From an uncultured delta proteobacterium (lineage in GTDB: Bacteria > Myxococcota_A > Polyangia > Palsa-1104): a DNA stretch of 64,000 bases. Shown here one piece after another: positions 1 to 64,000 of this stretch (positions are counted from its first letter, which is position 1; every line of letters starts with the position of its first letter). Made by a program: the position numbers and the translations under genes. Under the pieces are notes generated by a model, which worked only from the letters and a program-made list of their open reading frames with translations, was not told where the DNA came from and did not search any database. Where the stretch lies: contig CAWAWS010000039.1 of NCBI GenBank assembly GCA_963785725.1, positions 192,001-256,000 of the forward strand, in the 5' to 3' direction.

Positions 1-744
1 CTCGGGACACGAGTGGCCCCAATGCGGCTTGGCGCGATATTCCTCGGGCGTGAACTGCGTGTCGTAGATGACGAGATCGGCGCCTTCGCACAGCCGCACG
101 ACGCCATCGCGCATCGCCTGCAGCTTGGCCGCGTCTTCGGCTTTGAGCGGCTCGCCCGGCTGCGGCGGCTGGCGAATGTATTCCTGCTCGATGAGGATGT
201 CCTTGAACGGCGCCGTATCCGTCACGTAGGCCACCGACGCGCCGTCGCAGTCGAGCCGATAGGCCATCGCGATCCACGGATGGTTCAGCCGCGTGCACGA
301 CACCTTGACCGGCCCGATCTCGAACTTCGCGCCTTCGACGAGCTCACGAAAGGCGACATCCGCCTGCACGTTGTCGAACGGCACCGGAAAATAGGGCGAA
401 TCGGTCTGCGTCGCGAACACGGCGCGCAGATGGGTGTCGTCGCGCTGCCGGGCGTAGACGAAGAATTTGTTGCCGCGCTGATACATGGGCGCGAAGAACG
501 GCAGCCCTTGAATGTGATCCCAGTGCGTGTGGCTGACGAGCAGGTGCGAGGTGCCGTCGCCCTCGCCGAAGCTCGACTGCATCATCTCTTTGCCGAGCTT
601 GCGCAGGCCGGTGCCGGCGTCGATGATGATGTGCGGGCCGCCGTCGGTCTGCACCTCGACGCAGGAAGTGTTGCCGCCGTAACGGTTCGTCTCCGGTCCA
701 GGCACCGGGTAGGAACCGCGCACCCCCCAAAAGCGCACCTTCAC
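1..744 (-). CDS. MBL-fold metallo-hydrolase (3' end outside window)
   Basis: Not in the ORF track because it is truncated. Manual minus-strand translation from GTG at 744: VKVRFWGVRGSYPVPGPETNRYGGNTSCVEV...IIDAGTG...SHTHWDHIQGLPFF, containing the HxHxDH metal motif. Confidence 0.9.
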   Translation of the reverse strand, partial: MKVRFWGVRGSYPVPGPETNRYGGNTSCVEVQTDGGPHIIIDAGTGLRKLGKEMMQSSFGEGDGTSHLLVSHTHWDHIQGLPFFAPMYQRGNKFFVYARQRDDTHLRAVFATQTDSPYFPVPFDNVQADVAFRELVEGAKFEIGPVKVSCTRLNHPWIAMAYRLDCDGASVAYVTDTAPFKDILIEQEYIRQPPQPGEPLKAEDAAKLQAMRDGVVRLCEGADLVIYDTQFTPEEYRAKPHWGHSCPE

Positions 745-916
745 GGGTCGACGGTAACACGCACGGAATCAAAGATCCACGATGCCCCAGCGACGCGGCC
801 GCGGCTGGAGCGGCGGGCACGGCGGCGAACGGCCGGCCAGACGTGCCGACGGAGCGCACGTCGTCTCGCCGGGACGAACGCCGACGGCGACGTTCGTCGG
901 ACCGAAACCGGTGCGC

Positions 917-1366
917 TTAGAATTGCTTCTTGGAATCGAGCAGCAACGTGACCGGGCCGTCGTTGACCAGCTCGACCTGCATCATCGCGCGGAAGCGCCC
1001 GGTCTCGACCGGCACGCCCGTCGCTCGCGCCGCCGCCACGACTTTATCGTAGAGCAGCTCCGCCGGCTGCGGTGGCATCGCCTTGATGAACGACGGTCGC
1101 CGTCCCTTGCGCGCATCACCGTACAGCGTGAACTGGCTCACCAGCAGCAAGGCGCCGCCGACGTCGACGACGGAGCGGTTCATGTTGCCTTCGTCGTCGC
1201 CGAAGATGCGCAAGCCGACGATCTTGTCGACGGTGTAGCGCACGTCCTCGTCGCCGTCGTCGTCGGCGGCAGCGACGAGCACCAGCAAGCCGGCCCCGAT
1301 TTTCCCGATGAGCTCGTCGCCGACTCGGACCTCGGCGCGAAGGACACGCTGCACGACCGCTCGCAC
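917..1366 (-). CDS. dtd: D-aminoacyl-tRNA deacylase
   Basis: MRAVVQRV start, SQFTL motif, NDGPVT Gly-Pro motif. Confidence 0.97.
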   Translation of the reverse strand: MRAVVQRVLRAEVRVGDELIGKIGAGLLVLVAAADDDGDEDVRYTVDKIVGLRIFGDDEGNMNRSVVDVGGALLLVSQFTLYGDARKGRRPSFIKAMPPQPAELLYDKVVAAARATGVPVETGRFRAMMQVELVNDGPVTLLLDSKKQF

Positions 1367-1635
1367 CGCGCTCTGATAGCACTCCGCTCCGATCTGCTCA
1401 ACCGATCACACGGGCCCGTCGTCGCCGGGGGCGAAAGTGTCGATGATTTCGTACAAGATCCGGCGATTACGCCGCATCCGCCTGCCCGCGCTGGCTCTTT
1501 TGCGCCACAAAGTCGCGCTGATGTCGCGTTTTTCGTACGCTGAGATGGTGACCCATCAGGCAACCCGCGCCGTCGTTCACGCGACCAAACGTGGTCTTGC
1601 GCCGCCCAATACCCGCGTCTATAGTGCGCCCCCTG

Positions 1636-2208
1636 ATGTGGCGAGCCGTACCACTCGTCGCTTTGCTGTTGATCGCCGGTTGCGGCCACAACATCGGCGA
1701 CCCCTGCACCACCAACGTCGACTGCAACCCCCAGGGCGATCGCTTCTGCGATACCGCCTCGCTCAACGGCTACTGCACCCAAGAAAACTGCGACTACGAC
1801 AGCTGCCCGGGCGACTCGGTCTGCGTCCGCTTCTTCACGCCGCTCGAGGACGAAGTCTGCGACCCGCGCGACGAGCCCGTTGGCCCGCTCTGTCCCATCG
1901 ACGAGCGCTGCGTCTGCGACGACACCACGAACGGCAAGTGCACCACGCAAGCTACGCTGGAGACGCTGGTCGGCGACATGGAAGTACCCGTCCTGAGCGA
2001 CGGTGGCGCCATCGAGGATGTCGGCGGCCACTGCGCGCCGACCGCCTCCGAGCATCGCTGGTGCATGAAGCGCTGCGCTCACAACGGCGACTGCCGCGAA
2101 GGCTATCAGTGCCGCGAAACCGGCACGTTCGGCGCCGAGGGCCTCGCGACCTTCGACATGGGCGACGTCACCTCCAAGTTCTGCGCGCCCACCGGCATCA
2201 CCAACTGA
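1636..2208 (+). CDS. Cys-rich lipoprotein
   Basis: MWRAVPLVALLLIAG-C lipobox, many paired Cys. Start chosen at ATG 1636, downstream of TATAGT (1620-1625). Confidence 0.75.
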   Translation: MWRAVPLVALLLIAGCGHNIGDPCTTNVDCNPQGDRFCDTASLNGYCTQENCDYDSCPGDSVCVRFFTPLEDEVCDPRDEPVGPLCPIDERCVCDDTTNGKCTTQATLETLVGDMEVPVLSDGGAIEDVGGHCAPTASEHRWCMKRCAHNGDCREGYQCRETGTFGAEGLATFDMGDVTSKFCAPTGITN

Positions 2209-2217
2209 AGCGTCCTC

Positions 2218-3147
2218 ATGCGCGGTAGCTTCATTCGCCGCCGCCTCGTCTCCAGCTTCAGCGCCATCTTCGGCGTCTCGATTCTCGTATTCCTGCTCGT
2301 CCATCTCATTCCCGGCGATCCGATCGACAACTTGCTCGGCGAGCGCGCCGATCCGATCGACAAGATCGAGATGCGCCGCTGCATGGATCTCGATCAGCCG
2401 CTCATCATTCAGTTCGGCCGCTTCCTCAAGAACGTTGGCGACGGCACCCTCGGCCACACCTGTCCCGATCAGCGTCGCACCGTCTCGTCGCTCATCGCCG
2501 AGGCGCTGCCGTCGACCATCGCGCTGGCCACCGCGGCCATGGTCGTCGCGCTCATCCTGGCGCTGCCGCTCGGCATGGTCGCCGCGCTGCGACCACGCAG
2601 CGGCCTCGACGCGGCGGCCACCGCCATCTCGCTCGCCGGTATCTCCATGCCCGCGATGTGGCTCGGCCCACTCTTGCTCGCCATCTTCTATGTCGGCTTG
2701 CAATGGCTGCCGGGTCCCGCCGATCAGACCGGCTTGGCGACGCTGATCTTGCCCGCCATCATGCTCGGCACGCACCTCATGGCCATGCTGGCGCGCATGA
2801 CTCGCTCGTCGCTGCTCGAGGTGCTCGGCGAAGATTACGTCCGCACGGCGCGCGCCAAAGGTCTGTCGTCGACCGCCGTCGTCCTCCGCCACGCGCTGCG
2901 CAACGCGCTCGTCCCCGTCATCACCGTCGCCGGCATACAGTTCGGCTCGCTGCTCGCCGGCGCCGTCGTCACCGAAAAAGTGTTCGCGCGACCCGGCATC
3001 GGCACGCTGCTCTTGGAGGCGATCTCGCAGCGCAACTATCGCGTCGTGCAAGGCTGCACGCTGGTCATCGCCGTCAGCTACGTGACGGTGAACCTGCTCG
3101 TCGATCTCGCGTATGGGCTGGCCGATCCGCGGATTCGCGTGCAATGA
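2218..3147 (+). CDS. Peptide/nickel ABC transporter permease (DppB/OppB family)
   Basis: HLIPGDP, EAA-loop region [24 protein letters not shown]. Confidence 0.93.
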
Positions 3148-3971
3148 AGCGCCTCCTTTCACAGATGGGTATCGGCGCTTTCTTAGGAATGTTGCTACTC
3201 GCGCTGTTTTTCTTAGCGGCGCTCATCGGACCGTGGATCGCGCCCTATGATCCGGAAGCGCAGAACCTGGCGCACCTGCTCGAGCATGCGAGCCGCGCGC
3301 ATTGGCTCGGCACCGACGAGAACGGCTGCGACGTCCTGTCGCAGCTGCTCTTCGGCGCGCGCCTCGCCGCCGGCATTTCGCTGGCCATCGTCGCGCTGTG
3401 CCTCGTCATCGGTATCGCGGTCGGCACGATCGCCGGCTATTTCGGCGGGCTCATCGACGAGACGATCATGCGCGTCGTCGATGTCCTGCTCGCTTTCCCC
3501 GGCATCCTCCTCAACCTCGCCATCGTCGCCATTGTCCCTTCGGCGGGCGTCGGCGTGTTCATCTTCGCCATCACCATTAATGGTTGGGTCGGCTACGCCC
3601 GTGTCGCGCGCGGCCAAGTGCTGCAAGTCCGCGAACGCGAGTACGTGCAGGCCGCGCGCGCGATCGGCGCGTCGTCGTGGCGGATCATGCTGCGCCACGT
3701 GGTCCCCAATTCGTTGTCGCCCTTGATCGTGCAAGCGACGTTCGGCTTCGCGGGCGTGATCCTGGTCGAAGCGAGCCTGGCGTTTCTCGGGATCGGCCGG
3801 CTGCACACGTACAGCTGGGGCGCGCTGCTGTCGCAAGGCACGACGTATCTGTGGCGGACGCAGCACCTGGCGATGGCGCCGGGCATCGCGATCGCGCTCG
3901 TCGTCCTCGGCTGCAACTTGGTCGGCGACGGCCTTCGCGATCGCTTCGACCCGCGCCGCATCACCCGCTGA
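3144..3971 (+). CDS. Peptide/nickel ABC transporter permease (DppC/OppC family)
   Basis: ATGA overlap with the upstream permease; [31 protein letters not shown]. Confidence 0.93.
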
Positions 3972-4047
3972 TCGCCGCGCGCGCGGTTGGCGATGCCGCC
4001 GTCGCGCGTGGGCAGCAGGCGCTCGCTCGCTCGGCAAGCGGGCCCAC

Positions 4048-4063
4048 TGGCCTGAAGCGTGCA
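4048..4063 (+). promoter_or_regulatory. Putative sigma54 -24/-12 promoter
   Basis: TGGCCTGAAGCGTGCA, GG-N10-GC, upstream of two small lipoprotein genes. Confidence 0.4.
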
Positions 4064-4085
4064 GCCTCTCTGCTCAACGGGATCG

Positions 4086-4271
4086 ATGCGAACGGTGCTC
4101 ATACTGCCGCTGCTCGTGACCTTCGGATGCGCCCATCACCAAGCGGACCTGGCGCAACGTCCGAAGCATGCTGAGCCGGCGAGTGACTTCGGCCGCAGCG
4201 TGCGCCCGGCGACTCCGCCGAGCACGCCGTGGCGATCGCCCGAGCCCATCGCACCCTCGCCGATCCAATAG
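4086..4271 (+). CDS. Small Pro-rich lipoprotein
   Basis: MRTVLILPLLVTFG-C lipobox-like signal. Confidence 0.55.
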   Translation: MRTVLILPLLVTFGCAHHQADLAQRPKHAEPASDFGRSVRPATPPSTPWRSPEPIAPSPIQ

Positions 4272-4282
4272 GAGGAGACGGA

Positions 4283-4564
4283 ATGTCGAAACGTGTGTGG
4301 CTCGCAGGTGCATTGGGACTGTTGGTCGCCGGTTGCGCGACGTCCGAGGAGACGGCGCAGCGCGCGCAGATTCATGATCAGCGGGCCCGTCAAGCGGCGG
4401 CTTACGAAGACTACGATCGCGCGGCGCAAGAGAAGCATGAAGCGGATCGACTGCGCGCCAAAGCGGCCGAGGAGCGCAGCCAGGAGAATTATGGCGAGCC
4501 GGTGCCGCCGCCGCCGCCGGCCGTTCCGCCCGACTACATGCCGCCGCCGCCGCCCGCCGAGTAG
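4283..4564 (+). CDS. Small lipoprotein with helical core and poly-Pro tail
   Basis: GGAGGAG RBS at 4271-4277; MSKRVWLAGALGLLVAG-C lipobox. Confidence 0.75.
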   Translation: MSKRVWLAGALGLLVAGCATSEETAQRAQIHDQRARQAAAYEDYDRAAQEKHEADRLRAKAAEERSQENYGEPVPPPPPAVPPDYMPPPPPAE

Positions 4565-5538
4565 ACATTCGGGATCGGCAGATTTCCGATTCGCCCGCCG
4601 AGCGAGACGGTCTCGACCCATTGCATGATCGGCGGCGGCGATTGCGTGCGCCCGGCGAAGACGTCTTCGACCACGCGCTCGAAGTCTTCGACCATCTGCG
4701 CCACGAACACCGCGCCGGCTTCGGCCGTCGCGCGATGCGGCCGGCCCGTGTAACCCGGGAATGGCCGCAGCGAATTCCAGCCGACGCCCGCGGCCGCGAA
4801 CGTCAGCTCGCGCGCCAGCCGATCGGCGCCCGCGGCGCTCGCGAGCTTCGCCGCCAACGCGAACTTCGCGTCCGGCCGAACGTCGGCACAAGGCGGCAGC
4901 GATCGATAATCGGGCGCGACCGAATCGGGCGCGTAATGCAGCGCCATCGAGGTCTCGAAGAAGCCGGCGTGAAAATCGAGCGCCAACGTCGCCATCATCT
5001 GTTCGCGCTCGTTCGCGTCTTCGATGTGCGCGAAGGCCGCCGCGTACTTCGCCGGGTCGACCGTCAACATCTCCTGCAGCACGATATTGAACGGCGCCAC
5101 CGCGCGCACGCCCGCCTCCGTGAGCAGTTGCACGCCCGCTTCGATCGCCAGGTTGTGCAGCGGCGCGCCATGAAACGTCATGATCACGACTTTGCTGGCG
5201 CCGAGCTCGACCAGCGCCCGACAGGCCTCGAGCACGAGATTGCGCGCGACCAAATAAGGTGTGCGTCGCGTGCCCGGGCCGGGACACGGCTCGACGCCAA
5301 CTTCGAGATCGGCGGCCATGAGCAGTGGCCAATCGTGACGCGCGCGTAGTCGATCGTGAAGCTCGCGCACGATGCCGAGGCTGACCAGCCGATCGTTGTG
5401 CAGCGACAAATGCGGCCCATGATATTCGACCGGATTGACCGTCAAGTAGACGGGCGCACCCGTACGAACCAACCGTTGGGCTTCCTGATGCGGCACATCG
5501 AGCAGCGAGATCATCGTGTCATCCTCGGGCTGGCTCAT
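4534..5538 (-). CDS. Creatininase-family amidohydrolase
   Basis: EYHGPHL, FHG and HAGFFETS metal-binding motifs; start overlaps the stop of the upstream gene. Confidence 0.85.
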   Translation of the reverse strand: MSQPEDDTMISLLDVPHQEAQRLVRTGAPVYLTVNPVEYHGPHLSLHNDRLVSLGIVRELHDRLRARHDWPLLMAADLEVGVEPCPGPGTRRTPYLVARNLVLEACRALVELGASKVVIMTFHGAPLHNLAIEAGVQLLTEAGVRAVAPFNIVLQEMLTVDPAKYAAAFAHIEDANEREQMMATLALDFHAGFFETSMALHYAPDSVAPDYRSLPPCADVRPDAKFALAAKLASAAGADRLARELTFAAAGVGWNSLRPFPGYTGRPHRATAEAGAVFVAQMVEDFERVVEDVFAGRTQSPPPIMQWVETVSLGGRIGNLPIPNVYSAGGGGGM

Positions 5539-6398
5539 AGCGACACCGTGATGGGGTATTCGCCGGCGATCGTTCCCGGGCGCCAGCGCGAACGTGGAAT
5601 GGCGATGCGACCGCGACGTGGAAGTTGGCAAACCGAGACGAAGTCGTGCGCCTCGTCGTCCGCGTAGACGTGAAAGCCGCTGCGAATGACGCGAGGATTC
5701 GGCCACGCGTCGCCGGCCTCGACGGCTTCGGTCGCGTCGAGCACCTCCTCGACCTTCAGCGCCAGCGGTCGCTGCCCGTCTTCGCGCGGGACCTGATACG
5801 CGTTGACCAAGAACGCCGAGCGCGCGACGCCGGCTTGCAAGGCGCGCCCAAGCAATCGCGACGCGACCTTCTCGGCGCCATACGCGAAGTTCCCGAGCAC
5901 GACCAGCAGATCGCAGCGCAGCGCGACCGGCGATAGCTCGACGAACGCCATCAAGTCGGAACATATAATGAAGCGCGCCTCGATCAGATCTTCCTGCCAA
6001 TCGAGCCGCACGCGATTGATGCGCTGATAGGGCGCGACGCCGATGCCGTCTTCCATCTCGAACGCTTGCGGGCTCACCTTCGCCTGCGGAACGTGCACGA
6101 CACCGTGGCGCGTAAAGATGACGAGCGCGTTGTAGCGCAGCTCGGGATCGCGTCCCGGCAGATCTTCGTGCAGGTCGGGCGCTACGTTCAGCGTCGTCAC
6201 GATGTTGATGTCACGCGCTTGCGCCAGCGCGACGAGTCGGGCGAACGCGCGCCCCGAGCCGCTCGCCGTCCACGCGACATACTCCGGCAAGAACGCGGTC
6301 TCGCCAGCGGCGACTTGCTCGAGCGAGGCCACCGCGCGATCCCACATCTCCTCTTCGCTGCCGAGCTGGAGCGCCAATAAGTGGAAGTCGGAGATCAC
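5535..6398 (-). CDS. Carbon-nitrogen hydrolase (nitrilase superfamily) protein
   Basis: E-K-C triad pattern: FLPEY, QAKV, IICSD; YNALVIF strand. Confidence 0.7.
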   Translation of the reverse strand: MISDFHLLALQLGSEEEMWDRAVASLEQVAAGETAFLPEYVAWTASGSGRAFARLVALAQARDINIVTTLNVAPDLHEDLPGRDPELRYNALVIFTRHGVVHVPQAKVSPQAFEMEDGIGVAPYQRINRVRLDWQEDLIEARFIICSDLMAFVELSPVALRCDLLVVLGNFAYGAEKVASRLLGRALQAGVARSAFLVNAYQVPREDGQRPLALKVEEVLDATEAVEAGDAWPNPRVIRSGFHVYADDEAHDFVSVCQLPRRGRIAIPRSRWRPGTIAGEYPITVSL

Positions 6399-6414
6399 GT
6401 GGCACCGCGTCGCC

Positions 6415-6430
6415 GATCCGGTAACCGGAC
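6415..6430. repeat. Short variant copy of the dispersed motif
   Basis: GATCCGGTAACCGGAC, 15/16 identical to 11391-11406. Confidence 0.45.
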
Positions 6431-6955
6431 GGCGCTCGAACGGTGCGTGCTGACGCCACCGTCGCGGTTTCGTTGTTCCTTCGGAAGACGTGCGGGAAAC
6501 CGAGACGGCGCGTGAGGCATGTACGTCGCTGGATGATCTGGCGGCGGGGAAGGCGAGTCAAGCCTGGGCGCCGGAGTGGCTGGGCACGCCGGGCTCGGCG
6601 CTGACGCTCACCGAGGCAGCGAATGCAGCGCGCGGGCGCCGAACGGCCACAGCAGCACGAGGCCGAGCCCGAGCCACGACGATCGCGGCAGTACCGAGAT
6701 GGCGAGGCGGCGACACGCCCTCGGCCGAGCCGCGCGATCGGCCATGCGGCCGATTCCGGCAGCGACGCGGGGCCGACGATCGAGCCGAGCCCGAAGCGCA
6801 CGATATAAGTAATGCGCGCGCGCCCAGTCGAATGCGGCGGCGGCGATTTACTCGCAGGAATTCGCAGCTTTTGCGTCTGGCGCGACCACCTGGCAGAAGT
6901 GCCGAGAGTGCTTATCGAAGCCGTGAGGCGCGCGCGTACGCGGTCGGAAGCGGAA

Positions 6956-7006
6956 TGAATGACCATTCAGTTTCGCCTTGACGCACGGCGTCGTTCTCGC
7001 CACTGT
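6956..7006 (+). promoter_or_regulatory. Palindromic operator plus sigma70-type promoter of the glyoxylate operon
   Basis: TGAATG-AC-CATTCA (6956-6969); TTGACG (6978-6983) -17 nt- CACTGT (7001-7006). Confidence 0.55.
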
Positions 7007-7030
7007 TGCGATCGAACGATCGGAGGCTGA

Positions 7031-8920
7031 ATGGCCACTCGTCGACTGTACCTGCGTGATGGGCTCGTTCCGAGCTACGAAGACGTCCTGACGCCGGAGG
7101 TGCTCGCGGCGCTGGAAGCGATCGCCCACTTCAACGGCGAGCGTCAGCGCATCCTCGCCGAGCGCAGCGCGCGACGTGCCGCTCGCTTCCGCGAGCATCG
7201 CCGCATCGAGTTCCTCGACGCCCACGCGACCATCCCGCGCACGCAAATCACCGTCGCCGATGCGCGTGCGGGCAAGTTCGTCGGCTCGACGATTCCCGGC
7301 GATCTGCAGCGCCAGTGGATTCAGGGCACCGGCCCGGCGGCGCGACCGCGCGCCAGCGTCGAGCAGAGCCTGCGCAACGTGGCCTACGCGCTCTTGTCGG
7401 GCGCCGACGGCTGGATGTTCGACGGTGAGGACGCGCTCGGCCAAGTGTCGACGATGTCGCTCGACAATCAGCGATGTCTCAAGCTGGCGTTCGCGCGTTC
7501 GGCGACGTTTCTCGCCGTCGCCGAGCAGGTGGCTCACGAGATGAACGGCTGGGCCAAAGGCTTCCTCGGCCGCGCGACCATCGCCGATTGGAAGCAGCAG
7601 CTCGACTTCACGACGCGCATCTTCCGCGCCCGCGGCCTCCACCTCGACGACCGCCACATCCGCGACCGCGACGGCTCGGGCTTCTCGGCCTCGATCGTCG
7701 ACGCCGCCATCTACGTCGTCAACAATCACGCGACGCTGCGCCAAGAAGGGCGCTCGCTGGTCCTCTATTTGCCGAAGATTCAGACGGCCGAAGAGGCGGC
7801 GCTGTGGAACGACATCCTCGGCGCGCTCGAAGGTCATGTCGGCCTGCCGACGGGCACGATCAAGACCTACGTCCTCGTCGAGCAGCTCGAGGCGTCGTAT
7901 CAGCTCATGGAGATCCGCGCCGCGCTGGCGCCACGCTTCGTCGGCTTCAACACCGGCCGTTGGGACTACATCAACGCCGTGTCCGACGCGATGGCGTGGG
8001 ATCCGGCGTTCGTCAATCCCAACATCGACGCCATCACGATGACGTATGGCTACATGCGGAACTACGAGGACCGCGTGCGCCGCGCGGTCAATACGCCCGA
8101 CGCCAAAGGACAGTTCGCGCTCTGGCAAGGCGGCATGGAGCCCAACATCCCGGTCGGCAGCGAGAAGGGCGTCGCCGAGGCGATGAAGCGCGCCGTGGCC
8201 GGCGGCGAGCGCGAGCAAAAAGCCGGTGCGAGCGGCAAGTGGGTCGCGCACTGGAAGATGGTGCATATCGTGCGCCCCGTCTGGGAAAAAGCCGGCCAGG
8301 CGAACCAGCTGGGACGCGAGTTCCCGCCGTTGGAATACGCCAAAGCGGACGCCGAGGCATTGACGCTGCTCGAGCCCGCGCCGAGAACCGTGCGTGGTGC
8401 GCGTGATCTATTGAGCGTCGCCGTCCAGTACGGAAACGCGTTCGGGCGGGGATTCCAGGCGGCGGCGCTGAAGCCGGCCGACTTCTTCGGCAACGACGAC
8501 GTGCTGTACCTGATGGAAGACATGGCGACGGGCGAAATTCGCCTCTCGATCCTGTGGGAGTGGCTACACAAGCGGGCGGCGTTCACGGAGGACGACGCGG
8601 CCGCCGGCGTCAAAGCGGGAGAGCCGCTGACGAAGGCGCTGTTCGAGCGGCTCCTGGCCGAGGAGTACGCCAAGCTGCTGAAGGCGTCGAATCGCGACGT
8701 GCACGACGAGTCCAAGACGACGACGCTGCCGATCGCGCGCGAGATCGCCGACCGCTACGTCACGAGCGCGCTCAAGTCGCCCTGGTACGTCGATCTCTTG
8801 AACCTGAACTTGAACAACGAGGAGCTCGCGCGCGCCCGCCAACGCATCGGCGAGTACCTCGCGCGGCTGGAACGCGACGGGACGCGCATCACCGACAACC
8901 CCGACTTCGTCGTCGGCTGA
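7031..8920 (+). CDS. aceB: Malate synthase (AceB/MSA-type)
   Basis: [29 protein letters not shown] and MEDMATGEI motifs. Confidence 0.9.
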
Positions 8921-8967
8921 ACGATAGAGACGTCCGACTAGGAACGCGCACCAAGGAGGCAGGTTCA

Positions 8968-11226
8968 ATGGCCCGCATCGAAGACGACATCGCCGAGCTG
9001 CAGCGCTGGTTCGACAGCCCGCGGTTCAAGGGAATCAAACGCCTGCACAGCGCGCGCGAGGTAGCCGAGCAGCGCGGCAGCATCAAGATCGACTATCCCG
9101 TCGCGCGCCTGGCGGCCGAAGGTTTCTACGATCGCCTGCGCGAGCTCTTCTCGCAGCGCAAGAGCATCACGACGTTCGGCCCCTATTCGCCGGGGCAGGC
9201 GGTCGCGATGAAGCGCCAGGGCATCGAGGGCATCTACCTCGGCGGCTGGGCCACGAGCGCAAAGGGCTCGAAGCAGGAAGATCCGGGGCCGGATTTGGCG
9301 AGCTATCCGCTCGGCCAGGTTCCCGACGAGGCGGCGCCGATCGTGCGCGCGCTGTTGACGGCGGACAAGAACCAGTTCCACGCCCGGACGCGCATGAAGG
9401 AAAAAGAGCTCAAGAACACGCCCGAGATCGACTATCGGCCGTTCATCATCGCCGACGCCGACACCGGCCACGGCGGCGACGCGCACGTGCGTAACCTCGT
9501 GCGCCGCTTCGTCGAAGTGGGCGTGCCGGGCTATCACATCGAGGACCAGAAGCCGGGCGTCAAGAAGTGTGGTCATCAAGGCGGCAAGGTGCTCGTGTCG
9601 GAAGACGAGCAGATCAAGCGGCTCTCGGCGGCGCGCTTTCAGCTCGACATCATGGCCGTGCCGGGGCTCATCGTCGCGCGCACCGACGCCGAGGCGGCCA
9701 CGCTGCTCGACGGTCGTGGCGACGAGCGCGATCAGCCGTTCATCCTCGGCGCCACCAACGTCGCGGTGCCGTCGTTCCGCGCGGCGTTCCTGGCGATCCT
9801 GCGGCAGTTCAACGCCGCCGGCGTCTCGGAGCTGAGCGGGTACCAAATCTACGCCATGTCGGAGGCGCAGTACGCGTACGCCGACGCCTGGCTCGAGCGC
9901 CACGAGCTCAAGGCAGGGATCGTCGAGGCGGCCGCGGCCTACAAAGCGGGCTCGGCCACCGTCGACGCCACGCTCGACAAGGTGTTCGACAAGTTCGTCG
10001 ACATTTGGCAGGAAGAGGCGGGCATCAAGACCTACGCCGAGGCGGTCGGCGAAGTCATCGCCTTCCGCGCCAACGAGGGCGAGCACCTGCCGTTGACGCA
10101 AGCCGAGTGGTTGACGTGGGCCAACAAGGTCGGCTGGTACGACGCGCAGGCCAAGGCCAAGTCGCTGCACCTCGACGTGACCTGGGACTGTGAGCACGCC
10201 AAGACGCCCGACGGCTACTACCAGATTCGCGGCGGCGTGCACTACGCGATCGCCAAGTCGCTGGCGTGCGCACCGTACTCCGACCTCTTGTGGATGGAGA
10301 CGAAGACCGCGGATCTGCACGAAGCGAAGGAGTTCGCCGACGCCATTCACGCCGTCTTCCCGGACAAGATGCTGGCCTACAACTTGTCGCCGTCGTTCAA
10401 CTGGGACACCACCGGCATGAGCGACGAGGACATGCGCAAGTTCCCCGAGGAGCTGGCCAAGCTCGGCTACGTCTTCAACTTCATCACCTACGGCGGCCAC
10501 CAAGTCGACGGCATCGCGTCGGAGGAGTTCGCGGCGTCGCTCAAGCAGGACGGCATGCTGGCGCTGGCCCGGCTGCAGCGCAAGCTGCGCCTCGTCGAGT
10601 CGCCCTATCGCACGCCGCAGACGCTCGTCGGCGGTCCGCGCGCCGACGCGGCCCTCATGTCGATCTCGGGCCGCACCTCGACGACGAAGGCGATGGGCAA
10701 AGGCTCGACGCAGTTCCAGCACCTCGTGCAGACCGAAGTTCCGCCGAAGGTCCTCGAAGATTGGCTGGAGCTGTGGCGCAAGCAGAACGACTATCCGTTC
10801 CAGCTCAAGGTGTCGCTCAAGCCGCACGCGCCGGGCTCGGATGTTCTCGAGCTCAGCATCCTGAGCCACAAGACCGTGCTCGGCGAAAAGGTGCTGAGCG
10901 TGGTCTTCACCAACGTTCAGGATCGTCGCGGTCGGCGCATTCTATCGGTGCGCGATCAGAACACCGATCCCGGACTGCGGCGTAAGCGCCTCATGACGCT
11001 GGCGCATCTGTTCCTCATCAATCGGTACAAAGTGGACTCGGTTCACTATCTGACGCCGAGCGAGGACAACGAGCGCCAGACCGAGAGCATGAAGCGGCAG
11101 GGCATCTTCTCGTCGGTGAATGCCGAGGTGGGCGAGATCATCGTCGCCGACGTCGACGCCGCGCAGATCAAGAAGCTCCTCACGGCCGATAAGGCCGAGC
11201 TCAAGCAGCTCATCTCGAAGGGCTGA
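8968..11226 (+). CDS. aceA: Isocitrate lyase, long form with C-terminal extension
   Basis: [15 protein letters not shown] catalytic motif, [19 protein letters not shown] upstream. Confidence 0.95.
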
Positions 11227-11237
11227 CCCTCCTTCCA

Positions 11238-11290
11238 AGCGGCGGCGCGACTGGCCTTGCCTCGGCATGCCATTGCGCCGCCGCTCTTAT
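11238..11290 (+). terminator. Stem-loop after aceA
   Basis: AGCGGCGGCGC (11238-11248) pairs with GCGCCGCCGCT (11275-11285), with inner TGGC/GCCA and TGCC/GGCA pairs, followed by CTTAT. Confidence 0.6.
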
Positions 11291-11382
11291 GTCTGCCGAA
11301 AATGAATGACGATCGGACGACCAACGCCGTCCGATTCTAGCCGACGCCGTTCGTGCTCGCGTAAGTGGCGACGGTTCGTACA

Positions 11383-11430
11383 CCAGACAAGATCCGGTAG
11401 CCGGACAAGATCCGCATACCGGTTGCCACC
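11383..11430 (+). repeat. Dispersed motif copy 1 (18-nt-period tandem, putative enhancer)
   Basis: CCAGACAAGATCCGGTAG / CCGGACAAGATCCGCATA / CCGGTTGCCACC; 11393-11430 matches the reverse complement of 50797-50834 at 36/38. Confidence 0.9.
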
Positions 11431-11488
11431 TCGCGATCGAAGCCGCGCGATCGTGAAGCAAACGCGCGAGATCGTGGGCTCGCGAATT

Positions 11489-11504
11489 CGGCACGGCGCG
11501 TGCT
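11489..11504 (+). promoter_or_regulatory. Putative sigma54 -24/-12 promoter of the comM-recA operon
   Basis: CGGCACGGCGCGTGCT; GG at 11490-11491, GC at 11502-11503 (N10). Confidence 0.7.
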
Positions 11505-11517
11505 TTGGCTCCGGCGC

Positions 11518-13038
11518 GTGCTGGCAAAAGTGCAATCCGCGGCCGTGCTCGGCGTCGAAGCGTACGGCGTCTGCGCCGAAGTCGACGTCGCCAACGGCCT
11601 GCCCGGCTTCAACTTGGTCGGGCTGGGCGCGGGCGCCGTCAAAGAGGGCAGCGTGCGCGTGCGTGCGGCGCTCGATCATTCGGGCTGGAAGCTGCCGCCG
11701 CGAAAAGTGACCGTGAATTTGGCGCCGGCCGACGTCCGCAAAGACGGCGCCGCTTTCGATCTGCCCATCGCCGTCGGCGTGCTGGCCGCGCAAGAGATCG
11801 TACCGCGCGGCGCGCTCGAAGGAATCCTCATGCTCGGCGAGCTGTCACTCGACGGCAGCCTGCGCCGCGTCGCCGGCGGCCTGCCGGTCGCGATGTTCGC
11901 GCGCGAGCTCGGCGCCAAAGCGGTCATCTTGCCGACGGCGTGCGCCGCCGAAGCCGCCGCCATTCGCGAAGTGCCGGTGCTGGCCGCATCGTCGCTGCCG
12001 GAGGTCGCGGCCTATCTGCGCGGCGAGCACGAGCTCTTGCGCGTCGAAGAGCTGCGCGTGCCCGACAAAGGCTACGACGACGTCGACCTCTCGGACGTGC
12101 GCGGTCAGGAATACGTCAAGCTGGCGCTGGAAGTCGCGGCCGCGGGCTCGCACAACCTCTTATTAATAGGTGCGCCCGGTTCGGGTAAGAGCATGTTGGC
12201 GCGGCGGCTGCCGACGATCTTGCCGCCGCTCGACGAAGACGAAGCGCTGCAGACCAGTCGCATCTACTCGGCGGCAGGCAAGCTCGAGGGCGCATCGCTG
12301 ATTCGTCGCCGGCCGTTTCGTGCGCCGCATCAAGACGTGTCGATCGCAGGATTGATCGGCGGCGGAACGGGCGTGCCCAAGCCGGGCGAGATTAGCCTGG
12401 CGCACAACGGCGTGCTCTTTCTCGACGAGCTGCCGGAGATCAAGCGCGCGGCGCTGGAAGCGTTGCGGCAGCCACTCGAAGAGCGTCGCGTCACCATCGT
12501 GCGCGCGCGCCATTCGATCGACTATCCGGCGTCGTTCTCGCTCGTCGCGGCCATGAATCCGTGCCCATGCGGCTATCACGGCTCGTCGGTGCGCAGCTGC
12601 ACCTGCGATCTCCTGCGCGTCCGTCGCTATCGCGGTCGCGTCTCGGGTCCGCTGCTCGACCGGATCGATTTGCAGGTAGAAGTGCCGCAAGTCGAGTTCA
12701 AAGATCTGACGGCCGTCCGCGAAGGCGAGCCGTCGGCGAACGTACGCGATCGCGTCATGCAAGCGCGTGAGGTGCAGCGGCGCCGTCTCGTCGGCAGCGG
12801 CTTGCACGCCAACGCGCAGCTCGGTCCGCGACAGATCGCGCGCTGGTGCAAGCTCGACGCGACATCGGAGGCGCACTTGAAGGCCATCGTCGGCAAGCGC
12901 GGCATCAGCGCGCGCGGCGTCCATCGCATCCTGCGCGTCGCTCGCACGCTCGCCGACTTACAAGGCAGCGACGACATCGTTCGCGCGCACATTCAGTGCG
13001 CCATCGACTTTCGCGCCCTCGATCAGGAGCTGCGATGA
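11518..13038 (+). CDS. comM: YifB/ComM Mg-chelatase-like AAA+ ATPase
   Basis: VNLAPAD, FDLPIA, Walker A GAPGSGKS, RPFRAPH, GEISLAHNGVLFLDE, AMNPCPCG, SGPLLDRID. Confidence 0.95.
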   Translation: MLAKVQSAAVLGVEAYGVCAEVDVANGLPGFNLVGLGAGAVKEGSVRVRAALDHSGWKLPPRKVTVNLAPADVRKDGAAFDLPIAVGVLAAQEIVPRGALEGILMLGELSLDGSLRRVAGGLPVAMFARELGAKAVILPTACAAEAAAIREVPVLAASSLPEVAAYLRGEHELLRVEELRVPDKGYDDVDLSDVRGQEYVKLALEVAAAGSHNLLLIGAPGSGKSMLARRLPTILPPLDEDEALQTSRIYSAAGKLEGASLIRRRPFRAPHQDVSIAGLIGGGTGVPKPGEISLAHNGVLFLDELPEIKRAALEALRQPLEERRVTIVRARHSIDYPASFSLVAAMNPCPCGYHGSSVRSCTCDLLRVRRYRGRVSGPLLDRIDLQVEVPQVEFKDLTAVREGEPSANVRDRVMQAREVQRRRLVGSGLHANAQLGPRQIARWCKLDATSEAHLKAIVGKRGISARGVHRILRVARTLADLQGSDDIVRAHIQCAIDFRALDQELR

Positions 13039-13418
13039 CCGCGCGCATCGAGCTGAACGACTCGGGTCGCTGTTTCTTGCGTCATCGCGAGCTGATCGAA
13101 GCGACCGAGCAGCTGTATCGCAAGATCATGACGACGCACGTCGACGCCGATCTCTTGCGCATGGGCGCGAACTGCATGCACATCGCGGCGTCGGCGGCGA
13201 TGGGCTCGCACGATCCGCGGCAGACGCTCCAGAGCTGGCGCGAATGTGCGCTGGCCGAGCGGCAGATTCGCATCGCGACCTATCGCGCGCTGCGCGACGG
13301 CTGCATCAACAAGCACCGCTACGACCTCATGTTTCAGACGGCGACGCGAGCCGCGCGAACCCGAGAGGACGAACGGCAGCGACTGCGACGGCAGCTGCTG
13401 CGCATGAACCTGGCTTGA
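13035..13418 (+). CDS. Small helical protein, four-helix-bundle (23S rRNA IVP/Avd-like) related
   Basis: ATGA overlap with comM stop; C-terminal YRALRDGCINKHRYDLM resembles YDALDEGVIDARQFDALM of the 50406-50711 protein. Family call is inference. Confidence 0.6.
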   Translation: MTARIELNDSGRCFLRHRELIEATEQLYRKIMTTHVDADLLRMGANCMHIAASAAMGSHDPRQTLQSWRECALAERQIRIATYRALRDGCINKHRYDLMFQTATRAARTREDERQRLRRQLLRMNLA

Positions 13419-13451
13419 ACGAACGAGCGAACACAACGAATGGGGGAGAAC

Positions 13452-14507
13452 ATGAAGGCCAAAGAGCGTTTGAAGGCAGTGCAATTGGCGTTGGCAGCGA
13501 TCGAGAAGCAGTTCGGCAAAGGTGCGATCATGCCGTTGCAAGGCGATCGGGTGAGCGACGTCGAGGTCATTCCGACGGGCTCGTTGTCGCTGGACGCGGC
13601 GTTGGGAATCGGCGGCTTGCCGCGCGGTCGCGTCGTCGAGATCTACGGGCCGGAGTCGTCGGGCAAGACGACCCTGACGCTGCATGCCATCGCCGAGGCG
13701 CAAAAGATGGGCGGCACGTGCGCCTTCATCGACGCCGAGCATGCGCTCGATCCGCAGTACGCGCGGCGCCTCGGCGTGAAGCTGGAGGATCTCTTGGTGT
13801 CGCAGCCGGACAACGGCGAGCAGGCGCTGGAGATCGCCGATCAGCTGATCTGCTCGGGCGGCATGGACTTGATCGTCGTCGATTCGGTGGCGGCGCTGAC
13901 GCCGAAAGCCGAGATCGAGGGCGAGATGGGCGACGCGCACATGGGCCTGCAGGCGCGGCTCATGAGCCAGGCGCTGCGCAAGCTGACGTCGGTCACGTTC
14001 AAGCAGAACACGACGATCATCTTCATCAACCAGCTGCGGCAGAAGATCGGCGTCATTTTCGGCAACCCCGAGACGACGACGGGCGGCAACGCGCTCAAGT
14101 TCTACGCGTCGGTGCGGCTCGACATTCGTCGGCTGGGCGGCTTGAAGGACGGCGATCAGGCCATCGGCAATCGCGTCAAGGTCAAGGTCGTCAAGAACAA
14201 GTGCGCGCCGCCGTTCCGCCAGGCCGAGTTCGAGATCATGTTCGGCACCGGCGTCAATACGATGGGCGAGATCGTCGACCTCGGCGTCACGCACGGCCTC
14301 ATCGAGAAGTCGGGCGCGTCGCACATGCTCGACGGCGAGCGCATCGGCCTCGGGCGCGACAACACGTGCGCGTTCTTGCGCGAGCATCCGGAGATCGCCG
14401 AGTCGTTGCGTGACCGGCTCTTGTCGGCGTTGAAGACGGCCGAGCCCGAGCTGCCCGCGGCCACGCTCGAGGACGGCGTCGAGCCGCAAGGCCTGGCCGT
14501 CGCATGA
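13452..14507 (+). CDS. recA: Recombinase RecA
   Basis: [64 protein letters not shown]. Confidence 0.98.
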
Positions 14508-15208
14508 GCGCGGTCTACACGCTGACGTTCCGCGGCGAGGATATCGTCCCCTGCGGTCGCGATCCGTTCCTGCGGCTGGAATTGGCCGCGGGCGCCATCG
14601 AGACCATCGCCGCCGTGGACGAGGGGGCGACGGTGGCGTTGCCGGCGGGGTCGCTGTTCGCGTCCTCACTGGAGCAACGGGACGATTGGGCCGGCAAGCT
14701 GGCCGACCTCTCGCGTGAACACGGCGTGGGACTGGCGTTTGGTATCGATCTGCTCGCCGACGAGCAATGGGTGGGGGCCCGTCGTCCGCGGTCGTTCGCG
14801 TTTGCGTGCGACCGCGGGCGGCGGCTTCTGTGGGCGTCGGCGGCGACGCGCGATCGAGACGTGCTCGACGATCGCGCGGTCTGGCTGAGCGGGCGGCAAA
14901 CGGTCGTGCTCCTGCAAAGCGACATCTTTCGCGCCGCTGCCCGCACGGTGGTCGAGCGCACGAAGCCAGATTTGACGCTGATCTTGGCTTACGGCGGCGC
15001 GACGCCGCGCTGGCGGCCGGCCTTGACGGCGCTCGACCGGCTGGCGCCGACGCTGCTCGTGCGCGAAGAGCTGTCGCGACGGCAGTCGGCGTGGACGGAA
15101 GCGCCGCGCGGCTGGCACGCCTCGGTCGCCTCCGCGTCGTCGTTCCTGACGGTCCATCGATTCCGCCCGCAAGACGTTGGCGTGCAGCCATCGGTCATGG
15201 GAGACTGA
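14504..15208 (+). CDS. Hypothetical protein, possible catalytically dead nitrilase fold
   Basis: ATGA overlap with recA stop; [30 protein letters not shown] and PDLTLILA echo CN-hydrolase motifs. Confidence 0.65.
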
Positions 15209-15215
15209 AGCGTCC

Positions 15216-17339
15216 GTGGGCAACGCGCGCGTCAACGTTCGCCGCAGTCGCTGGGCGGCCGCGAGCGGCCCCGTCGCCGGCGCCTTCGCGCTCGCCATCT
15301 TCTTCGGCCTCGATTTCGTCGGCGCCACGCTCGAGGTCATGGGCTTCTCGGACGAGAAAGCCTACAGCCTCATCCTGCATCGCTACGGCCGGCAGATCGT
15401 GCTCGATCAGCTGCGCGTGCTCGCCATCTACCTCGTCGCCGGCGCGATCTTCGGCGGCCTCGGCGCGCTCGTCGGCCGCTGGTGGGATCGCGCCCGCGGC
15501 CGCTCGCCGTCGAACGCGCGCCGCCTGGCGTGGAGCGTCTCGACGGCGCTCGTCCTGCACGCCTACTTCTTCGCGCGCAGCGTCGTCCACTATCCGCAGC
15601 TCTATTCCGAAGCGTTCTACGATCGGGGCGGCTTTCGGCGCGCGGCGATGGTGTGGCTGACGGAGCAGCTGTCGGCGCGCACGCTCGACGTCGGCCTCGG
15701 GCTGCTCATCGTCGTCGTCCTGGCGCTGCCGCTCGCCAAGCCGCACGCGCGCTCGGTCGCGCTCGCCTTCGTAAACCGACACGCGACTAAACGTTCGCTG
15801 CGTTGGCTTGGGCCGGCGGCGCTCCTCGTCTTGGTCCTGGCGACGGGCCTCTTCGTGCGCCGACATCATCTGCGGCACCCGTCGCGGCAGCCGAACGTGC
15901 TCTTGCTCGCCGTCGACAGCTTGCGCGCCGATCGCGTCTTCGGACCCGACGCCGCGCGCCGTTTCCCGTCGCTGGCGCAGCTGGCGTCGCGCGGCGTGCG
16001 CTTCGACGAGGCGCACGTGACCGTGCCACGAACGTTCCCCTCGTTCGTGACGCTGTTGACCGGTCGTTATCCGCATCATCACGGCATTCGCCACATGTTT
16101 CCGTCGGCAGCCGAGCGCGCGGCGATCGGTCCGGCGCTGCCGTCGGTCTTGCGCGATCACGGCTACCGCACGAGCGTCATCAGCGACTACGCCGGCGAGA
16201 TCTTTTCGCGCACGCCGATGGGCTTCTCGACGATCGACGTGCCCTACTTCGACATGAAGACGATCGTCGGGCTGCGCGGGCTGCAAGTGCATCCCAACGT
16301 GCTGCCTTATGCGACGAGCGAGCTCGGGCGCCGCCTCTTTCCGGCCGTCAACGCGATGCCGGAGCTGTCGGATCCGGCGCGCCTGGCTAAGCGCGCGCTG
16401 GCCGAGCTCGATCGCGCCGGCGATCAGCCGTTCTTCATGACCGTGTTCTTCTCGGCGGCGCATTTTCCCTACGCCTCGCCCGATCCCTATTATCGACGTT
16501 ACGGCGGCCACGATTACGACGGCCCCTATCGTTATCAGAAGCCGCCTTTGGCGCCGGCGCCGGCGGGCGAGCCCGATCGGCAGCAGATTCGCGCGCTCTA
16601 CGACGGCGCCGTGGCGGCGACCGACGCGGCCATCGGACGAATTCTGACGCGCCTCGAGGACGATGGGCTGGCCGACGACACCATCGTCGTGCTGCTCGCC
16701 GATCATGGGGAAAACCTCTACGACTTCGAAGATCGCGGAATGGGTCACGGCGATCATCTGCGGGGAAGCGCCGCCGATCATGTGCCGTGGGTGTGGATCG
16801 ATCCGCATGATCATCTGCCGCCGCACGATGTTCCCGGCCTCGTGCGCGACGTCGATTTCGCGCCCACGCTGTCGAAGCTGCTCGGCATTCCGGCGCCGCC
16901 GACCGACGGCGTCGACCTCGGCCCGCTCTTGCGCGGCACCAAGTCGACGCTCGATCTCGACGCGTTCCAAGAGACCGAGCTGTGGTTCACGAGCAACGGT
17001 CCCGGCTTCGGTCCCGACGAGCGGCTGCCCTATCCGACGATCACCGGCGTGTCCGACATGGCGCCCGACGACGACATCTATTTGCGTCCCGAATGGCAGG
17101 ATACGGTCGTCGTCGCCAAGCACCGCGCGCTGCGCACCGATCGCTGGAAGCTGCTCTATCGTCCGACGCGGCAAGGCGTCCTGTGGAGCCTCTACGATCT
17201 GCGCCAAGATCCCAACGAGCGTCAGGATGTGTTGGCCGAGCATCCCGATGTCGCGGCGAGCCTCGAGCAAAAGCTGAAGGCGTGGATGCTGCAAGATCCG
17301 CGGATGACGATGCGCGGCGAGTTCCTGGTGCCGAAATGA
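15216..17339 (+). CDS. Membrane-anchored sulfatase-like hydrolase/transferase
   Basis: N-terminal TM helices; PNVLLLAVDSLRAD, RTFPS..LLTGRYP, ADHGE, HGD. Confidence 0.85.
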   Translation: MGNARVNVRRSRWAAASGPVAGAFALAIFFGLDFVGATLEVMGFSDEKAYSLILHRYGRQIVLDQLRVLAIYLVAGAIFGGLGALVGRWWDRARGRSPSNARRLAWSVSTALVLHAYFFARSVVHYPQLYSEAFYDRGGFRRAAMVWLTEQLSARTLDVGLGLLIVVVLALPLAKPHARSVALAFVNRHATKRSLRWLGPAALLVLVLATGLFVRRHHLRHPSRQPNVLLLAVDSLRADRVFGPDAARRFPSLAQLASRGVRFDEAHVTVPRTFPSFVTLLTGRYPHHHGIRHMFPSAAERAAIGPALPSVLRDHGYRTSVISDYAGEIFSRTPMGFSTIDVPYFDMKTIVGLRGLQVHPNVLPYATSELGRRLFPAVNAMPELSDPARLAKRALAELDRAGDQPFFMTVFFSAAHFPYASPDPYYRRYGGHDYDGPYRYQKPPLAPAPAGEPDRQQIRALYDGAVAATDAAIGRILTRLEDDGLADDTIVVLLADHGENLYDFEDRGMGHGDHLRGSAADHVPWVWIDPHDHLPPHDVPGLVRDVDFAPTLSKLLGIPAPPTDGVDLGPLLRGTKSTLDLDAFQETELWFTSNGPGFGPDERLPYPTITGVSDMAPDDDIYLRPEWQDTVVVAKHRALRTDRWKLLYRPTRQGVLWSLYDLRQDPNERQDVLAEHPDVAASLEQKLKAWMLQDPRMTMRGEFLVPK

Positions 17340-19699
17340 GGGCATCGTTGGCGCTGCTGCTCGCGTTCACACTCGCGGCTTGCGGTCGCAAACCGGCGGC
17401 GACGACGTCGTCCGCCGCGCCGGCGAGCGCCTCCACGACGACGCCATTGCCGCGCACGAGCGCCGGCGATCGGCTGGCCTTCCGCTTGATCGATCACGCC
17501 GGCGCGGCGACACGCAATGGGCCGCCACTCGCCGACGCCTGGCAGACGCTGGCCTATCCGGCGAAGCTGGCCGACCCGTACGCCGGGCTGCGTGGCGACG
17601 AGGCGTTGCGCGTCATCGAGCTGGCGCTGGCCGACTCCGACGTCGCGTCTTACGGCACGCCGCATCCGCTGTCGCCGGCCCGCGCTCGCTCGCTGCGCTT
17701 CGATCCGGTGTGGAATCGCACGCGCGCGGTCTACGAGTCGAAGCGCGCGCTGTTCGCCCCTGGTCAAAATCGCTACGAGTTTCACGTGCCAGCGACGACA
17801 AAGGGCGAGCTGCAAGTGGCGCTGGCGGTCGTGCCTGGCGGTCACGCCACGACGTTTACGATCGCCGTCGACGGCGTGGAACAGCTGCGCCGTCCGATCC
17901 CCGACGCGCAGGTGGGCGCTTGGATCGACACGAAGACGCCGCTGCCGCCGGGCGCGCACACGATCGCGCTCGTGACCGAAGGCGAATCGGCGGCGTTTTG
18001 GGGCGATCCGGTGATCGTCGATCGCGAGACGCAGCGGCCGACGCCGAATGTGCTGTTCGTGGTCATCGATACCTTGCGCGTCGATGCGCTGCCGGCGATG
18101 CCGCGCTTGCAAGCGCTGGCGAAACAGGGCGCGAATTTCACGCAGGCGATCACCGCGGCGACGTGGACGCGACCGTCGGTGCTGGCGATGCTCGGCGGCG
18201 ATTTGCCGACCGCGCTCGGGCAGGCGGCGGAGGAGATGATCCCGTCCGATCGCAATCGGCGCCGCTTTTATGCCGTCGCGCCGCCGCTCTTGCCGCGCGT
18301 CATGGAAGAGCAGGGCTATCGCGCGATCGCCATCGGCAACAACTTCTTCCTGCTCGGCTATCCCGAGATCGGGCTGTCGCTCGGCTTCGACGAAGTGGCC
18401 GATATTCGCGACCCGGTGCTGGACACGCCGGCGATCACGAATGCGGCCATCGCGTTCATGGAAGCGCATCGCGACGAGCCGTGGCTGCTGCATCTCCACT
18501 ACGACGCGCCGCACTGGCCCTACACGCCGCCGCCGGCCTATCTCGGCAAGGTGCCACCGCTGCCGTTTCCGGTTGATTCGATGGCGAAGTCGTACCTGGC
18601 GGAGGCCGCGTATGCCGACGATTATCTCGGCCGCGTCATCGATGCGCTCGATCGGCTGAAGCTGAGCGAGCAAACGATCGTCGTCGTCATGGGCGATCAT
18701 GGCGAGATCTTCGATCACGCGCATGCACACACCGTCGACGCGCTGAAGCTGCCGACGCTGCATCATCACGGCTGGTCCGGTTACGACGAGCTCTTGCGGG
18801 TGCCGCTCGTGTTTCGCATGCCGGGCACGATTCCGGCGACGACGATCTCGCAACAGGTGAGCCTCGTCGACGTGGAGCCGACCTTGCGCGAGCTCGTGGG
18901 CATCGCGCCGCGGGAAGGCGCGCGCGGCCAGTCGCTCGTGCCGGCGTTCGAGGGGCGACCGCTGACGGAGCGGCCGGCGTTCGTCGAAGGCCAAGACGTG
19001 CGTGTCGTCCGCGACGGCGGCTGGGCCTATCTCCGTCGCAGCGATGGCCGGCTGACGCTGGAAAACGGCGCGCATGTCGTGCGCACCGAGGAGCTGTACG
19101 ATCTGCAGCGCGATCCGCTCGAGCATGACGATTTGGCGGCGAAGCGACCGGCGGATTTGGCGCGCATGCGGGCGCTCTTCGACCGGGAGACGCCGACGTC
19201 ACGCGACGCGCCGGTGGCCGTCTTGCATCTGCGGGCGGCGCCTGATGCGCGGGCGCATGTCGTCGAAGCCGTGGTCCGCAGCGACGGCGCAATTTCCGTA
19301 CGCGGCGTGGCCGGCGCCGAGGCTGCGCCCGTCGACGCGCACACGCTGGCGCTCACCTTGCGCGGCGCCTCTCAGGTGGATTTGGCGATCGATCCGCCGA
19401 CCGCGAGCGTGCAGCTCGACCTGCGTCGCGATGGCACGCCGTTGACAGCGCGACAGCTGCTGCTCGGCGAATTCGCGCTGCCGCTCTTGGCATCGGAGCC
19501 GCGGGTGCAGCTGCGCGGCGAGCGGCTGACTTGGCTCGACGCCGCGCGGCCGCCGGTGCCGGGCGAGCGCGGCGAGCTGCTCTTGTGGCGCGATCCGAGC
19601 CCGATTACGTCGCTGGGGCTACCGGCGAGCGGCAGCAAATCGTCGAGCGAAGTGGCGGGAATGATGCGGCGCTGGGGTTACGCGCAGCCGGGACACTGA
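17336..19699 (+). CDS. Sulfatase-like lipoprotein
   Basis: LAA-C lipobox; PNVLFVVIDTLRVD, WTRPS, DAPHWPY, GDHGE, ELYDLQRDPLE; ATGA overlap. Confidence 0.85.
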   Translation: MRASLALLLAFTLAACGRKPAATTSSAAPASASTTTPLPRTSAGDRLAFRLIDHAGAATRNGPPLADAWQTLAYPAKLADPYAGLRGDEALRVIELALADSDVASYGTPHPLSPARARSLRFDPVWNRTRAVYESKRALFAPGQNRYEFHVPATTKGELQVALAVVPGGHATTFTIAVDGVEQLRRPIPDAQVGAWIDTKTPLPPGAHTIALVTEGESAAFWGDPVIVDRETQRPTPNVLFVVIDTLRVDALPAMPRLQALAKQGANFTQAITAATWTRPSVLAMLGGDLPTALGQAAEEMIPSDRNRRRFYAVAPPLLPRVMEEQGYRAIAIGNNFFLLGYPEIGLSLGFDEVADIRDPVLDTPAITNAAIAFMEAHRDEPWLLHLHYDAPHWPYTPPPAYLGKVPPLPFPVDSMAKSYLAEAAYADDYLGRVIDALDRLKLSEQTIVVVMGDHGEIFDHAHAHTVDALKLPTLHHHGWSGYDELLRVPLVFRMPGTIPATTISQQVSLVDVEPTLRELVGIAPREGARGQSLVPAFEGRPLTERPAFVEGQDVRVVRDGGWAYLRRSDGRLTLENGAHVVRTEELYDLQRDPLEHDDLAAKRPADLARMRALFDRETPTSRDAPVAVLHLRAAPDARAHVVEAVVRSDGAISVRGVAGAEAAPVDAHTLALTLRGASQVDLAIDPPTASVQLDLRRDGTPLTARQLLLGEFALPLLASEPRVQLRGERLTWLDAARPPVPGERGELLLWRDPSPITSLGLPASGSKSSSEVAGMMRRWGYAQPGH

Positions 19700-19705
19700 C
19701 GGAAG

Positions 19706-20203
19706 TCAACACAGGTAATGCTGATCGAGTGGCGCCGACTGCTGCACGCGACCGCTGTAGATTTCGTCGCTGGTGGCGCTGCGGACGGTGTGGACGCGAA
19801 TGGAGATATGGAGCGTCTCGCCGGCGAGCGGATGGTTGGTGTCGACGAGCACGAGCTCCGCGTCGGCCTGCATGACGCGAAACGTGACCGTCCTGCCGTC
19901 GGGTCGCGCGGCCGAGAACATCATGCCGGGGCCGATCTCCTCGCGAGCGGGAAAGGAGCTGCGCGGAATGACGAAGACGCCGGCCGGGTCGCGCTCGCCG
20001 TAGGCTTCGGAGGGCGGGACGATCGTCTCCAATAGTGCGCCGGCGTCCAAGCCTTCGATGGCGTTCTCGACGCCGGGCACGATCTGATGCCGCCCATGAA
20101 GGTAGGTCAGCGGCTCGTGGCCGACGCTGGTTTCGACGACCCGCCCGGACGCCAAGCGGATGGTGTAGTCGATGCACACGATACGATCTTTGCCGATCTT
20201 CAC
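19706..20203 (-). CDS. slyD: FKBP-type peptidyl-prolyl isomerase (SlyD-like)
   Basis: PLTYLHG, EAYGERD, DTNHPLAGETL. Confidence 0.9.
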   Translation of the reverse strand: MKIGKDRIVCIDYTIRLASGRVVETSVGHEPLTYLHGRHQIVPGVENAIEGLDAGALLETIVPPSEAYGERDPAGVFVIPRSSFPAREEIGPGMMFSAARPDGRTVTFRVMQADAELVLVDTNHPLAGETLHISIRVHTVRSATSDEIYSGRVQQSAPLDQHYLC

Positions 20204-20315
20204 GATTCACCTCGCGCTCAGCGTCAATACTCTTTTGCAAAAGCATGGCCAGCTTCGCGGCGTCGTGCGGCCGGCGCTTGACACGGGCCTTAGCGGCGTC
20301 GAGAGTTACCGACGC

Positions 20316-21602
20316 ATGATCGACCTCAAGCTCCTTCGAGATCAGCCGAACGAAGTCATCTCCATCTATCGCGAGCGACTCTTCGACGACGCGGCGGCGG
20401 AGAACGCCCAGCGGCTCGTCGAGCTAGACGGCAAGCGGCGCGAGATCGTCGCCTCGAGCGACGACCTGAAGGCCAAGCGCAACACCGGATCGGCGGCCGT
20501 CGGACGCGAAAAAGATCCCGACAAGCGCAAGCAGCTGATCGCGGATATGGACGGCTACAAAGAGCAGATCGCGGCGGCGGACGTGAAGATCGCGGCGCTC
20601 GACGAGGAGATGCGCGGCATTTTGTTGCAGCTGCCGAACCTGCCCGATCCATCGGTGCCGGCGGGCAAGAGCGACGCCGAGAACAAAGTGCTGCACGAGA
20701 TCGGCGACAAGCGCGTGTTCGATTTCGCGCCCAAACCGCACTGGGATTTGGGCAGCGCGCTCGGCATCTTCGACTTCGAGCGGGGCGTGAAGATTTCGGG
20801 CTCGCGCTTCTACCTGCTGCGCGGCGTCGGGGCGCGGCTGCAGCGGGCGCTGATCGCGTGGATGATCGACGTCCACAACGAGCAGGGTTACACCGAGGTT
20901 TATCCGCCGTATATGGTCAAGGGCGAATGCCTGGTCGGGACGGCGCAGCTGCCGAAGTTCGCGGACACGGTGTATCGCGACATCGAGGAAGATTTCTACT
21001 GGGTGCCGACGGCGGAAGTGCCGGTGACGAACATGTATCGCGACGAAGTGCTGGACGCCGCCGACTTGCCGATCAAGCACGTCGCCTATACGGCCTGCTT
21101 TCGGCGCGAGAAGATGGCGAGCGGCAAGGACACGCGCGGCATCAAGCGCGGCCACCAGTTCGACAAGGTCGAGATGGTGAAGTTCGTGGCGCCCGAGGAT
21201 TCGCTGGCGGAGCTGACGAAGCTGGTGAGCGACGCCGAGGAGATCTTGAAGCGCCTCGAGCTGCCCTATCGCTTGGTCGAGATGGTGACGGGCGATTTGT
21301 CGTTCGCGGCGTGCAAGAAGTACGACCTCGAGACGTGGGCGCCGGGCTGCAACGAGTGGCTCGAGGTGTCGTCGTGCTCGACGTTCGGCGATTTTCAGGC
21401 GCGACGCGCGATGATCCGCGCCAAGTCGGGCAAGGACAAGCCGCGCTACGTGCACACGCTCAACGGCTCGGGCTTGGCGCTGCCGCGGACGTTGATCGCG
21501 GTGCTGGAGAATTATCAGCGCGCCGATGGCAGCGTCGACGTGCCGAAGGTGCTGCGGCCGTACTTGGGCGGCCTCGACGTCATCACGGCGGCAACGAAGT
21601 AA
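20316..21602 (+). CDS. serS: Serine--tRNA ligase
   Basis: MIDLKLLR start, PTAEVP, FRRE, HQFDKVE, EVSSCS, HTLNGSGLA; TTGACA at 20278. Confidence 0.97.
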   Translation: MIDLKLLRDQPNEVISIYRERLFDDAAAENAQRLVELDGKRREIVASSDDLKAKRNTGSAAVGREKDPDKRKQLIADMDGYKEQIAAADVKIAALDEEMRGILLQLPNLPDPSVPAGKSDAENKVLHEIGDKRVFDFAPKPHWDLGSALGIFDFERGVKISGSRFYLLRGVGARLQRALIAWMIDVHNEQGYTEVYPPYMVKGECLVGTAQLPKFADTVYRDIEEDFYWVPTAEVPVTNMYRDEVLDAADLPIKHVAYTACFRREKMASGKDTRGIKRGHQFDKVEMVKFVAPEDSLAELTKLVSDAEEILKRLELPYRLVEMVTGDLSFAACKKYDLETWAPGCNEWLEVSSCSTFGDFQARRAMIRAKSGKDKPRYVHTLNGSGLALPRTLIAVLENYQRADGSVDVPKVLRPYLGGLDVITAATK

Positions 21603-22365
21603 GCTGCCGGCGGCGCCAGAGGACGGTGTCCATGTCGTCTTGGCCCGTCGTCCAGAAGTAGATCCCGGGCACGGCGAGCGCGAGGCCGCCGGCGAGCGCG
21701 ATCGTGCCGCCGATGATCTGGCTCGACTGCGTGAAGATCTGCTGCGACCGCGAGGTGAAGATGAGCACGACGCCGCCGAGGATGCTGAGCGCGACGCCGG
21801 GCGCGGCGAGGCCGAGGCCGACGTTGCGGGTGGTGCGAGCGCGGCTGTAGGCGCGGTCGAGCTGCGTCGGGTCGACGCGAGCGGGCGCTTGCGAGTCGTC
21901 GGGCTTGATGAGCGGCGGCAGCGCTTGCGGATCGGCGGGCGGCATGTTCGCGGGCGGCGCAGTCGAATCGGCCGGCGGCGTGCCCGCGGTCGACGACGGC
22001 GGATCGCCGGACGCTGAAGTTGCCGTTGGCGAAGAGGGCGCGGTCGACGTCGGCGGCGTGACCGGCGCGCGCTGGGCGGTCGGGATGGGCGGCCGCGAGC
22101 TGTCGGCGAGCAGCGGCACAAGCAGCGGGCGATTCGGAAGTCGTAGTCGCAGTGGCGGTTGTGAAGACGGCGACGTCACGGCTGGCGTCGTCAGCCGATC
22201 GGTCACGACCGGCGACGACAGCCGCGGCGTCGCTCCGTCCGGCTCGAGCGGGAATGGCGACATCGTGAGCGGTTGCGGTGGGCGCGAATTCTGCGCCGCC
22301 TCTGCCGTCGACTGCGCCTGCGCGCGCAACGGTAACAGACATGCCACGACGAGCAGCACGCGCAT
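21583..22365 (-). CDS. Pro-rich protein with signal peptide and C-terminal hydrophobic hairpin
   Basis: Signal peptide, P/T/S-rich linker, two TM-like segments; abuts the helicase stop. Confidence 0.65.
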   Translation of the reverse strand: MRVLLVVACLLPLRAQAQSTAEAAQNSRPPQPLTMSPFPLEPDGATPRLSSPVVTDRLTTPAVTSPSSQPPLRLRLPNRPLLVPLLADSSRPPIPTAQRAPVTPPTSTAPSSPTATSASGDPPSSTAGTPPADSTAPPANMPPADPQALPPLIKPDDSQAPARVDPTQLDRAYSRARTTRNVGLGLAAPGVALSILGGVVLIFTSRSQQIFTQSSQIIGGTIALAGGLALAVPGIYFWTTGQDDMDTVLWRRRQLTSLPP

Positions 22366-25300
22366 CAGCGCTCACCCGGGTAGCAGCGGTAGATGAAGCC
22401 GCAGCGCAGGCGATGGCACGTCGAGAGCGGGCGCATGTCCCAGCGTTCGCGAGCGCGCGCGCCCGCCAAGTCGCGGCCGAGCGCGGCCAGCTCGTCGACG
22501 AACGGCTCCGACGGCGCCGCGACCGCGATCTGCGGCGATGGGTCGGCCTCCTTGAGGAACGCGAGGCCCGTGCGCACCGATGGCGCCTGCGGATACAGCC
22601 GGCGCGCCGCCAAGGCGTACGCGTCGAGCTGGAAGCGGTAGTCGTCGGGATCGCCCTGACGCGCGTGCTTGTAGTCGACGACCGTGACGCCGCCGGCCTC
22701 CAGCAGCACGAGGTCGATCTGCCCGCGCAAGTAGAGGACACCGCCGTCGAAGGGCACCGAGAGCAGGAACGGCAGCTCGCGGCGAACGGCTGCGCCGTCG
22801 AGGCCGCGCGCGAAGTCGCCGTCGAGAAAGGCGAGGACGTGGGCGCGCACTTCGGCGACGGCCGGATCCTTGCCGTCGTAACCATCGGCGACGAGCAGGC
22901 GATCGACCGCCGCTTCGTCGGCGCCGGCGGCGACGAAGGGCGCGTGCTCGAGCAGGCGATGGGCGAGCGTGCCGCGGCGTAGCGGATCGAGCGGCGGCGC
23001 GGCATCGTCGTCACTGGCGTCGAGCAGCACGTCGGGCGAGGCGGCGCGCGCCGACGTCGGATGCTCCTGCAGCCCGAGCGCGTGAAACTGCTGGTAGCGG
23101 CGCGGGCAGAGCTGGAAGTCGGCGAGCTGCGTGACCGCCACCGTCAGCGACGACGGGCGCGGCGACGGGCGCGCGACGAGCGACCGCAGCCGCGCCTGGG
23201 CGTCGACGATCGGCGGCGACACGAAGGCGCCGCTCGGCGGCAACGGGTCGGCCCGGTCGCTCGCGGCCCCATCGACTGCGAACGGGCGAAGGCGCGCATC
23301 ATCAGCCGCAGCAGTTTCCGCAGGCCCACGCGTCGCATCGCGATCGCTGAAGCCGACGGGCGCCTCGCCCTGCGTCGCCCCCTCGGCGGTGGGTAACGAC
23401 TGCTCGCTCGTCGCGGCGCCATCGGCTGCATCCGTCGCCGTCGGGTCGGCATCGTCGGGCCACGCGTAGTCGTCGATCGCGACGGCCTCGCCGGTCGCGC
23501 CCGCGGCGATGGCTAGCGCGCGCGCTGCCGCCACGGCGTCGCCGCGCGATCCGCCGGCAGGCGCGCCGGCGACGGAATCGGCCGCGCCGCCGTCCGCCCA
23601 CGCGGCGATCGCCGCCGCCGTGGCTTCATCCGCTGCTCCATCGTCTGCCCGCGCCGCCGCTCCTGCCGCCGCCGCCGCCACCGCGACCTCGACCTCGACC
23701 GGCGACGGCGGCAGCCCATCCCCGTCGACCTCACGCAACAGCGGCGCCGTCCGGTCGTCGGCGAGCAGCTCGTCCAAGCTACCGCGCCACGACTTCCGCT
23801 TGCCCTCGCCCGAGAAGACCACCAAGTCGCGCGCTCGCGTCGCCGCGACATAAAAGACGCGCAGCGACTCCGCCTGCTCGCGCCGGCGCCGCAGCTCGAA
23901 CACGCGCCGCGACGCCGTCGTGTGCGCGCGCGAGCCGGGATGCTGCTCGTCGCGCAGCTTGAGCCCGAGGCCGGCGCTGGTGTCGTATACGATCGGCGAA
24001 GTCTCCACCCGCTCCATCGCCCCGCACGCCGGCACGAACACGATCGGAAACTCCAAGCCCTTGGCCTGATGCACCGTCATGACGCGCACGACATCATCGC
24101 GCTCGTCGGCGATCTGCGCCTGCGCCGCCTCGGCTTCACCGTCGGGGCCGGCGGCGCGGCGCAGCCAATTCGTGAACGCGCGCAGGTCGCCGCCCGCCGT
24201 CTGAAACGCGCGCGCCTTCTCGATCAAGCGCGCCAAGTTGGCCACGCGCTGCTCGCCGTCGGCGGTCGCGGCCAACAGCGGCACGAGGTCGGCGCCGTCG
24301 ACGATCGCCTGCGCGCACGCCGCCGGCCCCAGCCGATCGGCCGTGATCGCCAGCTCGCGGAATTGCGCGCGAAACCGCAGCAGCCCGGCGCGTTCCGCCT
24401 GCGGCAGCGACGCCGGCAACACCGTCGCGCGATCGAACAGCACGCGCGCTCGCAGCTGGCCGGCCAGCGACAGACGCGCCAACGTCTCGTCGGACACGCC
24501 GACGATGGGCGAGCGCAGCACCGCCACCAGCGCCAACAGATCGTCGGGATCGTCGAGCACCGTCAGCGCCGCGGCCAGATCGCGCACCTCTTGCGCCGCG
24601 AAGAAGCCGCGCCCGCGCACGACGAAATAGGGCAGCCCGGCCGCCCGCAGCGCGTCGAGGTAGTCGGTCACGTGCGTGAAGCGCCGCAGCAGCATCGCCA
24701 TGTCGCCGAGCCGCCGCCCGTCGCCGCGCAGCTGCGCCATGCGCCGCGCGATGGCCCGCGCCTCGCGTCCGCGCGCCTCGCTCGAGGCACCCGGTGCCAC
24801 TTTGATCAGCTCGGCGCCCGCCCACTCCGGCGCGTCGGTGCGCAGCGGCGCCAGATCGTCGCTCGGCGGATCGTAGACGACCTCCCATTTGTGCCGGTCG
24901 GCGCCCACCGCCGCGCCCGACATGGCGCGGGCGAAGAGCGCGTTGCACAGCGCCAACACCGGCGGCGACGAGCGGCGCGATTGCGTCAGCAGCTCCTTGT
25001 CACCACCGCGGCGCTCGAGCTCGGCCGCCGCGCGCGCGAACACGGCCACGTCGGCGCCGCGGAATTCGTAGATCGACTGCTTGCGATCGCCGACCACGAA
25101 CAGCCGCGCCCGCTCGTCGTCCGGCTGACGCGCGCCGATCAGCTGCACCAGCTCCGCCTGCACCGGGTTCGTGTCTTGGAATTCGTCGACGAGCACGGCG
25201 TCGAAGCGCGCGCGCACCGTCATGCGCACCGCCGCGTCGTCGCGCAAGAGGTCGCGCGCCATCACCAGCTGATCGGCGAAGTCGATGGCGCCGGCGCTCT

Positions 25301-26312
25301 GCTTGTGCGCGCGATAATTGCGCTCCACGGCATCGACGAGCCGCGCCAACGCCGCCGCCCACGGCGCCGCACGCTGCCCGTGGTAGGCGTCCTGACACAT
25401 CTCGCCCGCCGTCGCCAGCAGGCGCTTCCACTCGGTCACTTTCGGCCCGCGCAGCTTTTTGCCGATGCCGAGCACGAAGTCGACGTCCGCCGCTTGCGCA
25501 AAGTCGAGCCGCGGCAGCCGCTCCGCCAGCTCGCCGGTCAGCCGCTGCCCTTCCGAGCCGCGCGTCAGCTCGAAGCCGTACACCTCCTCGGCCACCGCTT
25601 TGAGGCGCGTCCTCGCCTGCGCAAGCTGCTGCGCCATCTGCGCCGGCTCGTAGTTGCCATCGAGGCCGGCGGCGGTGCGACCCTCCTCGGCGCGCTGGCC
25701 GCGCAGCTTGCCGACCAGCTCGACGAGCCCGACCGAGCGACCGGCGCCGTGAAAGCCGAACTGCGCCACCAGCTCTTCCACGGCCGTATCGCCCGCCGTC
25801 AGCGCGTCCAAGATCGCGCGCTCCGCCGACTGCGTCACCAGCTGCTGCAGCTCGGCGTCGTCGGGCATCGTGAAGTCGGGATCGATCCCGGCGCGCGCCG
25901 CGTGTCGCCGCAAGAGCAAGCTGGCGAACGAATGGAACGTGCCGACCGGCGCCGCGCCCAGCGACAACAGCGCCGCCGTCCAGCCGTCGCCGTCGGGCAA
26001 CGGCGAGCCGAGCGCGCGCGCCGCCGCCGCCAGCGTCGGCTCGAGGCGCGCCACGTCGTCGGGCTGGGCGACGAGCTTGCCGAGCCGCGTGCGAATGCGC
26101 TCTTTGAGCTCGCCCGCCGCCTTGTCGGTGAACGTCATGACGGCGATGCGCGGCGGCGCCACGGCCGCTCGCGCCGCGTGCGCGCCGGCCACCAAATGCA
26201 GATACAGCGTCACCAGCGCGTGCGTCTTGCCGGTGCCGGCGCCGGCTTGCACCACCAGATCGCGCGCAAACGCGGCGATGCGATCGAGCGGCTGCGCAGG
26301 CGGCGTCGTCAC
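22365..26312 (-). CDS. AddA/AdnB-like UvrD helicase-nuclease
   Basis: AGAGTGKT, TFTDKAA, DEFQDT, GDRKQSIYEFRGA, TVHQAKGLEF, YVAATRAR; C-terminal GQIDL..VVDYK nuclease. Confidence 0.92.
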   Translation of the reverse strand: MTTPPAQPLDRIAAFARDLVVQAGAGTGKTHALVTLYLHLVAGAHAARAAVAPPRIAVMTFTDKAAGELKERIRTRLGKLVAQPDDVARLEPTLAAAARALGSPLPDGDGWTAALLSLGAAPVGTFHSFASLLLRRHAARAGIDPDFTMPDDAELQQLVTQSAERAILDALTAGDTAVEELVAQFGFHGAGRSVGLVELVGKLRGQRAEEGRTAAGLDGNYEPAQMAQQLAQARTRLKAVAEEVYGFELTRGSEGQRLTGELAERLPRLDFAQAADVDFVLGIGKKLRGPKVTEWKRLLATAGEMCQDAYHGQRAAPWAAALARLVDAVERNYRAHKQSAGAIDFADQLVMARDLLRDDAAVRMTVRARFDAVLVDEFQDTNPVQAELVQLIGARQPDDERARLFVVGDRKQSIYEFRGADVAVFARAAAELERRGGDKELLTQSRRSSPPVLALCNALFARAMSGAAVGADRHKWEVVYDPPSDDLAPLRTDAPEWAGAELIKVAPGASSEARGREARAIARRMAQLRGDGRRLGDMAMLLRRFTHVTDYLDALRAAGLPYFVVRGRGFFAAQEVRDLAAALTVLDDPDDLLALVAVLRSPIVGVSDETLARLSLAGQLRARVLFDRATVLPASLPQAERAGLLRFRAQFRELAITADRLGPAACAQAIVDGADLVPLLAATADGEQRVANLARLIEKARAFQTAGGDLRAFTNWLRRAAGPDGEAEAAQAQIADERDDVVRVMTVHQAKGLEFPIVFVPACGAMERVETSPIVYDTSAGLGLKLRDEQHPGSRAHTTASRRVFELRRRREQAESLRVFYVAATRARDLVVFSGEGKRKSWRGSLDELLADDRTAPLLREVDGDGLPPSPVEVEVAVAAAAAGAAARADDGAADEATAAAIAAWADGGAADSVAGAPAGGSRGDAVAAARALAIAAGATGEAVAIDDYAWPDDADPTATDAADGAATSEQSLPTAEGATQGEAPVGFSDRDATRGPAETAAADDARLRPFAVDGAASDRADPLPPSGAFVSPPIVDAQARLRSLVARPSPRPSSLTVAVTQLADFQLCPRRYQQFHALGLQEHPTSARAASPDVLLDASDDDAAPPLDPLRRGTLAHRLLEHAPFVAAGADEAAVDRLLVADGYDGKDPAVAEVRAHVLAFLDGDFARGLDGAAVRRELPFLLSVPFDGGVLYLRGQIDLVLLEAGGVTVVDYKHARQGDPDDYRFQLDAYALAARRLYPQAPSVRTGLAFLKEADPSPQIAVAAPSEPFVDELAALGRDLAGARARERWDMRPLSTCHRLRCGFIYRCYPGER

Positions 26313-29300
26313 GACTCGTCCTCGCTCTTGGGCGCATCGGTCGTGCGCAGCTGCCGCACGCGACAGGCCGACTCCATGTTGCAGGTCTCGCAGGCGTCTT
26401 CGCGCGGCCGCACCGGGAACTCGCCGGCGCGCATCGCCGCGTGCACCGCCGTCAGCCGCTCGCTCAAGTGGTCGGGCTCGCGCACCGGCCGGGTCAGCTC
26501 GGCCTCGCGCAGCGAATAAAAGCGCGCCTCGACGAGCGGCACCTTCAGCTCCAGCCGCGCGGCCAACGCATACAGCGGCAGCTGCCAGGCGCTATCGCAC
26601 AGCGCTTCCGGCGCCGTATCCGGCACGTACGTCGACTTGCGGCCCGCTTTGTAGTCGAGCACGACCGCCCGGCCGTCGCCGACGTCGATGCGATCGATCT
26701 TGCCCGCGATCCACACGCCGGCCACGTCCAGCGGACCGAACGGCCGCTCGAACAGCGCCGGCGTGCACCCCGGCGACGGCGGCTCTTGCGCCTCCGCCTT
26801 CAAGAATCGCCGCCACCTGCTCGCGCAAGGTCCGCTCTTTGATCGCGAAGATCGCCGGGTGACCGAGCGCCTCCGTCTTGCGCCAGCGATCGACGACGTC
26901 GTCGCACACTTCCTCGGCCAGCTCGAGCTCGCTCGGGTCGCCGCGCAGCGGCAGGCGGCCCTCGTCGACGAAGCGGCGAAACAGCCGCTCCAAGACCTCG
27001 TGATGCAGCCGTCCGAAGGTGCGCGAGTCGATCTCGTCGTCGTTCTCTTCGCCTTCGCGCGCCTTCAACAGCGACCGCAGGAAGAATTTATAGGGACAGG
27101 ACGCGTATTGCTCGAGGCTCGTCGCCGACAGCGGCTCCTCTTGGCGACCGGGCAATCGCGAGCGCACGAGCGCCGCCAACAGCTCGGGATCGCGCAGCGC
27201 ACCGACGTAGGCGTGCGCCGGCAGCTGCTGCTGGAAGAAGCCATGGCGCCGCTTTTCCACCGCCACCAAATGCTCGAGCCGACCGAGCCGCGGCCGATCG
27301 AGCGCCGTCAGCAGCGGCAAGAACGGCGCCGCCTCGACGTCGGGCGGCGACAGGCGCGAGCCGCGATCGCCGCGGCATTCGAGCAGCACGCGCGCCGCCA
27401 GCTCGTCGACGGTGCGCGCGTCACGGGCGCGGGCGATGGGATCGCGCAGGAGCAGGCGGATCTCGGCCTCGGTCGGGTGCAGATCGTCGACGAGCGGCGA
27501 GCGCAGCTGGGGCGCGCCATCCTCGTCACCGCGCGTCCACGACAGATGGGCCGCGTCCGTCGCCGCCAGCGCCAGGTGGAACGCCAGCGCCGCGCGATCG
27601 ATGGCGCGCGACGCCAGCGGCAAGACCGGCGCGCCCAAGGCGCGATTGAGCGCGGCGCGATCGTCGTCGCCGAGCAGCGGATCTTCCGACGGCCGCGCCG
27701 GAGCTTCGCCGTCGACGAGCCCGCACGCGAACAGATGCGCGAAGCGACGACCGGCGACGCCGCCGAAGTCGCTCAGCTCGACCGCGGCGCCGCGCACACC
27801 GCCGGCCCGCGCCCGCGCCGACGCGAGCAGCTCGCCGAGCAGCCGCGCAAAACGGGCGCGCGACAGCTTCTGCGACTTCAGCCCCGCCCGCAGCGCCGCG
27901 CGCGGCAGGTCGGCCAGCGCCACCTCGAGCTCGCGCATCGCCGCCTGATCGCGCGCGATGGCCCGCGTCTCGGCCTCGGAATCGGCCGGCTGCTCCTTGC
28001 GAAACCCACGCGCGCGCTCGAACAATTCCAGCTCGCTCAACGCCTTGTGCAGCTTTTGGCAGTGCTGCGCCACGTTCGCTTCCGCCGGCAGCTTCTGGAT
28101 CAGCGTCACCAGCTCGTCGACGTGCCGGCAGATCGTCTCCGCTTTGCCTTCCTTGAGCACGTGTTGCCGCTTGCCGCGCGCCCACGTCGCGAGGCCCACG
28201 CTGTAGCCGAGCCCGCGGGCGTCGGTCACGTAGGCCTCGCGCAGCGCCCGCGCGATCTCGTGCGGCAGCACTTTGCCGTTGGGCCCATGCGCCTCGCCCG
28301 CGACATAGCGCGACGACAGCAGCTGGATGAACCGCTCGCGCGGGATCTCGTCGTCGGCGAGCGCTAACAGCTCGAGCGCGATGCGCACCGGCGGCGCGTC
28401 GATGGCGCTCGGCGGTTTGCGCGCCGCCACCGGCACGCCGTAACGCACCAGCGCCGCTTCCAGAAGCGCGCGCCGCTCCGCCGACGACGCCAGCACGGCG
28501 ATCGACTCGGGCGCGGCGCCGGCGTCGACCAGATCACGCACGCGCCGGGCCACCTCGCGCGCCTCGGTCGACGGCGTCGGCGCTTGCGTGAAGTCGACGA
28601 GCGGCGCGCGCTCGAGCGGCGCGTTCACGCGCTCGAGCCGCGCGGCGCCGTGGCGCGCCTCCAGCGCCGACAGCGTCGGATCGAGCGCGCGCGCCGCCTG
28701 CGGCGGCAGGTCCGACGACGACGGCAGCCGCACCTGCACGACGAGCCCGCGCGTGAGCAGCGCATCGAGCAGCTGCAAATGGGCCGCGTCCCAGTCGACG
28801 ATGTCGTGGGTGACGACGCGATCGACGTCGTCGAGCATGGCCACGCGCGCGCCGCCGGCGATGGCGCGACAGCCGGCATGCCACGCCGCCGCGTCGTCGC
28901 ACAATTCGCCGCCCTTCAGGTGCTTTTGGTAGGCCGCGAGCCGGCGGGCAATCTCCTCGCCGTGCCGCGCCGCCGCGCCGCCCGCTTGCCGCGCCGCCGC
29001 GTCCAAATCGCGCGCCGACAAGCCGCTCTGCCCGAGCGCGGCGAAGATGCGCCCGAGGCTGCGCCGGAGGCCGCGGCTGTGCGCGATCGGCGCCAGCGAG
29101 CCGCCCGCGCTCTCGGCCACGGCATCGACCACCAGCTTCTCGCCGACCGGCCCCAAGCGCCGCGCCGCCGCCGTGGGCCCGGTCGCGCAGGCCGCTTCGA
29201 CGAGCTCGCGCGGTGTCGCCCGGCCCAGCCCGAGCTCGACGACGCCACCCGCAGCCAGCGCCAGTCGCCACTCGAGCTCGACCGCGTCCGCCGTCGCGTG

Positions 29301-29330
29301 CAGGTGCAGCGTCGTGCCCACCCTGAACAC
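26309..29330 (-). CDS. AddB/AdnA-like PD-(D/E)XK nuclease subunit, frameshifted near 26810
   Basis: N-terminal ORF ends with SATSLEQYASCPYKF..GRLHHEVLE. The continuation in another frame has GKIDRID..LDYK..QLPLY..CETCNMESAC. Removing one base at 26810-26811 fuses them. Confidence 0.85.
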
Positions 29331-29360
29331 CTTATCAGATGCGATCGGAGGCGCCAGCCG

Positions 29361-30170
29361 TCAGTTGGCGCTGCGCTGCCCCTTGATGTACGCGACGAGA
29401 TTCTGATGCGCGCCCTCGACGGCACCTTCGAGCGCGTCGAGCTGCAGCGCCTGCTCGCGCTCGGGCCGGAGCCCCACGCGCGGCGCCTGCACGGTCGCGC
29501 CGCCCGAGGTCATCATGACCATCGCCCGCGACGGCAAGCGCCCGACGACGAAGCTGATCTCGCACGTAATCTCCACCCACTCGGGCGTCGTGCGGCGCGA
29601 GACATTGGTGATCGAGCTGTCGATGAGGAAGCCCGAGATCGGCTTGCCCTCGAGCGTCAAGCCCGGCGTCTTGTTCAGCTCGCGAATGATGAATTCCTTC
29701 AGCCGAATCGCCATCTGCGGCGAGACGTGCTGCGCTTTGACGCCGATGCCGCCGACTTCGACGTGCAAGGCGCCGTTGCCGCCGCCGCCGCCGTGCGCAG
29801 CCTCCGACGGCGGCGTCGACAGCCGCGCCAACGCGGCCACCGCTTTGTCGCGCACGAACCCCGACGGATCGCGCTTCGACCGCTCCAGCGCCGACTTGGC
29901 CGACGCGTCGCCGAGCTCGCCCAGCACCTGCGCCGACAGGCCGCGCACCGTCTCGTTTTCGTCGCCGAGCGCGCGCTCCAGCGACGGCACGGCGCGCGCG
30001 TCCTTGAGCTTGCCGAGCACGACCGCCGCCTGCAAACGCACGCGCCAGCTGGGATCGGTGGTGAGCGAACGGCACAGATCGTCCACCCGATCGGCGCGCG
30101 CGGGTGCGCTCGCCGTCAGCAATCCCAAGATCAGCACGGAGGTCACGGAGGCGCGACACACGATGGACAC
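29361..30170 (-). CDS. Secreted HEAT-repeat protein
   Basis: Signal peptide; repeats DPSWRVRLQAAVVLGKL, DENETVRGLSAQVLGEL, DPSGFVRDKAVAAL. Exact start uncertain. Confidence 0.8.
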   Translation of the reverse strand: MSIVCRASVTSVLILGLLTASAPARADRVDDLCRSLTTDPSWRVRLQAAVVLGKLKDARAVPSLERALGDENETVRGLSAQVLGELGDASAKSALERSKRDPSGFVRDKAVAALARLSTPPSEAAHGGGGGNGALHVEVGGIGVKAQHVSPQMAIRLKEFIIRELNKTPGLTLEGKPISGFLIDSSITNVSRRTTPEWVEITCEISFVVGRLPSRAMVMMTSGGATVQAPRVGLRPEREQALQLDALEGAVEGAHQNLVAYIKGQRSAN

Positions 30171-30284
30171 TGCTCTTCAATTAGATGAAATCGCCCGCCA
30201 CCTCGTCAAGGTGAACAAAAGGTCCCGGGGTAGGTACGCTTGCGTAATGTTGCGATGCCGCGCCGCGGCCGCTACCCTCGGCGC

Positions 30285-31262
30285 GTGGCGGCTCCTCCAA
30301 CTGCTCCTCCGACTCGCGGGCGCAAGCCTCAGGGCATGTCCGGCAATCAGCTGCTCGGGCTCGGGCTGACCGGCTGTGCGCTCGTCATCGTCGTAGCGGT
30401 GGTTTCGCTGCGGTTTACCCACAAAGAGCCGCCGCCACCGCCGCCACCGCCACCGCCGCCGCCCGAACAGAGCGTGCACCGCGTGATGCGCTACACGCCG
30501 ACGTATTACAAAGCCGTGACGGAAGAGGACGTCAAACGCTACGGCCTGCCGGACCCGCTCGATCTGGACGCGCTGGCGCAGCCGCTCGTGTACGCGCACG
30601 AGCTGTCGGAGCCGCGGCTCCTCAAGATCGGCAAAGAGGTCGTCGAGACGCCGCACCTGAAGATTACGACGCGCGTCATCAAAGAGTGGGCGTCGACGCA
30701 GTCGGGGCAGCGCTTTCGCTACGAGCACATCGTGCTGTCCATCGCCAACAAGACGTCGAGGCCGCTCGCCTATCGCGTCGAGACGACGATCAACCACCCC
30801 GAGTCGTGCCAGAGCCAAGGCGCCATCGCGCACAACGCCGTGGCGTTGAAGGCGGGCGAGACGGCCGAGCGCACCGAGTGCTTGTGGCACAAAGATACGG
30901 CGTTGACGCTTCGCAGCGTGGAAGTCGTGGAGCTTCCGATGATTGGCTATTACTATGTCAGCCGCTTGAACCCCAATCAGATCTTGCTCGACGATCGAAC
31001 CTCGGCCGGCCACACGGTGCCGGAGCCGGCCAAAGAGTGCAGCTTCGTGCCCTGGCGCGACATCCAGGCGTCGACGAGCGAGCTGCACACCGGCTGGGCC
31101 GACGTCATCGACTTCTACGCGCGCCACAACTGCGACGAGTACAGCTTCTATCGCGGCTACCGGCGCTGGACGACGGCCGGCACGTTGCCCGCGCGAGCCC
31201 AATCGGCCGGTCAAGCGAGCGATAGTGCCGTAACGGTTGACCATCCGCCCGTGAGCAAGTAG
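30285..31262 (+). CDS. Hypothetical single-TM protein with poly-Pro linker
   Basis: TM helix, Pro run, Cys-paired globular domain; GTG 6 nt after TACCCT. Confidence 0.75.
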   Translation: MAAPPTAPPTRGRKPQGMSGNQLLGLGLTGCALVIVVAVVSLRFTHKEPPPPPPPPPPPPEQSVHRVMRYTPTYYKAVTEEDVKRYGLPDPLDLDALAQPLVYAHELSEPRLLKIGKEVVETPHLKITTRVIKEWASTQSGQRFRYEHIVLSIANKTSRPLAYRVETTINHPESCQSQGAIAHNAVALKAGETAERTECLWHKDTALTLRSVEVVELPMIGYYYVSRLNPNQILLDDRTSAGHTVPEPAKECSFVPWRDIQASTSELHTGWADVIDFYARHNCDEYSFYRGYRRWTTAGTLPARAQSAGQASDSAVTVDHPPVSK

Positions 31263-31265
31263 CTT
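31237..31265 (+). promoter_or_regulatory. sigma70-type promoter of ihfB
   Basis: TTGACC-17 nt-TAGCTT. Confidence 0.55.
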
Positions 31266-31277
31266 TTGGACTCCCCT

Positions 31278-31616
31278 ATGCCAATTACGAAAAGCGAGCT
31301 GATCGATCAAGTCGCGGACAAGCTGCGGCTGCCCAAAGCGCGGGCGGAGCAGATTGTGGACACCATCTTCGACTCGATGGTCAACGCGCTCAAGCAGGGC
31401 GACGGGATCGAGATTCGCGGGTTCGGCAGCTTCACGGTCCGCGAGTACAAGGGCTACGAAGGCCGCAACCCGCGCACCGGCGAAGCCGTGAAGGTGCAGC
31501 AGAAGCGCCTGCCGTTCTTCAAGGTCGGCAAGGAGCTGCGCGAGCGCGTGAACGATGGCCGCAGCGGCCCGGAGCCGTCTTCGGCCGTCCCGACGTCCTC
31601 CTCCACCGGCGGCTAG
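31278..31616 (+). CDS. ihfB: Integration host factor beta / HU-family protein
   Basis: TKSELI, IEIRGFGSF, GRNPRTG, FFKVGKELRERVN. Confidence 0.9.
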   Translation: MPITKSELIDQVADKLRLPKARAEQIVDTIFDSMVNALKQGDGIEIRGFGSFTVREYKGYEGRNPRTGEAVKVQQKRLPFFKVGKELRERVNDGRSGPEPSSAVPTSSSTGG

Positions 31617-31712
31617 CTTCTATCGGTCGGCTGTTTCCGTCGATTAGCACCGTAGCGAGCGGTCCAAGCGCAAGGCAGTGACAACTGCGGCGATTGGACC
31701 GCGCCGCAGGTT

Positions 31713-33665
31713 CTATAGGATGTAGACGCGGCCGGCGTCGCCGTCGACGTAGAGCTCGGCCCCGTCGGCGATCGTGGTCGCGGCGCCGGTGCCGAGCACG
31801 GCGGGAATGCCATATTCGCGCGCCAACGTCGCCGCGTGCGAGAGCGCGCCGCCGTGATCGGTCACGAGCGCGCGCGCCAACGGCAACAGCGGCGCCAGCG
31901 ACGGCACGAGCGCGGGCGCGACGAGCACGGCGTCGGGCGGCAGCGTCGTCGGCGCGTCGGCCAGCGCGCGAATGACGACGGCGCGACCGCGCGCGCGACC
32001 GGCCGTGGCCGCGCCGCGCAGCACCGTTCGCGACGGCGGCGCCGGCCACTCGGGCACGCCGTCTTCGTACGCCGCCGGCGGAATCACCCGTCGCTGCTGC
32101 TGCAGCTCCGCGCGTCGCTGCGACACCAGCGCGGGCAGCGCTTGCGGCGGCGAACGGAGCTCGTCCAGCGTCAACAGGAAGGCGTCGTCGGGCGTCGCCA
32201 GCGGCAGCGTGCCCGCGTGCGCGAGAATGGCGCGACGAACGGTCGCTTGCGCCGCCAGAAACAAGAGGTCGTCGTCTTCGGCGATCGGCAAGACGTCGCG
32301 CACGAGCGGCAAGAGCGTCTGCAGCTCCTGCCGCGCCGCACGATCGAGCCGGTCATACAGCGCGTCGGCCGCGGCCTCGGCGGTCGCGCGCGCGCTCGCC
32401 TGACGCTCGGCGGGCGACGCCGGCGACGCCGCCACCAGCGTCGCCAGCGCCTGCACGCGCGCGGGACATTCGCGGTCGGTGGCCGTCGCCACGTCCCAGG
32501 CCGGCGCATGATCGCCATACGCGACGAGGTACTCCGCGAGCGTCGCCGTGCCGCGACCGAGGTGCCACAGCTGCTGATCGCGCGCCGTCGTCGCGCCGCC
32601 GAGGCCGCCGAGCAGCCCCGCGTGCGCGGTCAGCGGCTCGCCGGTGTTGGCGCGCAGAAACCGATCGAGCGTGGCGCGCGCCAGCGACAGCGACGGTGAC
32701 AGCTCGCCCACATAGCGACGATAGACATGCGCGAATGCAGCCAGCGCGCCCTCGAGCGTGGCCTGAGCGGCGGCGAGCGCGTGGCGACAATCGGGCGCGA
32801 TCTCGACGTCGAAGCGGCGGCGAAGATGGGCGAGCGCGATCGGGCGTGACGTTCGCGCCGCCGCGCCGCGCTCGACGTAGAGCTGCCCGCCGACGACGAG
32901 CTGCTGCGCGCCCACGCCCAGCCCGTCGACGAACGCCACCAGCGACGCCTGCGCCGGCGACAGCGGATCGGGGTTGTGCTCGGCGTCGCGCGTCCAGCGA
33001 CCCGGCAACGGCAGCGCCGGCGCCTCCGACGGCGGCTGGCGCGGCGACGTCAGCGGGCGCGCTTGCAGCCACGTCACCTGCTCGCCGTCGCGCGCGAACT
33101 CGGCGTCGACCGGGCCGCCGACGAGCGTCTCGAGCGCGCGCAAGCCGGTCGCGAGCGCACCATCGTCCTCACGCGCGACGACGGACGCGCGCACGTCGCC
33201 CCATTCGGGCTCGCCCGGCGCGCGCGTCTCGACGCGAAATTGCCCGCCCGCCGAGTGCGCGACGCCATATTCGCGCGCGCCGATCCACGGCTGCAGCAGC
33301 ACCGCCATGCGCGCCTGTTCGGCCGATCCGCGGGCCGCCAGATACGCGCGCACCGCTGGTCCATCGGCGCTGGCACGCACGACGGCGATGGCGCGCGCGA
33401 CCTCGGCCGCATCGGCCACGACCGAGACGAACACGCCCGCGGCGGTCGCGCCCGCGCGATCTTCCAGCGACGCCGACGAACGCACGACGAAGCGCGCCCC
33501 ACCGAGTCGCGCCAAATGCGCCGCCAGCTCCGCAGCATCCACGGATTCGCCGGGCAAAACGACGGCGCCATCGGCCACCCGCAGCCCGGCGGCGCGGGCG
33601 CGCGCCAACGTCTCGGCCTTCCCGCCCGCGTCCAAGAGGCCCACGCAGGCGTCGAGCGCGCGCAT
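31713..33665 (-). CDS. PEP-utilizing enzyme family (ATP-grasp plus swivel phospho-His domain)
   Basis: GGKA, VVRSSASLED, WLQARPLT, GGALSHAATLAREYGIPAV. Confidence 0.85.
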   Translation of the reverse strand: MRALDACVGLLDAGGKAETLARARAAGLRVADGAVVLPGESVDAAELAAHLARLGGARFVVRSSASLEDRAGATAAGVFVSVVADAAEVARAIAVVRASADGPAVRAYLAARGSAEQARMAVLLQPWIGAREYGVAHSAGGQFRVETRAPGEPEWGDVRASVVAREDDGALATGLRALETLVGGPVDAEFARDGEQVTWLQARPLTSPRQPPSEAPALPLPGRWTRDAEHNPDPLSPAQASLVAFVDGLGVGAQQLVVGGQLYVERGAAARTSRPIALAHLRRRFDVEIAPDCRHALAAAQATLEGALAAFAHVYRRYVGELSPSLSLARATLDRFLRANTGEPLTAHAGLLGGLGGATTARDQQLWHLGRGTATLAEYLVAYGDHAPAWDVATATDRECPARVQALATLVAASPASPAERQASARATAEAAADALYDRLDRAARQELQTLLPLVRDVLPIAEDDDLLFLAAQATVRRAILAHAGTLPLATPDDAFLLTLDELRSPPQALPALVSQRRAELQQQRRVIPPAAYEDGVPEWPAPPSRTVLRGAATAGRARGRAVVIRALADAPTTLPPDAVLVAPALVPSLAPLLPLARALVTDHGGALSHAATLAREYGIPAVLGTGAATTIADGAELYVDGDAGRVYIL

Positions 33666-33666
33666 C

Positions 33667-34374
33667 TCAGTCGTTGACGGTGAGGTCGATCTTGCTGCCC
33701 GCCGGCGCCTGCGCGTTGGCCGCGGGATCTTGCTTGATGACGACGCCCGAGTCGTAATCGTCGTTCGAGCCGTATTTGATGTCACCGACGATGAAGCCGG
33801 CCTTTTCCAAGAGCGCCTTGGCGCCCGAGCGGCTCTTGCCGACGACCGCCGGCACCGCCGCCGCCGCCGGACCGCTGGAAAGCTGCAGGTCGATCGTCTG
33901 ATCGGGCTTGGCGTCCGCGCCCACGGCCGGCGACGAGCCAATGACGAGCCCTTTGGCCACCGTCGCCGACGGCGCTTCGCTGACGTTGCCCGCCTTCAGC
34001 TTCGCCTGCTCGAGCGCGTCCCGCGCGGCGTCGCTCGTCAAACCGAGCAGCCGCGGCACTTTGACGATATCGGCCGCTTTGACCAGCGCCGCGTGCACGT
34101 CTTCGCCGCGGCGCATGCGCGACCCGGCCAGCGGACGCTGCTCCATCAACGTGCCCGCGGCCAGCCGCTCATCGGGCCGCTCTTCGTCCAAGATCAGCAG
34201 AAGTCCGCGCGGCTCTAGGAGTCCACGCGCTTGATCGGGCGTCAGACCTTGCAGCGAAGGGACGTCGACCGCGTGGACCGGCAAGCGCGGTTTGACCACG
34301 AAGTGCAAGGCCATGTACGTCGCGGTGGTCATCGTGATCGATAGGACGATCGTCAATAACGCCTGGCGGCCCAT
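33667..34374 (-). CDS. PASTA-domain protein (3 repeats)
   Basis: TM anchor; VPSLQGLT, VPRLLGLT and VPAVVGKS repeats. Confidence 0.9.
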   Translation of the reverse strand: MGRQALLTIVLSITMTTATYMALHFVVKPRLPVHAVDVPSLQGLTPDQARGLLEPRGLLLILDEERPDERLAAGTLMEQRPLAGSRMRRGEDVHAALVKAADIVKVPRLLGLTSDAARDALEQAKLKAGNVSEAPSATVAKGLVIGSSPAVGADAKPDQTIDLQLSSGPAAAAVPAVVGKSRSGAKALLEKAGFIVGDIKYGSNDDYDSGVVIKQDPAANAQAPAGSKIDLTVND

Positions 34375-34428
34375 GGGGCGTCATCGTAACACCAAATTGC
34401 CGTCGGCGCGCGCCTCGGCTATCCTGCA

Positions 34429-35424
34429 ATGGTGCGCTTTTTCCTCGTGCTCGCGTGCCTGAACGCCGCAGCGGCGACGTCACGCGCGGAGGAATCCGCG
34501 CCGCCGCCCGTCGCTGCGCCGGCGACGACGTCGGGCGACGCGCTGAAACCGGCCGGCTCCAAAGACGCGATCGAGCAGCCGAAGACCAAAGAATCGGACG
34601 CCTCGAAGATCGACGAGCGCGCGCCCGATAAAGTTCCGCTCATCGCCAAGATCAAAGAGTGCTGCGGCTATCCCGTCGGTGAGAAAGAGGGATTTCGCCT
34701 CAGCTTCTACTGGCTCGCCTACGAATCCGAGTACGCCAACGAGCCTTACGACACCGCGATCTACAGTCGCCAAGGCTTTTACATCGGCAGCTTCCCGTCG
34801 GCGTTCATCTTCGAGCTGAAGCTCGAGGGCTCGGGCATCTTGCGCGACGGCCGCGTCCTCAACTACGACGGCGAGTGCAACTACGGCATGGGCACGTGCT
34901 TCAAGACGTTGGCGCTCGATCAGCATCCGCTCGGCGCCGGCGTGCAAGGCCGGCCGCTCGAGCCGTTCCGTTCGATCGCCGTCGATCCGCGGTTCATCCC
35001 GATCGGCGCGCCGGTGTACGTGCCGGAATTGGTCGGCGTGCTCATGCCCGACGGCACCCGCCACGACGGCTGCCTGCGCGCCGACGACATGGGCGGCGCG
35101 ATCAAGGAGCACAAGCTCGACTTCTTCGTCGAGAGCTACTTCAACTTCAAGTTCATCGCCGACAACTTGTGGTGGCGCATGAAGGCGACGCCGACCGTCG
35201 ACGAGCCGCGCTGCGAATATCTGCGCCATCGCGACTTTGCCATGCGCGATCGCGACAACGAGCACAGCGATTGGGTGCAGCTGCACAAGACGTTCAAGCA
35301 GCATCGGATGGCCGAGAAGGTGGCGCTGCGCAAGGCGGCGCGCAGCCGTTCGATCGCCAAGGCGTGGCTGGCGCACCATAGCGGTGGCGCCCAAAAGCCG
35401 ACCGCGAACGCGCACAAGCGATGA
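34429..35424 (+). CDS. 3D-domain (MltA-like) secreted protein
   Basis: Signal peptide; SIAVDPRFIPIG, ADDMGGAIK, LDFFV three-Asp motifs. Confidence 0.85.
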   Translation: MVRFFLVLACLNAAAATSRAEESAPPPVAAPATTSGDALKPAGSKDAIEQPKTKESDASKIDERAPDKVPLIAKIKECCGYPVGEKEGFRLSFYWLAYESEYANEPYDTAIYSRQGFYIGSFPSAFIFELKLEGSGILRDGRVLNYDGECNYGMGTCFKTLALDQHPLGAGVQGRPLEPFRSIAVDPRFIPIGAPVYVPELVGVLMPDGTRHDGCLRADDMGGAIKEHKLDFFVESYFNFKFIADNLWWRMKATPTVDEPRCEYLRHRDFAMRDRDNEHSDWVQLHKTFKQHRMAEKVALRKAARSRSIAKAWLAHHSGGAQKPTANAHKR

Positions 35425-35867
35425 ACGTCGACGACTTGGCGCTGGCGCTGGGCCTCGGCGCGGCGCGTGGCGCGCGGGCATTGGCGCGAGCCGTGGGCGC
35501 GCCCGAGAACGGGAAGAAGCGCGTGGTTGCGATTGGCGAGGCGGTCGCGCGCGCGGTCGAGCAGGCCGGTCACGAGGCCGTGCGCGCGCAGCTCGACGGC
35601 GGGAAATTGTCGGTCGAGGACGCGACGGCGGATGCGTTGTGCGCGTCGGGCCTGGCCGATCTGACGGTGGCGCCGGCGCTGCTCGGCGAGTGTGTGCGCG
35701 TGCTGCGTGACGGCGGGCGCGTGCTGTTGGCGACGCCGGTCGGGCTCGTCGGACGTGGGCCGGAGCGGCCGCTGTTGACGGCGATGTTCATGCACGCCGG
35801 GCTCGTCGACATCGCGCAGCAGCTCGGGCGCGGCACGGCGATCACCATCGGCACCATTCGCCGCTGA
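35421..35867 (+). CDS. Hypothetical, methyltransferase-like C-terminal fold
   Basis: ATGA overlap; EDATADA..ECVRVLRDGGRVLL. Confidence 0.6.
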   Translation: MNVDDLALALGLGAARGARALARAVGAPENGKKRVVAIGEAVARAVEQAGHEAVRAQLDGGKLSVEDATADALCASGLADLTVAPALLGECVRVLRDGGRVLLATPVGLVGRGPERPLLTAMFMHAGLVDIAQQLGRGTAITIGTIRR

Positions 35868-35869
35868 CG

Positions 35870-36523
35870 ATGCTGCGCGATCGCGTGGCGGAGGCGTCGG
35901 CGCTGCTGCAGCTGCGCGATGAGGCGGCGTGGCGCGCGCTGGAAGCGGCGATGGGCGACGACTGGCGTGACGAGGTCGCCGCGCTACTCGACGGCGACTG
36001 GCACGCGCAGCTGGTGGCGGCGGCAGCGTTGGTGATCGGCGGGCGCGCCGACACCGGCCACGGCAGCGCCGGCAATGACGCGAATGCCGACGCCGGCCAT
36101 GGCGACATCGAAAGCAGCGGCCGGCAGACCGCCGGCACGAACGACGGCGCGCGCGGCAACGGAGACGGCAGCGACGGCGCGGCATTCGCGCAGATCTGGC
36201 GTGCCATCGATGGCGCGAGCTGGATCGCGCCGCAGCTCGTGGCATGCGCGTTCTTCGGCGACGTCGGGTTCGTCGCGCACGCCGAAGAGCGGCTGCTCGG
36301 CGTCGAGCGCCGTCCGCCAAAGACCATCGGCGCGCTCGTCCGCGCCTACCATCGCCTGCCGTCGCCGCGGCTGCCCGTCGTCGCGCAGTTGCGACGCCAC
36401 GACGCGCTGCTCGCCAGCGAAGAGGCGCGCGTCGGCGTGCGCGGCGTGGACGCCTGGCTCGACCGTCTGCCGATGCTCGCCAGCGACGACAGTCGCGCCC
36501 GCTGGCTACGCCAACCGCGTTAA
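35870..36523 (+). CDS. Hypothetical protein
   Basis: Follows the previous stop by 2 nt; contains a G/D/N-rich insert. Confidence 0.55.
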   Translation: MLRDRVAEASALLQLRDEAAWRALEAAMGDDWRDEVAALLDGDWHAQLVAAAALVIGGRADTGHGSAGNDANADAGHGDIESSGRQTAGTNDGARGNGDGSDGAAFAQIWRAIDGASWIAPQLVACAFFGDVGFVAHAEERLLGVERRPPKTIGALVRAYHRLPSPRLPVVAQLRRHDALLASEEARVGVRGVDAWLDRLPMLASDDSRARWLRQPR

Positions 36524-36530
36524 TTGAGAG

Positions 36531-36574
36531 GCTCAGGCGGCTCCAGTCGCCGCCCGAGCTGGGAGCGCGCTCCC
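36531..36574. terminator. Hairpins between convergent genes
   Basis: GCTCAGGCGGC/GCCGCCCGAGC stem (1 mismatch) and palindrome GGGAGCGCGCTCCC. Confidence 0.4.
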
Positions 36575-36588
36575 GATCGACGGCGCGA

Positions 36589-37077
36589 CTACTTCTTGGA
36601 CTTATCGGCCGGGGTCGACTGCTGCTGCTGTGACTGCTGCAGCTTGCCGATGACCTTCTGCACCAGCTGATTGCCCCACGTCTGCCCCACCGCCATCGAC
36701 TCCTCGGTAATCTTCGGCAACACCGACACGAACTTCTTCCCCGTCGGTGACGCGTAGAACTTGATGAGCTCGCGGACGTCGTCCTGCGACAGATTTTGAT
36801 CGTAAATGGGCACGATCAAGCTCACCAGCTCCTCGGTATGAATCTCTTTTGCGACGTCGGTCCAGAACGCCTCGGGCACGTTCGGCAGCGACTTTTTCAT
36901 GTTGCTCAACATCTGCGTCAGCACTTGCGTGCCGAGCTCGGCCGAGCCCGTCATCTTCAAAAGCCGACGAATATCCTGCTGTTTCGCCGTCTCTTGCGTC
37001 TGCGCGTGCGCGTTCTGCGACAACATCGCGGTCGCCACGAGGCAGATCACGCCGATCGCCTTGAGCCCGTTTCGCAT
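36589..37077 (-). CDS. DUF2059-type secreted protein
   Basis: Signal peptide; IY..LS..ELIKFYASPTGKK..P; GAGGAGAG RBS. Confidence 0.85.
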   Translation of the reverse strand: MRNGLKAIGVICLVATAMLSQNAHAQTQETAKQQDIRRLLKMTGSAELGTQVLTQMLSNMKKSLPNVPEAFWTDVAKEIHTEELVSLIVPIYDQNLSQDDVRELIKFYASPTGKKFVSVLPKITEESMAVGQTWGNQLVQKVIGKLQQSQQQQSTPADKSKK

Positions 37078-37089
37078 TCGCTCTCCTCG

Positions 37090-40000
37090 TTAGAACTTGA
37101 CGTAGACGCGCGTCGAATAGTCGCCGTCGACGATCTCGCGTTCGATTTCGTGGGTCTCCCCGGTGCGCAACGAGTGCAGCCCGATTTTGTGCACGCCGGG
37201 CGTGACCGAGATGCGCTCGTCGTTGGGGCAGCTGAGCCCGCTGTCGGCGCCGTCGACGAGGATGCGCAGCTCGCCATGGCTGCGGCAACGCACCTTGAGC
37301 CCCGCCGGTCCAACGAGCGCCGGCGGCAGCTTCGCCGGCTCCAGCGTCAGCGACAGCGCCGCGCCGGCGTTGGCCGTAATGTCGCGCGTCAGCAGCTTGT
37401 GATGCTCGGCGGCGACGACGAGCTTGTGCGCGCCCGGCGTCAGCGTCAGCTGCGCCGGCGTGCTGCCGCGCGCCTCGCCGTCGATGAAGACGGCAGCCCC
37501 GGCAGGCACGCTGGTGACGCCGAAGCTGCCGCCGGCGGGCGTGTTCGTGATCGGCGACCACGTGGCGGTCGAACGCGGCGCCTCGACGGGCGCAGCTGCC
37601 GGCGGCGGACTCGCCGCGCCTCCTGCGTTTTGCATGCGCGCCATCGCCGCCAAATTCACGATCGCATGATTCGCGTTGCCGTTTGCGGCCGCCGCGTGCG
37701 CGGGCGGCTGATTCGTGGTCGCCGCAGTGCCGGCGGCGGACGTAGCGGCCGCCGCGCCGGCGACCGCGTTCGCGCCGCTCGCACCGACGACGCGCGTGCC
37801 TTTGCCGGCGCTCGCCGTGTCCGTGTTCGCCGCGCTCGCCGGGCCGCTTGCGCCAGTCGCCGCAGCGCCGGAGCTTGGCGCGGCAGTCGCTTTGTGGCTA
37901 TCGACCGCTGAAGTCGCGCCCAGAGCGTCATTGCGCGCCGTTCGAGCGGTGCCCGTCGTGTTGTCGCGCGCAGCCGAACTCGCACCGGCGGCGCCGTTCG
38001 CGGCAGCTGAAGTCGCACCGGCGGCGCCGTTCGCGGCAGCTGAAGTCGCACCGGCGGCGCCGTTCGCGGCAGCCGGAGTGCCGTTCGCCACAGCAGACGT
38101 CGCACCAGCGGCGCCGTTCGAGCCAGCCGAGGTCCTGCCGGCAGTGCCGTTCGTCACAGCGGACGTCGCACCAGCGGCGCCGTTCAACCCAGCCGGGGTC
38201 ATGCCAGCGACGCCGTTCGCGGCAGCGGACGTCGCCCCCGCAGCGCCGTTGACAGCCGCCGAAGTCATCTGTGCACTGCCGCCGCCGATTGACGCGGCCC
38301 CCTGCGGGCCGTTGTCGTTGCCCGCGGCTGAGCTTGCGCCTGCCACGCCATTGCGCCCAACGACGGCTGCGCCGTTGCGCGCGCTCGCGGGGGTTCCCGA
38401 CGAGGTCGTGCCACCCGTCGCTGCACCGGCGTTGGCGGTGGGTCCACCGTTCGTATTGGGTGCGACCGCGGCAGCGCCCGGCGCTCCGACCGCGACGCCG
38501 GTGGCTGCCGGACCGGTCGTCCCGCCCTTCGCTCCGGCCGCGGCCGACGCCTCGTTCGTCGTCGCAGTTGCGCCCTTCACGGCCGGCGCTGGCGCCTCGT
38601 TCGTCGCTCCCGGCGGCAACACGATCGTCGGCGGCCGATCGCCGCGCAAGCCTAGGAAGACCGCGGTTCCGCCCGCCAACGCCAGCCCGGCGATCGCCGC
38701 CATCGCGATCCAATTTGCCGCATTGCGCGGCGGCAGCTTCGTCCCCGGCACCGATGAGCGAATCGGCTCCACCGTTTCCCGGCGCCCCAACGACGGCTGC
38801 GCGAACACCGGCTCCGGCGATGGCAGCGACTGCGCCATCGCCGGAGGCGTCCACGACGCCTCGCCCGCGCCATCGCCGGGCGCGGCCGGCACCAAGCTCA
38901 GCGAGGGCGTGCCCGGCGAACGAGCGCCCGCCGTCGCGTCGCTGGTCATTTGCAGCGTGGCCGAGTCGCGATTCGCGACGGCTCGCCCGCTGGAATCGAC
39001 GAGCGCCAGCGACGAATTCCCCGCCACTGCCGACGGAGCCCCAAGCTCGCCATGGGCCGACTGGGCATCGGATGCATCGAATTGAACGGCTATGCCGCTG
39101 CTCGCCGGATCGGCCGCGGGCTCCTTCGCCGCCGCACGCAGCTCCGACTCCCCCGAGACTGACCAGCGATCGGTGCCGCTCGCCGGCGAAATCGTCCGCC
39201 GCCGCGCCGCCGCTTCGTCGACGGACTTGGTCGTGTCGTCGGCCGCGGCACGATCGGTCCGCTGACTCGCGCCGCTCCCCGCCGACGGCCCGCCGTTCGG
39301 CAGCGCCCGCTCGCCGTCGCCAGCATTCGCGTGCGCGGCGCGTCCCGCCGCCGACGGCAATGAATCGACCGCGGCTCGCGCCGGAAATTCGCCGACAGGC
39401 GGTGACGCCGCATCCTTGACGAACCGCGTGGTCGTCGCATCATCGGCCGCGGTCCGCTGGCGCTCGCTGTCGAGGAGGCTCGTCAGCGCGATGCGCGCGA
39501 CCGCGGTCGCACCGTTCGCGACCGGCGCGGGCTCCACCCGACCCGCGTCGTCCGCGCCCGATTCCGGTGTACGCGCCGCCGGACCCGCGCTCGCGCCCGG
39601 CCGTTCATCGGCATCATCGACGACGACATCGCCCCAATCATCCTCGGCCGCGGCTCTTGCACGATCACTCGCGCCCGCGTAGTGCCCGGCGATGACTGGG
39701 GCGTTGGCATCGTGAACATCCGCCGTCAGCTTCGCGCGCGCACCCGAGGCGACCGAATCTGCCGCCGACCGTGACTCCACTGACGCGACCGCCGAACGTA
39801 ACCCCAGCGCATCGGCGTGCTCGCGCCCGTCCGACGAGTCCGCGCGCTGTCCGCCCGCCGCAATGCTCGCGCGCTGCCCGACAGCCGCATCGCCCGCCGT
39901 CCGCTCGCCGATGTCCTCAGTAGCCAGTGTCGCTGCGAAATCGCGACCAACACCGCTGGGATCCGCGAATGGCAAGCCACCTCTCGCAGCAGCACCGGCA

Positions 40001-41787
40001 ACGCCGCGCGCATCACCTGCAGCTCCGCCGCCAACACCACGCCGATCACCCGCCGATCCGCCGCCAACACCGCTTGCACCACCAGACGCTGCGCCGCTCG
40101 CAATGCCTGCCGTTCGGCCGGCAACGCCACTTGCATGACTTGCCGCTTCGCCGAAGCCTCCGGCCAGGTTCGTCGCAGCGTCCGCCACTGCCGTCGTACG
40201 GGCGTTCGCGACTATAGCCGGGCCGAGATCGCCCACGCCCCGCGACGTACCGGCGTTCGCGACTATGTCCGAGCCGGCGTCGCCCACGCCCGGCGATGTA
40301 CCAGCGTTCGATCGCGCGCCCACCGACTGCGTCCCGGCGTTGACTCCAGTCGGGAATGCAGCAGCGCCGGAATGAGCACCGAGCGCCTCGGTCGTCGCCG
40401 CGACATCCGCAAACGCATCTGCGGTCGCGCTCGCGATCGTCGCGTCGACCGGGCCATTGGCACTGCTCGCGCCAACGGCTGCGTGCTCGCCGATCGACAT
40501 CGTCGCCAGCCGCGCACCGCCATGCTGGTCGTCGCCCACGCGTGGCATCCGATGCGTCTCGGCATCTTCGACGTGCACCGGCGGTGTCGTCCGCTCGGTC
40601 GTTGCGCCGGTGAGCTCGATCATGTCCTCCGGCCCGAGCGTCATCTCCGACGGCCCGATTCCGGCGAGCGTGTTCTGCCGCGGCACGGCCGCCATCGTTC
40701 CCGTCGTTCGTGAGGCGGGCGGCGCCCAAGGCCGCGCGCCCGTCGTTGCAGTCGTCGGCTCGGCATGCGCCATCGCGTCGCTCGGAATCGGCGGCGGCTT
40801 GCTCGGCGTCAATGGCGTCAGCAAATCGCCCGTCGTCATCGACATGCTAATCGCCGAAAACGCGCCCGTCCGACGCTCACGTGGCAACGCCAGCCGACGC
40901 ACGAGCGCGCTCAAATCCGAGTGTGCCCGCTCACTGCGACCGCGCACGACCTCTTGCAGCGCCACGCGCATCTCGCGCATCGTCGCAAAGCGCGCGGCCC
41001 GATCCGGCTGCAGCGCGCGCGTAATGATCTTTTGCAGCCGCGGATCCGCGGGCGGTGGCGGCGGCGGACCGGCCACGATCGACTGGCGCAGCTCGGCCGC
41101 GCGATCGCTGAAGAACACGCGCGCACCACCAGTCAGCTCATGCAGCAGCACGCCGAGCGAGAAAATGTCGGCACCGGCGTCCATGCCTTCGCCGCGCCAG
41201 ACCTCGGGCGCCAAGTAGGCCAGCGTCGGCGTCAGCGAATCGTCGTCGCTCCAGCCGGGCTGAATCATGCCCGTGAGCAGCCCAACATCGATGAGCTTGA
41301 GGCCGCCTTCATAGGTGACCATCACCGACTGCGCCGTCAGACCGAGGTGCAAGACGCCGTTGGGTCGCACGGTCGTGTGCGCGTGCGCATATTCGAGCGC
41401 CTCGGCTACATCGACGGCGATCGTCGCCGCCACATCGGCGGGCAGCGCTTCGCCGCGCATCTGCAGCAGATCGAGCAGCCGCCGCAAATCGAGCCCGCGA
41501 ACGAGATCGACGACGATATAGTAGTGCGCACCCTGAGCATTGACTTCGTGGACGCGGGTGATCCGTTGATGATCGAGCGCCGCGAACGCCGACGCTGCCT
41601 GCACGAAGCGCGTCACGAAGTTCTCGTCGGCGCTGAGTTGTAGATGTAACCGCTTGACCGCGAACTGCTTTTCGAAACCGGAGACGCCGTAGATCTTGGC
41701 GCGGAAGGTTTCGCCGAGCGGCCCCGATCCCAGCTGCTCGATGCAGTTGTACCGACCGAGGTAGAAGGTGCGACTGTTCGAATCCAT
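37090..41787 (-). CDS. Ser/Thr kinase-like (pseudokinase) membrane protein with low-complexity linkers and PEGA domain
   Basis: LGSGPLG, FAVKRL, HLGLTAQS, DVG, YLAPE, ADIFSLG; one TM; VTSVPAGAAVFIDG..G.TP PEGA motif. Confidence 0.85.
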   Translation of the reverse strand: MDSNSRTFYLGRYNCIEQLGSGPLGETFRAKIYGVSGFEKQFAVKRLHLQLSADENFVTRFVQAASAFAALDHQRITRVHEVNAQGAHYYIVVDLVRGLDLRRLLDLLQMRGEALPADVAATIAVDVAEALEYAHAHTTVRPNGVLHLGLTAQSVMVTYEGGLKLIDVGLLTGMIQPGWSDDDSLTPTLAYLAPEVWRGEGMDAGADIFSLGVLLHELTGGARVFFSDRAAELRQSIVAGPPPPPPADPRLQKIITRALQPDRAARFATMREMRVALQEVVRGRSERAHSDLSALVRRLALPRERRTGAFSAISMSMTTGDLLTPLTPSKPPPIPSDAMAHAEPTTATTGARPWAPPASRTTGTMAAVPRQNTLAGIGPSEMTLGPEDMIELTGATTERTTPPVHVEDAETHRMPRVGDDQHGGARLATMSIGEHAAVGASSANGPVDATIASATADAFADVAATTEALGAHSGAAAFPTGVNAGTQSVGARSNAGTSPGVGDAGSDIVANAGTSRGVGDLGPAIVANARTTAVADAATNLAGGFGEAASHASGVAGRTAGIASGAASGGASGVGGGSAGDRRGVGGGAAGDARGVAGAAARGGLPFADPSGVGRDFAATLATEDIGERTAGDAAVGQRASIAAGGQRADSSDGREHADALGLRSAVASVESRSAADSVASGARAKLTADVHDANAPVIAGHYAGASDRARAAAEDDWGDVVVDDADERPGASAGPAARTPESGADDAGRVEPAPVANGATAVARIALTSLLDSERQRTAADDATTTRFVKDAASPPVGEFPARAAVDSLPSAAGRAAHANAGDGERALPNGGPSAGSGASQRTDRAAADDTTKSVDEAAARRRTISPASGTDRWSVSGESELRAAAKEPAADPASSGIAVQFDASDAQSAHGELGAPSAVAGNSSLALVDSSGRAVANRDSATLQMTSDATAGARSPGTPSLSLVPAAPGDGAGEASWTPPAMAQSLPSPEPVFAQPSLGRRETVEPIRSSVPGTKLPPRNAANWIAMAAIAGLALAGGTAVFLGLRGDRPPTIVLPPGATNEAPAPAVKGATATTNEASAAAGAKGGTTGPAATGVAVGAPGAAAVAPNTNGGPTANAGAATGGTTSSGTPASARNGAAVVGRNGVAGASSAAGNDNGPQGAASIGGGSAQMTSAAVNGAAGATSAAANGVAGMTPAGLNGAAGATSAVTNGTAGRTSAGSNGAAGATSAVANGTPAAANGAAGATSAAANGAAGATSAAANGAAGASSAARDNTTGTARTARNDALGATSAVDSHKATAAPSSGAAATGASGPASAANTDTASAGKGTRVVGASGANAVAGAAAATSAAGTAATTNQPPAHAAAANGNANHAIVNLAAMARMQNAGGAASPPPAAAPVEAPRSTATWSPITNTPAGGSFGVTSVPAGAAVFIDGEARGSTPAQLTLTPGAHKLVVAAEHHKLLTRDITANAGAALSLTLEPAKLPPALVGPAGLKVRCRSHGELRILVDGADSGLSCPNDERISVTPGVHKIGLHSLRTGETHEIEREIVDGDYSTRVYVKF
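37975..38270. repeat. 33-nt coding tandem repeat (AAANGAAGATS)
   Basis: GCACCGGCGGCGCCGTTCGCGGCAGCTGAAGTC exact at 37982 and 38015, followed by degenerate copies. Confidence 0.85.
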
Positions 41788-41858
41788 ACCCGGGCGATAT
41801 CGTACCACGGCGCGGGTCGGATTTGCCCACCGCGGCTCTTTACCGCTATGCTGGAATC

Positions 41859-43010
41859 GTGCAGCTGTCGCAGGAAATCGAGCTCCTGCGCGCGCAGACG
41901 CGTCGCCTGGTCGATCGTGAGCTGCGACCGCGGACGCTCGAGATCGAACGGGAACGTCGCATTCCCGACGAGATCGTCGTGCGCCTGCGGGAATTGGGCT
42001 ACTTCGGGCTAACGATTCCGGAGCGCTACGGCGGCCTCGGCCTTTCGACGCTGGCGCATCTCGTCGTGCAAGAGGAGCTCGGTCGCGCTCACGCCAGTAT
42101 CAACATGTTGATATCCGGCAACAACGGTATCGGCGTCATGGCGCTGGTCCTCCATGGCACCGACGCCCAGAAGGATCGCTGGTTGCCGAACCTCGCATCC
42201 GGCCAGTGGCTGGCGGCGTTCGCCCTGACCGAGCCCAACGCCGGCTCCGACGCGCAAGCCATCGAGACGCGTGCTATCCGGTCCGGCGACGACTTCATCC
42301 TCAACGGCACGAAGCACTACATTTCGCGCGGGGACATCGCCCATTTGATCACGGTCTTTGCCGTGACCGACAGCGTCACGCGTGCGCGCGGCGGCATCAC
42401 CGCTTTCATCGTCGAAAAAGGAACGGCAGGATTCACGGTCGCGCGCATCCAAGAATCGATGGGTTCCGACGCCGTCAAACAGGCTGAGCTCGTCTTCGAG
42501 GACTGTCGCGTCTCCGCGGATCACGTCGTCGGCGAGGTTGGCCAAGGCTTCGCAACCGCCATGCGCGTCCTCGATCTCGGTCGCCTCTCTTTAGCCGCTC
42601 GATGTCTTGGCACCATGGAGGAGCTGCTGGCGCTCTCAGCAGCGCACGCCAGCCAGCGCGTCCAGTTCGGCAAGCCGATCGCCGATCAACCCGTCATCCA
42701 ACACATGCTCGCCGACACGGCGACCGACATCGCCATGTTGCGTCCTGCGCTCTACGACGCTGCCAGTCGCCGTGACGGCGGCGATACGGTGACTCAGGCG
42801 GCCGCAATGCTTAAATTATTCGCATCAGAGGCGTTGGGACGCGCGGCCGACCGTGCCGTGCAGATCCATGGCGGCATGGGCTTCATGCGCGACTGCGCCG
42901 TCGAAGGAATCTACCGGGAAGCGCGAATGATGAGGATCGTTGAAGGCACCAGCGAGATCCAGCGACTGCTGATCGCGCGCGGCGTCCTGGAAGGATATCG
43001 GGCAACTTGA
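41859..43010 (+). CDS. Acyl-CoA dehydrogenase
   Basis: FALTEPNAGSD, LNGTKHYIS, RVQFGKPI, QIHGGMG, RIVEGTSEIQR. Confidence 0.95.
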   Translation: MQLSQEIELLRAQTRRLVDRELRPRTLEIERERRIPDEIVVRLRELGYFGLTIPERYGGLGLSTLAHLVVQEELGRAHASINMLISGNNGIGVMALVLHGTDAQKDRWLPNLASGQWLAAFALTEPNAGSDAQAIETRAIRSGDDFILNGTKHYISRGDIAHLITVFAVTDSVTRARGGITAFIVEKGTAGFTVARIQESMGSDAVKQAELVFEDCRVSADHVVGEVGQGFATAMRVLDLGRLSLAARCLGTMEELLALSAAHASQRVQFGKPIADQPVIQHMLADTATDIAMLRPALYDAASRRDGGDTVTQAAAMLKLFASEALGRAADRAVQIHGGMGFMRDCAVEGIYREARMMRIVEGTSEIQRLLIARGVLEGYRAT

Positions 43011-43798
43011 GGTCGAAAAAGGAAAGCGAAGACTCGTATCTCGGCCGGTTCGCGCAGCTCCTGAAGCGTCCGGGCATCCGCCTGCGTCGCATCGACACGG
43101 CTGTGCGTCACGACCTCTACGGCGCGCGCCACGCGATCTCCTATGTTCGCCATCTCGCGCGCGGCAACCGCATCAAACGAAAGGCTTTTTTCGACACAGT
43201 CGACGAGTCGCGGCCGCCCGTCTTGCTCATCCACGGCTACTTGGGAACGCGCGGCTCGATGTACATTCTCGAACGCCGGCTCAACGACGACGGCGTGTGC
43301 GTTTTCTCGTTCAATCTTGGTTCTTTGAACGTACGAGACATCCGGACCTCAGCCTTCTTGATCCATCGAAAGATCGAATCGATCCTTGCTCAGACATCAG
43401 TCAAGAAGATCGACATCATCGGCCATTCGATGGGCGGCCTCATTGGGCTCTACTACGTCAAGAAGCTCGGCGGGCACGAACGCGTCCGCAAGCTAGTGAT
43501 GATGGGCACTCCACAGCGTGGAACCTGGTCAGCGCTGCTCGGTATCGCGGTCGTGGGACTTATTTCGTCGAGCGCGTGGCAGCTTCTGCCAGGCAGCCGC
43601 TTCCTGAAGGAGTTGGCCGCAGGAGCTCTACCGGCGAACGTCCAGTACTTCACGATCGCAGCGGAGCGCGATTGGGTCTGCCCGGTGGAGTGTACGCCGC
43701 TCGAAGGCGCCGAGTCCCTAACGGTTCCGCTCGGTCACTCGTCGTTGGTCATGAGCGAGGACGTCTATCGACATGTCCTGTACGCGCTGAGGAAATAG
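43007..43798 (+). CDS. Alpha/beta hydrolase (lipase/esterase-like)
   Basis: PVLLIHG, GHSMGG nucleophile elbow, Asp and GH near the C-terminus. Confidence 0.88.
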   Translation: MRSKKESEDSYLGRFAQLLKRPGIRLRRIDTAVRHDLYGARHAISYVRHLARGNRIKRKAFFDTVDESRPPVLLIHGYLGTRGSMYILERRLNDDGVCVFSFNLGSLNVRDIRTSAFLIHRKIESILAQTSVKKIDIIGHSMGGLIGLYYVKKLGGHERVRKLVMMGTPQRGTWSALLGIAVVGLISSSAWQLLPGSRFLKELAAGALPANVQYFTIAAERDWVCPVECTPLEGAESLTVPLGHSSLVMSEDVYRHVLYALRK

Positions 43799-43823
43799 CT
43801 TTCCTCTTCGCGCGTAGACCCCG

Positions 43824-43839
43824 TGGCATGCGCGTTGCT
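43824..43839 (+). promoter_or_regulatory. Putative sigma54 promoter of clpX
   Basis: TGGCATGCGCGTTGCT, near-consensus GG-N10-GC. Confidence 0.7.
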
Positions 43840-43854
43840 CGACGTACAGGTGGG

Positions 43855-45084
43855 ATGAGTTACCAGCGAGACCCTCAAGATCGTCGTTGTGCCTTCTGTG
43901 GTCGACCGCGCCAAGAGGTCAAGAAGCTCGTGGCCGGGCCCAACGTCTACATCTGCGATCGCTGCGTGATCGTCTGCCGCCACCTGTTGGCCGAAGAGCG
44001 TCCGAGCAGTCCGCCGGTCTCGCTTCCTTCTCCGACTGCCTCACGGCCGCAGAAGCCCAAAGAGATCAAGGCACACCTCGACCAATGGGTTATTGGCCAA
44101 GAGCGAGCGAAGCGAATGCTCTCGGTGGCTGTCTACAATCATATGAAGCGAGTGCAGCTACGCGATGAGTCGAGTGACATCGAGCTGACGAAGGCAAACA
44201 TCGTTCTCATTGGTCCGACGGGAACCGGTAAGACGCATTTGGCGCGAACGCTGGCGAAGATGCTGGACGTGCCGTTCACCATCGCCGACGCCACGCCGCT
44301 GACGCAGGCCGGCTACGTCGGTGAAGATGTCGAATCAATCGTCGCGAAGCTGCTGCGTGCCGCCGACAATGACGTGGCGCGCGCGCAGCGGGGCATCATT
44401 TACCTCGACGAGATCGACAAGCTCGCCAGGCGACCCGGCCACGACCGAGATGTTTCCGGCGAAGGCGTTCAGCAGGGTCTGTTGAAGCTTCTCGAGGGCA
44501 AGAAAGTAATCGTTCGGCTGGGAGCCGACAAGAACGGCATGGGCGGCGAGACCATCGAGGTCGACACCTCGAACATTCTATTCGTCGCGGGCGGTGCGTT
44601 CGAAGGCATCCAGCAGCGAATCGCCGAGCGAAAACATCACAAGCACACCGGCTTTTTGTCGAAGTCCGAAGCGAGCGATGAGCAGCAGACGGACCAAGAC
44701 ATCATGCCCGAGGATCTACAGAAGTTCGGGCTGCTACCGGAGTTCGTGGGGCGTTTCCCGGTGCGCGTCGGATTGTGTCCGCTCGACGAGCAAATGTTGG
44801 CGCGCATCCTCACCGAGCCGAAGGACGCGCTCCTCAAGCAGTACCAACGACTATTCGCGATGGACGACGCCAGCCTCGAATGTACGCACGGCGGGCTGTT
44901 GGCGATTGCCCGGCAGTCGCTCGCGCGCAAGGCCGGCGCGCGCGGTCTACGCGCCGTGCTTGAGGAGCTGCTGCTCGACAGCATGTTCGATTTGCCGTCG
45001 AACAAGGGCGGCCGTTTCGTGATCGACGAGCACGCGGTATCCGTCGGCAACGTCAAGTGCGATCGGGCCCGTTCGGCCGCGTAA
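43855..45084 (+). CDS. clpX: ATP-dependent Clp protease ATPase ClpX (divergent paralog)
   Basis: CAFC..CDRC zinc finger, GPTGTGKT, AGYVGEDVE, LDEIDK, RDVSGEGVQQ, GARGLR. Confidence 0.93.
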   Translation: MSYQRDPQDRRCAFCGRPRQEVKKLVAGPNVYICDRCVIVCRHLLAEERPSSPPVSLPSPTASRPQKPKEIKAHLDQWVIGQERAKRMLSVAVYNHMKRVQLRDESSDIELTKANIVLIGPTGTGKTHLARTLAKMLDVPFTIADATPLTQAGYVGEDVESIVAKLLRAADNDVARAQRGIIYLDEIDKLARRPGHDRDVSGEGVQQGLLKLLEGKKVIVRLGADKNGMGGETIEVDTSNILFVAGGAFEGIQQRIAERKHHKHTGFLSKSEASDEQQTDQDIMPEDLQKFGLLPEFVGRFPVRVGLCPLDEQMLARILTEPKDALLKQYQRLFAMDDASLECTHGGLLAIARQSLARKAGARGLRAVLEELLLDSMFDLPSNKGGRFVIDEHAVSVGNVKCDRARSAA

Positions 45085-45266
45085 GAACGGGCTCGCTCCG
45101 CGGCGTGAATGCCGGCTCCTTCGCCCGCGTGGAAAGAGGGCTCGTTCGGCCGCGCGAAGGCGGCTCGTTCGGCCGTGTGAATGCCGCTCGTTCGGACCGC
45201 GTCTCGTTCGGCCGTGTGAATACCGGCTCGTTCGACCGCGTGAATGCCGACTCGCTCAGCCGCGAG
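45064..45266. repeat. Degenerate ~24-nt tandem array, about 9 units
   Basis: Consensus about CCGGCTCGTTCGGCCGCGTGAATG; units start near 45064, 45088, 45112, 45136, 45161, 45184, 45203, 45223 and 45247. Confidence 0.85.
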
Positions 45267-45491
45267 TTGGACTGTCATGCGTCGCGAGCCCGTGGCGCAA
45301 AGGTGGTTGGAACCTCAACCCTCGTCCGAAATTCTTCCAGTGTGCCAATGCGCTGCGCGGAACACGGCTGGCCAGAAAGCGCATATCTCGCGAATCAGCG
45401 GACAGACTGCAGCCAACGCAACTCGAAGCGTTGGCTATTGTGACGAGAAACGGAGCTTCGGAACCTGGCTTCGGGGTCTTGATTCGGCTCA

Positions 45492-45720
45492 AAGCAGCGC
45501 ATCTCACGCAGCGAGACCGATCTTCAAAACCAGACTGCCGAATTTGGCGCAGCTCTAAGCGGCTCATCTCACACAAAGCGAGACAAATCTCAAAATCAGC
45601 CGCCAAATCCTCGGAGCAGGTTGAAGCAGCTTAATGCGGGATGGATCTTCAAGCTTGCCGCCGAATCCTCGGAGCGGATCGAAGCCTCCTGCCACGCGAG
45701 ACGATCAATCAGAGCCACGA
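45492..45720. repeat. Degenerate 58-67-nt tandem array, 3-4 units
   Basis: Units start AAGC at 45492, 45557, 45624 and 45682; shared GCGAGAC..ATCT(T)CAA..GCC(G/A)AAT; AATCCTCGGAGC exact twice. Confidence 0.65.
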
Positions 45721-46257
45721 TGCCGCGTCGTGGAGCAGATCGAACCGAACAGACACGCGAAGCGCGGTTGGGTCGGTGTGGATCCCGCCGCTTTGAGGGT
45801 TCTGTCCCGCGAGGTTCCGATCGTTGGCAGCGTCTGCGGACGGGCACTCACTATCGTCGACAATCGCGGGTCGCCGCGCTCGAACGAACGCGATTTCCGC
45901 CGGGGTTCCGTGCCGCGAATTTCTTTCGATCCTTCGTGGCGTTGCGAGGCTTCCGTCGGTAGCCGGCGACCGACGGCATCGTCCGGCCGACGCCCACGAC
46001 GTCGTATGGAGCACGTCGCGCGCCACGATGACTCACGGTCAGTCTCGGCGTTGCCGCGGCGTTGCCGCAATTCCCGCCGTTGCCGCGGAGCTGCGTCGTG
46101 CCTGCGATCGAACCCTGCGCCGGCGACGCGCAGATCAACAATGCGATCCCAACGATCCATAGCCCGAGCTTGAGGCGACGAGCGAGCGACATGGCCAGGC
46201 GCCCACATCGACGCAGCGACCACGCAACGAGGCCGACGAACGCGACGATGATCGAGG

Positions 46258-47187
46258 CTAGCGACGAACGGTGACGTAATCGCGCTGAATCAGCGTCAAC
46301 AGCGTCTGCGCCGTTTCTAGATCCGTCCGCGGGCTGCGATCGAGCACAGCCTGGAATTGGCCGTAATTGATCACCAACTGCAGCGTATCCAACTCGTTCG
46401 GCTTCAGCTCGCTCAGCGCCGGCTGCACCGGCGACGGCAGGCCCAGCCCATCCTCGCGCGACGGCAGGTCGTTCAAGATCCGGTTGTACTCGTCGAGTTG
46501 GCGCATGCCTTCCATCAGCAGCGCTTCCGTCGAGTCCTGAATCTCCTCCAGCACCGACTTCTCGTCCGGCGGCTCGAGCTCGAACGTCCCCGTCGCCCAC
46601 GTCAACAGACGGAAGGCCGCTTTGCGCGGCGACAGATCGTACGAGTCGTCGATCGTCGAGTAGTAGATCTGACCCTTGCGCAGGTAGATCCTTCCGTGGC
46701 CGCCTTCGCCGCGCACGGAGAGAACACCCGACTTCCGGCTCGTGGATAACAATTGCAGAAGATCGGGGAGCGGGATCTCGTCGATCGAGCCCGACATCGG
46801 CTTGTTCGCACCCGAGACGTTCCGTCGCTGGCCCGTCGCTTCCAGCCGCTGACGCGCCTCGCCCTCCGTTACCACTTGCGCCGCATCCACCGGCACCAGC
46901 TTGATGATCGACGTCCCGATCAGGATTCGATCGCCTTCCTTCAGGCGAACTTTCTTGATCTTCTCGCCGTTTACGAAGGTTCCGTTGGTCGAGCCCAGGT
47001 CCTGGATGATGATCTGGTCGCCGGCCGTGGTGATCTTGGCGTGCTTGCGCGACACCATGTCCTCCACGAGGACCATGTCCAGCTCGCTGGACCGGCCGAC
47101 AATGATCTCTCGGTCCATCCGCAGCGGAAATTCCCCGCCCTGATATTTGCCCGAGATGAATCTTAGCGCGTAGGAGGTCGTCGGCAC
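46258..47187 (-). CDS. FHA + DUF4388 domain protein
   Basis: IVGR, VSRKHA and DLGSTNGT FHA motifs; GSIDEIPLPDLLQLL..KSGVL DUF4388-like. Start uncertain. Confidence 0.88.
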   Translation of the reverse strand: MPTTSYALRFISGKYQGGEFPLRMDREIIVGRSSELDMVLVEDMVSRKHAKITTAGDQIIIQDLGSTNGTFVNGEKIKKVRLKEGDRILIGTSIIKLVPVDAAQVVTEGEARQRLEATGQRRNVSGANKPMSGSIDEIPLPDLLQLLSTSRKSGVLSVRGEGGHGRIYLRKGQIYYSTIDDSYDLSPRKAAFRLLTWATGTFELEPPDEKSVLEEIQDSTEALLMEGMRQLDEYNRILNDLPSREDGLGLPSPVQPALSELKPNELDTLQLVINYGQFQAVLDRSPRTDLETAQTLLTLIQRDYVTVRR

Positions 47188-47305
47188 GGTCGGCGGTTCC
47201 GCGGTCTGGCGTGTGATGATACCGAGCCCGCGTGTCGAAGTCAAAACGCTCGCTCGGAGTTTCGTCGGGTTGGGTGCATGCGACCATCATGTTACCGTCC
47301 GACGA

Positions 47306-48155
47306 ATGGCTGTCACAGCATTCGTCGCTGTCACCGATTTTGGTCGATTGTCCGCCGGGGACGCCCTCGAATGGCTCGCCACACTGCCCGCAGCCTCGGT
47401 AGATCTCGTCTTCGCCGATCCCCCGTACAACCTCGGACGCGAGCATTGGGACGATTTCGGGTCCAACGACGACTACGTCGCTTGGAGCCGTCGCTGGATC
47501 CTCGAGGCGGCGCGCATTCTTCGTCCGACGGGTTCTCTTTACATTTGCGGGTTTTCCGAGCTGTTGGCCGACGTTAAGGTCATCGCCGCGCCGCACTTCG
47601 CCGGCTGTCGCTGGCTCGTCTGGCACTACCGCAACAAAGCCAACCTCGGGCGCGACTGGGGCCGGTCGCACGAGAGTGTCTTGCACTTGCGGCACCGCGA
47701 CTTCGTCCTCGATGTCGACGCGGCACGCGTGCCTTATAACGCGCACACGCTGCGCTACCCGGCCCATCCGCAAGCGGAGACGTCGCGTTACGGTCGCCAA
47801 AAGTACGTCTGGCAGCCCAATCCACTGGGTGCAAAGCCTCGAGATGTCATCGAAATACCGACTCTTACGAATGGAATGCGAGAAAAGACGATCCATCCGA
47901 CACAGAAGCCGCTCGAGCTGGTTCGTCGGCTCGTGGCGGCCGCTTCGCGACCGGGAGATCTCGTCGTCGACCCGTTCGGCGGCTCCGGAACGACATTCGT
48001 CGCCTGCGAGGCGCTCGGTCGCCGCTGGCTCGGGTGTGAGAATCGATCCGCGTTTTCAGCAGCTCATCGCCGAACGGCTGGCGCAGCCCGTCAGCGACGA
48101 GACCGCCGGTCGCGCCGAGGCCCGCCGCCGCCTCGCGCGCAGCAACCTGCGTTGA
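47306..48155 (+). CDS. Orphan N4/N6 DNA methyltransferase (beta class), frameshifted near 48041
   Basis: DPPYN, HPTQKP, DPFGGSGT; removing one A at 48041-48042 gives GCEIDPRFQQLIAERL. Confidence 0.88.
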
Positions 48156-48181
48156 CGGGCGCGCGCCGCTGCCGGTATAAG
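48152..48181 (+). promoter_or_regulatory. sigma70-type promoter
   Basis: TTGACG-18 nt-TATAAG upstream of ATG 48192. Confidence 0.55.
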
Positions 48182-48191
48182 CGGAAGCTCT

Positions 48192-48683
48192 ATGGCGCCC
48201 GAAGAAATCTGTCGCAAGGTTGGTGAGCAGAAGACGAAGAGCATCTTCTTGGAGCTCACCGCCGAGGCGATGAAGAAGGTGCTGCGCGAGGCGAAGATCC
48301 CCACCAATCGCCTCGCCAGCCATACGTCCACTCGCAAGCGGAACGACGACTGGGCCAACCGGGTCTGGCGCACCGTCTCCAGCAGCGCAGCTTCGACGAC
48401 CGCTGCGACGCTGCTCTTCGAGTGGCTCACGCGCACCCGGCGCAAGATGCTGGCGCAGTTCCTGACCGCGCTCGAGGTTCCGCACGAGGACGGGCTCACC
48501 GACGCCGATTTCATGCAGACTTCGACCCCCGAGAAGCTCATCGAGGCGGCCAAGAAGCTGTTCGAGACGCACGACAAGGCCGAGGTGGCGGCTTACCTGC
48601 TGTTCCTCGACGCGTCGAACAAGAGCGAGATCTTTGCGCCGTTGGAGCTCGAAAAGTATCTCCTGGCACCAGCCGCCGCCTGA
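48192..48683 (+). CDS. Hypothetical protein
   Basis: GC-rich third codon positions, natural composition, own promoter. Confidence 0.8.
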   Translation: MAPEEICRKVGEQKTKSIFLELTAEAMKKVLREAKIPTNRLASHTSTRKRNDDWANRVWRTVSSSAASTTAATLLFEWLTRTRRKMLAQFLTALEVPHEDGLTDADFMQTSTPEKLIEAAKKLFETHDKAEVAAYLLFLDASNKSEIFAPLELEKYLLAPAAA

Positions 48684-48738
48684 AGATTCAGCCACAGCTT
48701 GTTGCGCCGCACGCTCGGTCCGCTCACAATGTTTTCCA

Positions 48739-50403
48739 GTGATTGGTCGAGCTAGGGTCGCTGTCGCACTGGCGGTAGCATGTGCGTTGTGCGCGCCAGC
48801 GCTGGCGGTGCCGAAGCGCGCCAAGGCGCGCCTGCCGATCGCGGCCACGCATGGAAGCGCGCGCCAGGCGCGGATGCTGCCGACGAAGAAGCCGCTGATC
48901 GCCGCACCCATCCGCCGCGACACGAGCACAACTCCGCGCGAAGTCGCCAATCCGAATGATCCTCGTGAGCTGCGCATCGCTCACCTACGCGAACGCCTGC
49001 TGTCGATGCTGCACGAGGCACCGCTGAGCCGAACCAAGGTCGGCGTCGAGGTGATGCAGGCTTCGAACGGCGACGTCCTCTTCGCGCACAACTCGGCGCA
49101 GCAGTTCAATCCAGCGTCGAACACCAAGATGCTGACGACGGCTGCCGCCATGTCCTATCTCGGCGCCGATTTTCGTTATCACACGTCGCTGTTCGGTCCC
49201 GAGCCCGACGCGGATGGCGTCGTGCACGGTGACGTGTCCTTGCGTGGCAGCGGCGATCCGTCGCTGACGACGACCGATGTCGCCGAGATCGCGCGCGCGC
49301 TCGCGTCGCGTGGCATTCAGCGCATCGAGGGCGATCTCTATTCCGACTCGCGCTTTCACGGCAAAGGCAGCGAGCAAAATGGCGACGGTGAAGGCGCGCT
49401 GATTCTCAACCGCAACACCTACGCGGTGCGCGTGCGGCCGGGCGAGCTCGGTCACGCAGCGATCGTGTCGATCGAGCCCCACGTCGATCTCTTCGCCGTC
49501 GAGAATCAGACCCAGACGGTGCGCGCGAAGCGTTCCCGGTTGCGCATCGATTCCTACCGCAAGGACGATCGGCTGGTCATCACCGTTCGCGGTCGCATGG
49601 CCGAAGGGCACGACGATTACACCGACATGCGCCGCCTGGCCGACGGCTCGCTCTTGACCGCCGCCGTCTTGCGTAGCGCGCTGGCTGATTTCGGCGTCGA
49701 GCTGACCGGTCGAGTGCGTGCCGGCAACGTCGCAGGTCCGGCGCTGCTCGGCGAGCATGTCTCGGCACCGCTCGCTGATGTTTGTAAAATCTCCAACAAG
49801 CCGTCGAACAACTTTGTCGCCGAGGCGATCTACAAGACGCTCGGTGGCGAGCTCTACGGTGCCCCGGGAACGCTCGCCAAAGGTACGAAAGCTGTCATGG
49901 AATACTTGACCAGCGCCGGCATCAAACCGGGCGCGGTCAAGATCGTCAACGGGTCGGGGCTGACGCACGAGAATCGCATCACGCCCTCGGACTTGGCGAC
50001 GCTGTTGCGCAAGATCTATTACGACATGTCTGTCGCGCCCGACTTCTTGGCGTCGCTGGCGATCGCCGGGATCGACGGGACGATTCGCAATCGCTTCATG
50101 GGCACCGACGCCGTCGGGCTCGTGCGCGCCAAGACCGGCACGCTCACCGGCGTGTCTGCGCTGTCGGGATACGTCGGCGACAAAGACGACGTGCTCATCT
50201 TCTCGATCTTCGTCGAAGGCTTTCGCCACAAGAAGACGAACGAAGTTCGGCACGCGCAGGTGCGCATGGTCGAGGCGATGTTGTCTTATTTGCGCAGCGA
50301 CGCGCCAGCGACGAACGGCAGCGATCGCGACCAGGAAATTCCGGCCGAGCTCACGCCCGACGACTCCGAGTCCGACGGCGATCCGCAGCTTCCCGCGCCC
50401 TGA
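48739..50403 (+). CDS. dacB: D-alanyl-D-alanine carboxypeptidase/endopeptidase PBP4
   Basis: PASNTK (SxxK), GSGDP, SNN, NGSGL, AKTGTL. Confidence 0.93.
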   Translation: MIGRARVAVALAVACALCAPALAVPKRAKARLPIAATHGSARQARMLPTKKPLIAAPIRRDTSTTPREVANPNDPRELRIAHLRERLLSMLHEAPLSRTKVGVEVMQASNGDVLFAHNSAQQFNPASNTKMLTTAAAMSYLGADFRYHTSLFGPEPDADGVVHGDVSLRGSGDPSLTTTDVAEIARALASRGIQRIEGDLYSDSRFHGKGSEQNGDGEGALILNRNTYAVRVRPGELGHAAIVSIEPHVDLFAVENQTQTVRAKRSRLRIDSYRKDDRLVITVRGRMAEGHDDYTDMRRLADGSLLTAAVLRSALADFGVELTGRVRAGNVAGPALLGEHVSAPLADVCKISNKPSNNFVAEAIYKTLGGELYGAPGTLAKGTKAVMEYLTSAGIKPGAVKIVNGSGLTHENRITPSDLATLLRKIYYDMSVAPDFLASLAIAGIDGTIRNRFMGTDAVGLVRAKTGTLTGVSALSGYVGDKDDVLIFSIFVEGFRHKKTNEVRHAQVRMVEAMLSYLRSDAPATNGSDRDQEIPAELTPDDSESDGDPQLPAP

Positions 50404-50405
50404 CC

Positions 50406-50711
50406 TCATCGCTGGGCCCGCTCGGCGAACAGGCGGCGCGCGCGCGTGCGATCGATCATCAGGGCATCGAATTGCCGGGCGTCGATGACGCCTTCGTCGA
50501 GCGCGTCGTACAACAGCGGGCCTAATCGCTCGACGCTGAGCTGCGATTGCACCGGCGCTTTCGGCACCAGCTCTTCCGGTCGCGGAATGCAGGACGCGCG
50601 TCGGCGAACGGCGTTGGCGAGGTCGGGACGATCGAATTGCAGATCGTCGCAGAGCCGATCGACGTTGTGGTGAATCTCGGCGAACAAGGCGGCAAGGCGG
50701 TCGTTGAGCAT
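50406..50711 (-). CDS. Four-helix-bundle-like protein (23S rRNA IVP/TIGR02436-related, divergent)
   Basis: DLANAVRRRASCIP and LYDALDEGVIDARQFDAL resemble the family motifs LxxQxRRAxxSIP and LYxAxDxGYI. ATG 50711 chosen because the promoter overlaps the 50723 start region. Confidence 0.65.
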   Translation of the reverse strand: MLNDRLAALFAEIHHNVDRLCDDLQFDRPDLANAVRRRASCIPRPEELVPKAPVQSQLSVERLGPLLYDALDEGVIDARQFDALMIDRTRARRLFAERAQR

Positions 50712-50723
50712 GCGCGGGGCCAT

Positions 50724-50739
50724 TGCGAGCGACGTGCCG
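50724..50739 (-). promoter_or_regulatory. Putative sigma54 -24/-12 promoter
   Basis: Minus strand CGGCACGTCGCTCGCA, GG-N10-GC. Confidence 0.65.
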
Positions 50740-50796
50740 CTGGCCGCGTTAGAAGATCCGCATGGTTACGGTGATAGGGAAGCTCAGGTGGTCTCG

Positions 50797-50834
50797 GGTG
50801 GCGTCCGGTATGCGGATCTTGTCCGGCTACCGGA
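50797..50834 (-). repeat. Dispersed motif copy 2
   Basis: Minus strand TCCGGTAGCCGGACAAGATCCGCATACCGGACGCCACC, 36/38 identical to 11393-11430. Confidence 0.9.
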
Positions 50835-51115
50835 CGGCTTCATGCTTCATGCGAGGCGTGCAGCCGCTGCGGCTATCACGTCCCCGTAGGACTGCAGCGT
50901 CGTCGAGGCCGTGACACGACTTGCCATCGGCCGTGGCCGTGCTTGGTTACGTGCAGGCGAGCTTGAGCGGGAAGTGAGCAACGATCACCGGCGCGTCGTC
51001 GTGGCTCGGTCACGTCGAGCCGAGGCGAGCGCCAGCAAGTTCCCGAGTCGCAGCGTGTAACTCTCCCGTCGCGCGGTCGGCCGTCAGCGTGAGGGTCCTG
51101 CTCCCGACCCGCGCT

Positions 51116-51769
51116 TCAATGCAGCAACTCCACTGCACCGGTGTCGAGGTCGTAGCGTGCGCCAATCACCTTGACCTTGCCCTCCTGAACCAGCGGCGCG
51201 ATTACCGGGCGCGAGGACTGCACGTCGTTGACCGATGCGGCCACGTTGGCGCGCACGGCTGCTTCGACGGGATCTCCGTCCGGCTTGGGGGCACGCGCGA
51301 TCGCCCGACGAATGCGACTGACCAGCGCGTCGATGTGCGCCCCCGGCGCGTCGGGCGCGAGCGCCGCTTCGACCGCACCGCAGCGCTCGTGCCCAAGCAC
51401 GACCACTAATGGGACTCCGAGGTGCTCGACGGCGTACTCGATGCTGCCGAGGACGGCGTCGTCGATCACGTTGCCGGCGATGCGGATGACGAACAAGTCT
51501 CCGATGCCTTGGCCGAAGATCGCCTCCGGCGGGACGCGCGAATCGGCGCAGCCGATGACCACGGCGAGCGGGTGCTGTGAGGTCGCCACCTCGCCGCGCC
51601 GCGCCCGCGTCTGGCGTGGACACGACGCACCCGCGGAAACGAAGGCGTGATTGCCAGCGATCAGCGTCTTCAATGCGGCATCAGCCGTGGGCGTCTGCGT
51701 TGTCGGCTCGGCAAGGACGCGTAGTGGCAGGCCCAGGGCTAAGACCAGGACGCAGGGGTGGACGCGCAT
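51116..51769 (-). CDS. Beta-class carbonic anhydrase with signal peptide
   Basis: GCADSRV, RIAGN, GSIEYAV, GHERCGAV. Confidence 0.93.
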   Translation of the reverse strand: MRVHPCVLVLALGLPLRVLAEPTTQTPTADAALKTLIAGNHAFVSAGASCPRQTRARRGEVATSQHPLAVVIGCADSRVPPEAIFGQGIGDLFVIRIAGNVIDDAVLGSIEYAVEHLGVPLVVVLGHERCGAVEAALAPDAPGAHIDALVSRIRRAIARAPKPDGDPVEAAVRANVAASVNDVQSSRPVIAPLVQEGKVKVIGARYDLDTGAVELLH

Positions 51770-52208
51770 GACCTTGGTAGTAACCGCCCGACCCTGCTGT
51801 GAAAGATAGGAGATCGCTGTAGCGCGGTCGTCGACATTCTCAACCAGGCGTTCTTGCGGCAGGGGCGGACACGCCCAAGTCGTCGCGACCGCTACCGCCC
51901 GGGGTAAGCAGCTTCGCCACCGCGTTCTTTCCACCTTGGTCCGATCGACCTGGTTCCCTGAATAGTCCGCTACGGTCCTTCGTCGCATGACTGGCTGCTC
52001 TAGCCAGCTCACGAGACTAGCGACGGCCTCCTCAATTAGTGAAGTGAGTCGCATCGAATTCATCGGCGCATTGTTTGCCAGCGACTGCACCAACGCCACG
52101 AGGGTCCGGTAGGCCTTTTCTCGGAGCAGAAAGTCGATCGAGGTCGCGCAAATCCGGAGTCACATAATGGCCTTCACCCGATCACCGTTCGAGGGCCCTA
52201 AGCGGACG

Positions 52209-53303
52209 ATGATGCTGCGTGCCTTGCTGTCGCTGCTGTTCGCCGCCGGCTGCGCTGCGCCCGGAGCCGATGCCGCGTCGCGACCACCGAGCGAGTATCA
52301 GGTCGGCGCCTACTACTTCGCTGGCTGGTGGTCCACGCCGGTTCCGTCGAACTACCTCACCAACCACACGACCGACTGGCGCCCGCAATACCCCGAGCGC
52401 GAGCCGGTGTTCGGCTGGTTCGACGATACCCAGGCTGCCGTCGACCAGGAGATTGCGCTCGCCGCCGATGGTGGCCTCGACTTCTTCGTATTCGACTATT
52501 ACGCCGAGGTTGGGCCGGGCAATCCCGGCGCCGCCGAGAATGCCAACAATGGGCTGAAGTATTATTTGACGTCGCCAAACAAGTCGCGTTTGCGATTCGC
52601 GGTCGTTTACGTCAACCACTCCTTTTCGCCGACGGCAAATTGGGACGCGAACGTGGCGGCCTGGATCGATTTGATGCGCGATCCGCAATATGTCTCGATC
52701 GCGGGGAGGCCGATTCTCATCGTCATTCGCCCCGACCTCTTACGCACTGCTTGGGGATCGGCCGCTGCTGCACGAGCGGCGCTCGATCGCTTGCGCGCGC
52801 AAGCGATCGCCGCCGGGCTGCCGTCGCCACTCATTGGCGGCGGCGCGGTCTACGAGGCGGGCGCCTACGCGAGCACGAGCGCCGCCGACGGCTACGACTT
52901 TCTCACCACCTACGCGCTCGACGTCGACGACACCACCATCTTCCCGTCGGTGCCGACCGACTATTCCGATATGACGCGCACCCAGACCGAGCTGTGGCGT
53001 GGGCTCGCGGCGGCGTCGCCGCTTCCTTACGTGCCATCGGCGCTCGCCGGCTGGGACGCGCGGCCGATCCCCGAAGGCACCAACTGGATCACCGGACAAA
53101 CGTCCGACGGCCTGCGTGCGCTGATCGTGGCCGAGCGTGATGCCATCGATCACCACGCCAACTTCCGCCTGCCGGCGCGCGATGGCTCCATCGGCGTGGC
53201 GCTGGTCTACGCTTGGAACGAGCTGAGCGAGGGTGGCTACATCGTGCCAACGCTGGCGCAGGGCGACGCCTACCTACGCTCGGTCACCGGCGTCTTCCGC
53301 TAA
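52209..53303 (+). CDS. GH99/GH71-like (WbsX-type) glycoside hydrolase lipoprotein
   Basis: FAAG-C lipobox; AYYF, P.FGWFDD, GLDFFVFDYY, GWDARP, YAWNELSEGGYIVP. Confidence 0.8.
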   Translation: MMLRALLSLLFAAGCAAPGADAASRPPSEYQVGAYYFAGWWSTPVPSNYLTNHTTDWRPQYPEREPVFGWFDDTQAAVDQEIALAADGGLDFFVFDYYAEVGPGNPGAAENANNGLKYYLTSPNKSRLRFAVVYVNHSFSPTANWDANVAAWIDLMRDPQYVSIAGRPILIVIRPDLLRTAWGSAAAARAALDRLRAQAIAAGLPSPLIGGGAVYEAGAYASTSAADGYDFLTTYALDVDDTTIFPSVPTDYSDMTRTQTELWRGLAAASPLPYVPSALAGWDARPIPEGTNWITGQTSDGLRALIVAERDAIDHHANFRLPARDGSIGVALVYAWNELSEGGYIVPTLAQGDAYLRSVTGVFR

Positions 53304-53645
53304 GGGCCGCCGGAACGCTCGAGACGCGAGCCGTCTCTTACTGAGCCGGACAGCTATTGGGCACGTTGGCCCTCGCGCAAACCATTCTCGGGCTTCGCTG
53401 CCACGCGAATTGTTCGGCCGAGTCTCAGACGTCCATTGCCTTCCTACCTATAACCAGCGTCCGATCGCTCCCGCGTAAGCTCGACTCGAAACGAAGCGAA
53501 ATGTCGCGAACCTGGCACGTGCATGTGGGACTGGCGACGAGGGCGCAATGCTAACGCTAAGGCGCAATTGACCGCCTAACCGCTGCTGCGTTTGAATGGC
53601 GCCCGAAACGCGCACCGGCTCCCTACCGTTTTGCGGAGGCTCGCG

Positions 53646-55124
53646 ATGAAAGGCATCACGCGTCGGCAGGTGCTCGAAGGTCTCGGACTGGCGATCGGCT
53701 CGGCGACGTTGGGCGCCGCGTGCCACGACGGCCACGCCGGCGGCAACCAGGACGCAGGCGGCGGCATGCAAGGCGCGCCCGATCTGGCGACGGGCGCTGA
53801 CCAATCGGTGCCGCGTGACATGGCGATGGCGCGAGACGCCGCCGCACGTGACGCCGCCACCGCCCCCGACATGGCCGTGAGCGACCAGCAGCTGCTGGCG
53901 TCCATCGATAACATCGTCGTGCTGATGATGGAGAATCGCTCGTTCGATCATTATCTAGGCTCGCTCGCGCTCGATGAAGGGCGCCCGATCGACGGCCTGA
54001 CCGGCAACGAGTGGAATCCCGATCCCAACGGCAACAAAGTGTTCGTGGCGCCCTTGCCCAATCTGACGCCGGCCGATCCGCCGCACGATTGGGATCCGGC
54101 GCATCAGCAATGGGACAACGGCGCCAACGACGGCTTCGTCATCGCGCACGCCGGGGCCGATCAGAACGACGTCATGGGCTATTACATGCGTTCGCAGCTG
54201 CCGGTGACCTACGCGCTCGCCGACCAGTCGGCGGTCTGTCAGCGCTGGTTCTCGTCGCTGCTCGGTCCGACCTGGCCCAATCGCATGTTCCTGCATTGCG
54301 CGACCTCCAACGGCGTCACGACCAATATCCCGTCGACGGGCTCGCCGAGCATCTTCGATTCGCTCGATAACGCGGGAATATCGAATAAGAATTATTATTC
54401 GGATATCGCTTGGGCTTCCGGCGGATATCTCAAGCTCAACGGGCTGGCCACGATCGAGACCTATTTTTCGGACGCCGCGGCCGGCACGCTGCCCAGCTTT
54501 TCGATCATCGATCCGATGTTTCTCGGCGCCACGGCCAACGACGATCATCCGAGCCATGACGTCACGCTCGGGCAGACGCTCATCAGCACGGTGTTCGCGG
54601 CGCTGGCGGCCAGCCCGCAGTGGAATCGCTCGCTGTTCGTGCTGGTCTACGACGAAAACGGCGGCTTCTTCGACCACGTGCCGCCGCCCACGACGACCGA
54701 CGAGCGCACCGAATTCCAGCAGCTCGGCTTTCGTGTGCCGACGCTGGTGGCGGGTCCGTGCGTCAAGCGCGGCGCGGCCATCGACACCGTCTTCGACCAC
54801 GTGTCGGTGGCGGCCACCGTCGCGGCGCGCTGGGGGCTGCCGCCGCTCAACGCGCGTACGGCGGCGGCGAACACGCTCGCCAGCTGCATCGATCCCAGTC
54901 TACTCGGCAAGCCGCAAGCGCCGCCGAAGCTGCCGATGATGAAGATTCGTCGCTCACGCTTCGTCAACCGGCCGGCCTACAGCGGCGAGCATCCCGAGCT
55001 CGTGGATGCGCTCGAACGCGGGCACATTCCGCGGCGCTTCGATCGGCGCAGCCAGGCGCGCGCCATCACCGATCGCATCCTGGCCGAAGGCGTGCGCCTC
55101 GGCACGGTCCAGCTCCTCGACTGA
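53646..55124 (+). CDS. Phosphoesterase/phospholipase C family, Tat lipoprotein
   Basis: TRRQVL Tat motif, GAA-C; MMENRSFDHY, GPTWPNR, DDHP, YDENGGFFDHV, GFRVP; GGAGG RBS. Confidence 0.92.
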   Translation: MKGITRRQVLEGLGLAIGSATLGAACHDGHAGGNQDAGGGMQGAPDLATGADQSVPRDMAMARDAAARDAATAPDMAVSDQQLLASIDNIVVLMMENRSFDHYLGSLALDEGRPIDGLTGNEWNPDPNGNKVFVAPLPNLTPADPPHDWDPAHQQWDNGANDGFVIAHAGADQNDVMGYYMRSQLPVTYALADQSAVCQRWFSSLLGPTWPNRMFLHCATSNGVTTNIPSTGSPSIFDSLDNAGISNKNYYSDIAWASGGYLKLNGLATIETYFSDAAAGTLPSFSIIDPMFLGATANDDHPSHDVTLGQTLISTVFAALAASPQWNRSLFVLVYDENGGFFDHVPPPTTTDERTEFQQLGFRVPTLVAGPCVKRGAAIDTVFDHVSVAATVAARWGLPPLNARTAAANTLASCIDPSLLGKPQAPPKLPMMKIRRSRFVNRPAYSGEHPELVDALERGHIPRRFDRRSQARAITDRILAEGVRLGTVQLLD

Positions 55125-55214
55125 CGCCGCTCGCCGCGTCGGGGAGGCTCGCTTCCAACGACTGGCGGCGCGATGGCGGCGTCGCTTCGGACACCATCGC
55201 TCGAGCCGAAGCGC

Positions 55215-55583
55215 TCAGGGCCGCTGCGGAAACGGCTTGCCGTCGACCGGGCCGACGTCCATGCCGTCATACGTCTCGATGCCGCACGCCGTGGCGAAGC
55301 GATTGAGCTGTTGATTGCGCGCGTCGAGCGAGTCCACGTCATGTCGTTCGACGCGTTCGACATGCAGCACCCACGTCGGCGCCGGGCCGTCGTCAGGCGC
55401 GGCGTCCGCTTCGAAGAGCGCGACGAGGCGATAGCCGTCCTGCAAGAGATCGGGCACTGCCGACCGCAGCGTCTCCGGATCGCGATCGACGAAGAAGTAG
55501 CCCCACAGCAGCTCGCGCTCGGTGTCGACGCCATGATCGGCCGTCTGCGCGAATAGGGCGATTGCGGCGTTGCGGTCGATCAT
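55215..55583 (-). CDS. RraB/DUF695-like acidic protein
   Basis: LLWGYFF..L...GY...YDG pattern; GAGG upstream of ATG. Confidence 0.7.
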   Translation of the reverse strand: MIDRNAAIALFAQTADHGVDTERELLWGYFFVDRDPETLRSAVPDLLQDGYRLVALFEADAAPDDGPAPTWVLHVERVERHDVDSLDARNQQLNRFATACGIETYDGMDVGPVDGKPFPQRP

Positions 55584-55639
55584 GGAGCCTCGCGTTTTCC
55601 GTCGTAACCGCGGCGAAGACGGTCTCGGCGACACCTAAC

Positions 55640-55809
55640 ATGCCTTCGCCGGGATCGTCCATGAGCTCGCTGTCGATTTCGATGACGCTGCCGACGGCGA
55701 TGAGCCCGCTTCATGTCGTCGAGCGGGCAAACTTGGGCGTGCTGCCGATGGCCTCGGCGACGTCCAATGGAACGCTCGACGAAGTGGCGCTGGTGACATG
55801 AGTGGCCAC
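55640..55809 (-). pseudogene. Possible decayed four-helix-bundle gene relic
   Basis: Minus frame VATHVTSATSSSVPLDVAEAIGSTPKFARSTT*SGLIAVGSVIEIDSEL echoes SxPxNIAEG..IAxGSxxE; in-frame TGA at 55713-55711. Confidence 0.4.
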
Positions 55810-55820
55810 TGTTCGCGAGC

Positions 55821-55838
55821 TGTCCGGCTACCGGATCT
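55821..55838 (-). repeat. Dispersed motif copy 3 (core only)
   Basis: Minus strand AGATCCGGTAGCCGGACA, 18/18 identical to 11390-11407. Confidence 0.85.
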
Positions 55839-55889
55839 ATTCTTGCGCTGGGCTCGTCGAGAAATCACGGGTTACACGAAATGATCGCG

Positions 55890-55905
55890 CGGCACGAAAC
55901 CTGCT
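55890..55905 (+). promoter_or_regulatory. Putative sigma54 -24/-12 promoter
   Basis: CGGCACGAAACCTGCT, GG-N10-GC, ATG at 55918. Confidence 0.55.
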
Positions 55906-56067
55906 GAGCCCGCACGCATGAACGCCGCTCGGCTCAAGTCGCAGCTTCGCCGTCGCGTGCGCGTGACGCGCCGGCCGCGACGGGCGAGCCGCCTCTTGAC
56001 CTTGGTGGTCGTGCTGCTCGGCTTCGCTTCCTTTTATATGTGCTGCGAACGCGACGTCTACGGCGCG

Positions 56068-57204
56068 TCAGTTCGGCGCAGCCGCAGCGTCGGGCAAATC
56101 GTAAACTTCGAGCGTCACGCCGCCGCGATCGAACCCTTTGCCTTTGCGCATGAGCAGCAGCCGATTCCCGACAATGCGCCAGCTCGACGGTCGCTGCTGA
56201 CCGGGCAGCCGCAGCCACAAGGTCGCCGCCAACGTCTTGCGATCGATGGCGTAGAGGTCGAGATCGTCGACGTCCGCCTTCTGCCGTTTGACCGCATCGG
56301 GATTGACCGGATCGATCGTCAACGAGACCGCGAGCTTTTGCCCATCGAGCAGCTGAAAGCCAAGCGTCGCCGGGTCGTATTTGTCGAGCGCGCGCGGCAA
56401 AGTCAGCTCGCGATCGACCGCGCCATCGAGCAGGAGCAGCTGCTTCCGATCTTCGGACCAATGGACGATGACCGGCTGATTCGCCGTCTCCCGTCGCAGC
56501 AGCGCCACTTTCGTGAACGCCATCACGTCCTCGACCTCTTTCTCCTCGAGGACTTTGCCGGTGAAGGCGTCGAGCTTGACCGAGCGATCGGGCCGGCGGA
56601 TGTCATGCGCTTTGTCGTACTCGCCCGCGCGCGACGCGACCAGCGCCGTAAAATCGTCCGCCCACCACAGCGGCTTGACGACGAGCGGCCCTTGTTTGAT
56701 CTGCCCTTCGTTGTCCTCTTTCCAGCTGCGCTTCTTGATCGGCCGAAAATTGTCGACGGAATAAGCCACGAGCGTATGCTCCACGCCGGCCTTCTCGACG
56801 CGCGTATAGGTCACGATCGCCGCTTTGCCGCCGACTTTCCCGATCGCCAGCTGCCCGAACGGCCCGAGCGTCTGCGCACCGGCGCCCGCCTGAGTGAACA
56901 CTTGCGCGGTCGCCGCGCCGTCATGCGCCCGCACGATCAAGACGCGCGCCGGTCCCAGCCAATAAATGGCGCTGGCGTCGATGGGCGCGCCTTCGATCGC
57001 CGTGTCCGCGCCGCCGACATCGGCCAAGTGCAGCGTCGCCTTCGTCGCGCCGTCGGTCGTGATGAACGCGGCCGCCTTGCCGTCGCTGCGCAGCGCGTAG
57101 CCGTCATCGATGAAGCCGCCGGCGCCGGCATCCCAGTGAGCGATGGGCGCCGCCGCGGCGACCGCGCCGCCGAGCACGACCGACAAAGCAGCAACGATGC
57201 GCAT
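56068..57204 (-). CDS. Secreted hypothetical protein (beta-rich, propeller-like)
   Basis: Signal peptide MRIVAALSVVLGGAVAAA; good codon usage; last gene of the hslO operon. Confidence 0.75.
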   Translation of the reverse strand: MRIVAALSVVLGGAVAAAAPIAHWDAGAGGFIDDGYALRSDGKAAAFITTDGATKATLHLADVGGADTAIEGAPIDASAIYWLGPARVLIVRAHDGAATAQVFTQAGAGAQTLGPFGQLAIGKVGGKAAIVTYTRVEKAGVEHTLVAYSVDNFRPIKKRSWKEDNEGQIKQGPLVVKPLWWADDFTALVASRAGEYDKAHDIRRPDRSVKLDAFTGKVLEEKEVEDVMAFTKVALLRRETANQPVIVHWSEDRKQLLLLDGAVDRELTLPRALDKYDPATLGFQLLDGQKLAVSLTIDPVNPDAVKRQKADVDDLDLYAIDRKTLAATLWLRLPGQQRPSSWRIVGNRLLLMRKGKGFDRGGVTLEVYDLPDAAAAPN

Positions 57205-57219
57205 GATTTCGTTGTGTGG

Positions 57220-58098
57220 CTAGGTCAGCGAGCTTGTCAAGTTTGCGACCAGCTGCGTGAAGTCGCGCGGCGTCGGCGAATGCACCTTCACGATCGAGCG
57301 ATCGAGCGGATGCGGCAGCTCGAGCGCATAGCCGTGCAAGCACAAGCGCGTGAACGTCGAGCCGCCGTAAGCCGTGTCACCGACGAGCGGATGGCCGATC
57401 GCCGCCAAATGGACGCGCAGCTGATGCGTTCGCCCGGTGTCGAGCCGCAGCTCGACGGCCGTCAGCGGCCGACCGTCACGCACGCCGTGCCCGAGCGCGC
57501 GATAGATCGTATGCGCCGTTTCGCCTGCCGGCGCGTTCTCCGGCAGCGCCGCGCGCAGCCGCGTGTCTTTAGCGTGCCGGCCGATACGCAGCCGAATATG
57601 CCCGTCGCCGCGCAGCTCACCGTCAACGAGCGCCACATAGCGCCGCTCAATCTCGCCCGCCGCCAGCGCGTCTTGCAGCGGCGCCCGCGCGTCCGGCTTG
57701 CGCGCGAAGAGCACGAGCCCCGACGCCTCCTTGTCGAGCCGATGAATGAGGCGCACGTCGTCGCCAAACCGCCGCTGCACGAGCGCGTCGAGCGCATGCG
57801 CCGACTGCGAACGCTCCGCCTGCGACGGCAGCCCGACCGGCTTGTCGACGACGACGAACCATGGATCTTGCAGCACCGTCTGCAGCCGCGGCAGCGCTTC
57901 GCCCGGCTGCTGAAACACCGTGATCTTGTCGCCGACCGCGAGCTTGACGTCCGTCGCCACGCGCTTGCCGTTGACGTAAATGCAGCCCGCGCTCATGAGC
58001 CGGACGATCTCCGCCGCGTCGACTTCCAGCCGCGGCGTCAGGATCTGCACGAGCTCGACGGGATCGTTCGAAAAGCGCGTATAGACGCGTTTCGCCAT
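57220..58098 (-). CDS. RluA/RluD-family pseudouridine synthase
   Basis: S4-like N-terminus, VDKPVG, HRLDKEASG, TGRTHQLRVH, PLVGD, LCLH. Confidence 0.93.
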   Translation of the reverse strand: MAKRVYTRFSNDPVELVQILTPRLEVDAAEIVRLMSAGCIYVNGKRVATDVKLAVGDKITVFQQPGEALPRLQTVLQDPWFVVVDKPVGLPSQAERSQSAHALDALVQRRFGDDVRLIHRLDKEASGLVLFARKPDARAPLQDALAAGEIERRYVALVDGELRGDGHIRLRIGRHAKDTRLRAALPENAPAGETAHTIYRALGHGVRDGRPLTAVELRLDTGRTHQLRVHLAAIGHPLVGDTAYGGSTFTRLCLHGYALELPHPLDRSIVKVHSPTPRDFTQLVANLTSSLT

Positions 58099-59026
58099 TT
58101 AGTGCGACGGCAACGGCGGCAGCTGACTCAGCGCCAACGCCAATTCGGCCCCAAAGCTGGCGTTGTTGAGCGCGAGAATGCGATTGGCGGCGAGGCTGCG
58201 CTTTTGCGTCGCGCGCGAGACGAACGCCAGCAGATGCGGCGTCAGCGCCTTGCCGCGAATGCCGTTGCGCGTCGCGTCGGCCAGCGCCTCGTCGACGGCG
58301 TGCTGAATCAGCTCGACGTCGAGCGCGTGCGCCTTCGGAATCGGGTTCGCGATCAGCATTCCGGCTTGACCGAGCGTCCAGTGCGCATGACAGACGCGCG
58401 CACCTTCGTCGGGCGAGTCGATGCGATGCTCGAGCTTGAGCCCGCTCGTATACGTATAAAACGCCGGGAATTCGTTGGTTCTCACGCCGATGACCGGCAC
58501 CGCCAGCGTCTCCAACATCTCGAGCGTCCGCGGCAGATCGAGGATCGACTTACAGCCCGCCGACACGACCGCGATCGGCTCGCGTGACAGCGTCGTCAGA
58601 TCGCTCGACACGTCGCCGTCGTCGCCGCGATGGACGCCGCCGATGCCGCCGGTCGCGAAGACGCGAATGCCGGCGCGCGCGGCCGCGAAGGCTGTCGCCG
58701 AGACCGTCGTCGCGCCGCTTTCGCCGCGCGCACACAACAGGCCCAAGTCGGCGACGCCGGCCTTGCGCCAACGATCGGGTCCGCTGGCGCGCGCCATCGC
58801 CTCCAACGTCGCACCGTCGATGCCGACGATGATGCGCCCGCTGACGACGGCGATCGTCGCCGGCACCGCGCCATGCCGCCGCACTTCTTCCTCGAGCGCG
58901 CGCCCGACATCGAAGTTCTCCGGCCACGGCAGCCCATGCGCGACGATCGTCGACTCCAGCGCCACGACCGGCTTGCCCTCCGCTCAGCGCGGTCCGGACC
59001 TCGTCCGAAATCTGCAACAGTTCCAT
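58099..59026 (-). CDS. psuG: Pseudouridine-5'-phosphate glycosidase, frameshifted near 58980
   Basis: MELLQISDEVRTALS then (E)GKPVVALESTIVAHG after removing one base at 58980-58981; GATTVS, FATGGIGGVHR, KSILD, GKALTP. Confidence 0.9.
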
Positions 59027-59926
59027 TTAGTTCGGCTCTCGCGGCTTATCGGCGACGGCGCGAATCCGCTCCAGCTCCGGCTTCTCGACCCGATATTTCG
59101 TGCTGCAGTAATTGCAGACGACTTCCGCCGGCTTGTTCTCTGCGATCATTTCGTCGAGCTCTTTGGTCCCGAGCATCGCCAACAGGTTCGCAATTCGCTC
59201 CGGCGTGCAGTGGCATTGGAAGCGTAGCAGCCGCTCGTCGCCGATAATCTCCAAGCCCGGTCCCCAAATCGCCTCGCCCATCGCCTGCGTCGAACGCTCG
59301 CCCGCGGCCAACAGGTCGTACAGCCGACCGCCGCGCAGCATGCCCTGCGCGATGACCACTGCATCGGGCTCGCCGCCCGGCATCGCCTGCACGAGCACGC
59401 CCGCCGCCGCCACGACGGCACCGCGCTCGTCGAGCACGACCTCGCAGCCCAACGCCGACGGCACCTGCTCGCTGATCTGCAGATAATTCTCGACATCCTC
59501 GTCGACTTCGCCGGTCACGAGCGCCGTCTGCCCTTGGTACAGATCTTTGAGCCCCAAGTCGCGCAACAGGCTGACGACGCCTTTCTTGCCGACGAGCTCG
59601 CCGATCTGCTGTCTTCCCGCCGGCAAGATCAGGTTGGCCTCGGGATGCGAGACATAGCCGCGCACTTCACCGGCGCCGTTGGCGTCGACGGTGATCGAGC
59701 CGAGCGGCCCGTTGCCGAGAATCTGCAAGGTGACGCGCTCTTTGCCCTTGGTCAGCGTCGCCAAGAGGAGCCCGGCGGTCAGCCCGCGCCCGAGCGCCAC
59801 GGTGGCTGCCGGCGAGAGGTGGTGGCCGCGCGCAGCTTCAGCGACCAGAGAAGTTGTAAGCACCGTCGCCACACGCACATGAGACTCGCGAGCGATAGCG
59901 CGGATCAGGTGATCCGAAGCAGTCAT
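59027..59926 (-). CDS. hslO: Hsp33 redox chaperone
   Basis: GNGPLG, VRGY, SEQVPS, CHC...CNYC zinc motif. Start at ATG 59926, downstream of TATGAT. Confidence 0.93.
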   Translation of the reverse strand: MTASDHLIRAIARESHVRVATVLTTSLVAEAARGHHLSPAATVALGRGLTAGLLLATLTKGKERVTLQILGNGPLGSITVDANGAGEVRGYVSHPEANLILPAGRQQIGELVGKKGVVSLLRDLGLKDLYQGQTALVTGEVDEDVENYLQISEQVPSALGCEVVLDERGAVVAAAGVLVQAMPGGEPDAVVIAQGMLRGGRLYDLLAAGERSTQAMGEAIWGPGLEIIGDERLLRFQCHCTPERIANLLAMLGTKELDEMIAENKPAEVVCNYCSTKYRVEKPELERIRAVADKPREPN

Positions 59927-59979
59927 GACTATCGAGATCATAGCAGATTGACGGCGACGCCCAGGCCGACGATGCTCCT

Positions 59980-60171
59980 ATGGTGCGGCTTCCCTGGACG
60001 CCCGAATTCGACGCTGAGCGCGAGCGATTCGCCTTCCGCTTCTGCTGCGAGGACTGCGCGCATTTCGACGCCGCGCACGAGCGCTGTCGTCACGAATGGC
60101 CCAACGAGCTGCATCGCGAGCGCGAACGGCCGCCAATCCTCGACTTCTGCAAGGAGTTCGAGCTGTGCTGA
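59980..60171 (+). CDS. Small Cys-rich protein
   Basis: CCEDCAHF..C.H..FCKEFELC; TTGACG-17-GATGCT directly upstream; overlaps the next start. Confidence 0.7.
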   Translation: MVRLPWTPEFDAERERFAFRFCCEDCAHFDAAHERCRHEWPNELHRERERPPILDFCKEFELC

Positions 60172-61820
60172 CCGGCAACGAGGCGTTGGCGCGCGCGCTG
60201 TCGACGGCACGGATTCGCAGCGCGTGGTCCTTCCCCGGCTCGCCGCTGACGAAGCTGGAGCTGCTGCTCGACGGTCGCGGCGCGCCCGGGGTCAACCATC
60301 GCTTCACCGTCAACGAGCACGTGGCGATGTCGCTGGCGCTCGGTGGCGCGCTCTTGTCCGGCCACGGGACGTGCGCGCTCATGAAGCATGTCGGGATCAA
60401 TGTGGCGCTCGACACCTTGGCGACCTTCGGGCTCGTAAACGAGCTGCGTTCGCCGTCGCTCATCATCGAAGGCGTCGATCCCGGGCCGGTCTCGTCGCAG
60501 AACGCGCAGGACAATCGCGGGGCGCTGACGGATCTGGCGCATCTGCTGCAGCTCGAAGCCGGCTCGCCAGACGAGGTTTACCAGCTGACGCGTCTGGCCG
60601 CGAGCGTCTCCCATCGCACGGGAATGCCGGTGTTGCTGCGGGTTCACGAGCGCGCGCTCAACCATCGCGGCGACGTGTTCGAGGCGCCGCCCGAGCTGCC
60701 GGAAGGCTCGCTGATGACGTTTTCGCGCGCCGCCGGGCCGTTCATCTCGACGGCGGCGACCTATCGCTATCACGTCGACAAGCGCGCGCGGCGGTTGCGT
60801 CAGCTCCAGCCGCTCGTCGACGCGCTGACGGTGCGGACGTTCGGTGAAGGCAACCAAGCCGTCGTTTTATCGGGCACGCTCGGGCCGCTGGCGCACGCGC
60901 GCTCGTGGGCGCGCCGGCTCTCGACGGTGCGGCTGGCGGCGTCGTGGCCGTTGCCGCGGCAGACGTTGATCGAGCTGATGAAAGGGCGCGACGAGCTGTT
61001 GGTCCTCGAAGAGGGCGAGCCGTTCCTCGAGCGCGAGCTGCAGGCGTTCGCGCATCGCGAGTCGCTGGCCTGTCGCGTGCGCGGATCGGGCGACACGCGG
61101 CCGCAGAAGCTCGACGACGAACGCATCGATACGCTGCTCAGCCGCTTCGGCGGTCGGGTCAGAGCGGACGTCGACCCGGTCGTGCGCGCGCCGGCCGATT
61201 GGCGCGATGCCGCCGAAGCGCTGGCGAGCTTGGGCGACGACGATGGCGAGCCGTGGCCGCTGCATGTCGCTCGTTCGCGCGCGAAAATGAAGGCGTTTTC
61301 GCCGAACGATCCGCGCGTGACGCTGCTGACGAGCCTGCGCAAGCTGGAGCGGCCGACCATCATCGTCGGCGATCCGGGGACGACGGGCGTGCTCGGCATT
61401 CGCGATCGGCTCGTCGACGTCAAGATGCACATGGGCTCGGCGGCGCCGATCGCAGGCGCGCTGGCCGATGCGTCCGAAGTCGAGGAGCAAGCCGGTGCGC
61501 CGCTGGCCGTGGCGTTGATCGGCGATACGAATCATTACCATTCGGAGCTGTTGGGCGTGCTCGACAACGCTATCGCCAAGCGGGAAGTGCTGCACGTGCT
61601 CGTCGTCAATCGGCGCTCGGAGATGACGGCAGGCGTGAAGACGCCCTATTTGACCGACGATGCGCTGGAGACGCAGCTGCGCTCGGCCGGTCTGCATGTG
61701 GCGACGGCGTCGCTCGACGATCCGGGCTTGGCCGCGGCGGTCGCCTATTCGGCGTCGCGGCACGGGCCGCGCGCGCTCGTTTGCTATGGCGCGACGCGCG
61801 CCGAAGAGGTCGAAGGCTAG
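60165..61820 (+). CDS. IorA-like (indolepyruvate:ferredoxin oxidoreductase alpha) ThDP-fold protein, divergent
   Basis: LTGNEALAR, FPGSP, VNEHVA, MKHVGINVA.D, DP..SSQNAQDNR, LVLEEGEPFLE, IGD..H..N..MT. Confidence 0.82.
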   Translation: MLTGNEALARALSTARIRSAWSFPGSPLTKLELLLDGRGAPGVNHRFTVNEHVAMSLALGGALLSGHGTCALMKHVGINVALDTLATFGLVNELRSPSLIIEGVDPGPVSSQNAQDNRGALTDLAHLLQLEAGSPDEVYQLTRLAASVSHRTGMPVLLRVHERALNHRGDVFEAPPELPEGSLMTFSRAAGPFISTAATYRYHVDKRARRLRQLQPLVDALTVRTFGEGNQAVVLSGTLGPLAHARSWARRLSTVRLAASWPLPRQTLIELMKGRDELLVLEEGEPFLERELQAFAHRESLACRVRGSGDTRPQKLDDERIDTLLSRFGGRVRADVDPVVRAPADWRDAAEALASLGDDDGEPWPLHVARSRAKMKAFSPNDPRVTLLTSLRKLERPTIIVGDPGTTGVLGIRDRLVDVKMHMGSAAPIAGALADASEVEEQAGAPLAVALIGDTNHYHSELLGVLDNAIAKREVLHVLVVNRRSEMTAGVKTPYLTDDALETQLRSAGLHVATASLDDPGLAAAVAYSASRHGPRALVCYGATRAEEVEG

Positions 61821-61823
61821 GGC

Positions 61824-62144
61824 ATGTTCAGCCTCGTTCGTTTCCTGATTTCACTCATGATGTTCGCTGCCTTCATCTGGTTCGCGGTGACGGTGCCGCT
61901 CGGCAAGCGCACGTTGTGGGGCCACACGCAGGCGATCTTCGGCACGCAAGCCGCCAAAGACTTGGCCGACGGCACGAAGGAAGAGGCGCAGAAAGTGGCC
62001 GAGCGCGTGCGCGAAGGGCTGCATACGCCGGACTTGAGCCCGCCGCCGCGGCCGCGCGTCGTCGAGCCGCTCGATCCCGGCGATGGCCCGAACGACAAAG
62101 CGCGGCGCAAGATCGATCATCCGGTGAAGCAAAAGACGCACTGA
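61824..62144 (+). CDS. Small membrane protein
   Basis: N-terminal TM followed by VPLGKRTLWGH. Confidence 0.7.
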   Translation: MFSLVRFLISLMMFAAFIWFAVTVPLGKRTLWGHTQAIFGTQAAKDLADGTKEEAQKVAERVREGLHTPDLSPPPRPRVVEPLDPGDGPNDKARRKIDHPVKQKTH

Positions 62145-62164
62145 GTGGCGGCTTCGTCGTCGCG

Positions 62165-63571
62165 ATGGCACAATCGACGCGCATGTTTCGCCTGCTGATG
62201 TTGGCGCTCTTGGTCGCGGCGCCCGTCGCTGCCGAAGAGCCTTTGTGGACCGAGGGCTCGGCCAAGTCGGTGGCCAACGCGCCCATCAACTTGCAGGCGT
62301 TCGTGCGTTTGGCGCGAACCTTGGGCCCGGCGGTGGTCAACGTCATCGCCATCAGCTCGCCCGACGGCGCCGCCGCCGAAGATCACACCGGACCGGGCGA
62401 AAAACCGCACGGACACGGTCGCGGCCAGGGCACCGGCTTCGTCGTGCACAAGAGCGGCTACATCCTGACCAACAGCCACGTCGTCGAAGGCGCGGACGAC
62501 ATACGCGTCCGTCTCAGCGACGAGCGCGAGCTGTCGGCGCGGCTCATCGGACGCGACGAGCATACTGACATCGCGCTCCTCAAGATCGAGGCCGGCGCCG
62601 CGCTCGACGTCGCGCCGCTCGGCAACTCCGACGACGTGCAGATCGGCGAGTGGGTCATGGCCATCGGCAACCCGTTCGGCCTCGATCACACGGTCACCGC
62701 CGGAATCATCAGCGCCAAAGGTCGCCGCGACGTGCGTCCGGGCGGCACGCAAACCGGCTACTACGACTTCATCCAGACCGACGCGTCGATCAATCCCGGC
62801 AATTCGGGCGGCCCGCTCATTAATACGCGCGGCGAGGTCATCGGCATCAACACCGCCATGAACGCGCAGGCGCAAGGCATCGGCTTCGCCATTCCCATCA
62901 ACATGGCCAAGGTGATCGCTCCCATGCTGCGCGAGTTTGGCAAGGCGCCACGCAGCTGGATGGGCGTCTATCCGCAGTCGATCACCGTCAATTTGAAGCG
63001 GGCGTTCAACTTGCCCGATCGTCGCGGCGCCTTGGTCAGCGATGTCGTGGCCGATTCGCCGGCGGCGCGCGCCGGGCTGCAGACGGGCGACGTCATCCTC
63101 GACTTCGACGGTCATGCCATCAAGCGCGCCGACGATCTGATGTGGCTCGTGGCGACGACGGCGGCGGGCAAGAAGGTGCCGCTCACCACCTATCGGCGCG
63201 GCACGTCGGCGCACATCGCGGTCACGCTGCAAGCGGCGCCCGAGGAGCCCGATCACGTCTCGCCGGTGCATGCGCCGTCGACGCATAAGTCGCCGCTGGG
63301 CATGACGGTGTCGGAGATTTCGCCCGGCATCGCGCGCGAGCTCGGTCAGGCGCAGCTACGCGGCGTGGTCGTCATGTCGGTCGAGCCCGACAGCCCGGCG
63401 GTCGAAGCCGGCCTCGAGCGCGGCGACATCATCGTGCGCGTCGGTGAGCTGACGATTTTGTCGCTCGACGATTACGCGCGGGCCGTTCGCGGCGCGCCGC
63501 ACGGCGACATGCTGCGGCTGCTCGTCAAGCGCGACGGCAAGAACACCTGGTTCGCCTTCCAAAAGCGCTAA
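62165..63571 (+). CDS. DegP/HtrA serine protease with two PDZ domains
   Basis: GTGF, LTNSHVV, TDIALLK, IQTDASINPGNSGGPL; two PDZ domains. Confidence 0.95.
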   Translation: MAQSTRMFRLLMLALLVAAPVAAEEPLWTEGSAKSVANAPINLQAFVRLARTLGPAVVNVIAISSPDGAAAEDHTGPGEKPHGHGRGQGTGFVVHKSGYILTNSHVVEGADDIRVRLSDERELSARLIGRDEHTDIALLKIEAGAALDVAPLGNSDDVQIGEWVMAIGNPFGLDHTVTAGIISAKGRRDVRPGGTQTGYYDFIQTDASINPGNSGGPLINTRGEVIGINTAMNAQAQGIGFAIPINMAKVIAPMLREFGKAPRSWMGVYPQSITVNLKRAFNLPDRRGALVSDVVADSPAARAGLQTGDVILDFDGHAIKRADDLMWLVATTAAGKKVPLTTYRRGTSAHIAVTLQAAPEEPDHVSPVHAPSTHKSPLGMTVSEISPGIARELGQAQLRGVVVMSVEPDSPAVEAGLERGDIIVRVGELTILSLDDYARAVRGAPHGDMLRLLVKRDGKNTWFAFQKR

Positions 63572-63601
63572 AAAAGCCGCGCGCCAAGCAATAATCGATC
63601 T

Positions 63602-63625
63602 CTCCTGACATCAAGCTGTCAGGAG
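63602..63625. promoter_or_regulatory. Perfect inverted repeat, putative operator
   Basis: CTCCTGACA-N6-TGTCAGGAG, 45 nt upstream of the YafY-type gene. Confidence 0.7.
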
Positions 63626-63670
63626 CCAAACCGTATCACTCCTCCATGAACGAGCGCGTGAGGAGATCAG

Positions 63671-64000
63671 ATGCGGCGAGCAGATCGACTATTTCGTATC
63701 GTGCAGCTGCTGCGTCGTCGGCGAATGACGACGGCGCGGCGACTGGCCGACGACCTCGAGGTGTCCGAGCGGACGGTCTATCGCGACGTGGCCGATCTCA
63801 TCGGCTCGGGCGTACCCATTCGCGGCGAGGCGGGCGTGGGCTACGAGATCGAGCGGAAGTTCAATCTGCCGCCGCTCATGTTCACCGACGACGAGCTGGA
63901 GGCGTTGGTGCTCGGCGTGCGCATCGTCGAGAGCTGGACCGATGCGACGCTGGCGGAGGCGGCGCGCCAAGTCGTGGCCAAGGTCGAGGCGATCTTGCCG
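63671..64000 (+). CDS. YafY-family HTH-WYL transcriptional regulator (truncated by window end)
   Basis: Manual translation MRRADRLFRIVQLLRRRRMTTARRLADDLEVSERTVYRDVADLIGSGVPIRGEAGVGY..LPPLMFTDDELEAL; AGGAG RBS. Confidence 0.93.
   Translation, partial: MRRADRLFRIVQLLRRRRMTTARRLADDLEVSERTVYRDVADLIGSGVPIRGEAGVGYEIERKFNLPPLMFTDDELEALVLGVRIVESWTDATLAEAARQVVAKVEAILP

Follow-up and report, generated by a model that had tools for sequence, protein, structure and literature searches.

A paired palindrome associated with predicted sigma54 promoters of comM–recA, comEA and radC suggests a competence and recombination regulon in a myxobacterial lineage

Introduction

Why does a dispersed intergenic element stand at a fixed distance from predicted sigma54 promoters, one of which precedes a comM–recA locus? 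Sigma54 requires an enhancer-binding protein acting from upstream sites, and ComM with RecA mediates the integration of DNA in natural transformation. The question touches on how myxobacteria control DNA uptake and on why most of them carry two recA genes. We analysed a 64,000-nt stretch of DNA from an uncultured delta proteobacterium (hereafter, the window), together with the rest of its genome (8.9 Mb) and the genomes of relatives.

Results

Architecture of the element in the window

A sequence-only reading of the window had described a 38-nt unit at 11393–11430 (+) and 50834–50797 (−). The 36/38 identity between these two copies was reproduced, and the unit itself was replaced by two 13-bp palindromes with a 5-bp joint (13-5-13). 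The paired-palindrome element, consisting of two YGTCCG-N5-CGGACR sequences 18–19 bp apart, is real. Its 18-nt core, when allowed up to three mismatches, gave four matches in the window against 0.06 expected, and none of 100 shuffles reached four. Exact copies of this 18-mer were found at 55821–55838, as previously stated, and at 11390–11407 only, the second long copy matching at 15 of 18 positions.

In the double palindrome at 11393–11423 (+), the predicted enhancer of the comM operon, the two units are centred 91 and 73 bp before the −24 GG, and a third, weaker and degenerate palindrome (11375–11387, +) lies 18 bp further upstream. In that at 50804–50834 (−), the predicted enhancer of orf101, they are centred 90 and 72 bp before the GG. 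The corresponding sigma54 −24/−12 sequences lie at 11489–11504 (+; GG 11490–11491, GC 11502–11503) and at 50724–50739 (−), the latter being kept in relatives. The geometry reported for both long copies was confirmed: the first G of the GG (at 11490 and 50738) follows the motif end by 60 and 59 nt, and the start codons, GTG at 11518 and ATG at 50711, follow the −12 C by 15 and 14 nt and lack a Shine-Dalgarno sequence. Contrary to the further claim that spacing rather than recent duplication is preserved, the copies may still share common ancestry; in a same-genus relative, too, both sites are followed by the 3′ flank GCCACC.

Two single palindromes were also detected, both located where the gene order departs from that of the same-genus relative. 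One, at 55821–55837, is centred 62 bp ahead of the GG at 55891; this copy faces a sigma54 sequence (55890–55905, +) and ORF 55918 (+), both kept in two relatives (G003 and G002), and its equivalent in one relative is a double site shared divergently with comM. ORF 55918 (55918–56160, +) covers the N-terminal portion of a conserved ORF that starts with basic residues and includes a hydrophobic segment; identity in G002 and G003 is 42–52%, and its frame continues antisense to neighbouring genes. The other single palindrome, at 6415–6431, had been overlooked; it is located 17 bp before the gene at 5535–6398 (−), without a corresponding sigma54 sequence at the customary distance. In three relatives (G003, G019 and G021), the counterpart of this gene and orf101 face away from each other on either side of a double site, and the single site is likely a remnant left by rearrangement.

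Genome-wide association with predicted sigma54 promoters

The genome contains seven double sites, each of which is paired with a sigma54 −24/−12 sequence, and one single site so paired, against a background of 276 of 3318 gene starts with such a sequence. The double-site targets are comM-orf127-recA, orf82-comEA, radC, two small helical genes, an M4 protease and a glycosyltransferase. Six double sites lie upstream of the promoter and one, at the glycosyltransferase, lies downstream (+216/+234), with matching positions (+217/+235) in two relatives. Using a scoring matrix trained on the comM regions of relatives only, six of the genome's own promoters scored 29.1–37.2 bits among 2043 candidates, the next candidate reaching 9.0. 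The reversed genome yielded no pairs, compared with eight in the true genome, and no intragenic site had a pair score of 18 or more. Another genome (G186) has 231 single palindromes, mostly away from sigma54 promoters in the six or more stretches read.

The element occurs in either orientation, as tandem dyads at a distance from the promoter. Proximal sites cluster at 50–51, 61–63 and 71–73 bp from the promoter, as in helical phasing, and the spacing of adjacent sites is 18–19 bp in 64 of 81 cases. The predicted starts of site-bearing genes are mostly leaderless. The proposed constancy of spacing extends genome-wide, and the additional targets include comEA and radC.

The comM-orf127-recA locus and the second recA

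The comM gene (11518–13038, +; predicted leaderless start) encodes a YifB-family AAA+ ATPase (TIGR00368, 555 bits; cut-off, 362). Its stop is overlapped by orf127 (13035–13418, +), and recA (13440–14507, +; PF00154), a second copy of RecA1 type by position, follows. In the comM loci of relatives, the sigma54 sequence is in the same place in 28 of 29 and recA is adjacent in 26 of 29; these within-order genomes are related and not independent, and since the matrix was trained on this order, its counts of comM sites here involve some circularity. Outside the order, a site was found at 11 of 40 comM loci, a pair at 3 and a sigma54 sequence at 28. Variants such as TGTCCC-N5-GGGACA occur in other families. 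Conservation beyond the order extends to comM, recA and orf82-comEA.

The other recA of this genome, at C14:326919, has a cinA-ligT context. Two recA copies occur in 13 of the 15 genomes judged to have a sigma54-type comM promoter, and a single copy occurs in all seven without it. Three second copies of recA stand apart from comM, and each has a site and a promoter of its own. None of the cinA/ligT-linked (housekeeping) copies has a site; the tree used for the recA copies was a quick tree.

The comM-proximal recA of Myxococcus xanthus is recA1 (MXAN_1441). The supplement of PMC9548883 places comM (MXAN_1443) on the strand of recA1 and 1.7 kb ahead of it. According to PMC7029660, recA1 is required for integrating electroporated DNA, lacks a LexA box and is UV-inducible, late; it is also reported to have its own promoter. 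RecA1 is increased with mitomycin C (2.3 log2) and in a lexA mutant. M. xanthus recA1, a second, weakly expressed recA near comM that lacks a LexA box and is needed for homologous integration, is a near counterpart of the recA of the window. It differs in being described with its own promoter and in being separated from comM by an opposite-strand gene. No match to the strict palindrome pattern was found among M. xanthus records.

Other genes with the element

At the orf82 loci of relatives, comEA is adjacent in 28 of 29, a sigma54 sequence is present in 24 and a site in 13. The product of orf82 has four beta-strands, and 18 of its 149 homologues end in PF as SSB tails do; tandem-fused forms exist. 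It has no family match, fold searches of two libraries returned none, and the best ESM Atlas lead was DUF736, at 0.77 only. We regard orf82 as a putative single-strand-binding gene. For radC, both site and sigma54 sequence are present in all nine genomes of two families, and both are absent from all 19 genomes of a third. An M4 protease with an amino-acid permease carries the element in several genomes, as does a GH18-deacetylase-GT2 fusion, and an XPB-like helicase adjoins a double site in two relatives. The M4 protease, the glycosyltransferase and ORF 55918 are three members in this genome without a known role in transformation.

The predicted enrichment for dprA, comEC, pilins and ssb was not found in this genome: dprA, comEC, comF, ssb, pilA and pilM have no upstream site, and the set is therefore not a full uptake machine. 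The pilA promoter, beside a PilR-like gene, has a sigma54 sequence and no site.

Four-helix-bundle genes

All three copies known earlier had been linked to four-helix-bundle-like sequences. This link stands for orf127 and orf101, which are homologues, and fails for the supposed relic at 55640–55809, where nothing was found in six frames with two profiles (best E, 0.33) and the one open frame scanned has no Pfam or NCBIfam match. The predicted model of orf127 (pLDDT, 92.6) matches 2rld (Z 14.7; rmsd 2.7, 110 aligned), 2gsc (Z 14.6; rmsd 1.6, 106 aligned) and Avd (Z 12.7), and talin (Z 14.0) is tied with the S23-type matches; in Foldseek, the top nine rows are 2rld and 2gsc. Judged by this model, orf127 has the S23/IVP/Avd four-helix fold. 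It shares this fold with the S23/IVP proteins (PF05635, TIGR02436) and with Avd of diversity-generating retroelements (DGR), but differs from them in having no HMM match, only 9–12% identity and a single fixed locus. No reverse transcriptase or rRNA was seen in its context. Among the comM loci of relatives, orf127 is present in 7 of 29, all of one family, and it was found only there among the loci examined.

Convergent with dacB, orf101 (50406–50711, −; orf105 if read from an ATG inside the promoter) encodes a small helical protein with 165 homologues; its profile (121 rows) finds orf127 as the sole other match in its own proteome (E 1.5e-4). For another gene, orf150, homology was detected neither to orf127 or orf101 nor to the one PF05635 gene of the genome, which has no palindrome site. 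Products of orf127, orf101 and orf150 and their homologues fall below the HMM cut-offs for PF05635 and TIGR02436, and orf127 has no Pfam or NCBIfam match. Five of the eight own promoters lack a four-helix-bundle gene, leaving the alternative of an element that spreads with such genes unsupported; these genes are lineage-specific passengers and their link to the element is secondary.

Search for the activator

The genome has rpoN (on C20) and 84 PF00158 matches. In one relative (G018), neither rpoN nor any activator was found, and neither element is present at comM. Three candidates profiled in 34 genomes gave no single activator, and the candidate recognition helices do not track the motif variants. 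At E 1e-28, the search for a PilR2-like gene upstream of pilM missed 4 of the 13 genomes that bear the motif and gave only a weak match in two others. A receiver-type activator by gspC (C13:34902–36356) is present in all 13 and is divergent from comM across a double site in one; it is missing from G127, which has sites, and present also in genomes without the comM promoter. An FHA-GAF activator (C5:350608–352419) is present in 12 of 13 and likewise in genomes without the comM promoter. The latter differs from Nla18, which in the M. xanthus table is shorter and lacks GAF; the names PilR2-like and Nla4-like for candidate activators are our assumption from synteny. Except in the gspC-adjacent case, the activator loci have no double site of their own.

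Discussion

The best reading of these data, which we consider probable, is a sigma54-dependent competence and recombination regulon under a shared enhancer, as had been proposed. The paired palindrome would be the enhancer of one sigma54 activator that switches on together comEA, orf82, comM, radC and the dedicated second recA, whose products would process and recombine DNA that enters the cell. By what is known of sigma54 promoters, a pair of activator dimers would bind the 18–19 bp-spaced palindromes, oligomerise and open the promoter 50–90 bp away, and the resulting mRNAs would be mostly leaderless. The gene content suggests a programme of natural competence for transformation in which the genes for the uptake channel and pilus are under separate control. 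Four-helix-bundle genes, the M4 protease with amino-acid permease, the glycosyltransferase and some transposases would be lineage-specific additions to the core.

The same genes could instead answer DNA damage or replication stress independently of LexA, with comEA and comM induced as part of repair. The late UV induction of recA1 in M. xanthus without a LexA box, the increase of RecA1 under mitomycin C and the XPB-like helicase beside double sites favour this response, and the two readings may overlap because DNA damage induces competence in several bacteria. We nevertheless regard it as unlikely: in this genome lexA, uvrB, recN, ruvB, radA, imuA and the housekeeping recA (recA2) have no site, so that the pattern of a LexA/SOS regulon is absent, and a name search of the mitomycin proteomics supplement gave no row for ComM, RadC or ComEA. 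Moreover, ComEA is a periplasmic DNA receptor, for which we know of no repair role. Quite unlikely, in turn, is a broader scavenging or developmental programme of protein digestion, amino-acid and DNA import and polysaccharide, in which the recombination genes ride along. The protease–permease and GH18-deacetylase-GT2 loci point towards it, as does the rise of comM, recA1, comEA and comEC by 1.2–2.1 log2 during development of an M. xanthus mrpC mutant (supplement of PMC11980068), but that table spans thousands of genes, radC and MXAN_6587 were not found there, the M. xanthus genes stand at about 0–9 FPKM alone and during predation, and it is comM, recA and orf82-comEA that are conserved beyond the order.

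Very improbable is a third alternative, in which HUH-type mobile elements (REP/IS91-like) with the palindromes as their hairpin ends have dispersed around these genes and the promoters are incidental. Genes for IS91/ISCR-like and RAYT-like transposases do begin just past the element in several loci, sequence identity between copies starts at or near the site, and each palindrome could form a 5–6 bp stem. Against hairpin ends, just seven double sites exist in 8.9 Mb, every one tied to a promoter; orthologous positions are preserved across families, with helical phasing; pairing is not in excess at five of seven stem positions, a T/A pair showing 0 compensatory against 37 one-sided changes; and the element is lost along with sigma54 in G018.

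The proposed competence and recombination regulon can be set against known systems. Sigma54 is reportedly needed for natural competence in Ralstonia, and the RpoN/PilR link there and in pilus-dependent species is believed to act via pilin expression; here, in contrast, sigma54 sequences lie directly on DNA-receptor and recombination genes. Competence in Haemophilus is controlled by Sxy-CRP, and recA is among the competence targets in some species. The regulons of Legionella (RocC/RocR), Vibrio (TfoX/QstR) and Haemophilus have comEA, comM and radC as targets in common with the element, but use sRNA or CRP/LuxR-type control at sigma70-type promoters, and also cover comEC and comF, in many cases together with pili and dprA, whereas the element has a predicted sigma54 enhancer, no comEC, dprA or pilus gene, and a separate recA paralogue. 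In Legionella, comEA, comM and radC are described as co-regulated competence genes (PMC12378983). The M. xanthus sigma54 regulons of Nla28, NmpR, PexR, HsfA and PilR likewise have a −24/−12 promoter and tandem upstream activator sites, sometimes intragenic (PMC7910581), but the Nla28 half-site CT(C/G)CG(C/G)AG and its targets differ; among the site sequences of these regulons, the comparison covered that of Nla28.

In the literature searched, we found no description of the proposed sigma54 switch for DNA uptake and recombination, and a competence switch in this myxobacteria-like group appears to be undescribed. A 2025 review of M. xanthus contains no occurrence of 'competence', 'transformation' or 'recA', and the supplementary text of PMC12316311, PMC9705874 and PMC9109919 has no rows for the queried genes, the figures and other tables of these papers being a further place that may bear on novelty.

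A wider proposal, which we advance tentatively and hold at somewhat less than even chance, is that myxobacteria and other deltaproteobacterial lineages have an ancient, normally silent competence programme with one sigma54 activator, its own RecA paralogue (RecA1), leaderless mRNAs and, in orf82, a novel family of single-strand-binding proteins; the enhancer of this programme would have been captured by single-strand-DNA transposons so that transposase is made during DNA uptake and recombination by the host. The motif and target list provide a direct route to the activator and to a test of natural transformation, which, if it can be activated, would be a genetic tool for natural-product producers. 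If true, sigma54 would control a competence regulon directly at its genes for the DNA receptor and for recombination, and mobile elements would be borrowing a host switch instead of disabling it.

A double palindromic site upstream of sigma54-type promoters

Sequence comparison bore out the 36/38 identity of the two long copies of the element, at 11393–11430 (+) and 50834–50797 (−), and, for both, the spacing to the GG and to the start codon that the sequence-only reading had given. Within the window, the 18-mer matched four times at up to three mismatches, compared with 0.06 matches by chance. The proposed 38-nt unit is a real repeat, but its true unit is two 13-bp palindromes, TCCGG-N3-CCGGA, with a 5-bp joint. 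The third copy (55821–55837) faces a sigma54 sequence (the −24/−12 element, GG/GC) and a conserved ORF at 55918 (+); a search of all six frames for the proposed relic of a four-helix-bundle gene picked up nothing. In one relative, G003, the comM site is common to comM and the 55918 ORF, transcribed divergently, and the orf101 site likewise serves orf101 and the gene at 5535–6398. In the own genome, both divergent partners are split apart with one palindrome left at each (55821 and 6415), indicating that the single sites of the window probably mark rearrangements at shared enhancers. Besides selection, shared descent or exchange may account for the near-identity of the long copies. The sigma54-type promoter at the third copy is directed into an 889-codon open frame starting at 55918 (+), overlapping three genes on the opposite strand, one of them for a pseudouridine synthase; conservation was tested for its first ~80 codons. 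Between the 6415 and comM sites (7031–11226) are genes for a malate synthase-like protein and isocitrate lyase, which are missing from the equivalent position in G003.

The own genome (8.9 Mb, 68% G+C, 88% complete) contains rpoN, 84 PF00158 matches and seven double sites, each consisting of two palindromes 18–19 bp apart. Six are located upstream of a −24/−12 sequence: those of comM-orf127-recA (orf127 at 13035–13418, +) and orf101 (50406–50711, −) in the window, orf82-comEA (contig C38), radC (C14; we take its product to be COG2003), orf150 (C47), and an M4 protease gene with an amino-acid permease gene behind it (C29). In three of these the centres are 89–91/71–73 bp from the GG, and in the three of opposite orientation 68–69/50–51 bp, two helical turns closer. 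The seventh, within a GH18-deacetylase-GT2 gene, is downstream of the sigma54 sequence of that gene, at 216/234 bp here and at 217/235 bp in two relatives; in this fusion it occupies the variable N-terminal linker at a constant 216–217/234–235 bp (C21:117–357; relatives' loci L045 and L070). When an independent matrix trained on relatives' comM regions only was applied to 2043 own sigma54 candidates, the six upstream cases scored 29.1–37.2 bits and the next best 9.0. Eight pairs were detected in the genome versus none in the reversed genome, and sigma54 scores of at least 8 occurred at only 276 of 3318 gene starts from a crude purpose-made gene caller. The start codon lies 13–14 nt past the GC in 6/8 own promoters, so that leaderless mRNAs are predicted there; longer leaders with a Shine-Dalgarno sequence precede orf82 and the M4 protease gene. 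Possible extra members, each with a sigma54 sequence and one good palindrome, are at C39:341383 (+; 17.0 bits at 73 bp) and C9:110924 (−; 13.5 bits at 85 bp). The predicted enrichment for competence genes failed for dprA, comEC, ssb and the pilin gene pilA, all without a site in the own genome, where comF, pilM and SOS genes also had none. Three candidate activators (bEBPs) were profiled in 34 genomes, and none was singled out.

Conservation among relatives

The best 29 of 35 relatives' genomes with a comM match, from three families, showed a sigma54 sequence at the same place in 28/29, recA adjoining in 26/29 and orf127 in 7/29; a site was found in 26/29 and a pair in 16/29, figures that are partly circular since the matrix was trained there. 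The site consensus was YGTCCG-N5-CGGACR. A pattern search of 40 relatives (40 of the sites were read) returned orf82-comEA, orf101, radC, protease and glycosyltransferase genes as recurrent targets. Relatives sharing the pattern bear Myxococcota/Polyangia labels, which suggests that the own genome is myxobacterial in a broad sense. Searching the named collection with a strict pattern, partly in the genomes already covered, gave 48 loci, 38 of them labelled myxobacterial or deltaproteobacterial; the downstream gene was comEA (10), orf101-type or dacB-adjacent (6), comM (4), transposase (4), protease (2) or radC (1), the remainder having no assignment. When searched by gene, orf82 loci had comEA adjoining in 28/29, sigma54 in 24/29 and a site in 13/29. 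Both elements preceded radC in 9/9 genomes of two families and in 0/19 of the third (one locus was too short to score). Across the wider phylum, among 40 comM loci chosen for spread out of 144 genomes, 28 had a sigma54 sequence, 25 had recA in the same stretch, 11 had a site and 3 had a pair; related repeats were seen by eye in several others.

Several individual arrangements were also observed. In one genome (L135/L386), orf82-comEA and comM-recA diverge from one short intergenic spacer that carries sigma54 sequences toward both sides. In another relative the palindrome unit is repeated in tandem, as five copies of 18 bp (L043:553–637), with no sigma54 sequence found nearby. The relative G186 has 231 exact single palindromes genome-wide versus 72 for a control pattern; in the stretches that were read, most of them are not at sigma54 promoters. 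XPB-like helicase genes adjoin or overlap the double site in two relatives (L081:2813–4183; L053:1826–2692); the homologue in the own genome (C7:81170) is without one.

Palindrome, hairpin and mobile elements

IS91/ISCR-like transposase genes (L048, L050, L051, L072, L073, L104; the partial protein hits NF052416 at E 5.6e-58, under the cut-off) and RAYT-like genes (L086, L088, L113; NF047646, E 6.7e-8 and 1.2e-3, both below cut-off) begin just past a double site and sigma54-like sequence. Across 98 promoters and 160 distinct sites, stem pairing exceeded the shuffled control at one position, was borderline at one inner position and showed nothing above the control at the remaining five, a pattern more in keeping with a palindrome read by protein than with a hairpin. 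In this set, adjacent sites were 18–19 bp apart in 64/81, and proximal distances to the promoter gathered at 50–51, 61–63 and 71–73 bp; the helical phase score was 0.62 at 10.5 bp against a null maximum of 0.31, the genomes not being independent. Mutual identity of the transposon copies begins at or near the site. This, with transposase genes starting just past it, suggests capture of a host enhancer by single-strand-type transposons, in which the element may also act as a transposase hairpin.

Small proteins

The confident predicted fold of orf127 has four helices, with S23/IVP (2rld and 2gsc) as best structure matches, then talin and Avd, and no HMM match in Pfam or NCBIfam. Profile searches identified orf101 as its homologue; orf150 was left without an assignment. 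The family of orf82 (C38:79635–79883 = L007:1153–1398, −), tied to comEA and with SSB-like tails, is large and nameless (2406 representatives). Its predicted structure has four beta-strands and a flexible tail, with no fold match in two structure libraries; PF is the C-terminal pair of residues in 18/149 homologues, and tandem-fused forms occur several times. These features suggest an oligomeric single-strand-binding protein, a candidate new family.

The second recA and Myxococcus xanthus

Among 22 genomes surveyed, two recA genes were present in 13 of the 15 judged to have a sigma54-type comM promoter (two by eye, scores ~7), and one recA in 7/7 without it. The comM-linked copies cluster together in a quick tree (modest support, 82). 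G186, G043 and G065 carry their second recA away from comM, with its own site (19–20 bits) and sigma54 sequence; no cinA/ligT-linked copy had both (30 of 35 matches fetched). In G018, in which searches detected neither rpoN nor activators, comM has no element and recA is single. The own cinA-ligT-linked recA (C14:326780–327911) is in shifting frames, as are rpoN and several activator genes; this looks more like indels in the assembly than like genuine pseudogenes.

In M. xanthus, comM (MXAN_1443) is on the same strand as recA1, 1.7 kb upstream. The start of the comEA-like MXAN_6588 is overlapped by a gene of 252 bp, an arrangement that resembles orf82-comEA in size and position alone. These genes were at ~0–9 FPKM with and without prey (PMC9548883). 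M. xanthus recA1 is described as weakly expressed, lacking a LexA box and required to integrate electroporated DNA (PMC7029660); RecA1 also increases upon mitomycin C treatment and in the absence of LexA (PMC12288472). A table listing thousands of genes has comM, recA1, comEA and comEC up 1.2–2.1 log2 in an mrpC mutant (PMC11980068).

Meaning of the predicted regulon

Our search, covering part of the openly accessible literature, turned up no account of this motif or of such a regulon. A genome-wide sigma54 survey reports enrichment of COG2003, and in the text covered COG0606, COG1555 and competence go unmentioned (PMC12316311); competence and recA do not occur in the Desulfovibrio sigma54 regulome (PMC4641369). 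That the sites define a conserved sigma54 enhancer regulon is well supported and very probable. Competence-linked recombination is the best reading of its purpose, and a reasonably likely one. The predicted regulon resembles known competence regulons in its way of working, but differs in that comEC, dprA and pili are outside it; it is a variation on competence regulons, not a separate category.
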